This document shows positions 1 through 39,249 of a stretch of DNA of 39,249 nucleotides, piece by piece (position 1 is the stretch's first letter; each line of letters begins with the position of its first letter). The position numbers and the translations under genes are program-made. The notes beneath the pieces are model-generated. The model ran no database searches. It saw nothing but the letters and a program-made list of their open reading frames with translations, and was not told where the DNA came from. The DNA comes from Chiloscyllium plagiosum (Eukaryota): assembly GCF_004010195.1 (NCBI RefSeq), contig NC_057726.1:69177418-69216666 (forward strand), given 5' to 3'.

Positions 1-685
1 TCACGTCTCTTGCGTTTGCCTCACCCCTGCAATGTCTCATGAATCAGTTAGTGTCATTCAGAAAGCTGACTTCTGTTCATCAATGTACTCGAATCCAGCA
101 TAACCTATTGAAATATCTCTTATTTGTTCAAATAATTTAAAATATTATGGACATTTTATTGCATTTATATCACAACTTGTTTGTGTGGTTTAGTGAATTT
201 ACATTCAATTGCTCCATTTGAAATCATTAAATATTTGTGTGATGCTCTCAGCCACCTATTTGTAGCATTCTGATCCTATCTTGACGAAGAAAGGGTGCTA
301 AGTGTTCAAGTAAGCATTCTATTGACTGCGCAGGGAAGTTAGCTGTGCTCGTTATCCCTTGCGGGCTTCTCTCCTGCCTTTGTCGGTAATAAGCCCATGG
401 ATTTGAGAGTTTGTGTTTAAGCAGGTTTGTTACATACCGGAGAGTATTTAGTAGATGACGGAGTATCCCAATAATGAAGGATGGGAATACTTGCAGACCT
501 GTGTTTACTGTATTCAGACTGCTGTGGAATATTGTTGGAGCAATATGCATACAGAATTTACCCGGTATTACATCATAATATTTGGTTGTAGCTGGCAAAG
601 AGAGAACCCCTCAGTCTTTTGTTACAGAATCCATGCAGTTTCTGGCCACCCATGTCCGATTCACTGTCTGATTCAAACATGGAAA

Positions 686-1200
686 AACAGAAATTGCTCG
701 AGAAACTCAGCAGGACTGTCAGTGTCTGTGGAGAGAAATCAGAGTTGACGTTTCGGGTCTATTGACTGTTCAGAACTCTGAATTCTGCTTTCTAAATCTG
801 ATTTCCAGCATCTGCAATTCGTTTGTTTTATTTTACAAACATGGAAAATTTGATTGACCTGATGTTCATTTACTTTAAAAGATCCAACGTGTAGAGTCAT
901 AGAGAGTAATAGAGTATCATCGCAAAAAATAAAATTAATGTATCAATGAAATCTTATTTGGATTCATTTAATTCATTATTCTCATTGCTGAGAGTAGAGC
1001 TCCACTGTATTTACCCTGAGCACACAGTCTTTTCCTGACTGTTGATAGAATCAGTCAGGATGCAGTAATGGACTCAGCCAGGATACAGTATGGCTGAAGA
1101 AGGGAAGGTTCTGCAGGAGGATTTAGCAGAATCGAAACGTTAACTCTGCTTTCTCTCCAGAATGTTGCCAGCTCTGCTGAGTTTCTCCAGTAATTCTGTT
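686..1200. repeat. Two inverted copies (686-755 and ~1134-1200) of a Penelope-type terminal / short repeat
   Basis: aacagaaattgctcgagaaactcagcagg...gagaaatcagagttgacgtttcg is the imperfect reverse complement of cgaaacgttaactctgctttctctccag...ctgctgagtttctccagtaattctgtt. Confidence 0.6.
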
Positions 1201-1330
1201 CTTGCTACAGTATGCCAGTCAGCATATCACAAAATTCGAAATGGGGGATAAATATGCTGGATTGAGTGAAAATAAAACAAAGTTACACCAAAACAGCAAC
1301 ATTATATATTGCACATTAAACAATAATATA

Positions 1331-1600
1331 TGGCACGGTGGCTCACTGTTTAGTACTGCTGCATCACAGCATTGGGATCTGGGTTCAATTCTCTGTGTCG
1401 GCGCGAGTTTCCTCTGGGTACTCCGGTTTCCTGCCATAATCCAGACATGTGCAGGCTAGGTGAATTGGCCTTGCTAAATTGCTCACAGAGTTGATGGATG
1501 TGTAGGTTAGTTGCATTAGTTAGGGGTAAATGATAGGGGAATGGGTCTGGGCGGGTTACTCTTCGGAGTGTCGCTGTGGTCGGTTGGATTCAATTTTAAA
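1331..1600 (+). mobile_element. tRNA-derived SINE (HE1-like)
   Basis: Head tggcacggtggctcactg (A box) ... gggttcaattc (B box), then body gtttcctctgggtactccggtttcc...gtgcaggctaggtgaattggcc. Confidence 0.75.
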
Positions 1601-2027
1601 AGAAAACTTGGCGGCATGGGCCGAAGGCCCTGATTTTTAAGGTTGTGGACCTCTATAACCCTATGACCACATGCATTTTGCAAGCTTTGCAAAGCATATT
1701 AAGGCATTGTATTTGCGTAGGTTGAAGGCATTTATTTGTAGGACGGTGCATACACTGATCAGTTGCAACCGATGGAAAATTATGTTTCACGTTACCTTCA
1801 TTTAAATGTAATGGATTTGGAAACAGCGATAATAATAATGACATGTTGGAATATATTCATGCGTGCTAATAATTTAATGTGATCTGAAGTACAGAGGTTT
1901 CTTTTCAAGCGCTGGTTGGGGATTCTTTTAAATAAAACAGAGCTAATCCCCATGCTTCAAAGTCAACTGGTAAATTTACGTTTTTGGAGCATCTATTGCT
2001 CCAACTCAGTCTGAGTGTCACAGACTC

Positions 2028-2350
2028 ATAGAATAGAATCCCATAAGTGGAAACAGTTTGGCTCAACAAGTCCACGCCAACCCTCCGAAGAATATCCCAC
2101 CCAGACCTATTCCTCTATTTTTCCCTAACTAATGCACCTCGCGTACACATCCCAGGACACTATGAGCAATTTAGCACGACCAATCCACCTAACCTGCATG
2201 TCTTTGTAACTGTGGGAGGAAACTGGAACACACAGCGGCAACCCACTCAGACACGGGGAGAATATGCAAACTGCACACAGTTTGATTCAGCCCGAGGTTG
2301 GAATCGAACCCTGAGAGGCAGCAGCGCTAACCACTGAGCCAGCGTGCCGC
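2028..2350 (-). mobile_element. tRNA-derived SINE (HE1-like)
   Basis: Reverse complement begins gcggcacgctggctcagtggttagcgctgctgcctctcagggttcgattcc (A/B boxes); same body as 1331 copy; CR1-like ttctattctatgagt tail. Confidence 0.8.
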
Positions 2351-3034
2351 GGGAAACGAAGTGAAGCAACATATAAAACACCCAGAAATCAAACTACAAC
2401 TGATAGGGAAGGCAGATGAGGTAAAATTAATTTCACTTTTCTTTTCGACAGTAATTCACTACATTCACCAGGAATGTTGACAACGGATCTTCAAAAATAC
2501 AGAATATTGGGTCAACTCTTATTCTCATCATCGACCTACTAACTTTCATTTGTGCTGGTTGAATTGTAACAAATACTTTATTCACTCAGAGGGCGAATTA
2601 TAATCACAATGTGCATTTAATTCAGAAATATAATACTGTTGTTCCTGGGAGGCGTTGCTTTCTGTAGGTTCTTCCCAGCCGGACAGAATATGCGGATTTT
2701 TAATCAGCTGTCATGATCATAAGTTTGCGCAAATTAATTACATACTGTAATGCCATCACCAGGACAAAGTTGATGTTCATCTGAATATAGGAGTGGACAA
2801 GCGATAAGTGCTAGCGACACTTACATCTAATGACTGAACAAATGCAACCGAACATTTCCATCATAATGATTCATGGGGTTTGATTAACTGAGCCTGAAAC
2901 TGGTCCCAGTCCATAAACGGTGGCTTCCATCAATTAGTGTTTGTATGAAGACAAGCAGAAAGATAATTTCCATACTCAACTGTTTTTTTAAATGTATTAT
3001 TCATTGATGGAACGCACTTGCCGCTAGCTGAATC

Positions 3035-3340
3035 AGCATTTATTGTTCTTCCCTTACAGTGGCCATGAGTAGGTTGTGAGGAGCTGACTTTTTGAACTGC
3101 TGCGATCCGTTTGGTGCAGCTAGACCCACCATGCCACTGGGGAAACAATTGCAGAATTTTGATCCTGTGACACTGAGGGAACCGCAATATATTTCAAAGT
3201 CAGGTTGGTGAGTGGCTTGGAGGCACGTGTGAAGATGGTGGTGCTCCCATCTCTCTGTTGCTCCTGTGCTCCCAGATGGAAGCGGCCTTTTACTTTTGCA
3301 AGCTGCTTTCGAAAGTGCCTTCGTGAGTGTACTGTGCTCA
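3035..3340 (-). mobile_element. LINE (CR1/L2-type) 3' fragment
   Basis: Resembles a recurrent chondrichthyan LINE 3' end (ttgaactgctgcgatccgtttggtgcag...atatttcaaagtcagg); recognition only. Confidence 0.45.
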
Positions 3341-3474
3341 CTGAGATTCCCCAACTAAAGGAATACTACTATGAGTTAATCTGGATTGTTCGGTGATGTC
3401 AGGTCTTCCATTTATTTTGCCGTTGTAATGTACTAATAGTGTTTTAATAACGATTACCATCAATGTATTCACAG

Positions 3475-3750
3475 TGCCACCAACTCCAGTGAAAATTGTT
3501 CAAATGCCTGCTCCGTCCCTCACTCTCCGCTGCACGACAGCTCCTTTTTTCCCAGAGGAAATTCACGTAATTTGGTATAAAAATGATATCCTGATTACAT
3601 CTGGGATCAACGCCACGAAAGTATGGAAAGAGGGGAGTTTATTTAAAGTCTCCAGCGTTCTCAATCATCTGGAGAGCGGATCGGTTTATATGTGTCAGAT
3701 TTCCCATGTAGCCCTCCAGCTCCCAGCCTGCGTCAGCTACAAGATTCAGG
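3475..3750 (+). CDS. Receptor gene A: Ig C1-set domain exon (phase 1-1)
   Basis: ttcacag|TG...CAGG|gtgaga; VPPTPVKI...LTLRCTTAPFFPEEIHVIWYKND...FKVSS...VYMCQISHVALQLP shows the C1 motifs C-x4-F(Y/F)P, W, and YxCxxxH. Confidence 0.9.
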
Positions 3751-5189
3751 GTGAGAAATGTGAACTTTTAATACTGTTTCCACATTCCGAGTTTGGTGTG
3801 ATGTGCCATTACCTATTTGGGCCATTTTAAAACCATGATAGTGAAACGCGACACTCTCCTTTCATGGCTTTTGGGTTTTTTGGGTTTTTTGAAAACATGT
3901 CATTATATAAACTCAGTGATATGATTCAGAAGGCAGACTATAAATTTCGTAGCTAATGCATTTCGTTCTCATGGCATGAGTTTGCGGCGATGGGACCGCG
4001 ACATTGGGGATTTATTGGACATCAGCATCAGTCTCATTTCATTTCACAGCTCTCGTGGACTTTCTGCGTCCAGAGTGCTGCCTGATTCCAAATGACACAT
4101 GCAAATGTGCAGGTCTAAGATTTGCTGAGGATCAAGTTCAAAAAGATTTTAGTTCGATTTAAATGCGACCGAAAATCGATTTACAGTTGGGAGATTTTCC
4201 AAGGTTTACTTTGACGGTATAATCGAAGTAAACAGGGCGAACGACAAGGATGTATCGGGGTATAAACTAAGCGAGTGTAATGCGGCAAGGAAAACTGGTG
4301 TGATTGCGTTCAGAAAACTAAAAGCCTGCATTCACTGATATGAGACTGTGACAAAATTTAAATACTGGTTTGACAAATACGGTCAAATCAATACAAAAAA
4401 GGTTTTAATTATCTTATAATTGGTAAATAGCCATCTTGGTACTGTAACCATGTCCTGGGGACTTGAGGAAAATCGTAAGAACGCCCACATTAAAAAAAAA
4501 AGCCTCCATAGTTACGGTGATTTCAACATTTAAAATGGATAAGCGTCAGGATATTTTAATGACACAATGAAGAGGCCACACTGTGTACATTTAGCTTATA
4601 TGTACTATCCCATTCCTTTCATTAAAGTCAATTAATTTTGTCCTGTCTGGTTTTGTTCATTAATGTTTGCATCACATCCGGGAAGTTTGCCTGTGCACTA
4701 AAGACGCCCGAGACCTCTAAAAGGAGGCGGGGTTCTGCCTGCTCTGTCTGATGGCCACTGTTTTCAAACGATTTCTCAGCTCTTGATAATGTTTTTGTAA
4801 AATTAATTTTCCGTAATTTGTTCAAACCTATTTAATTAAATTTGACTTATATTTCCTGCACAATGAAACTTCTAAACATGGTGTACAAATACACAACAAA
4901 CCTGGTGGGGGGCAGCAACACAATCACATATGTACCACAAACTTGATTAATATTTGAAAATTATTCTGAATTGATAGTCACGTGTGATTTATTGTCTGTC
5001 AGACGTTGTCAGGCTAAAATTTTCCCAATTAGGCATCGCGGTGGAATATATTATGGAGTGTGTGTTACACCATTCATGACAGAGTGTGTCCAAGTTATTC
5101 TCTTGCCCTTTGATTGTGAATTTGCTTAAGTGTTTAACACCATCTTCTCTGTAAAATGCAAATTGCAGCTTTTGTTTTACATATTCTAG

Positions 5190-5309
5190 GCAACGGCAAC
5201 AATAACTTTCCTTACGTCTTGGTGTCTGGGTGTGCAGTGGGCGGTTTAATAATTTTGTTTCCCGTTGTTGCAATTCTTGTCAAGCGACGGACATCAGGCA
5301 AACCTGAAG
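5190..5309 (+). CDS. Receptor gene A: transmembrane exon (uncharged TM)
   Basis: ttttacatattctag|GC...GAAG|gtaagc, 120 bp, phase 1-1; GNGNNNFPYVLVSGCAVGGLIILFPVVAILV-KRR, a hydrophobic helix with basic stop-transfer residues. Confidence 0.85.
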
Positions 5310-5822
5310 GTAAGCCCTGGCATTACCCTGTTTAGTTGTTTTGTTTGGTCTACTCATTGTTGGATGTTGTCGCACGGACCGTGTAAAGTTCAGACACAGA
5401 TCTAGATATTCAGATCAATGCAGACATCAGGAAAAAAAAAGATTGGCTTCCTGGGCCTCAGAGCTTGAATGCAGGCAATGCCTGAAAAGGAACTTTGCAG
5501 AATAATACGTCCACATCTCCATGTTAAAGTCAACCATAGCTTTGTTCTTTACAATACCTCAAGATGATAATGTGAACGATCTAGATTAATACCCTTAATG
5601 CTGTAACAGGGAAAAGGATCACCGCTGGGTAAGAAAGTGTGAAATGTGTATGACAAAATAATATATCGCACCTTTGACCAAAGCTAATCCGCAATTAGAC
5701 ACTGGTGTTATTTCTTATTGATGTCGAATCTGGTCACTTTAAACCAATATACTTTGGGAGGCTCTTCACACATCAAGTTCATGATAACTTTTATTGTTGA
5801 TATCAGTTTCATTCTCCAATAG

Positions 5823-5866
5823 GAACACAGATTACTGAAGACATACCAGAGCAGCTGGAGCCGCAG
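5823..5866 (+). CDS. Receptor gene A: 44-bp cytoplasmic exon
   Basis: ttctccaatag|GAACAC...CCGCAG|gttagt, phase 1-0, GTQITEDIPEQLEPQ; same length, start (GAACAC) and end (CAG) as 22030-22073. Confidence 0.75.
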
Positions 5867-5904
5867 GTTAGTTTCATTCTCATCCAATCAGACACTGAAA
5901 TATG

Positions 5905-6835
5905 CTCTGGATGTAGGTTTGCTCGCTGAGCAGGAAGGTCCATTTCCAGATTTTTTTTCACCCTAATAGGTAACATCTTCAGTAGGCCTTCAGGTGAAGC
6001 TCTGCTGCTGATTCCGGCTTTCTATTTATGTGTTTGGGTTTCTTTCGGTTGTAGATGTCATTTCCTGTGGTGATGTCATTTCCTGTTCTTTTTCTCAGGG
6101 TATGGTAGATGGGGTCGAACTCAATATGTTTGTTGATAGAGTTCTGGTTGGAATGCCATGCTTCTAGGAATTTTCGTGCATGTTTCTGTTTGGCTTGTCC
6201 TCGGATGGATGTGTTGTCCCAGGCAAAGTCATGTCATTCCTAATCTGTATGTAAGGATACTAATGAGAAAGGATCATGTTGTTTTGTGGCTAATTGATGT
6301 TCATGTATCCTAGTGGTTAGTTTTCTGCCTGTTTGTCCAATGTAGTGTTTGTTGCAGTCCTTGCACAGTATTTTGTAAATGGCATTATTTTTTCTTGTTG
6401 TCTGTATAGGGTCTTACAAGTTCATTAGTTGCTGTTTTAATGTGTTGGTGGAGTTGTGGACCACCATGATGCCAAGGGGTCATTACCAACACAGTAAAAA
6501 AGCAGCTAGGACAAGCCAAACAGAGACATGCATGAGAATTCCGAGAAGCATGGCATTCCAATTGGAACTCTATCAACAAACACATTGAGTTAGACTCCAT
6601 CTATCACCCCCTAAGAAAAAGAACAGGAAATTACAGCACCACAGGAAATAACATCACCAACCCAATGAATCCTAAACATATAAATAGAAAGCAGGAATCA
6701 GCAGCAGTGCTTTGCCTGGAGGCCCACTGAAGATGTTACCTGGTAGGGTGATGAAGCATCTAGAAATGAACCTTCGAGCTCAGTGAGCAAACCTACATCC
6801 AGAACCTCATCCTAAACTACAAATCTTCTCAAAAC
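5905..6835 (-). mobile_element. Penelope-like retroelement 3' fragment with inverted terminal duplication
   Basis: Minus strand ~6400-6150 encodes NAIYKILCKDCNKHYIGQTGRKL...RIHEH...FLEAWHS (GIY-YIG endonuclease, with stops); ~6508-6825 is an inverted copy of ~5905-6205. Confidence 0.85.
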
Positions 6836-6960
6836 ATGCTATTGAAATATGCTGTACATTGGCACCAAAATTATAGTAATTCTATTAATATAACAGAACT
6901 GCTTTAGCTTATGCCAGAACAACCTGTGAGTATCACTGAGTAAGTGCTTCTTTTACTTTC

Positions 6961-7085
6961 TGGTGGCTCCGTATTAGCACTGCTGCCTCAAAGTTGTACA
7001 GACCCAGACTGATTCAAGGCTCGGGTGACTGTGTGAAGTTTGCAAGTTTTACCCATGTCTGCACGGGCTTCCTCCGGGTGCTCAG
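6961..7085 (+). mobile_element. SINE (HE1-like) 5' fragment
   Basis: tggtggctccgtattagcactgctgcctca...gggcttcctccgggtgctc, homologous to the 1331 and 2028 copies. Confidence 0.6.
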
Positions 7086-7544
7086 ACTATCACCAAGTTA
7101 GCATTTCTTTTACTTCATTATCTTCCTCCACATTGCTGGCAGAACTCGCTTTCAAGTAATCCATCAATTCTCACAGACATTGATTTCTGTACTGGTGTTT
7201 TATCTAAGCCACCCTGACAACTATTCAAATACGTGAAGTAGCCTATTCCAGTTCAAGAAGAAGGACCGCTAGTGATTATGATTCAGAAATTATGATTTGA
7301 ACGTTTCTGAACTTTCAATTAGTGCCATAACATCCATTACTTAATTTTTCAATACTTTACTCTGAGCAAGGAGTGGCAATAAATGTTGGCGCGTTTGCAG
7401 AAAATGGATCCGCTGATCTGCTTATATAACAGTTCTCACATATATAATACCAATTATTGTACCTACCTTGCAGTTACGAACTGCACTGTTCTACTTATCT
7501 ACCGTTGTATGGACTGTAACCATGATATGGCAGTGCTGGTGTTG

Positions 7545-7705
7545 TACAGGGGTGGACAAGGTAAACCAAAATGTTTATTTGAAATCACAAGCTTTTGGAG
7601 TGCTGCTCCTTCGTCAGGTGAAGTAAAGAGAAACATGCAGGCACAGAATGTACAGGCTATATTTATGGACTACAACCTGGTGTCCTGTGACTTCTGACCA
7701 TGTCA
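7545..7705 (-). mobile_element. Remnant of a Penelope-type terminal repeat
   Basis: agcttttggagtgctgctccttcgtcaggtg and ggactacaacctggtgtc motifs; the latter recurs at ~26319-26340 (ggactataacctggtgttg). Confidence 0.45.
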
Positions 7706-8022
7706 GGATTGGGTGCATTGGACCTTGTGCATGATGTTTTTGACTTGTGATAAGCAAATAATAAATGCCCCAAAATTTCTCATCAGATTAGGTATGGGAG
7801 AGAAGTGAACAGCCCTTCCTATGCTGCTCTCAATTTCAGTGAGCACGGGAAATCTGCAAAACCCAGGCATCTGGGAGAGCCAACTATCTATGCCCAGGTA
7901 TGAGTATGCCAAAAAAGGAGTGATCAGGTATAAGTAGCTAATCTCAGCAATGTACATTGACAAAAGTAGAAAAATACATTTGAATAAAGGATGCAACTGA
8001 TCTTTTATTGTTGTTCCCTCAG

Positions 8023-8172
8023 ACTCAACAAAGTGCTGGCATTAAACTGATATATACATCTGTGGAATTCACCAATCCGCAGAAAAGTGAAAAAACCAAC
8101 AAACAGAAAATGGAAATGGAATATGCAAAGATCAAGATAAACAAGCCAAATGGAGAATCCCAGCTCGTATGA
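8023..8172 (+). CDS. Receptor gene A: terminal cytoplasmic exon with ITIM (LIYTSV) and ITIM/ITSM-like motif (MEYAKI)
   Basis: ttgttgttccctcag|ACT, phase 0 matching the previous exon; TQQSAGIKLIYTSVEFTNPQKSEKTNKQKMEMEYAKIKINKPNGESQLV*. Confidence 0.8.
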   Translation, partial: TQQSAGIKLIYTSVEFTNPQKSEKTNKQKMEMEYAKIKINKPNGESQLV

Positions 8173-8500
8173 AGAATTGTAAAGTCCAATAATGGGCCAG
8201 CCACATAGGGTCCACCATGCAGTGTCTGATTATGGAAACTACCTGTACAGTACATTATTGGTTATTTAGTAGCACATTGACACATAAAGGAATGGAAGGA
8301 ATCTGCAGAAGATTTACTGAGAGAAAGACATTGGGAATTGGCACAGCAGCTGACCTTGAAACCTACAGCTTGTTTAAAAGAACCAAAGCAGTACAGTATT
8401 CATCAAAGTTTTAAAGTGGGACACATGAAATGTGAAACACATTTGTCATTTCGGGTAGGAGTAGAAGATGATTAGTTGGATGAGTTATGCAACATTATAA

Positions 8501-8506
8501 AATAAA
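8501..8506 (+). terminator. Candidate polyadenylation signal of gene A
   Basis: First AATAAA seen downstream of the stop codon (~330 nt after it). Confidence 0.35.
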
Positions 8507-9199
8507 CCATTTTTTATACAATCAGAGGAGCACTTGACAATTTGGTCATCTTCCCTCATCTCTAACAGCATTTAGGTTCTATAAGAAAATGCTCTTACCA
8601 TTCTTTGAATAATGATATCAACAAGTCCTTATATTCCTTTCTATTTCATTGACTTATCTAGCTCCTTCTGCCATGCACAAATCATCATCTCAAAGACATT
8701 GTGTGGGAGCAAACTGAACCTACAAAGTTTATTTCCTGGGTAAGCAGAAGAAAATCATGACAAGGAGAATGGTAGATACTTGAAACCCTTGAACCTTCTA
8801 CAGCATGTATTCGGAATATTGCGACCTTCACTGAAATTTCTTGTTTGGTCCACAATATCCCACACTTTGTAGCCCTTGACAGTCTTGTCTATCAAATATC
8901 TGCCTAATGTATTCAATGAATAAATTCTCAATGTATTATATGGCCCATCTACAACTGGCTGCTTGGGAGGAGAATGTTACAGTCCAATCACCTACTGGGA
9001 AATTAACATTTTCCCAATGTACATCATTGTGATTCCATGGAGCATAGGAAGGTATGGGATGTTTTCATATGGATTTATGAAATCATGAGCAGCACAACTA
9101 AGGTGAATAGCCAAGGTCCTTTGCGCAGTGTAGGAAAATCCAAAACTGGAGGGCATAGGTTTAAGGTGTGAGGAGAAATAATTAAAATGGATCCAACTT

Positions 9200-10330
9200 T
9201 ATTAACTAATCTACCATGTAGAACCCTGGTGAAATCCTTGCTAAAAGGTGATGTTTACCACTTTGCCTGCATCTATTGAACATATTCTTGAACATATTTT
9301 CAAACAAATTTGTGAGAAACAGTTTCCCACGCACAAAACAATGCTGACTATCCCTGAAAAGTCTTTGCCGTTCCAAATGCATGTAAATCCTGCCTCTGAG
9401 AATCCCTCCAGCAACTGACCCACCACTGACATTCGGCTCACAGATCTATAGTTCTCTGGCTTTTCTTTGTAGATTTTCCTAAATAATGGCACAACATTAG
9501 TCACCCTTCAGTCTGCCAACATCTCACCTGCAGCTGTTGAAGATACTCGTACCTCTGGTGGGTGTCCCCCAATTGCTTTCCTCGCTTCCGACAATGTCCT
9601 GGCAATTTATCCACCTTTGTGCATTTCAAAACCTTCAGCACCTCCTCTGCTGTAATATGGATGCTTTTCAAGACATCTCTATTTATTTCTCTGAGTTCGC
9701 CAGTTTCCATGTCTTTATCCAGAGCAAATACTGACAGAAAGAATCGACTTAGGATCTCACCCATCTCTAGTGCTTCCACACATAGATGGCCTTGTTGACC
9801 TTTAAGGGGTTCTATTCTCTCCATAATTACTCTTTGCCCTTCAGAGACAGGGAGAATTTTTATCGCATGTGCTTTTTCTGCCCTCCCTTTGAAGTGTACT
9901 GCTACTCCTTCTATGCTCCTCAAGAATTTATTTAATCTCAAATGTTTAAATTTGACATGTACCTCCTTTTCATTGATCAGAGCTTCAGCACTTCATATTT
10001 CCTAGTCCTACTAGCCTTACCATTCACACTTACAGGAACATGCTCAGCCTGAACTCCTGCTATCTCGCTTTTGAATAATTCCCACTAACCAGGCATTCTT
10101 TGACCTGCGCACAGCCTCCACCAATCAACTTTCAAAAATCCCTATCTCATGCAATCAAAATTGGCCTTGTCCCACGTTGGAACTTTAGCTTGTGGACCAG
10201 ACCTATCCTTTTCTGTAACTATTTTAAAACTAAGTAGTATTATGGTGATTGGTTCCAAAATGGTCTCGCACTAACATCTTAGTCACTTGCCGTCCCTTAA
10301 TTCTCAGCAGGAGGTTGAGTTTTGTCCTTC
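9200..10330 (-). mobile_element. CR1 LINE ORF2 internal fragment (degenerate)
   Basis: Minus ORFs contain EMGEILS.FF.SVF, VDKLPG and NVVPLFRK..KEKPENYRSVS (CR1 pre-RT/RT motifs). Confidence 0.85.
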
Positions 10331-10334
10331 TCTG

Positions 10335-10980
10335 AAAAGCAGGACAAAAAAGGAGAGTTAATGATTCGAGCGTAAGTTTTTCATCGCAAATGTGGGTCAG
10401 GGCCCAAGTTGGCTAAGAGATAGAGCAGCGGGGAATGTGGCTTGGAATGTGATAGGGAGATGAAGGCGGGGATGATGGTGATGGGTCAAAGTGGAGGGTG
10501 GAACACATAGGTGGGAAGGAAGATAAACAGGTATGACAATTACAGAGGGTGGTGCTGAGTTGGATGGTGGTATCTAGAATAAGGTGGGGGGAAGGGAGAT
10601 GAACAAACTGGTGGAACAGACATTGATTCTGCCTGGTTGGAGGGTCCCAAGATGAAACATGAGGTGTTCTTCCTCCAGTTGTCTGGTAACTTGGATTTGG
10701 CGGTGGAGGAGGTGCAGGGCTTGGGTATCATTGGTGGAGTCGGAGGGGGAGGGAGAGTTGAAATGGTCACCCACAGGGCAGTGGAGTTGTTTGATGTGCG
10801 TGTTCCGGAGATGTTCTCTCAAATGTTCCGCAAGTTGTCGTCCTGTCTCCCTAATGTACAGGAGACCACATTGAGAGCAATGGACACAGTAGATGATGTG
10901 TTTGGAGGTGCAGGAAAATCTCTGCTGGATGTGGAAGGATCCTTTGGGACCTTGGGTGACAGTGAGGGGGACATTTGTAG
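10335..10980 (-). mobile_element. Penelope-like element 3' fragment (GIY-YIG endonuclease, second family)
   Basis: ORF 10574-10984: FSCTSKHIIYCVHCSQCGLLYIRETGRQLAEHLREH...VGDHFN...LGTLQPGRIN. Confidence 0.85.
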
Positions 10981-12695
10981 GCAAAGGAATGGCTGAAATT
11001 GGGAAGAGATGGGGGAGATACTAAATGAGTATTTTGCATCAGTATTTCCTGTGGAGAAGGATATGGAAGCTAGAGATTGGGGAAATAAAGAACGATAGCT
11101 TGAAAAATGTCTGCATTCCAGAAGAGGAAGTGCTAAACATCATAAAACACATAAAGATGGATATATCCCCAGGACCTGATCAGGTGTATCCGAGGATTTT
11201 GTAGGAAGCTAGTGAAGTGATTGTTAGGCCCCTTGCTGAGATATTTGTACCATCGATAGTCACAGCTGACGTTTCTGAAGACTGGAGGTTGGCTAATGTG
11301 GTGCCACTATTTAAGAAAGTTGATAAGGAAAAGTCAGGGAACTATAGACATGGCAGCCTGATGTCAGTGGTAAGCAAGTTGTTGGAGGGGATCATGAGAG
11401 TCAGCATTTATATGTATTTGGAAAGGCAAGGATTGATTAGGGAGAGTCAACCTGGCTTTGTACTTGGGAAATCATGTCTCACTAATTTGATTGAGGTTTT
11501 TGAGGAGTAATGAAGAAGATTGACGAGGCAGAGCAGTGGACATGATCAATATGCATTTGACAAAGTTCTTCATGCTGAACTGGTTAGCAAGGTTAGGTCA
11601 CATGGAACACAAGGAGAACTAGCCATTTGGATACAGAACAGGCTCAAAGATACGAGACAGAGGGTGGCGGTGGATGGTTGCTTTTTAGATTGGAGTCCTG
11701 TGACCAACAGTGTGTTACAAAGAAAGGTGTTGAGTTCACTGCTTTTCATCATTTATAATAATGATTTAGATGTGAATATAGGAGGAATACTTTGTATGTT
11801 TGCACATGACACCAAAATTGGAGGTGTACTGGACTGTGAAGAAGGTTACCTCAGAGTACAATGGGACCTTGATCAGATGGACCAATGAGCTGAGGCATGG
11901 CTGATGGAGTTTAATGTTAATATATATGAAGTGCTGCATTTTGGGAATCAGGGCAGGATTTATACACTTAATGGTAAAATCCTAGTAAGGTTGCTCACCA
12001 ACTAGTCCTTGGAATGCAGGTTCATAATTCCTTGAAATTGGAGTTACAGGGTAGATAGGATAGTGACGAAGGTGTTTTATATGCTTGCCTTTAATGATCA
12101 TTGCATTGAGTACAGGAATTTATAGGTAATGTTATGGCTGTACAGGTCATTTGTTCGGCCAGTTTTAGAATACTGTGTTCAATTCTGGTCTTCCAGCAAT
12201 ATGAAGGATGATGTGAAACTTGAAAGGTTTCACAAAAGGATGTTGACAGGGTTGGAGTGTTTGAGATATAGGGAGTGGGTGAATAGGCTGAGGCTGTTTT
12301 CCCAGGAGTATCCGAGACTGAGGGGTGACCATTTTGAGGTTTATAAAATCATGGATAGATTGAATAGTCAAGGTCTTCAATCCATGGTAGGGGAGTCCAA
12401 AATTAGAGGGCATAGGTTTACAGCGATAGGGGAAAGATTTGAAAGGGACCTCAGGGACAACATTTTCAAGCAGAGGATGGTCCGTGTATGTCATGTGCTG
12501 CCAGAGGAAGTGATGGAGGCTAGTTCAATTACAGCATTTAAAATACAACTGGTTGGGGATTTGAACAGGAAGAGTTTAGAGGATATGGCCAAATGCCACC
12601 AAATGGGACTAGATTGATTTAGGAAATGTGGTCAGCATAGATGGATTGAACCAAAGGGTCTGTTTCCATGCTGTACAGCTCTATGCCTCTATGAC
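10980..12695 (+). mobile_element. CR1 LINE, 5'-truncated, RT to 3' end
   Basis: DWRLANVVPLFKK, SCLTNL, AFDKVLH, FAHDTK (degenerate FADD), LEYCVQFWS, RLRGD; ends in a ctctatg/ctatgact tail. Confidence 0.9.
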
Positions 12696-13189
12696 TTTGT
12701 ACCTGTTTGTAGCATCTATCACCATGAGGTACCTTATTACAAAGTTAAATTTGAAGCCATTGACCTTGATTCTCAATCTAAGTTGTTTTTGGAGTTTCTT
12801 CTCCATTGTGTGCTTGTCGTTTTAATTGCAGGGGCTTATGTTAATGATATTTCCAAATGGTGGCATCGTTAAAAGACTTTTCGAGTCTCCATGTATTGAT
12901 CAATAAGTACCTTCATCAAGCTACTCACATAACTTATTAAAGAGTTCAGGTAATTTAATAATATCCAAGGTGTTATTAATAATCAGTGTTCAATTTCATT
13001 TCTCAGCATGTATATTCATCCTTCCGAAATATCCTGTGTTAAAGTGTTTAACAATTTTCATTCTGAAATGGCTGACTGGTATGTAGTTACTTGACTGAAA
13101 TTTCTCCAAAAATTACATAATAAATCTACCTGAATATCATTTGATAGCAATCCGATAGATGGAGAAGATGACCGCAATTGAAACCCAGG

Positions 13190-13487
13190 TCATCTATACA
13201 ATGGTATCAGAGAAAGGATCCAATGGCACAGCCTGAGAGTAAAGGGAAGACCTTTTTGAATGGCGAGAAGGAGAAACGTCTTCAGCCAGAGAGTGGTGAA
13301 TCTATGGCTGTGGAAGGCTGTGGAGGCCAGATCAATGAATATGATTAAGACTGAGATAGATAGGTTCTTGGGTATCAAGGGGATCAAGAGTTATGGCGTG
13401 AAAGCAGGAGAATGGGGTTCAGCCATGATTTGATGGGCTGAATGGTCTAATTTTTGTTTTATATCTTATAGTCTTATGGTCTTATGT
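13190..13487 (+). mobile_element. CR1 3' end fragment
   Basis: ttcagccagagagtggtgaatctatgg...gagatagataggttcttg, with a (tcttatgg)n tail. Confidence 0.7.
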
Positions 13488-14423
13488 TCCTGTTTGGTCT
13501 ATTTGATGCCACTTGCTAGAATACCCTGCTCACAGTCTGTGATTAACCTCCATATAATTTAATTTCCACATTAACCAAACATTCTTCCAATTTAATTTTC
13601 TGCACAGAGGTACTAGTGTGGGGAGCAGCGTTTTCCAGATAGAGAAAGCCAGCAGGCATCTATGCACTTATATATCTTGAACAAAAAGGATAAGACAGAG
13701 GAGACAATGGCACAGTGATGCAGGCTCAGGGACTGACCATGACAGTGTTCAGATTTTAATGTCCATGTCCTTTATTCAAATCTATGCTCAGTAATGGTTA
13801 CCACGAATTGTTGATTGTCACAAATTGACATGATTCTCAAATGGACTTGAGGGAAGGAACTCAATCATCTTTCTCTGGTCTGACCTACACGTATTCAAAC
13901 CAAACAGTGAGTGATTGACTTCTATCCACTTTCAAGAGATATTAGGAATATGCTGCAAATGCTGAGTGCCCAGTGACATCATCAACCTTTTTGCAACTGA
14001 AATAAGAACAAACCCTCATGATTAAAGTATGGCAACGAGTGAATTAAATATTCATATTAAGGCAAATTGGTTTTTTTTCATTCCTAATTGGACATTTTTT
14101 CTTCATGCTGCCACAATAATGTTGAAAATTGGAAGGAAGAATGAAATTGACCAAGTAAGTTCCTGTGAGTTGATGGTTTAAACGTTTTATTTCAGAAATA
14201 TACATGGAGTCCCTGCAGACACGGACCATCTCAGACCTCCAGATAAAGTGAAAGACTTAGGTGACTGCATCAGCACACTTTCAAGGAATGTACCAGACCT
14301 GAACCACAGAGAACAACAGGGAGAGTGCCTCACACCTGATGACCAGATTTTCTTCTCGGATTGTTAGTTGGATTGTCTAATTCGATTGTTAGGTCTTGAA
14401 AACTGTTTTTTTTTGTGCAACAG

Positions 14424-14735
14424 CCTCTCACAATTCTCAGTTGATGGTGAGACAAGATCGAGAGTGCGCTGTCACCAGAGGCGCCTTGGTTAAACTTTAT
14501 TGCATTTTCCCCATCTTTCAAGACAAGAAGCCAGTGAAAGTGCAGTGGTGCAGAGATGGGAGAGATGGGTTCTTGGAGGAAATTTTGGACCACAAGATCC
14601 AGCTTTTTTCCCTCAATTGGGGAGGAGCTGTCTTACAACTGGCGGATATAAGATTGGAGGACGCTGGGGTTTATTACTGCAGAGTGACACACAATGTGGC
14701 TGCAAACGGAACCGGCACCAACCTGGTCGTGTTCG
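14424..14735 (+). CDS. Receptor gene B: single-exon VJ-type Ig V domain (germline-joined J motif)
   Basis: tttttgtgcaacag|CC...TTCG|gtaagg, phase 1-1; VKLYC...VQW...LQL..IRLEDAGVYYC...NGTGTNLVV (J-like GxGTxLxV). Confidence 0.92.
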
Positions 14736-14869
14736 GTAAGGATCAAGGAGAAGGGAAAATACTGCGTTCGTTGTGCAATTGGATTTAAGGCATTAATCGG
14801 AATAATTTTTAAAGTGCGGATCTAATCTACAAAGAAAGAATTTGTAATTTTTTGTTCCGATTTTAACAC

Positions 14870-15290
14870 CATAAGACGGAGGTGCGGGGGTAGACCGTTT
14901 GGGTCTGCTCCGCCAGTCAATGCCATCATCGCTGATCGGATCATCCCCAGTTCTACTTTCCCGCCTTTTCTCGATGGGCCTTGAACTAGTCAGCAATCAA
15001 AAATCTGTCTATCCCAGCATGGAATGTACTTACAAACCAAATCTCAACCACATGCTGCGGAAAATAATTCTGCATATTCTCGACCCTGTGACAGAACAGT
15101 TTCCACCTTATTTCTGTCTTAAATTAGCGACCTCTTATTCTGAGGTGTTGCTCTCTGGTCCCAGTCTCTCCCACAAGGGGACACAATTTTTCTGCATTTA
15201 TAATGTAAATCCTCCAAGAATCGGCTAAAATTCCATAAAGTCGCCTCTCAATCCTCTATACTTCACGCGCACAAACCCAGTCTGGCCCTT
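14870..15290 (-). mobile_element. CR1 3' fragment
   Basis: aacaccataagac start and gacctcttattctgaggtgttgctctctggtcccagtctctcccacaagggga, as in reversed CR1 3' ends. Confidence 0.55.
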
Positions 15291-15969
15291 GTTATTAGAG
15301 GTGGCCTCCAACAGATACCTCGTTGAAGAAATGCGAGGTTCCAAATGAACACGAGAACGAATTTACTGAAACTTCACATGTACTTCCACCGAGTTTATTT
15401 GTTGAGTGAAAGTTTAACTCAGTTTATAATATCCACTTCCTGTGTTTTGAGTGAGGAATTTTTGTTGTGTTGTCAAAAGTGATCTCCTTAAATATTGGAA
15501 CACAATGATCCTATTCCCGGAAAGAAAATTGCACTGAATGACTGCACATCTTAAAATTGGAACAAACATTCGAAATATAATGCTTTGTATATCTGAGTAC
15601 TTGAGGAAAATGTGAAAATATTAAGACAACGAAATAAGCAATTCATTAATTTCAGGGATTGACACGAAGGCATTTGCCAATGCAAAATTTAAAACAACAA
15701 TTACACTCTATGATGTTAAAACTGCGATATTCGTTAGAACGTTTCCCCTTTAAACGTTTGTAATTCGGCGCTGATGAACATTTCCGCTTTTTCTTCGAAA
15801 TGAACCAGCAGATTGTTTTAAACTGTGAGGTATCCCCTATTAAACACTGATTTAATTGCATGATCTTTATGGTTTTCTTGTTCTGCTTGACCTTGTGGTA
15901 GAATTTGCTTCACATTTTTCAAATTAAATGTAGGCTTCAAAACAAACGTTTCCTTTTCTTTTTGTTTAG

Positions 15970-16272
15970 TCCCTCCTACTCCACTCAAACTGGTCAAACT
16001 GCTGGAGGACGGCTCAGCTTTCCCTCTAACTCTTCTTTGCACAACTGCTGAGTTTTACCCAGACAACCTGAATATCACTTGGTACAAAAATGATTCAGAA
16101 ATTGCAACCGGGATGGAACATGTCAAACTGCAGAATTCCATCGGCCTCTATGAGGTTTCCAGCAACCTGACTGAGACAGAACCCGTTCAGAGCGGTACCG
16201 TTTACACTTGTCAAGTGTCTCACATCTCACTGCAGACGCCAATGTCAGCTACATTTTCAATAAATAGGGTAG
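15970..16272 (+). CDS. Receptor gene B: Ig C1-set domain exon
   Basis: ttttgtttag|TC; VPPTPLKL...LTLLCTTAEFYPDNLNITWYKND...LYEVSS...VYTCQVSHISLQTP; roughly 40-45% identical to gene A C1 by hand alignment; 3' end is either 16272 (in phase) or 16268. Confidence 0.9.
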
Positions 16273-16349
16273 GTTCATTCAATTATATTAATTTCGTTGT
16301 ATTCTGATTTGCTTAGAAAACGAGCATACCACCAATCCCGCTTTGCAAC

Positions 16350-17320
16350 AAGAGACTGTGATGGGTGAGGGGTGTTTATCCGACTAAACGTCAATTTTTA
16401 TCGGGGTATCCCAGAGAGGTGAGTGTGGGGTTCCTTGCTGTTTGTAGATTATAGAAAAGATTTAGACTTGAATCAGTAACTTCTCAGATGACACAGAATT
16501 TGGTGGGTCAGTTAATAAAGAAGATAACGGCAGATTGCAAGAATGAATGAAATACAATAAAATGCTGCCATTTGTTGCCATAATCCGGCGCCATTTTGAT
16601 AGTTTAAGAATAAGAGAAAATTGATAGAGGATAGAGGGGTGTTGGTCCAATGGGCTGGATAATGTGACGTGACGTATTTGGGATGGACTAACGGACAAGG
16701 GGATACAGGACATGTTGAGCGGTATGAACTTGGAATTAGAGGGACCTTGTTGTGCATTTTCAGCCGGTTCAGCTGGTAAACGTGGTTAAGAAAATATTTA
16801 GGATACTTGCTGTTCTTAGTGGAGACATGAGTTTAAGAGAAGGGAGGCAGTAGTGGAACTGTCTGAACCGTTGTTGAAGCCACTGCTCGAGTATTGTGGA
16901 CAGTTCTGAAATCGATATTACACCAGCGATGTTATCGGGCTGGGGAGGTTGCAGAAGAGATCTACCAGGATGTTGCCTGGACAGGAGAGTTTCGCTTATG
17001 AATGGAGATTGGACAGACTTGGTATGTTTTCCTTCGAGCAGAAGAAATTGAGATGTGACATGATTGAGATGTATAAAATGATGAGGAGCGAAGATAGGGT
17101 AAACAGGAAGACAATTTTTCCCCTTGATACAGGGGTTATTGAGCAGAGAGACATCGATTGAAAGTAGAGAGGAGATGTGAGGAAAATGTTTGTTTCACCC
17201 AAAGGGTGGAACTCATTGTCTGGAAGGGCAGTACAGACAGATACTCTCAAAACATCTAAGAAGTATTTAGATTTACTTTTGCGCTGCCAGCTGCTGGGAA
17301 ATGGGATAATTTTTACATCC
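16350..17320 (+). mobile_element. Old CR1 LINE fragment
   Basis: Degenerate VQKR.TRMLPG...RLDRLGMFSFEQKKLR.D motif in ORF 16949-17161. Confidence 0.75.
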
Positions 17321-17725
17321 ATTGGTTATTTTTGCCTGATCGATTAGATCACAGATTAACTTGGTACGAGTCCATCATTTTGAGCTTTAAATTTGGTGCG
17401 TCTCATGAGGGAAGGTTATTAAGGGCCATCTGTGGAGACAAGCACTTGCAGTTGATGTTAGTTATGAGTAAATCCCCAACCACTGTTCATCTGTATTGAA
17501 AATCTATGAAAGTTGTAAGTTTCATGGGAAATTGAAAAGTATTCATCTTCTAAAAATTATATTAGGAAAGTTTCTCGGCCTCTCAGTTGCAGATGTCGTC
17601 CTGGTGTATTCGTTTCAAAGTCTCAGCTTTCTATATGCAATAAAGCATGTCTGCTCTTCGGCAATTGCATCATCGGCAGTTGGCTGCAGAGTGCCCAGGG
17701 CTCGGTTATAATAATCAAGTTCGAA

Positions 17726-17727
<2 letters not shown>

Positions 17728-17800
<73 letters not shown>
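17728..17800. repeat. Poly-G run (73 nt)
   Basis: Uninterrupted G homopolymer; possibly a sequencing or assembly artefact. Confidence 0.9.
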
Positions 17801-17801
<1 letters not shown>

Positions 17802-18589
17802 GCTCAATAACTTTGGTAATAAACTTTAAGCGTGGCTTTTTCTCGACTTCCTAATAATATTATTCGAAAGCTTAACACTGGATATGGCAATTGGAGCAGC
17901 TCATTTTGAGCAAAGACGAAATGTCGACTTTTAATAAACAGCCTGCATTAGAAAGTGCCTGAATCCAAATCAGACAAGTCAATATGAATACTCAGACATG
18001 ACAGCGTTTGATATGAAGACTATTTGTACAGATATCAGTTCTATGCAAAGGGAGGACTAATTCATGTTTCAGATGTGACATTCACTTTTCCCTGTCATGG
18101 AACTATTTAGCCTACTATATAAATATCAGGGTCGACTTTCCATTCAGAAAAGTCATTTCCAGTTTAACATTTTCCTTTTCAACTTCTTTTCTTTCCTGGA
18201 AAGGCTAGTTTTCTTCCGTGGCCTTAATGTATCCTGACTTCATTTCCCTTGCCAATGATGCCGTTGGCTCAGGTTTTGCCTTTGCAGCCTGTTTTCCCCA
18301 TACCCGAGGTTCTGTCCGTTATACTGACTCCACAATGATGGTTGAACAGTCATTAGATCCCAGTCTCAATTATATTTGAATTGGAGGCACACGCTGGAAC
18401 GTAATGGCCTTCCCAATGTAAATGTTTCCTATCTCTTCCCGATGTCTATGCTAGGTGTAAGGAATGTGCATTTGAAAGGTGTTCTTGAACCAGATAACAC
18501 GAGTTGTCGCAGTGCCTTATGTAGATTGTGCTCACTACTGTCTAATGTGTTTCCATGGCAAAGGAAGTCTTTAGGAAGGCAAAAGGTAT

Positions 18590-19210
18590 TTCGGCATTAA
18601 TTGAAAGGGGAACAGAGCATAAAAATAAATGATGCTGTGTGTGGTGATGTGCATGGGTGCAGGGGGGAGGAATTGTTGCAGCGTCAGGGATTTTTCTCGA
18701 CTTGTCAGACTGTATTCTGAATTTTAGTCTCCACAGTGGAAAAAGTGTACAATTGCTTTAAACTCAGCTCAGATAATGTCCGGTCAACTAATTCCTGATT
18801 AAAACGGTTACCACACGAGATAAGGTGATTTACCCATTTGCGTTTAGAAGGATAAGAATTGATTAGATTGAAACAGCAATGTCCTGATTAGACTTGGCCG
18901 ATTTCGGAAGGATGTTTTCACTTTTAGGAAAGACAAACGTGTGGAACACCGTTTGAGAACTTGGGGTTTTACGTTTAAGATGGATCAGTGGAGGACTTTT
19001 CTTGTAGTTAGTGTGTGGACTTAATTTCCCAGAATATGATGCTGTCTCATTTAATAGATCTCAGGCTCAATTTGATTGTTTTCTGATAGACACTGCAGTC
19101 AGTGCTAGTGAGGGTAGATTAGAATAATAAGTTCAGACCAAAGGCAGATCAGCCATGGTATTGTGAAATGTCAGGGTAGATTTCACGAACTGAATAGCTT
19201 AATTCTGTTA
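18590..19210 (+). mobile_element. Very degenerate CR1 3' fragment
   Basis: Remnants of ctgtattctgaattttagtctcc (LEYC.QFWSP-like) and cagatcagccatgg 3' UTR motif. Confidence 0.45.
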
Positions 19211-19589
19211 AGCTCTTTGCTGAATGTAATGGGTGTTACTGTATAAGGTGATCGATGGGATGCTGTTCAATCGTCCTGGATGAATTACAGATGCTTATTT
19301 GCTGCTGATTCTCAACTTGACAAACGGAAAGGGTTCTGTCACTCTTGTTGACTGTTCATTGCAGTTAAAGGACAGGATTTGGGGGAGTCCGGAATTGAGT
19401 TTCTAGCTGTGGTATTCCCATTGCTGCGGTGTACCTGGTTTCGTTTGACACAGCGTTTATAGGGCAGTCAATGGTTTTAATTCAATTCGTGGTCAATAAT
19501 AACACAGAATATTAATGGTGGTTATTCCACTGAGAGTCGAGCTATTTAAACTAAGGGAAACTTGCTAATCAGATTACCTAAACCTACCT

Positions 19590-19875
19590 CCCGATCATTT
19601 ATGTACATCACAAACAACAGCAGTCCCAACACGAATCCCTGTGGAACACTACTCGTCACACTCCTCCATTTTGAGAAACTCCTTTCCTCTGCTACTGTCA
19701 GCTGCTCTCCAGTCAGTTCCCTACCCAGTAGCTAGCACGCCCTGGAACCCATGGGACTTCACTTTCTCCATCAGCCGACTGTGGGGAACCTTATCAAACC
19801 CCTTATTGAAGTCATTGTTTATAGCATCTACTGCCCTTCCCCCAGAAATCAACTTCGTCACTTCCTCAAAGATGA
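19590..19875 (-). mobile_element. CR1 RT fragment
   Basis: Reverse complement encodes FNKGFDKVPHSRL and VTSSVPQGFVLG.LLFV. Confidence 0.7.
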
Positions 19876-21209
19876 ACGATACGTTCCATATCTTACTCAA
19901 GCCTGAATGCTTTCCAAATACTTCTGCATTTAGACATTAAAGGATTCAATATCTAAAGGTAGTAGTGCATTTTAGAAATTGCCAGCGAACTGACATAATA
20001 ATGGGAGTTAAGTCATTGATGCAACAGTTTAAAATGATTATTTCAAAAACAGTGAGTTGATGGCATACAGCTGTTATATCCTGCAGTTGAACAGATTCGC
20101 CTCCGACAAAAATAACGTCACGCCTTTGTCTTACAAATACCAGTGTGGGGAGGGGTAGCTACGTTCTCCCGTTCAAGTATTACTGTTGGATTTTGTGCGA
20201 TCTCCTGAAGTCCTTCTCGATGAAATAAACCCCAGATTCCTAGTTCAGACTCGTTGCCCTCGCAATTGTGATTCAGCTCTAACATCCAGTTTTGGATAAA
20301 GGTTATCATGACTCTGGAGCACAGTGCAATTCGGAGACACTGCCTAACATCAGTGCGTGGGGTTTTGAGAATGGTGCTGTTGTTGATGACTCTGCGTCAA
20401 GTGGTTATTTTCTTCCCCACCATTATTAATCCTTCGTTGTACCATGACTGCATAATGTTTTCTGATTTGCTCGTTGTGGGATTAATTATCCCATCCTTGG
20501 TATGTTGTTGTAATGTCATCTGTTAGATGTATTATTTTTAACCATGAATATGCTGCTTCTGTTAATTCCTATTGGCTCAGAGTTGATAACCAGGCTTGAT
20601 TTGTTTTTTTTTTCCCTGAATGGAGTAGCTGAATCTACAAATTGTAACGGAGTACAATTTTCCGGATGCTGACTATTCCCAGCGCTTTATGATTGTCCAG
20701 TTTGGAACCATCCCATATTTCATGAAAGCATTTTAACGTAATATAGATCAAATAGACTGAAATTAAGGAACTTTATTTTCACATGGCGGAATGTCGTGGA
20801 TCTACATGTCTAAATGACGTTAGACATTTCTTCCTTGGCAGTTCTTCAGCTTTGCTGACGATTTCGAGCAGATGATTGTTGACTCCCCATTATTTTCATA
20901 TTTCAGATCCATAGCTCTTTGCTCGAGATAATGTTTTCCTTGAACGGATTGGATGGCGCAAGCAAAAGTGAGACTGCGAATTTATGTGTAAATGATCAGG
21001 CCAAAAACCCCTGGATACAATTTGTTTTCTTGCAGTGACTTTAGATGCCAAACCAGAATTGTCAGACGAAATATGTCAGTATCTCGATAGCACAAAGCTT
21101 AAACGTCATCAAAATAAATCAAAAAAGATGAGTAACCACTGGAATGATGTGGGATTTATTACTATTCGATAATGCTGTGAACGTGTTGAAATTACTGTTA
21201 TCTTCACAG

Positions 21210-21311
21210 ATCATGTCGGGAACAATAACATCTCTTCTCTAACGTTTTTCCGTTGTTTGGGAGTTGGATTGATTTTCCACCTCATCGTTACATGCAAACT
21301 CATACGAATCG
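21210..21311 (+). CDS. Receptor gene B: transmembrane exon containing Arg
   Basis: tcttcacag|AT...ATCG|gtaaga, 102 bp, phase 1-1; DHVGNNNISSLTFFRCLGVGLIFHLIVTCKLIRIG; shares GNNN and CxxxGL with the gene A TM exon. Confidence 0.75.
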
Positions 21312-21751
21312 GTAAGAATGTTAAATGTTAAAACAGGAGATAATGCTCATTAAGTACGCTGTTCCACGTGGTATTTTCAATTTAAAGGCACTGAATCAGT
21401 TCATGATATCGTCAACTGGTAGGATCACTCAAATGGAAGCATAGAACATAGAATTGCAGAGTATAGCAGCAAACCCTTCGGCCTATCAAGTCGGTGCCGA
21501 TCATGATGCCATGAAAAACGAATCTCATGTGTCTGCACATGGTCTATGTTCCTCTGTTCTCTGGGTGATGGAACACAACTCGGCACTGCACAGGAAGAAG
21601 GAAGTTTAAATTGCTGCCTGAACCGAGAATTCTATAAGCCGCCTATTTCCACCCTCCTCTCTGTGACTTCTCAGTTTGGGATTGCAGCAACATTAACTGA
21701 TGTTAATGTCATGGTTTACATTAAATACAACAAATTGTTTCACAATTTAAC

Positions 21752-22004
21752 CTGCGAGTTGTGTCCAGATTTTAACCAATCTATATCATGGGATTTGTTC
21801 TTGACGCCGATGCTTTTGGAGCAAGTGCCTGTGATATTATTTGTAACATTTTCATGCGTAGTTGCAACAGAATTAAAGTACATCTGCGAGTTTTAACCAA
21901 TCTATATCATGGGATTTGTTCTTGACGCCGATGCTTTTGGAGCAAGTGCCTGTGATATTATTTGTAACATTTTCATACGTAGTTGCAACAGAATTAATGT
22001 ACAT
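21752..22004. repeat. Tandem duplication (114-bp core, period 121)
   Basis: 21770-21883 vs 21891-22004 differ at 2 positions; ctgcgagtt occurs at 21752 and 21884. Confidence 0.95.
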
Positions 22005-22029
22005 TTTGTCTGATTTACTTCTCATTTAG

Positions 22030-22073
22030 GAACACGCAGAAAACTGAAAGAGTGTAATCAGCGCAATGAGCAG
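22030..22073 (+). CDS. Receptor gene B: 44-bp cytoplasmic exon
   Basis: ttctcatttag|GAACAC...GAGCAG|gtaggc, phase 1-0, GTRRKLKECNQRNEQ; paralogue of 5823-5866. Confidence 0.72.
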
Positions 22074-22884
22074 GTAGGCCACTGGCAGCAACTATTTAAG
22101 CTGTTTGGGCTGGCATTTCCAAAAAGCGATCTCTTTACCATTGTGTCAATTCCCTGCATGTTTGCAAGTCTAAAAGGGTATGTTACAATTAGATAAAATG
22201 TGACGGTATAATAATGTCTTTCAATGCAGAAGGCAGGTTGCAAAGGACCGGTTGGGTCAAAAGTTAAAAACATCAGCAACATTATTTTGAATATAGTTAA
22301 TAGTTTGAGAGGACCACAATAATTCCTTGAGACTAAAGGACTAAGGGACTTAACGAGACAGTAAGGTGAAAAATTACCAAGGTGATTGATATAGTATGTA
22401 ATCAAAGGTATGATCTGTTGCACAGAATGACATGTTTCAGTGATGGGAATTTAAGCAAAATATATTGATGAATGAGGGAGTATAATTAGGAGACGGCCGG
22501 CAAGCATTGAGAAAGAAAACCTTCATCTCGACGGTGAAAGGATCAAGAGAATCTATAGTCATGGACGAGGCAAAAAAATACAGCAAACCATTCTATTCCT
22601 CAAGTAATATAGAATTAAATGATTAAATTGAAACTAAAAAAGTAAATCATCAATAACAGTCAGTTATTGATGATGAAAAAGTCAGTTGGCCGAATTAGAA
22701 ATGATGCGACAGAACCGGATCCTAATGCGAAAACTTGAAGATTAAGGCGATCTGTAAAGAGTTGAACATTCAGGAAATTAATACTGCATCTTAAGAATGA
22801 ATGGAGTCAAATCTTGTAATCCCGTCTACAATTGCAAGTAAGAAAATAATAGTTCAACCTGTTCTATTTACAGAACAAAAACGA

Positions 22885-23600
22885 CATGGGATTCATTTTG
22901 GAAGGTCGAATTTGAATGCAGAATACAGGGTTAAAGACAGGATTCTTGACAGTGTAGAGCAACAGAGGGACCTTTGGCTCCATGTTCATAGATCCGTCAT
23001 AGATAGGGTTGTTAATAAAGCATGTGAGGTATTGGCTTTCATTAGCAGGGGCATTGAGTTTAAGAGCCGCGAGGTTATGTTACAGCTCTATAGAACTCTG
23101 GTTAGAACACAGTTGGAATACTGCGTCCACTTATGGTCACCTCATTATAGGAAGGCTGTGGAAGCTTTAGAGAGAGTGCAGAGGAGATTTACAAGGCTGC
23201 TGCCTGGAATGGAGAGCATGTCTTATGAAGAAAGGTTGAGGGAGCTAAGGCTTTTCTCATGGGAGTGAAGAAGTGTGAGAGGTGACTTGATAGGGGTGTA
23301 CAAGATGATGAGAGGCATAGATAGAGTGAATAGTCAGAGATTTTTCTCGAAGGGCAGAACAAGGGGACATAATTTTAAGATGAATGGAGGAAGGTTTAGG
23401 GGAGATGTCAAAGGTCGGTTATTTACACAGTGGTAGTAGTCAGATACATAGAGGACATTTTAGCGACTCTTGGATAGGCACATCGATTACAGTAAATGAA
23501 GAGTACATAGTTAGTTTGATCTTTGAGAAGGATAAAAGATCGACACAACATCAAGGGCCGAAGAGCCTGTACTGTGCTGTACTGTTCTATGTTCTATTTT
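22885..23600 (+). mobile_element. CR1 LINE 3' fragment
   Basis: IHFGRSN...LYRTLVRTQLEYCVHLWSPHY...LERVQRRFTRLLPGM; (gttctat)n tail. Confidence 0.9.
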
Positions 23601-25572
23601 ACATTGTCAAAAATTGACACAGATACTGCAAAATGAATTGGCTTATTTTTCGCGCAAAAACAGACAAAATGCTGGCAAATCAACTGCGGAACAATGAATA
23701 GTTACATGAGCAGGAAACGTGATATTTCACAGCCATTTGTTCGCCTCAATTATTGTTACCCAACAAAGCAGAAGCTGCATTTCTGAGTGTCAGACTTCAA
23801 CCCAAATATTGCTGTTTACAGACGAAACACGGAATGACAGAGAATAACAAGGTTTACACAGACTTGGATATCACAGGCTCGGGAAAAACTGGGCGAATGG
23901 CCAAGAAGGAAGTCAATGCAAGTTAAGCTCAGGTGCGGCTGTTTTTTTAAAAATCGAAATAAGGAAAAATAACACGTAATAAAAGTTAATGCAATGTAAA
24001 CTGACATTTCATGTTTGAATATATTGAAGTGCATTAAAACTTGTATCCCAATAAATTAATTATTAGATGATATGATAGCATTTCAAATAGTCATTTTAAG
24101 AAAGAACTCACAAATAGACCTTTTTTTTTGACTGGAGGAATGTCTGTAGCAAGGCCCATTAAGGTCAATGCTTTTACATCCAATGTTTATCAAATAGAAT
24201 AGAGAGATGATAGAACATCGAGAAAGTACAGTTCACTTCAGAAAAGGGTTTATTCAAGCATTTTAGGTGGAAGAATAATGACCGAAGAACACAACTTCAC
24301 ACAAAACTTACAGGTACGCCTGCACTGCAGGTTACCAATTTCCCTGAAATATTGCTCCGGTCGTTACTGTAAAGAATACAGCCAAACGTGCACAGAGCTC
24401 CAGAGTACACCCAAGCTGTGTAAACACCGCAAGAATTCTTTAAACTTCAACAAAATCCATAATAGGAAGAAAGATTATGAACTAAACAGTTTGATTTCGA
24501 AGACTGAATTCAACCCATATCACGTCCAGAACATTAAGAGGTTGTTAATAATACGTTTATAGATCGGGAGAAACAGATATTAAGAAAAAGAAATCAGTTT
24601 CTGAAATCACCAATCATAACTAAATTGTAAAGACATCCGATATTGTACTGCTTGTTTAAAAAAAATCAAGGAATATTGGCGCCATTGGATAAACAACCAA
24701 TTCATCCTACTTCCCGTAGTTATTTCAGGCAACAGCCTTAATATGTTGAATAAATTAGAACGGGCATAAACTGGAACGGACATGTGCAGCCGATTTAAAA
24801 AAAAACCTCTTTGTGGTGTTTCGTTCTCCTCTTGTGTTCAGAATCTGAGCTTTTCCCCATTTGTTCAATTTGGCCCGCGCCCCATCCGTAAGGTGCAGGA
24901 GAAATGACACTTCCTGCGAAAGACGGGATCCCAGATTTCGGCTTCATATTGCGCCAAAGTTGCGTTCTGCATTGCTATTGTTTCTAATGGAAAATTCACT
25001 CTGCAGTGAAAAATGTGTATTGGAAATTCACTTATATGATCTTAAGAAGATTTTGTTTCTCCCAGCCAACAGTAGAAAACACAGAAATCGATACCCTTTA
25101 TATAAAAGTTAGGGTAAAAGGAGATTATGCTATGATGCTTTTGATGATGGAGATAGGACAGAATATACTTTAGTACACGAGTAACCTTCGATCGGATCGC
25201 AAAGATTTCAAATAAGCAGCAGGATGAAATGATTAAATTCTTGATTTTTCCGTCTCTTGATCTGCAATACATTGTTCACAAATTTCGAGAAAGCAGTTAT
25301 AATGGTAATCTTCTAAAGAGACTGTCAATTCCAGGGCAAAATTGCAGTGACTTGGAGAAGGGATAAGTCAGTTGGAGTAATTGGTTGTATTGTCAGAGCA
25401 CCAACATTCTTCATCATTCTTGACTGTGAAAAGATTTCATTGTTTTGGTAGCTTTATCAAAGAAAACATTAACGTCTGTGATACTCTGACCACTTTGAAT
25501 ATAAACCACTTAAACAGATTTTTGAATAGTCGTTTCAAATAGATCCTCATAATAAAAAGTTTTGTTTTTCAG

Positions 25573-25599
25573 ATCAAACCAGAGAAATCTGACAGTTAA
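25573..25599 (+). CDS. Candidate short terminal exon of gene B (IKPEKSDS*)
   Basis: Strong acceptor tttgtttttcag, phase 0; downstream accaatccgca also occurs in the gene A last exon; unverified. Confidence 0.22.
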   Translation: MKPEKSDS

Positions 25600-26393
25600 G
25601 GTGCATACACCAATCCGCATAGCCCTGGCATTTATACACCTTAAAGAACATATCGGATTGAATGCGCAATGAATGTTGATAATAGCCTGCGTTTTATGAA
25701 CAGTTTTAAGAAGACAGCAGGGCAAAATATCCCCTTCTTTATTCGGACAGCAATATACTTAATGTTATGATATATTTGTGTACTGTAAGCAACTTGATAT
25801 TCATTTCCTTCAGAATTTTCTCAGTAATTACACTGTAATGCCATGTTGATAAACAGAAATGTAAATCAAACGCATGTAAAGCAATATGAATGGATTATGA
25901 AGATCCTTGATCTTATTTACTGAATGACATACAATCAAATCATTACAGCAGAATTCATAATTATTCTGACACTTCATTCAAATTTATTTCCAACAGCATT
26001 ACATGGGTATTGATTCATGGGCTATAAATTGTACTACAAATTTTGACATTTTGATTATGACTTTGCAAGTTTGATTTAACTAATTCAAGTTTATCTATCA
26101 AGTTCACGTTTTCGTACGATACAAAACATTAAACAGGTGACTCAGCAGGCAAAGACTCGCTGGTGCACTTCTGTAGACTCAAAGCTTTACATATCCATTG
26201 ATACGTAGCACCCTGTTCATTGCAGGCAGAAAGAATATGTGCACATACAATGCACAAATGAACAAAGTATTGGAAGATATTGTTGGCCGATTTCTCAGAG
26301 ATTTCAAATAAACATGTTGGACTATAACCTGGTGTTGTGCGATTTTTCGATTTCAGTTTGTATCAATCTGCCTGGATTCGCAGTTTTTGAAGT

Positions 26394-28135
26394 CTAACTG
26401 TTCTGTGCCTGCAGTTCATACTGCTGAATCTGCCCTCGCATTCGAATCATTACTTCTGTGTGGGCTTCACATTTACACACAGTAATTGATTTGGGCAACA
26501 GGACCGTTTCCAGGAGATCAGAAACCAGGCCACGGCATGTGATGAGCTTTCCGGTAGAGGTTAAGAAGCCCCTGTGTTTCCACAGGGTTCCAAAATCATG
26601 TACAATCTCGAATGCATATCTGCTATCGTTGTAAATATTCACTGTCTTTCCCTTAGCCAATTTACAAGCCTCAGTCAAGGCAATCAGCTCCGCTGCTTGC
26701 GCTGACAGATGAGAAAGGAGTGATCCTGCTTTGACTGCCTCATGGATAGTCTCTACAGCATATTAAACACAGTTCTGGCCTGTCTCCTTGCTCCTGAATG
26801 CTGACCCATCCACAAAAAACTCCATATCCGGATTCTGAAGTGGCGAATCCTGCAAATCCAGTCTGGGGCTGCAAATTTCATTAGTTACAGCGACTCAATC
26901 ATGTGGGTCTCCGTCTCCTTCTGTGGGGAGAAGGCTAGCAGGGCTAAGGATGTTACATCGCTTTATTGCAATATTAGGCATCTCCTATAACACGGTATTG
27001 TATCTCAGCCAACGTGCTGCCGACACGTGTGCTGTCTTTTGCTCGGGAAGCAGTAAGGATACTGCAGAACCGATGATCCCGAGGTTAAAACAGGAGTGTC
27101 CAGACTCCTGCATAGAGACTCATTATGTATGGCGGGGGACTCACAGTAACCTTGACAAATTTGCGTGAAGGTATATGATTTCCCTTTGAATGAAAAAGCG
27201 TACCAGAATTGATTATCTGGTACACTAAAGAAGGCATTTGCTAAATCCACAACAGAGAGCCATTTACTGTCCGGTGGAATTTGAGCTAATATCGAATAGG
27301 GGTTGGGAACATTTGGGGCGCGCTATTGACTGCCTGCAGGTCTTGAACAAACCTCCATTCCTCAGGTTCACCTGGAATGTTTGCTTTTTTGAATGGAAAA
27401 ATGGGGGTTCTCACCAGTAGGTTCTCACAGGGGATTATCACTCAAGCCTTTAGAAGGGATTCAAAGACTGGAGTAATTCTTTCTATAGGATCAGTGGTGC
27501 TGGAAGAGCACAGCAATTCAGGCAGCATCCGAGGACAGGCAAAATCGATGTTTCGGGCAAAAGCCCTTCATCAGGAAGGGCTTTTGCCCGAAACGTCGAT
27601 TTGCCTGTCCTCGGATGCTGCCTGAATTGCTGTGCTCTTCCAGCACCACTGATTCAGAAGAAGGTTTCCAGCATCTGCAGTCAATGTTTTTACACCATTG
27701 TTTTTACCTCTAATTCTTTCTATAGCCTCAGGCTTTAACAGATATCGTGCTCTGCAAGGAGGCGGTAAATCTCTCTCGTACCACGACTGCATCCATTGAG
27801 TTCAGAAAGCTTCCACTCATCTTTATTGGCATCGACTCTCTGAACTGGCTTGATTTAAGGACTAACTATGTAGCTCCTGTATCGACCAAAAAGGTAACTG
27901 GTGTACCTTCCACATATAACATGGAGGTAGGCATCGAATTATATGCATCGTTGTTATATTGGACATATTGCCCACACTTCGCAACCTCAATGCTCAATAT
28001 AGAGGTGGGACATGTCTCAGTGTCCGTAAGGTTAGTAGAAGAGATTAGCATAAGCGAGCCTTCATTGCAAACCATAAAGAAAAGAGGCTTACCTGTACCT
28101 TGTGGGCTGCCCACCTTCACTTCAGCCCTCCCCTG
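26394..28135 (-). pseudogene. pol: ERV pro-pol remnant (protease, RT, RNase H) with stops, frameshifts and deletions
   Basis: FLVDTGAT*; YLLKPEA; DLANAFFSVP...QGYCESP...VLQY (DD absent); FFVDGS; ELIALTEAC; NIYNDSRYAF; KCEAH. Confidence 0.9.
27489..27710. mobile_element. Short palindromic Penelope-type element inserted in ERV pol, with 15-bp TSD
   Basis: TSD taattctttctatag at 27474-27488 and 27711-27725; ~80-bp inverted arms 27490-27569 / 27575-27653; removing it restores LKPEAIERITPVFESLL. Confidence 0.9.
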
Positions 28136-29671
28136 ACAGTCACCCTGCTGTCTAGCCTCCAGAGCCAATTTAGGCTGTCTGTGTGGGCACTGTTTCGCCC
28201 AGTGGTCCATTGCTCCACAAACAAAGCACCCACCAGATCTATCTCTGCCAGCGCCTCTTCCTCTGTCTTTTTTCCACAGCACCTCCCTCCAACGGCTGGG
28301 CGACCATCTGCATCAGAGTAAGCTGAGTTTTATCTGCTTGCTGTTCCATCTTTAGTTACCACTTATCCTTCTCTCGGGTAAGCAATATTTCAGCATGTAT
28401 CGCATGCTGTTCTATCAAATCCAGCTTTCCCGTGTCCCAGGTAATACATGTGTCTTTTACCTTTTTCGCTATTTCGTCTTTCATTCCGTTGATGAAGCTG
28501 TTCCTCAGGTGTGCTTCATATGCCATGATTTCTGCTGCCGTTTTGTCGAAGGGTGGTCTCAGTCCGCTTTGTTTATTATGGACTTCAGTGAGGCGCGTAA
28601 GGTACTGGGACACGGTCTCACCTTCCTGTTGTTTACACATTGCTATTTTTGTCATGTCCATTCGCACTGGGAATGCCTCCCTCCAAGCGGTTGCCAGCGC
28701 TGCAACAAAAGCATTAAAGTCTCTGGTCTGCTCCACTCATGGGTTGGCTACTCTGGCATGGACGTTTGCAGCTGGCCAGGTATAGTTGATTTTGGTGAAA
28801 ACGGCACCTAGTTTTCGTCCCAGGAGACGTCTCATCTTATGTGAAGTGGGACGGAACTCAGTACAGAACTTGGTCACTTATTTGGCGAACTTATGACCTC
28901 CAACCTCGCGTGGGTCAGGCAACTGCCCATAGGCACTTTCCAGATCTTTCATGGTTCATGGTCAGTGCACCAGCACTGGACACCCTTCTGGACCTGCAAC
29001 TTCAGCCATTGGGGCTTGCAGAATCAGCTGGTTAGATGATCGTGCGCCAGTACCCTCGCTGTCTGACTCATCAACCGTCGGGGGGTGATCACGAACCGGC
29101 CCTGGATGCCTTTCCATCTTGTAGTGGTCGTCCTTCTTTTGGGCTTCTTGCTTCAATTGCTTGTGGGTATGGTGTGCTATCGGTGATTCAGCAGACCCTG
29201 AGGCGGCGGCTGCTGACTTGGAACCTTCACCAGGCGGATCTTGTAGGGGGGCTGGCGGTCTCGGAGGGCAGTCATCAATGTCAGGATATGAAACAGACTT
29301 AAGATACTGTACAGCTTTGCGAGGTTGTATTCCGCACACATCTGCATGTGCGCTGGTATTTGTACGTGTACTTGATCTATCTTTTACTTGAGATTTCCTT
29401 TCCCTGATATTAGCCTCAGCCTTCCACAATGTATAAGCACTCCAATTCACAGGTTCTATTTTTCCCTTCTTTTTCTCCTTCTCTCTCTCCTCCAACCTCA
29501 ACCTCAATATTTACTAAAACTTCCTCCCTCTGGAAAACCACATTCCTTGATCGACAATTCTAACTGCTTTACAGGTTCTGGGCCGTAATCATTTAGCATG
29601 TATTGTATTTTTGGTTGGCTATTCCATGTCCTGTGTGGACTCTCCTTTTGTTTGCTCTTGCCGGAGCCCAT
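28136..29671 (-). pseudogene. gag: ERV gag remnant
   Basis: ATG at 29671 gives MGSGKSK (myristoylation-type); GFPEGGSFS; Pro-rich PPRPPAP; capsid; CFVCGAMDHWAKQC knuckle; several frameshifts and stops. Confidence 0.88.
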
Positions 29672-30060
29672 TTTTAGCATAACTGGAAAAGTGTTCAGCT
29701 CTCTTGCTCTCTCTGGCGGTACCATTATCTTTTCCCTTTGACTTGCTTTCTTTCCTCTGGCGGGCCGCCTCAATGCCTTGGTTTTCATAAGCCAAGACAC
29801 CACGTACCCGGTACATCGTTGGTGAGTCCCAACTCAGCCAGTGGTGGTTCCAAGTCTAAAACCACCCTTAAACTTGCTGTCTCCTAAACATTCTAGACAA
29901 GGCAATCCCCTTCCCTTGGGTTTTGCTCTAATCCCACAGCATTGAACCCTTTTCCTGCTGTACTTATTCTCTTAGAATGAGTCTCTATATAGGATTACTA
30001 AACCTTCGACTCTTAATCCAACCCTATTCGATTCGAACTCCAGCGCTAGGGTGATCTGCA

Positions 30061-30152
30061 TATTCTGAAAATGTGTTGCTGGAAAAGTGCAGCAGGTCAG
30101 GCAGCATCCAGGGAACAGGAGAATCGACGTTTCGGGCATAAGCCCTTCTTCA
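30061..30152 (-). mobile_element. One-armed relative of the 27489 element, inserted in the ERV leader
   Basis: gctggaaaagtgcagcaggtcaggcagcatcc...gacgtttcgggcataagcccttc; flanked by gatctgca at 30053-30060 and 30153-30160. Confidence 0.8.
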
Positions 30153-30276
30153 GATCTGCAGATTCCCAGTCCTCTCACTCAAAAGGGCCAATTCAGCACT
30201 CGAGATGAAGTGAAAGACCTTCAAGGTGCTGTCACCTGCGCCTCCTGGGAGTCTTCAGAATCCCACCAGTTGCGGG

Positions 30277-30294
30277 ATCCCAGACGAGCCTCCA
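30277..30294 (-). promoter_or_regulatory. Retroviral primer-binding site, tRNA-Pro
   Basis: Minus strand TGGAGGCTCGTCTGGGAT matches the Pro PBS TGGGGGCTCGTCCGGGAT at 16/18; 7 nt from a ...TGACA LTR end. Confidence 0.85.
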
Positions 30295-30301
30295 AGTTTA
30301 C

Positions 30302-30720
30302 TGTCACGGAAATTAAATCGACTTGACTCAACTGTTAGCAAGAGCAAAGAAAGGAGCTTGATTTAAATTCTGCAGAATTGACCCAGTACATTCAACTAGG
30401 TGTCTCCATGTAAGGGGTTCCTGAACATTGTTCAGATACTTGCCTTATACTGTTTCTTATCATGCTCTCAACGGCAACGACTGGGAAAACTCAAGTTATT
30501 ATTCTCTCATCCCCTGGTCTTGGACATAGCAGTTCTTCAGCTTTTGTTGAGTTCGACTATTGCAACGTCGAGTTGAATGTTTACAAAACTGATACAGAGA
30601 CAAGCTGGCTGCAAACCTCATCAAAGTATTGTTTATAAAGCTCAGCACAGCATTAAATTTTAGAAAAGCATTCTCTTTCAAATTTCACAGTAAATGGATA
30701 ATTTTCCATTACATAATCAT
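30302..30720 (-). repeat. Putative 5' LTR (distal boundary uncertain)
   Basis: Ends in ...CA next to the PBS; TATAA on the minus strand near 30446-30450; no second copy available to fix the length. Confidence 0.55.
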
Positions 30721-30874
30721 CAGTTAATAATTAATAGTCCATCACTATTTCTTCATTACTTTGTTGGCTGAGGATTCCATTATCTATTCTAGAATTGCTA
30801 CCACTTTTATCGCTCTAGTGGTACTAACGTTGTCTGATGTTTGTTCTCCCTTCCTCCTCCCAGTTCAATAGCAT

Positions 30875-31220
30875 CCTACCTCAAACAAGGTGGCCAAAAC
30901 TGAACACAATACTCCAAGTGCAGCCTCACCCACGTCCTGTACAACTACAATGTAACTTCCCAAATTCTATACTCAATGCCCTGACTGATAAAGGCCAGTG
31001 TGCTAAAAGCCCTTTTCATTGCCTGTTTACCTTTGACTTCAATTTCAGAGAACCATGCACATGAACTCCAAGGTCCCTCTGTTCCCTTACACTCTTTAAG
31101 GACCTACCATTCACCATGAAATTCATCCTTTGATTTTACTTTCCAAAATGCAAGACCTCACATTTATTTATATTAAACTCCATTTGGCATTTCTCGGCCC
31201 ACTTCCCCAACAGATCAAAA
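30875..31220 (-). mobile_element. CR1 fragment
   Basis: ggccaaaactgaacacaatactccaagtgc is the reverse of HLEYCVQFW; ttccaaaatgcaagacctcacatttat is the reverse of KCEVLHFG. Confidence 0.8.
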
Positions 31221-31237
31221 TTCTATCTCTTTCTCTG

Positions 31238-31391
31238 CAGAGGAACCTCGATTATCCAAAGACATGGATGGGGATTATACTGTTCGGTTAGTTGAATTCC
31301 GGACAATCGAATGCTGGATAGCATAGTTTTGCGATCTTGTCAGGTATTCGATATTCAGATAATTGAATGCCAGATAACTGAGGTCCCTCTG
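31238..31391. mobile_element. Tc1/pogo (Tigger)-type MITE
   Basis: TIRs cagaggaacctcgattatc ... gataactgaggtccctctg followed by TA; related copy at 36173. Confidence 0.7.
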
Positions 31392-31392
31392 T

Positions 31393-31874
31393 ACCTCTCC
31401 ATTTCTGCCTCTCTATGTGAATCTTTTTCTGTATTCTCTGTCTTTCAATTTCTATTTCAAATTCACTCTGTCTCTCTCTCTCTGCCTCTATCTGTCTCTC
31501 TCTCTCTCTGTCATATTCATTATTTGTCATATTCTTTCCCAGTTTCTTTGTCATGCTTGCTCAGCTGTGCTGTCTGGGCCCCGCTGTATCTATCTCTTTT
31601 TGCCTGTCTCTGTTTTTGTCTTTCTCTAACTGTCTATGCCCCTCTCTCTTTCTCTTTCTCTGTATTCCATTCTCCCTGTAACTCTGTCTTTTTTTTTGTT
31701 GTCTCTTGTGCTCTCTTTAACTCTCTGTCTTTCACTCTTCACACTCTGGCTTTCACTTTGTTGATCATTACTTCGTGATCTCGAACTCTCCATCGCTCTC
31801 TATTCTGCCGGTCACTCTTGTGCTCTGTCTCTGTGCCTTTCTCCATCTGTCTCTATCTTATTATCTCCCTCTTA
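31393..31874. repeat. CT-rich low-complexity tract
   Basis: Degenerate (TC)n/(TCTG)n running into the gap. Confidence 0.85.
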
Positions 31875-32374
31875 NNNNNNNNNNNNNNNNNNNNNNNNNN
31901 NNNNNNNNNNNNNNNNNNNNNNNNNNNNNNNNNNNNNNNNNNNNNNNNNNNNNNNNNNNNNNNNNNNNNNNNNNNNNNNNNNNNNNNNNNNNNNNNNNNN
32001 NNNNNNNNNNNNNNNNNNNNNNNNNNNNNNNNNNNNNNNNNNNNNNNNNNNNNNNNNNNNNNNNNNNNNNNNNNNNNNNNNNNNNNNNNNNNNNNNNNNN
32101 NNNNNNNNNNNNNNNNNNNNNNNNNNNNNNNNNNNNNNNNNNNNNNNNNNNNNNNNNNNNNNNNNNNNNNNNNNNNNNNNNNNNNNNNNNNNNNNNNNNN
32201 NNNNNNNNNNNNNNNNNNNNNNNNNNNNNNNNNNNNNNNNNNNNNNNNNNNNNNNNNNNNNNNNNNNNNNNNNNNNNNNNNNNNNNNNNNNNNNNNNNNN
32301 NNNNNNNNNNNNNNNNNNNNNNNNNNNNNNNNNNNNNNNNNNNNNNNNNNNNNNNNNNNNNNNNNNNNNNNNNN
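31875..32374. other. Assembly gap (500 N)
   Basis: Run of N; the round size suggests a placeholder length. Confidence 0.99.
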
Positions 32375-33735
32375 GTCATATTTGACCTGGTTTTGGGAAA
32401 TGAGCCTGGCCATATGGGTGAAGCTGTAGTGAGGGAGCGTTTTGACCATAGTGACCATAATATCATGAGCTTTAAGATACTCGTGGAGAGGGATAACAGC
32501 AGTCCTTGTGTAAATGTGTTAAGTTGGGTGAAGAATTGGAGAATTTTGATTGAAGGCAGCTGTTTGAGAGTAAATCTATATCAGACATGAGGAGCATTTC
32601 AAATTGCAGTTGATAAGAGTTCATGAGCGGCACATTTCTGTGACGATAATTGATAGGTCTGGCAGGTTGTGCCAACCTTGGATGAGCAGAGATATTATGA
32701 CCATTGTCAGAAAGAAAAAGGAAGCGTAGGAGGTCAAGGAGAATGGGAACTGACGAAGACCTTGAAGTATGGAAGGAAAGTGGGGAAGAATTTCAACAAG
32801 ACATTAGAGGAAAATGTGTGTCTAACTAGTAAGTTTGCAGATGATATAAAGATTAGTGGAGTTGTGTACAATGAGGAGTATTGTCTGAGGATACAACAGA
32901 ATGTAGATCAATTGGAGGCATGGGCAGAGAAGTGGCAGTGGTGGTTTATTTGGGACTAATGTGAGCTTGAATACAGGTGGAAATTATACAGTGAATGGCA
33001 AGGCCCATCAGAATATTGATACGCAGAGGTGTCTGGTGTGTAGGTCCACAGATCACTGAAGGTGAGAGCGCAGCTAGATAAGGTACTTAAGGTAGTAAAA
33101 AGGGCTTAAGGCATGCTTGACTTCATTGGAAGGGGCATTGAGGATAAGGATAAAGAAGCTATGCTGCAGCTTTATAAAACTACAGTCAGGCCACACTTGG
33201 AATATTGCATATAGTTCTGGTCACCACAATACAAGAAGGAAATGGATGCTTTGGAGAAGGTACAGAAAAGGTTCGCCAGGATGTTGCTTGGTAAGGGGGA
33301 TTTTAGCTATGAAGGAAGGTTGGATAGACTGGGTTTGTTTTCACTGGAAGTTCAGGGCGATCTAATCGAAGTTTATCAGATTGTGAACAGCACGGATAGA
33401 GTAGGAAATATGAGGCTTTTTCACAGGGTGGAGGAATCAAGTACTAGGGGAACAGGTTCAAGAAATGAGGGGGCAAATTTAAAAGCGATGTGTGAGGCAG
33501 TTTTTTTCACATAAGGGGTGGTGATGCCTGGAATGTGTTGCCAGAGGAGGTGGTGGAAGCAGATGGAATAGCAACATTCAAAAAGCACCTGGACAAATAC
33601 ATGAATAAGAAGGGAATATAGGGATACCGTTCCTGTAAGTGAAGGCAATTTTCGTATGGAAAGGAAAAATGTGGCACTACAGGCTGGCAGACACAAAGAG
33701 TCTGTTTCTGTGCTGTATTCTTCTTTGTTCTTCTG
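32375..33735 (+). mobile_element. CR1 LINE with internal deletions (endonuclease end, RT, 3' end)
   Basis: DLVLGNEPG...SDHN (APE end); SKFADDIK; LEKVQKRFARML. Confidence 0.88.
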
Positions 33736-34004
33736 TATCCCTGAGTCATCTGAGCCCCTCAGAGATCATCCTGCCCGCTACGACACAGCTGGTTTGGTCA
33801 GCGTGAACCACCAATCCCAGAGCAGACCTGACTTGATTGGTGATAAGATCTGACTTGGCCAGACGGAATTTTGCTGATTGAAAGGAAGGATGAAATTGCC
33901 CAACTATGTCTCTGAGAGATGTTAGCTTTAATGTGCATGCTACCTCTTACCTGACATTGGTTAATCATTGCTAACATTCCACTTATTCTCCCCTTTTTTG
34001 TTAG

Positions 34005-34118
34005 TGAACAGTGACAGTATTTTGCAAAAGGAATTCTTGACTAGATGTGCTGTAGCAGGATTATTACTTCTCATGTTGGTAACTTTTGTGATACATGACA
34101 AATTAGATCCAATTAAAG
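34005..34118 (+). CDS. Third paralogous transmembrane exon containing Arg (gene C, or alternative exon of gene B)
   Basis: Branch-like gctaac, pyrimidine tract, ttag|TG...AAAG|gtaaga, 114 bp, phase 1-1; VNSDSILQKEFLTRCAVAGLLLLMLVTFVIHDK aligns to gene A SGCAVGGLII. Confidence 0.7.
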
Positions 34119-34489
34119 GTAAGACTTGAAACAATCTATGTTCAGAATTCTATGGGAATATTTAATTACAACACAATGCTTGTTGTGTGCAGGTTTTCAT
34201 TTGCTGTGTGTTGGAAGCATAATGATAGATGGAGTCAAAACCTTATCTCACCCACGCTAAGAAACCAAGGCCTATAAATAGAGAGGTGGGACATACCACT
34301 AACCTAATCTCTTCCTCAGGCTAATTTATCTCTGCTTAAAAATAAAGTTCAATAACATTTCAGTCTTTATGTTAATGGGGGGCAGTGATCTGAACACAGT
34401 AAGTTACAATCAGCAAATTCTGAATTAGAAAATGATCTTATTTCCATTTAACAACAGAAGGGAATGCAACTTTATCCCTTATTATGAGA

Positions 34490-35285
34490 ATGAGGCTGAG
34501 AAGTGTCAGATGGAGTTTAATTCAGATATATGTGAGGTGCTTCATTTTGGAAAAGCAAATCTTATCAGGACTTATACACTTGATGGTAAGGTCCGCGGGA
34601 GTGTTGCTGAACAAAGAGACCTTCGAGTGCAGTTTCATATCTCCTTGAAAATAGAGTCACAGGTAGATAGGATCGTGAAGAGGGCATTTGGTTGCTTTCC
34701 TTTACTGGTTAGAGTATTGAGTACACGAGTTGTGAGGTCATGTTGCGGCTGTGCAGGACATTGGTTAGGCCACTGTTGGAATATTGCATGCAATCGGAAG
34801 AATGTTGTGAAACTTGAAAGGTTTCCGAAAAGATTTACAAGGATGTTGCCAGGGTTGGAGGAATTGATCTTTCCGGAGAGGCTGAACAGGCTGGGGCTAT
34901 TTTCCCTGGAGCGTCAGAAGCTGAGCGGTGACCTTATCGAGGTTTACAAAATCATGAGGGGCATCGATTGTCTATTTATCCTAAGTCTTTTCCCTGAGGT
35001 TGGGGAGTCCAGAACTAGAGGGCATAGGTTTAGGGTGAGACGGGAAAGGTTTAAAAGAGACCTAAGGGCAACTTTTTCACGCAGAGGATGGTTCGTGTAT
35101 GGAATGAGCTGCCAGAGTAAATGGTGGAGGCTAGTACAATTGCAACATTTAAAAGGTATTTGGATAGGAAGTGTTTGGACCGGTTGCTGGCAGGTGGGAC
35201 GAGAGTGGGTTGGGATATCTGGTCAGCATGGACGAATTGGACCAAACGATCTGTTTCTGTTCTGTATCTCTCTGACTCTATGACC
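34490..35285 (+). mobile_element. CR1 LINE 3' fragment
   Basis: QMEFNSD.CEVLHFGK, RFTRMLPGL, RLGLFSLE...GDLIEVYKIM, TRGH; ctatgac tail. Confidence 0.9.
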
Positions 35286-35717
35286 AGTTTGATTGACTGT
35301 AGCATAACGTTTGACTAACATGATGGCAAATGGTGTTTATGATGAAATTGATCATTGATGATAATGTTGTTCACAAGTCAGTTTAGAGATAACAGCCAGT
35401 TCTAGGAACAGCTTCATTTTTGTTTTTAAAAAATTGAAAGTTTTTATAGTGTACAACACACATACTTCATTATTTTCTGAATTCTTGGACAACAAAGCAC
35501 CTCCCATCATGGGTCCCCAATGTTGCCTTTGCCCTAAACATATGGTTAATGACCACTTATTTCTCCAACCATACTCACGCATACGCAATCCAGCAGTTTC
35601 TGTGACAGTTTACGTTGTGTCTCTGAAGACTGGGTAGTTATTCAAGTGTGTGGAGAGGCATAACCACACTCAAAGTGTAACAGAAACTGTTAGACATGTT
35701 CATACTTTCTGTTTCAG

Positions 35718-36470
35718 AGTCATAGAAGCAGGACTGGGCCATTTATAAAGATCATGGCTGATCTATCCACCGTCTCAGCTCCTCCTGCCTGCATTATTCC
35801 CAGAACACTTAATTTCCCTACCATGCAAACACACATCCAACTGTATCTTGAATTTATTCAATAAGGCCTTTACTGCTTCCTTGGGCAGATAATTCACTAC
35901 TCTCTGGAAAATGCAGTTCCTCCTCATCTTTGTCCTAAATCTACTCCCACTAATCTTGAGGTCATGTCCCCTAGTCCTCACCTCACCCACCAGCGGAAAC
36001 AATTTGCCTGAGTCTACCTTAATTATGCCTTTCATAATTTTATCCGTTTCTGTAAGATCCCCTCTCATTCTTCGAAATTCCAGTGAGTATAGTCCCAGGT
36101 GGCTCATCCTCTCCTCATCATCTTCTGAAATTAACCTGGTGAACCGCCTCTGCACCGCCTCCTAAGCCAGGACAGAGGAGACTTGATTGTCCAAAGGACA
36201 CGGGTGGGCAGTATTTCGGTCGGCTAATTGAATCCTGGATTATCAAATGTCAATTAATATAGTTTAGCCAAGCATCAAGACCTTGTGATCTTGCTGGATA
36301 ATCCAATTTTCGGATAATTGAATGCTGGATAATCAAGGTTCCTTTGTATATCTTTCCTCAATTAAGGAGACCCGAACGGCACACAATACTCCAGGTGTGA
36401 CCAGACCAACACCTTGTACAATTGCAGCAGAACCTCTCTGCTATAAAATTCAATCGCTCAAGCAATGAAA
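35718..36470 (-). mobile_element. CR1 3' fragment interrupted by a MITE
   Basis: VQRRFTRLI...LGLYSLEFRRMRGDL...TRGH; continues after 36347 (cggcacacaatactccaggtg). Confidence 0.85.
36173..36346. mobile_element. Tc1/pogo-type MITE (same family as 31238)
   Basis: cagaggagacttgattgtcc ... ggataatcaaggttcctttg followed by TA; nested in CR1. Confidence 0.68.
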
Positions 36471-37229
36471 ACTCAAGTCAATGTCTTAATTCAGTTAGTT
36501 ATGAATGAATATCCACAGAAATGATTCTTGTCCATTTGTCCTGTCCTAGCTGCAGCAGGGTTGGAATGCATTATTAACCTGGATAGTGATATTCTGATTT
36601 TGTTCGTTGTTTATGCCTTTGGAGTTTGCATTTGTTTTTGACTTGGTGCCCCAGGAAGAGGACTATTTTAGTTTCTCTTTGTTGTGAGTTCTGACCCCTT
36701 GCAAGAGCCAAAGGGGCTTCTATTTTAGTCCCAGACTGACCCTATCCCAGATGTGCTTGATCTGGATCAGTGTGAGGGGAGTTTTATTTCTAGTTGAAAT
36801 GAGCAGGGGAACTTCCTCTAATTTTAAACATTGTTGTCCCTGTCCCAGGAGCGTTCGATGGGGACAGAGCCAAAGGGGTTTATTTATTTAATTGCTTATT
36901 TGTTTGTTTATTTGTTTCCTTTGATATTGCTTGACTTCCCTTTTATTTTTTGCCCATTGTGTTCCCGCCCAAAGCAAGTTGATGGGGATGGAGTCAAGGG
37001 AGATCTATTGTTTGTTTACTTGTTTTTCCTCAGAGCAGTAAGGTCTTTTCTGTTGTTTAATAAAGTCAAGGCAGCTTTATTTTTGTTTTCAAATTACGGA
37101 GTGGGATTTGCGCTGTGTTTCAAGGACTGATATCCCTATCCTGGGAGTGTCTGATCGAAACAGTGTTGGAGATCTTGGATTTTTTTCTATTTACACCTTT
37201 TGTTGACAAGAGTGACACGTTGCTTTACA

Positions 37230-38210
37230 GACTAGAGGTATGTCACCAGCAGTATGCCCCAAGGATTAATTCTGGGTCCTCTTTTGTTTGTCATTGATGT
37301 GGATGATTTGGATGCAAATATAGACGGCATGGTTAGGAATCTTGTGGACAACTCAAAAATTGATGGCATAATAGTCATTGAACAAGGTTTTCCTGATTAC
37401 ACATTCTTCTTGATCAAATGGGTCAATGGGCTGTCAATGGAAGATGGAGTTCAATCTGGATCAATGTGAAATATTTTATTTTGGTAAAACACACAGGGAC
37501 AAGAATTAGACAATTAATGCTGGGGCCTTGAGTAGTGTTATAGAACAGAGGGGACTAAGGGTTCAGCTACATAATTCTTATATGAAAGAAGTGGTTAAAA
37601 AGTGCCTTCATTGTGCAGTTCTTTGAGTATAGGAGTTGGGAAGCCATTCTGAGGTTGTGTCATACATTGGTGAGGCCTCATCAGGAATACTGTGTCCAAA
37701 TGTGGTCGTCCAGTCTTATGAAGAATATTATTAAGCTGCAGAGGGTTCATAAGGGATTTATCAGGATCTTGCTGGGTAAAGAAGCTTTGAGTTATGAATA
37801 AAGGCTGAATAAGCTGGGACTGTTACCACAGAGCGTATGAAGTTGAGAGGTGAGATTACAGAGGTATATAAAAATCATGTAGATACAGTTATTCGTAGGG
37901 TTCTTTTCACTAGGATGGCAGATTGCAAGACTAGGGGCACATGTTTAAGGTAAGAGGAGGGTGGTTAAAAAAGATGCGAGGGGGAATTTCTTTTACACTG
38001 CGGGTGCTCCACATGTGGAATGAAATTCATGAAGTAGTGGCGGATGTGTTCACAGTTACAAATCTTAAAACACACTGCAAGAACAGGAAAGATTTGGAGG
38101 GATATGGGCCAAAATCAGGCAGGTGGCAATAGCTTAGTTTGGGATTATGTTTGGAAAGGAGCAGTTCGACTAAAGGGTCTGTGTCTGTGTTGTATGACTT
38201 TATGACTCCA
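37230..38210 (+). mobile_element. CR1 LINE RT to 3' fragment
   Basis: PQGLILGPLLFVI.VDDLD, LVRPH.EYCVQ.WS; tatgact tail. Confidence 0.85.
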
Positions 38211-38280
38211 TAAGCAGAAAGCACATACATAAGCAAGACCAAACGTTGTACATGCAAATGTTGTTCTGTTTCTGTATCAG

Positions 38281-38366
38281 TCGAAGCAAACACTCAGGGA
38301 CACAATATGGTGCTACTTTCTTCATCTTTATTCCAAGCCCTCGAAAGAGAGCGACTGGCCACATAG
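38281..38366 (+). CDS. Candidate cytoplasmic exon downstream of the third TM exon
   Basis: tttctgtatcag| ... ACATAG|gtaagg; phase 1-0 like the 44-bp exons; VEANTQGHNMVLLSSSLFQALERERLAT*; no clear homology. Confidence 0.22.
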
Positions 38367-39249
38367 GTAAGGACATGAATTCTTGGTCTTCTGTCAAACA
38401 ACAGATTCTTAAGAAACTACATAGTCACTTACAGGAAGCAGCATCTAAATAAGGCAACATCTATATTGAGTGGGTTACCGTTACAATCAGCAAGCATCAA
38501 CAGTGAAGATTAAACCATCTGCCAATACACAATAGATGTTCTTCACCTCGTTAAACCACTGCCTGTGCCTCCAGCACCTCACCGTTTACTGCAAGCTCTT
38601 AGCTGGCCAAAGTCATGCCAGGTGAACCTTTGTCACGCAACCCTAAACTTAACTCTTTCCCTACCTGCTCATACCTTATACACATTCTCATTCCCTTCTT
38701 TTATCATTTCATGATAACCACCTAGATGACACTACCATCTTCTTCATAAAACTATTACTGCCAGCGCTTAAGCAAGTTATTGACACACAACATGCAATGA
38801 CTATAACAACAAAAATTACTCATCCGTGCAGTAGATAGGATCTGCAGGATCCTCCTACGTGGAAAAATGATTTCACCTGTAAAGTACTTAAGTCCACAGT
38901 TCTCATTGACAATTCCACCCCCTCCTAGTCGAGTGGAAATGAGACAGATATCCAAAATCTCCTTCAGTAAAGTCCAACCTGAAAATGAAATCCAGTCGTA
39001 CTTCTGCATTACTCCATGGAGAAATCGGAATTCTTAGATAAGGGCAGTTAACTACCTAAGAAAACTGACAAGACTTCCATCCTTGCGGAACTGCCTCAGA
39101 AGGAGGCTACCAGCGCATGAGTGTGCAGTGCAGCAGCTGCAGCAGCAGCAGCCTAGATGAATGCAGCATCCTTTGCTGCTTCTGCAGCTGCTTGGCTGTT
39201 AAATGTAACAAAGCCAACTGGCTATTTTGATGTTAGTTTGATCAGTAAA

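What the first reader, a model, noticed from the sequence alone, without database searches (positions are those of the whole stretch)
3475..34118. Tandem cluster of non-rearranging VJ-C1 receptors with antigen-receptor-like architecture
Seen: phase-compatible exons give [VJ]-[C1]-[TM]-[44-bp]-[tail] genes, with V and J-like sequence in one exon and no complete RSS. At least two, probably three, diverged paralogues lie head to tail. Known: C1-set domains are largely restricted to Ig/TCR/MHC/tapasin/SIRP/B7-H6-type molecules, and germline VJ domains occur in NKp30, SIRP, NITR and PRARP/VJC1-type genes discussed as relatives of the pre-RAG receptor. Inference: an expanded, possibly uncharacterised cartilaginous-fish immune receptor family with TCR/light-chain-like ectodomains.
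Basis: partly seen in the sequence, partly recalled or inferred. Interest (0 to 1): 0.85.

Follow-up and report, generated by a model that had tools for sequence, protein, structure and literature searches.

The report
Shark germline VJ-C1 paired receptor genes
This stretch of a shark-like genome holds parts of three neighbouring genes of a large, apparently unstudied cartilaginous-fish family of cell-surface immune receptors whose outer part looks like an antibody light chain but is encoded ready-made, without gene rearrangement.

Summary
The exons are real. A profile scan of all 1666 six-frame ORFs finds one VJ exon (14424-14735, E 5e-32) and two C1-set exons (3475-3750; 15970-16272). A second scan ranks three family transmembrane exons (5190-5309; 21210-21311; 34005-34118) and three tail exons first.

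They form gene 1 (C1-TM-44 bp-two tyrosine-motif tail exons; its V exon is not in the window), gene 2 (complete VJ-C1-TM-44 bp-tail) and a lone TM exon. The third copy is therefore unproven. The N gap (31875-32374) touches no exon.

Colinear RefSeq models from other sharks and rays match both exon chains. The family has 64 proteins at E <= 3e-29, all chondrichthyan, from about 20 species, then a 17-order gap. Automatic names disagree: SIRP-alpha-like, B7-H6-like, tapasin-like, lambda-like.

By sequence the nearest solved chains are lambda light chain, UrIg2 and SIRP. No RSS flanks the VJ exon.

Gene 1 carries inhibitory motifs. Gene 2 and the lone TM exon carry an Arg at the outer membrane edge, so I read a paired inhibitory/activating system. 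Gene 2 shows decay-like lesions.

No spliced reads were obtained. Nine full-text searches found no description. First readers of this scan noted the same family in other windows of this genome.

The parts
3475..3750 (+). Gene 1, C1-set exon (phase 1 in, phase 1 out)
   Evidence: Pfam C1-set 5.9e-10. Family C1 profile 1.7e-26. The acceptor cag| and donor |gtgaga were read. In the tree it groups with P0089 (Cetorhinus) and P0102 (Mobula) at 99/92.
5190..5309 (+). Gene 1, stalk and transmembrane exon; Gly at the position where the other two TM exons have Arg
   Evidence: Hydropathy scan and sequence. Family TM profile E 1.1e-4. tblastn with P0228 gives 60% over 35 aa.
5823..5866 (+). Gene 1, 44-bp cytoplasmic exon (phase 1 in, phase 0 out)
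   Evidence: AG/GT-flanked open 44-mer. P0228 matches at 75% over 16 aa.
7787..7897 (+). Gene 1, cytoplasmic exon with a canonical ITIM (S-x-Y-A-A-L) and a T-I-Y-A-Q motif
   Evidence: Sequence. Family tail profile E 1.9e-4. tblastn hits of P0217, P0205, P0228 and P0005.
8023..8172 (+). Gene 1, last coding exon with L-I-Y-T-S-V and M-E-Y-A-K-I motifs; stop TGA at 8170-8172
   Evidence: Sequence. P0228 matches at 56% over 50 aa, E 3e-12. Tail profile E 0.019.
14424..14735 (+). Gene 2, single VJ exon (tail of a split leader, V domain and J-like G strand); no RSS
   Evidence: Pfam V-set 4.1e-9. Family V profile 5.4e-32. 81% identical to P0004 and 58% to P0155. RSS scan negative. In the V tree it sits in an 8-row clade at 99/93 that includes Callorhinchus.
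15970..16272 (+). Gene 2, C1-set exon. The family-homologous donor at 16272|GT is weak. A stronger-looking donor at 16268|GT would shift the frame.
   Evidence: Pfam C1-set 2.3e-13. Family C1 profile 4.2e-41. 84-86% identical to P0004. Sequence.
21210..21311 (+). Gene 2, stalk and TM exon with Arg at the outer edge and His inside the hydrophobic stretch
   Evidence: Sequence. Family TM profile E 2.4e-3. Only phase-1 entry is open.
22030..22073 (+). Gene 2, 44-bp cytoplasmic exon
   Evidence: P0155 matches at 55% over 20 aa.
23822..23926 (+). Gene 2, last exon with one Y-x-x-L motif. A TAA stop stands where the relative P0155 has the Tyr of its last tyrosine motif.
   Evidence: Sequence. P0155 matches at 50% over 40 aa, E 3.5e-6. 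Tail profile E 3.1e-4.
34005..34118 (+). Lone family TM exon (possible third gene or gene fragment), with Arg at the outer edge of the TM
   Evidence: Sequence. Best hit of the family TM profile, E 4.6e-6 of 1666 ORFs. No V, C1 or tail exon found between 23927 and 39249.
31875..32374 (.). Assembly gap, not part of any exon; left untouched

Best explanation
The window is a slice of a tandem array of a chondrichthyan-specific multigene family of type I membrane receptors. Each gene has a leader, one germline VJ exon, one C1-set exon, a stalk/TM exon, a 44-bp exon and one or more tail exons.

Shown: the exons, their phases, the fused VJ without RSS, membership of two old lineages of the family, and the family's restriction to cartilaginous fish at the sensitivity used.

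Inferred function: the V(J) domain binds a ligand and the C1 domain acts as a stalk. Gene 1 is an inhibitory form whose tail ITIMs would recruit SH2-domain phosphatases, as in SIRP-alpha. The Arg at the outer edge of the TM in gene 2 and in the lone TM exon marks activating-type forms that would pair with an ITAM-bearing adaptor, as in NKp30, SIRP-beta and FcR-gamma-coupled receptors. The array evolves by birth and death among retroelements.

Gene 2 descends from an ITIM-bearing lineage. Here it has lost the first ITIM exon, has a stop at its last tyrosine codon, has a weak C1 donor beside a frame-breaking one, and has an Arg/His-containing TM. It is either being converted to an activating or soluble form, or it is a decaying pseudogene.
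For: Exons and domains.

Colinear matches of RefSeq models. P0228 (white shark) matches gene 1 in five successive exons: C1 52%, TM 60%, 44-bp 75%, tail 44%, last exon 56%. P0155 (horn shark) matches gene 2 in VJ, C1, the 44-bp exon and the last exon.

Family extent.

Old lineages. Gene 2's V sits in a 99/93 clade with shark, ray and chimaera members. Gene 2's C1 pairs with the shark P0004 (100/98), inside a less well supported group (92/79) that also holds ray and chimaera members. Gene 1's C1 groups with Cetorhinus and Mobula at 99/92.

Tail classes. Among 63 family proteins with distinct TMs (96 examined, 28 without a TM), 29 carry ITIM-like motifs. All 13 of 13 with Arg at the TM edge have tails of 33 aa or less, against 4 of 50 others.

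All 23 (near-)invariant family residues of V and C1 are kept in gene 2 (read by eye).

No RSS.

Fold. An AF2 model of relative P0155 gives V and C1 at pLDDT above 90. The C1 domain matches MHC II, Ig C and IgNAR C at Z about 14 and rmsd 1.3-2.2.
Against: No RNA evidence. There is no joint at any exon border in 4 runs, and two contigs read through the VJ donor.

No leader exon was found for gene 2, and no V exon for gene 1 in the window.

Gene 2's lesions fit a pseudogene as well as a functional switch.

Gene 1's C1 has Ser at a Gly that is invariant in 44 relatives and a long terminal branch of 0.72.

Over all classes, an Arg or Lys in or near the TM and ITIM absence are not significantly associated (Fisher p 0.17). 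The 13/13 count is not phylogenetically independent.

Function, ligand, expressing cells and adaptor pairing are untested.
Confidence: 0.7

Rival explanations
1. The copies in this window are dead relics: gene fragments and pseudogenes left by birth-and-death turnover in a retroelement-rich part of the array. Only relatives elsewhere would be functional.
For: Gene 1 lacks a V exon in the window, and 3.4 kb upstream is empty by profile search. Gene 2 has a premature stop at a conserved Tyr codon, a missing ITIM exon, a LINE fragment in the tail intron at 22.8-23.4 kb, a competing out-of-phase donor, a Trp-to-Cys change in the conserved WW pair, and no leader found. The third copy is a lone TM exon next to an LTR element and a gap. 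No identical protein model was returned by the searches, although relatives from about 20 species were.
Against: All eleven exons are open with canonical AG/GT borders and compatible phases. Gene 2's V and C1 keep every (near-)invariant family residue. Gene 1's V exon may simply lie beyond the window start. RefSeq relatives include soluble and short-tail isoforms, so truncated tails need not mean death.
Confidence: 0.35
2. The genes are shark homologues of B7-H6 (NCR3LG1). They would then be ligands of NKp30-type receptors rather than receptors, and possibly already reported as shark B7H6.
For: RefSeq names many members 'NCR3 ligand 1-like'. The AF2 model of P0155 has B7-H6 (4zso_E) as joint best structural match: Z 16.8, rmsd 3.8, 191 aligned, 25% identity. 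For the type-B member P0161, three B7-H6 chains rank 3rd, 4th and 8th of 177,635 PDB sequences (6.6e-14 to 1.2e-12). B7-H6 also has V + C1 + TM + a tail with tyrosine motifs (my recollection).
Against: B7-H6 is absent from the best 60 PDB sequences for the window's V exon, both C1 exons, the family profile, and the relatives of gene 1 (P0089) and gene 2 (P0155). There lambda chain, UrIg2 and SIRP rank higher. The structural Z values of the top 10 are tied within about 1.5. The V domain carries a J-like GxGT-L-V strand. ITIM and Arg-TM pairs are typical of receptors.
Confidence: 0.15
3. [quoted passage not shown]
For: SIRP-alpha d1-d2 aligns over the whole V-C1 of the family profile (2wng, 1.9e-29) and ranks 2nd for P0161 (5.9e-15). 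Many RefSeq names are 'SIRP-alpha-like'. Tails carry SIRP-like tyrosine motifs. PRARP is described, as I recall from the abstract of Fu et al. 2019, as V(J)-C1 with an ITIM in fish, amphibians and reptiles.
Against: SIRPs have two C1 domains after V, and these genes have one. No bony-vertebrate V-C1 protein appears among the small proteins (under 450 aa) of the best 150 hits of the exhaustive search. The named ones are chondrichthyan except a lungfish triple-V 'SIRP-beta-2-like', a frog 'titin-like' and a turtle 'pIgR-like'. The profile search falls from 3e-29 to 6e-12 outside Chondrichthyes.
Confidence: 0.15
4. The genes are germline-joined immunoglobulin light-chain genes, or UrIg/UrIg2 copies.
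For: Lambda light chain and UrIg2 are the top PDB sequence matches. All 50 listed Foldseek matches (ranks 1-50, with gaps) are chains of antibody Fab entries, apparently light chains. Some RefSeq names are 'lambda-1 light chain-like'. Shark lambda genes are germline-joined (PMC12227049, Discussion section read).
Against: Identity to these is only about 20-26%. Family members have TM exons and signalling tails. The J-like strand lacks the Phe of FGxG. UrIg has three C domains and is secreted, and UrIg2 has nine to eleven C domains and is single-copy (PMC12227049, sections read), whereas this family has one C1 and dozens of copies.
Confidence: 0.03

Closest known systems
Uncharacterised RefSeq/UniProt gene models of other cartilaginous fish. 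For gene 2: P0004 (Chiloscyllium punctatum, partial), P0155 (Heterodontus francisci), P0005 (Heptranchias perlo). For gene 1: P0228 (Carcharodon carcharias), P0205/P0217 (H. francisci), P0227 (C. plagiosum), P0089 (Cetorhinus maximus).
   Same: They share the exon chain, the V(J)-C1-TM-44-bp-tail architecture, conserved motifs, and ITIM-type tails or Arg-TM short tails. Gene 2 is 81-86% identical to P0004. Gene 1 is 52-75% identical, exon by exon, to P0228.
   Different: None is identical, and no model of this genome was returned. Gene 2 here lacks the first ITIM exon and ends early. These models carry only automatic, conflicting names.
SIRP family (SIRP-alpha, -beta, -gamma)
   Same: A germline V with a J-like strand is followed by C1-set domain(s). 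There are paired ITIM-tail and charged-TM forms. SIRP ranks among the best PDB sequence matches.
   Different: This family has one C1 domain instead of two. No orthology is shown. The family is confined to cartilaginous fish at the sensitivity used.
UrIg / UrIg2 (Flajnik et al., Sci Adv 2025, PMC12227049; abstract, Introduction, one Results section and the first of two parts of the Discussion read)
   Same: Both are elasmobranch, non-rearranging, with a single-exon VJ followed by C1-type domains. UrIg2 is the best PDB match of gene 2's C1 exon (1.9e-16) and of P0089 (3.8e-18).
   Different: UrIg has 3 C domains and is secreted. UrIg2 has 9-11 C domains and an IgM-like TM. Both are single genes linked to the MHC or the antigen-receptor complex. 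This family has one C1, signalling tails and dozens of tandem copies.
NKp30 (NCR3) and its ligand B7-H6 (NCR3LG1)
   Same: NKp30 is a VJ-type V with an Arg in the TM (recalled). The V-only isoform of a sawfish family member is auto-named 'NCR3-like'. B7-H6 is V + C1-like + TM + a tail with tyrosine motifs, and is the joint best structural match.
   Different: NKp30 has no C1 domain. B7-H6 is outside the best 60 PDB matches for 6 of 7 queries. Neither is a multigene paired family in mammals.
PRARP (Fu et al. 2019, J Immunol; not held, recalled from the abstract and cited in PMC10751288)
   Same: It is a non-rearranging VJ with a C1 domain, TM and ITIM, discussed as a relic of the antigen-receptor precursor.
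   Different: It was described from bony vertebrates. No sequence was available here, so the relationship is untested.

Membership tests
Chondrichthyan V(J)-C1 receptor family (unnamed; RefSeq models) | V domain with the family core motifs, matching the family V profile | tested here: met
   Profile built without the window rows: E 5.4e-32. In the V tree it sits in a 99/93 clade.
Chondrichthyan V(J)-C1 receptor family (unnamed; RefSeq models) | A single C1-set domain directly after V, with the PPTP start and the Y-x-C-x-V-x-H end | tested here: met
   Both C1 exons: E 4.2e-41 and 1.7e-26. Tree clades at 100/98 and 99/92.
Chondrichthyan V(J)-C1 receptor family (unnamed; RefSeq models) | Colinear TM, 44-bp and tail exons | tested here: met
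   TM and tail profiles rank the predicted exons first. P0228 and P0155 match colinearly.
Non-rearranging VJ genes | V and J in one exon, with no RSS | tested here: met
   The J-like strand ends 3 codons before the donor. The RSS scan is negative around 14300-14900.
SIRP | V followed by two C1-set domains | tested here: not met
   There is one C1 exon per gene in the window and in the relatives inspected.
SIRP | Orthology or monophyly with tetrapod SIRPs | not tested
   No SIRP sequences could be brought into a tree. Only PDB scores are available.
UrIg / UrIg2 | Three or more C1-type domains; a single-copy gene | tested here: not met
   This family has one C1 and many paralogues per genome. 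UrIg features are taken from PMC12227049 (sections read).
B7-H6 (NCR3LG1) | Closest sequence relative among solved V-C proteins | tested here: inconclusive
   It ranks 3rd, 4th and 8th for the type-B member P0161. It is outside the best 60 for the other 6 queries. It is the joint top structural match.
NKp30 (NCR3) | V(J) domain joined to the TM without a C domain | tested here: not met
   A C1 exon follows the VJ exon. NKp30 chains are not among the best 60 PDB matches of the V exon.
PRARP | Sequence relationship to chicken, reptile or fish PRARP | not testable with these tools
   No PRARP sequence was returned by any tool, and the paper is not held.
Paired inhibitory/activating receptors (functional class) | ITIM-bearing tails in some members; a charged TM residue with a short tail in others | tested here: met
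   Gene 1 has S-x-Y-x-x-L and L-x-Y-x-x-V motifs. Arg stands at the TM edge in gene 2 and the lone exon. In the family, 13 of 13 Arg-edge proteins have tails of 33 aa or less, against 4 of 50 others. Signalling itself is untested.
Expressed gene | Spliced reads across predicted junctions | tested here: inconclusive
   No joints appeared at exon borders in 4 runs. One RNA run laid 0 reads. The 'RNA' status of three runs is a guess.

The most novel reading that the evidence does not exclude
This family is the long-missing paired (inhibitory/activating) innate receptor system of cartilaginous fish, spread over megabases of one chromosome. Its germline VJ-C1 module is a surviving side branch of the stock that gave rise to rearranging antigen receptors. 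It joins an NKp30-like V(J) to a light-chain/UrIg/B7-H6-like C1, so NKp30 (by loss of C1) and perhaps B7-H6 could derive from such genes. Gene 2 would then be a snapshot of an inhibitory gene turning into an Arg-TM activating one.
Probability: 0.25. Interest if true: 0.8.

Novelty: new variant of a known kind. Interest (0 to 1): 0.58.

Why it matters
Non-rearranging VJ-C1 genes are sought as relics of the gene that the RAG transposon split to create antibodies and T-cell receptors. Recent work singles out two such shark genes, UrIg and UrIg2.

A separate, greatly expanded VJ-C1 family is present in sharks, rays and a chimaera. It has inhibitory-motif and charged-TM forms. This would add a third branch to that picture.

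It would also give cartilaginous fish a candidate counterpart of the KIR/LILR/SIRP/NITR-type paired receptors, which I do not know to have been defined for them (my recollection; no paper found).

The conflicting automatic names matter too. SIRP-alpha-like, B7-H6-like, tapasin-like, lambda-like, CD276 and MHC-like labels would mislead comparative analyses.

The window itself is only a modest slice: one partial gene, one probably altered gene and one lone exon.

Tried and rejected
1. A V exon for gene 1 in bases 1-3474. tblastn and the profile scan found none. A weak frame-continuous P0137 alignment from 3231 rests on a short YxC-like stretch with no J, so I rejected it as chance.

2. More V or C1 copies for a third gene. 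None appears in 1666 ORFs. A minus-strand hit at 21743-21892 (E 0.012) lies in a 121-bp tandem duplication and is probably chance.

3. Leader exons. ATG/hydrophobic/phase-1 donor scans and a signal-peptide profile (best E 0.27) gave nothing credible.

4. A DNA-level dot plot between the two gene regions showed only LINE fragments.

5. RNA support. One read-laying run on 14400-20399 with X18, X19, X20 and X22 was inconclusive. It covered neither gene 2's TM exon (21210) nor gene 1.

6. Word-based search with the VJ ORF returned only P0004, from 9 candidates. NCBIfam gave no hits, as expected for a bacterial library. The ESM Atlas gave only generic IgSF clusters.

7. An association of any Arg or Lys in or near the TM with absence of an ITIM over all classes is not significant (p 0.17). 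Only the narrower Arg-at-edge versus tail-length count is strong, and it is not phylogenetically independent.

9. Papers. Full-text searches found no description of this family. Supplements were not consulted, and the supplementary tables of PMC12227049 and PMC10751288 might list such genes.

Full report
**What is in the sequence**

The window has 39,249 bases and one run of N at 31875-32374. On the + strand, Pfam recognises one V-set ORF and two C1-set ORFs (4.1e-9, 5.9e-10, 2.3e-13).

I built profiles from relatives, with the window rows left out. Against all 1666 six-frame stop-to-stop ORFs of 15 aa or more, exactly one ORF hits the V profile (5.4e-32). Two hit the C1 profile (4.2e-41, 1.7e-26). 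The next best hits are E 0.012 and 0.2.

For TM these are 33965-34126 (4.6e-6), 5138-5332 (1.1e-4) and 21173-21328 (2.4e-3). For the tail they are 7754-7900 (1.9e-4), 23723-23923 (3.1e-4) and 7984-8169 (0.019). This is far beyond chance.

**Gene models, from reading splice sites**

- Gene 1: C1 3475-3750, TM 5190-5309, 44-bp exon 5823-5866, tail exon 7787-7897, last exon 8023-8172.
- Gene 2: VJ 14424-14735, C1 15970-16272, TM 21210-21311, 44-bp exon 22030-22073, last exon 23822-23926.
- A lone TM exon lies at 34005-34118.

All borders are AG/GT and the phases fit, with one reservation. Gene 2's C1 exon reaches the TM exon in frame only through a weak donor at 16272. That donor is at the position homologous to the relatives. 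A stronger-looking donor four bases upstream would break the frame.

**The gap, tested first**

The gap's left flank is CT-rich low-complexity sequence and its right flank is a LINE-like ORF. No IgSF exon abuts it and none of my models crosses it. It lies between gene 2's stop and the lone TM exon. Whether V and C1 exons of a third gene are hidden there is unknowable from this window. I did not try to fill it.

**Non-rearranging VJ**

The V exon runs through a J-like G strand. This fits FGxGTxLxV at 8 of 9 positions, with Asn for Phe, and the exon ends three codons later at the donor. A heptamer/spacer/nonamer scan found nothing in 14300-14900. The one exact heptamer near an exon (3470) is simply the C1 acceptor, with a poor nonamer.

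**Relatives**

An exhaustive HMMER search of 1.84 billion representatives with the VJ exon gave 397 hits at E <= 0.001. The top of the list is inflated by giant multi-Ig proteins. The small single-stretch hits are V-C1 proteins.

I looked up the source names of 30 hits. The V-C1 ones are all from sharks, rays or Callorhinchus. The non-chondrichthyan small hits are a lungfish triple-V 'SIRP-beta-2-like', a frog 'titin-like' and a turtle 'pIgR-like' protein.

Profile searches gave 41 and then 71 proteins. In one search, 64 of 71 are chondrichthyan, all at E <= 3.4e-29. The next hit is a turtle MHC class II beta-like protein at 5.8e-12, matching the C1 part only. This search sees only candidates that share 5-residue words, so distant kin can be missed.

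About 20 species are represented. Many paralogues sit on one chromosome-scale contig per species. The source names are automatic and contradictory: SIRP-alpha-like, SIRP-beta-like, NCR3 ligand 1-like, NCR3-like (for a V-only isoform), tapasin(-related)-like, lambda-1 light chain-like, CD276 homolog, and class I or class II antigen-like.

**Support for the exon chains**

- P0228 (white shark) matches gene 1 colinearly in C1 (52%), TM (60%), the 44-bp exon (75%), the first tail exon (44%) and the last exon (56%, E 3e-12).
- P0155 (horn shark) matches gene 2 in VJ (58%), C1, the 44-bp exon (55%) and the last exon (50%, E 3.5e-6).
- P0004 (Chiloscyllium punctatum, partial) is 81% identical in V and 84-86% in C1.
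- P0217 is an isoform that skips the TM exon. This fits the phase-1/phase-1 design.

It holds through homology to gene models of other species, not through RNA of this one.

**RNA**

The single run search found DNA holders, three runs guessed to be RNA, and two single-cell RNA runs. Laying four runs on 14400-20399 gave no joint at an exon border. One contig covers 14530-14741 and another 14598-14748, running 6 and 13 bases into the intron. A third lies inside the C1 exon with 8 differences. The raw-read RNA run, of which about 6% was read, laid nothing. This neither shows nor excludes expression.

**Lineages**

In maximum-likelihood trees (51 C1 rows, 45 V rows; isoforms and fragments with fewer than 60 filled columns were left out), the results are as follows.

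- Gene 2's C1 pairs with P0004 (100/98). It lies with horn shark, sevengill shark and a ray clade in a group supported at 94/89, and the chimaera P0014 joins one node further out (92/79).
- Gene 2's V lies in an 8-row clade (99/93) that includes a chimaera protein.
- Gene 1's C1 groups with Cetorhinus and Mobula proteins (99/92).

The two neighbours therefore belong to lineages older than the shark-ray split. This explains their 43% identity.

**What it resembles**

By sequence against the PDB:

- A lambda light chain ranks first for gene 1's C1, for the family profile and for relatives P0161 and P0155.
- UrIg2 ranks first for gene 2's C1 and for P0089.
- SIRP-alpha or SIRP-gamma appear in the best 60 for five of seven queries.
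- B7-H6 appears only for the type-B member P0161, at ranks 3, 4 and 8.

An AlphaFold2 model of P0155, built with a 44-row alignment, has pLDDT above 90 in both domains and a helical TM.

- Foldseek's 50 listed matches (ranks 1-50, with gaps) are all chains of antibody Fab entries, apparently light chains: E about 5e-16, 20-26% identity, rmsd about 9.
- The rigid-body search over 48,161 representatives puts extended V-C proteins first. These include a checkpoint protein and B7-H6, both at Z 16.8, followed by Rst, Neph1, B7-H3 and butyrophilin, which are tied within about 1.
- In that search the C1 domain alone matches MHC class II, Ig C, IgNAR C and TCR C at Z about 14 and rmsd 1.3-2.6.

So the domains are antigen-receptor-like in type: a V with J, and a true C1. 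The predicted inter-domain geometry is B7-like. The family is roughly equidistant from light chains, UrIg2, SIRP and B7-H6. I do not file it under any of them.

**How it probably works (inference)**

Gene 1's tail has S-x-Y-A-A-L and L-I-Y-T-S-V, both canonical ITIMs. It also has T-I-Y-A-Q and M-E-Y-A-K-I motifs, like its relatives.

Its TM has Gly where gene 2 and the lone TM exon have Arg, just at the outer edge of the hydrophobic core.

I examined 96 family proteins. Of these, 28 have no TM and 63 have distinct TMs, with isoforms sharing a TM dropped. Among the 63, 29 carry ITIM-like motifs. A conserved subgroup has a Cys/Lys-rich tail without tyrosines. All 13 of 13 with Arg at positions -2 to +3 of the core have tails of 33 aa or less, against 4 of 50 others. 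Relatives share labels, so this count is descriptive.

That is the pattern of paired inhibitory and activating receptors such as SIRP-alpha/beta, KIR and LILR (established knowledge). An outer-leaflet Arg is typical of FcR-gamma- or CD3-zeta-coupled receptors such as NKp30 and NKp46 (recalled).

Gene 2 belongs to an ITIM-bearing lineage but differs from it here:

- It lacks the exon with the first ITIM.
- It has a LINE fragment in that intron.
- It keeps one non-canonical Y-x-x-L.
- It ends at a TAA where P0155 has the Tyr of its last motif.
- It has Arg and His in its TM.

It is either a gene in transition or a pseudogene.

**Context**

The genes are embedded in degenerate LINE fragments and an LTR element on the minus strand.

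Unchecked first-reader notes of this scan list similar VJ-C1 clusters on the same piece, from 7.66 Mb before to 0.75 Mb beyond this window, and on other pieces. The scan has thus met this family before on other DNA. I did not test those notes.

**Literature**

Nine full-text searches found no description of this family.

For PMC12227049 I read the abstract, the Introduction, the UrIg2 Results section and the first of two parts of the Discussion. It treats UrIg and UrIg2 as the non-rearranging antigen-receptor genes kept in elasmobranchs and mentions NCR3 as the other MHC-linked VJ gene. The parts I read say nothing of a V-C1-TM multigene family.

For PMC10751288 and PMC11599192 I saw passages only. 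They list NKp30, PRARP, SIRP, NITR, CD8 and CD79 as VJ-type genes.

The papers most likely to have touched these genes are not held: Flajnik et al. 2012 on B7H6/NKp30, Ohta and Flajnik 2015, Flajnik et al. 2023 on UrIg, and Fu et al. 2019 on PRARP. What I say of them is recalled. Supplements were closed.

**Verdict**

The family is a new variant of the known kind 'germline VJ-C1 IgSF receptors'. It is present in databases only as inconsistently named automatic models. This window alone adds a partial inhibitory gene, an altered neighbour and a lone exon.

Noticed in passing
window 21770-22004: There is a 121-bp tandem duplication (1.9 copies, 98% match) inside gene 2's TM/44-bp intron. Its minus strand gives a weak hit to the family V profile (E 0.012 of 1666 ORFs), which is probably chance.
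   Followed up: partly
window 26394-29803 (- strand): A degenerate LTR-type retroelement lies here. It has ORFs with RNase H (2.7e-7) and a gag zinc knuckle (3.5e-5), between gene 2 and the gap.
   Followed up: partly
window 9200-12700, 22800-23400, 32375-33500, 34430-35300, 35775-36155 (-), 37250-38000: Repeated LINE-like ORF fragments occur at these places. They include a weak RVT_1 hit and shared C-terminal motifs, and one pair is 72% identical over 840 bases (11884-12695 vs 34489-35284). One fragment sits in gene 2's tail intron, where relatives have an ITIM exon.
   Followed up: partly
window 2047-2337: This ORF matches the C-terminal 55 residues of the RefSeq model P0117 (Scyliorhinus canicula) at E 4.8e-6. 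It looks like an interspersed repeat that was read into that gene model's last exon.
   Followed up: no
window 3470-3476: An exact RSS-like heptamer CACAGTG straddles the acceptor of gene 1's C1 exon. The nonamer at spacer 23 has 3 mismatches, so I take it for chance.
   Followed up: yes
window 31300-31874: CT-rich low-complexity sequence, including a (CT)22 run at 31466-31509, leads up to the assembly gap. It may be why the assembly broke there.
   Followed up: no
proteins P0067 / P0237 (Pristis pectinata), outside the window: Two isoforms of one sawfish family gene carry opposite automatic names. The V-only isoform is called 'NCR3 (NKp30)-like' and the full V-C1-TM isoform 'SIRP-alpha-like'. 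A conserved subgroup with a PWWIY-type TM and a Cys/Lys-rich tail looks like a one-to-one orthologue set across species.
   Followed up: partly
window 14500-14560 and 14450-14470: Gene 2's V domain has two extra cysteines. One replaces the second Trp of the family's conserved WW pair, and one lies before the first strand. Neither is present in its closest relative P0004, where that part is covered.
   Followed up: no

Follow-up and report, generated by a model that had tools for sequence, protein, structure and literature searches.

A shark V(J)-C1 immunoglobulin-family receptor cluster with a likely inhibitory ITIM gene, a broken former ITIM gene and a lone, likely activating transmembrane exon

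Paired receptors with an arginine in the transmembrane (TM) segment are textbook material, and in the SIRP system SIRP-beta has a mid-membrane lysine linked to DAP12. TM segments that bind FcR-gamma are marked by an arginine together with negative charge at their C-terminal end (PMC6557307, in excerpt), and the NxxR-type receptors (LILRA, PIR-A, NKp46, GPVI, OSCAR, Fc-alpha-R and Xenopus XFL TM1) have an arginine at the outer end, an acidic residue at the inner end and a short tail, as described in the available parts of PMC2413239 and PMC6557307. Activating KIR and Ly49 receptors, according to the accessible text of PMC2213150, arose from inhibitory genes by recurrent gain of a TM charge together with loss of the ITIM through a stop codon; they spread by recombination and are short-lived. 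NKp30 and shark NCR3 combine a non-rearranging, single-exon VJ domain with an arginine TM segment that works with CD3-zeta/FcR-gamma (PMC6514059, in excerpt), and UrIg is secreted and has three C1 domains (PMC12227049, in excerpt).

The three loci described here (A, B and C), from the shark Chiloscyllium plagiosum, belong to a receptor family of cartilaginous fishes with V(J)-C1-TM architecture. No publication on this family was found by a literature search whose reach excluded most subscription papers and Kinlein 2021 on shark NCR3, and searches of the PRARP, SIRP and adaptor literature returned unrelated papers only. Many database models of the family are named SHPS-1-like, and in a comparison of the family profile with solved structures SIRP-alpha was the best cell-surface receptor match (E 6e-31), after immunoglobulin-type chains and UrIg2. 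SIRP-alpha and SIRP-beta (PDB 2wng, 4i2x) resemble the family in their VJ-type V and C1 domains, tandem paired genes and multi-tyrosine inhibitory tail. They differ in having a V and two C1 domains, whereas in gene B a single V and a single C1 precede the TM segment, and the activating forms of the family carry an outer arginine, unlike the mid-membrane lysine by which SIRP-beta uses DAP12. UrIg and UrIg2, which like PRARP go by the description of non-rearranging VJ-C1 genes, share with the family a single-exon VJ domain and C1, UrIg2 being a top structure match, but UrIg is secreted with its three C1 domains. NKp30 and NCR3 have one V and no C1, whereas A and B each carry a C1 exon, and NKp30 was not among the best 60 listed structure matches. 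NxxR-type receptors have C2-type LRC ectodomains in place of V-C1, and activating KIRs have other ectodomains and use lysine and DAP12. Searches of solved structures with the TM segments gave nothing or chance matches, and a protein atlas search gave generic V-C1 clusters only.

The window, that is, the whole stretch of 39,249 nucleotides that was analysed (contig NC_057726.1, positions 69,177,418 to 69,216,666), is probably part of a shark V(J)-C1 Ig-family receptor cluster in which A is a likely inhibitory ITIM gene, B a broken former ITIM gene with an out-of-frame arginine exon, and C a lone exon that is likely activating. This reading builds directly on the exon structure, the frames, the lesions of B, the TM classes and the association of arginine with short tails in gene models. 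Three TM exons are present:

5190 to 5309, plus strand: TM exon of gene A, glycine (GGG 5228-5230) before Cys, uncharged core (splice borders, codon, polarity check)
21210 to 21311, plus strand: TM exon of gene B, arginine (CGT 21251), histidine (21278) and lysine (21296), with relatives uncharged there (homologue comparison, codons)
34005 to 34118, plus strand: TM exon C, of the A lineage, arginine (AGA 34043), hydrophobic core free of polar residues, inner end with His-Asp (Asp 34097-34099) (borders, TM matches, polarity)

Each exon has AG/GT borders and phase 1-1, and the codon preceding Cys is GGG at 5228 in A, CGT at 21251 in B and AGA at 34043 in C; with position -1 defined as the residue before Cys, it is Gly in A and Arg in B and C. 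The first-pass annotation of this DNA had aligned the three as SG-CAVGGL, FR-CLGVGL and TR-CAVAGL, and all were confirmed with their splice borders and codons. The CxxxGL pattern on its own is uninformative, with 14 six-frame matches in the window. When a hydrophobic continuation is added at a cut of 2.0, two matches pass (exon B averages 1.99 by hand), whereas 100 shuffles averaged 0.04 and none gave more than 1.

The remaining exons of gene A are as follows:

3475 to 3750, plus strand: C1-set Ig exon (Pfam C1-set E 3.5e-10; tblastn matches from 76/76 family queries)
5823 to 5866, plus strand: tail exon 1 (AG/GT borders; matches P0089)
7787 to 7897, plus strand: tail exon 2, PSYAAL and TIYAQ (homologue match, open frame)
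8023 to 8172, plus strand: last exon, ITIM LIYTSV and ITIM-like MEYAKI, then stop (homologue match, open frame)

The five exons splice into a single open frame with a canonical ITIM, and the claim that the neutral TM belongs to the gene with the ITIM tail holds, the open frame of A reaching both LIYTSV and MEYAKI. Gene A thus combines the two sequence hallmarks of an inhibitory receptor, an uncharged TM segment and an intact ITIM in an open frame, and likely encodes an inhibitory ITIM receptor whose tail tyrosines would recruit SHP-type phosphatases. Its V exon was not found within the window, and scans of the window for a leader exon gave nothing convincing. A candidate exon at 6897-6925 was dropped; homologues place the real exon start at 7787.

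Gene B has, in addition to its TM exon, the following parts:

14424 to 14735, plus strand: single-exon V domain, J-like GTGTNLVV end, open frame (Pfam V-set E 1.7e-9; ungapped match to P0003)
15970 to 16268, plus strand: C1 exon, reading frame shifted by 4 nt near 16237 and, immediately ahead of the donor, a TAG (16265-16267) when read in the ancestral frame (7 relatives compared in three frames; contigs of other runs)
22030 to 22073, plus strand: tail exon 1, 44 nt as in A (splice borders)
23822 to 23932, plus strand: remnant ITIM-type exon, KVYTDL, in-frame TAA 23924-23926 (tblastn E 4e-6 to P0003)

At the end of the C1 exon ...LQTP is read in frame 0, and the continuation ANVSYIFNK*, like that of the 7 relatives compared, lies in frame 2. 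The donor after 16268 matches 7/9 positions and leads to a stop 10 codons inside the TM exon. Frameshift and TAG precede this normal donor, so that the TM segment is cut off from the ectodomain, and B, as assembled, is no working arginine receptor; the proposal of B as an activating partner had overlooked that its TM and C1 exons are in different frames. Contigs from other sequencing runs carry 4 extra letters at the frameshift site, and X4 record 11, the only contig to span it, apparently has the TAG unchanged, according to a combination of two contig tables. This comparison of reads and contigs covered gene B, among the three loci. Pieces from run X1 cross exon borders unspliced; run X6 (about 2% sampled) gave only partial-fit reads, nearly all in repeat bins, and run X7 (about 6% sampled) gave zero reads on the C1 end of B, neither being evidence either way on expression.

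A weaker GT after 16272 (5/9) would restore the frame and yield an open V-C1-TM product with a 49 aa tail; with B expressed through this donor, A, B and C might all be working inhibitory and activating receptors, and both arginine TMs would bind FcR-gamma/CD3-zeta. The open V exon of B agrees with this, as does a KIR-like combination in which a charge is gained and tyrosine motifs are lost (an exon that was not found, a Lys at -2, a Tyr replaced by a stop; compare the available part of PMC2213150), but the reading is unlikely: the alternative donor has no +5 G and competes with the 7/9 donor that lies 4 nt upstream of it, reading in the shifted frame loses the conserved NVS with which C1 ends, the contig free of the 4-nt loss still seems to carry the TAG, no leader exon was found for B by scans of the window, and the C1 domains of A and B are just 45% similar. 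The TM core of B, with its His and Lys, also counts against it, as it holds two polar residues, a number found in 0 of 60 homologues (6 have one). Whether the arginine lies within the membrane span, a check named in the annotation, turned out favourably for C; in B the best 19-residue window omits it and the best 21-residue window includes it, at a low hydrophobicity of 1.75.

The remnant exon carries Lys at -2 of KVYTDL, and its TAA replaces the tyrosine of the family's VYAQ, so far as its exons tell making B a former ITIM gene and not a tail-less one. The annotation had reported no intact ITIM exon for the arginine TMs; that wording holds, the tail exon of B not being intact, but B does retain an ITIM-type remnant. 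A homologue search of the window did not find a counterpart of the first ITIM exon. Two further candidates with AG/GT borders, at 25066-25107/25113 and 25573 (TLYIKI/TLYIKV, ITSM-like), have no homologue match and are unsupported.

B falls in a clade with 98/96 support in which all 7 TM-bearing members have Gly, and its C1 is 86% identical to a C. punctatum model. Such preservation, with the V exon and most of C1 open, the damage concentrated downstream of C1 and the TAG apparently common to another sample's contig, is what would be expected if B were a secreted V-C1 decoy that lost its anchor through the stop (or the frameshift) at the C1 end, its TM and tail exons decaying because they are no longer translated. 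This is improbable, however, since no leader exon was found for B and the reading is silent on C. A stop codon upstream of several introns, as here, is moreover expected to trigger nonsense-mediated decay.

Exon C is open, has both splice sites (donor 8/9) and has zero polar residues in its core. It has one notable neighbour:

31875 to 32374, no strand: 500-N assembly gap lying 1.6 kb before TM exon C, which may hide C ectodomain exons (sequence)

Its best TM matches are the A-lineage models P0014 (ungapped) and P0089, and the C region has no DNA likeness to the A and B regions beyond repeats. In its best 19-residue hydrophobic window (Kyte-Doolittle windows only) the arginine is residue 3, the placement also seen in the old arginine class of the family. 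C shares an acidic residue at +15 to +18 with 8/60 homologues, each a member of the old class, although the Asp of C sits one position later and C scores 13 against the old class, compared with 40-55 for class members. An arginine with a distal Asp, as in exon C, marks the short-tailed class of the family, and C likely is the lone TM exon of an activating receptor predicted to signal via an acidic adaptor. The outer-end arginine and inner-end acidic residue, known for C from the TM exon alone, are those of NxxR-type TMs, which the old class resembles in its short tail as well; the acidic residue is present in C and in 8/8 old-class rows and absent in B. The Asn of NxxR is absent in B (TFFR), in C (FLTR) and in 6/7 old-class arginine members, so that 1/7 has NxxR. 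No ectodomain (V, C1) or leader exon was found for C upstream, where the 500-N gap limits searches, and searches for tail exons gave background scores in a window that ends 5.1 kb downstream (a control recovered the A exon at z 8.2).

The family TM set comprises 60 homologous TMs, obtained from 86 rows by removing 29 without a clear TM and re-adding by hand 3 arginine rows and no non-arginine rows. The Cys that the annotation had called conserved is only moderately so (31/52 Gly-backbone TMs, 0/8 of the old arginine class). Two activating routes are seen in this set, an old Arg…Asp/Glu-His TM module and an arginine on a Gly-type backbone; the oldest activating class differs not at the single Gly/Arg position that had been proposed but by a whole TM module, which lacks the Cys. 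The proposed association of arginine with short tails among paralogues was borne out in gene models, a long ITIM tail accompanying 1/16 activating-type TMs versus 30/44 others (Fisher p 2e-5), with the reservation that these models are automatic and often incomplete (14/44 non-arginine rows are short too, 13 with printed tails below 60 aa) and that the rows are related, which makes p-values optimistic. For arginine on the Gly backbone alone the counts are 1/8 versus 30/44 (p 0.005), and Arg:Gly is 8:31 at -1 versus 2:88 at +2 to +4 (p 0.001). At the level of these sequences, arginine at this position goes with short tails.

It may also be that an arginine so close to the outer surface is just tolerated. 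A change from Gly to Arg takes one base (GGN to CGN/AGR), B is clearly damaged, C has no ectodomain, leader or tail exon found in the window, P0104 (Mustelus) is an arginine row with its ITIM-type tail retained, and truncation affects many models; both arginine codons could thus reflect neutral decay or a harmless interface change, with B a pseudogene, C a relic exon stranded beside an LTR-element insertion, and Arg before Cys of no signalling meaning. That is a minority possibility, against which stand the open C exon with its 8/9 donor, clean core and an Asp otherwise exclusive to the old class, the recurrence at -1 of Arg and never of Asp or Glu among the 60 TMs, and the occurrence of a short-tailed Arg-Cys TM in both Hypanus (P0100/P0164) and Hemitrygon (P0165), two genera of stingrays.

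In the preferred reading of the cluster, the signal would come from the ITAMs of a CD3-zeta/FcR-gamma-type dimer, its Asp pairing with an arginine near the outer helix end. Activators may have formed by joining the old Arg…Asp/Glu-His module to varied ectodomains, or by gain of arginine at the Gly before Cys of an inhibitory-type exon with loss of the tail, compare KIR and Ly49. C would represent the second route converging upon the first (Arg with distal Asp). B would be an attempt at the second, or simple decay, and would no longer function as a membrane protein. The likeness to KIR and Ly49 lies in repeated TM charge gain with ITIM loss, seen for the family in gene models alone. A 2014 survey reported that it found no Fc-epsilon-RI-gamma in sharks (PMC4016189), which counts against use of an FcR-gamma-type adaptor; the family pattern offers a one-residue testable handle on adaptor choice in sharks.

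In a C1 tree of 64 rows and 104 columns, each of two labels, Arg-on-Gly-backbone and old-class, requires 8 changes, 7 of these forced by well-supported branches; such labels can also be scattered by gene conversion. It is conceivable, though still tentative, that cartilaginous fishes hold a paired V(J)-C1 family whose activators were re-invented at least seven times by Gly-to-Arg change at the arginine position of a module as old as the chimaera-shark split, with C converged on that module and B a spent conversion, so that the birth and death of activators in the manner of KIR/Ly49, with an adaptor of CD3-zeta/FcR-gamma type at the centre, would predate bony fish. If true, recurrent inhibitory-to-activating switching would extend from mammals to the oldest jawed vertebrates, and the switching receptors would be built like unrearranged antigen receptors.

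The claim for the window itself is modest, because arginine-TM pairs are textbook and it holds no proven activating gene. Of the inhibitory/activating pair that had been proposed, the association of arginine with short tails stands at family level, but the window is not established as a demonstrated on/off pair, since one arginine copy (B) is broken and out of frame and the other (C) has no visible front half. Nor are A and B a matched pair, as their C1 domains are 45% identical and fall in separate well-supported clades. Paired ectodomains do occur elsewhere in the family: the Chiloscyllium plagiosum models P0016 and P0146 are a matched pair with 80% identity over 206 aligned residues and different TM types, and P0040 and P0043 share 92% C1 identity with opposite TM and tail types.

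The window consists of vertebrate DNA, rich in repeats and with a GC content of ~40%, that carries genes of a V(J)-C1-TM receptor family of cartilaginous fish. All 14 proteins matched by the C1 exon of gene B, the damaged gene of the window, are from sharks, rays or elephant shark (automatic names include SHPS-1-like, tapasin-related, NCR3LG1-like and Ig lambda-like, among others), and the closest named relative of this exon is a Chiloscyllium punctatum model with 86% identity. A J-like stretch closes the V domain inside one exon. Judged by sequence, the family may work like the SIRP, LILR and KIR pairs, but it has neither the two C1 domains of SIRP nor the V-only architecture of NKp30.

Receptor features of the window
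3468-3749: C1-set domain (Pfam)
3475-3750, 5190-5309, 5823-5866, 7787-7897, 8023-8172: exons of gene A, joining into a single open frame
5190-5309: TM exon A, AG/GT borders, Gly before Cys
14426-14734: V-set domain (Pfam)
15972-16268: C1-set domain (Pfam)
21210-21311: TM exon B, AG/GT borders, Arg before Cys
23822-23932: remnant tail exon of gene B, with Lys for the relatives' Ile/Met before VY/TY and TAA for their Tyr
34005-34118: TM exon C, AG/GT borders, Arg before Cys

The three TMs align in register with those of the family, and this homology is better proof of the exons than motif counts. The CxxxGL pattern alone has 14 matches in the six frames of the window; with a hydrophobic continuation there are 2 matches versus 0.04 expected from shuffles, while the polar residues of TM exon B bring it just below the hydrophobicity cut. 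The first-pass annotation of three TM exons, with Gly in one and Arg in two, mostly stands.

The open frame of gene A ends with LIYTSV and MEYAKI, tail motifs that point to an inhibitory receptor. A homologue search of the first 3.4 kb of the window did not find its V exon. The C1 tree groups gene A and the gene models P0014, P0016, P0146, P0089 and P0012 in one 99/95 clade. TM exon A is 6 nt longer than exon C, and its TM has a mid-helix Phe-Pro (5258-5263) that is not seen in relatives.

The proposal that A and B form a local inhibitory/activating pair is not supported, as B is broken and is not the twin of A. The V and most of the C1 of gene B are open, with a frameshift at the C1 end, where one frame reads LQTP and another ANVSYIFNK followed by TAG (16265-16267); in a three-frame comparison, seven relatives read through at this place. 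The donor after 16268 (7/9 consensus letters) leads into the TM exon in the wrong frame and to a stop after ten codons, and a second, weaker GT after 16272 (5/9) would bring the frame back. This GT lies 4 nt 3′ of the normal donor and exactly offsets a 4-nt loss, both within 16237-16272, which formally allows for a minor in-frame splice. At 16237-16239, contigs of other runs under the same species label are four letters longer, and one contig of run X2 agrees with the shortened form through just three letters; the loss may be variable or an assembly error. Among the 16 listed pieces, one, record 11 of run X4, bridges the site. Since all five of its substitutions (16212, 16254, 16321, 16402 and 16406) are assigned elsewhere, it appears from two tables combined to retain the TAG, a stop that seems common to the window and another sample's contig. 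This record could stem from an allele or from a sister copy. On the C1 exon, at 15970-16240, contigs pile up to several times the depth of the nearby intron and show differences at many sites. This suggests several B-like copies in the species, although depth does not equal copy number.

In the TM of gene B, counted from the Cys, position +8 is His and +14 is Lys; two polar residues in the TM core occur in 0/60 homologues. A search by homology for its first-ITIM exon in the window found none. In its 98/96 clade, which spans horn shark to rays, each of the seven TM-bearing members has Gly; on sequence grounds, gene B is thus of ITIM lineage and acquired its Arg recently. The Arg and the tail loss were either selected before breakage, as in the KIR case described in PMC2213150, or arose after it, and either order fits. 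The C1-TM intron contains a run of ~73 G (17727-17800), where reads seem cut, possibly a sequencing artefact, and a ~120-nt direct duplication lies in an intron of B at 21769-21990, where 121 bases are absent from contigs of other runs. After gene B, possible small exons at 25066-25113 and 25573-25600 would encode TLYIKV or TLYIKI (ITSM-like) and have no homologue match.

Exon C has a clean TM core, with Arg at position 3 of the best 19-residue hydrophobic window, and aligns ungapped to A-lineage P0014 at 38% identity. The basic cluster that follows the helix is gone from it, and His-Asp has been gained; only 8/60 homologues, all of one class, carry an acidic residue at this Asp location. No V, C1, leader or tail exons for C were found within the window, and a 500-N assembly gap lies 1.6 kb upstream of exon C. 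As an intron of 1.4 kb separates C1 from TM in A and one of 4.9 kb does so in B, the ectodomain of C could sit in this gap. Read-through of the donor would give KGKT-stop. Exon C is a credible candidate for the window's activating TM, its gene being unproven.

The expectation that Arg goes with short tails was borne out across paralogues. A hydrophobicity cut identified a TM in 57 of the 86 family proteins, and three Arg rows below the cut, and no others, were added (n=60). Class I, the old Arg…Asp/Glu-His TM module, comprises eight rows (7 Arg, 1 Gln) without the Cys, with an Asp/Glu-His end and with a long ITIM tail in 0/8, from elephant shark, Heptranchias, Heterodontus, Scyliorhinus, Carcharodon and Chiloscyllium. 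They are scattered on the C1 tree next to neutral-TM genes (8 changes), with P0016/P0146 as one example of such neighbours, a pattern that the joining of one TM module to many ectodomains would produce. Class II has eight rows with Arg on a Gly-rich backbone, seven with short tails; together with B, it requires 8 changes on the tree, 7 forced. Long ITIM tails are found in 1/16 rows of classes I and II versus 30/44 of the others, in automatic models that are often truncated, among related rows and with a short tree. The inhibitory/activating reading is supported at the family level and not for the window's own genes, B being broken and C a candidate. Arg is enriched at -1 relative to other Gly positions and Asp/Glu is absent there; an outer-surface Arg may be merely tolerated. 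P0104, a Mustelus asterias model of class II, combines an Arg TM and an ITIM-type tail in one protein, possibly a dual-function receptor or an intermediate. P0066, a Heptranchias perlo model, keeps the class I TM and distal Asp-His with Gln for Arg, and is a natural control for adaptor binding.

SIRP-beta is linked to DAP12 by a Lys. In class I and exon C, the TM Arg would by analogy pair with an adaptor Asp, as with CD3-zeta or FcR-gamma in other vertebrates (PMC6514059). Xenopus FcR-gamma is bound by NxxR TMs (PMC2413239), which have a negative charge at the C-end (PMC6557307). Two points count against this mechanism: the Asn of NxxR is missing in B, C and most class I rows, and a 2014 study reports FcR-gamma as not found in sharks (PMC4016189), so that CD3-zeta or an overlooked gene would remain as adaptor.

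Repeats and insertions
26400-29500, minus strand: remnant of an LTR-type retroelement or an endogenous retrovirus, located between B and C, frames broken
26397-26762, minus strand: RNase H (Pfam match in this remnant)
27869-28312, minus strand: zinc knuckle (Pfam match in this remnant)
10900-12700, 22860-23600, 32400-33700, 34450-35280, 37200-38200: decayed, putative LINE-like copies, called on their sequence and on very deep pile-ups of reads
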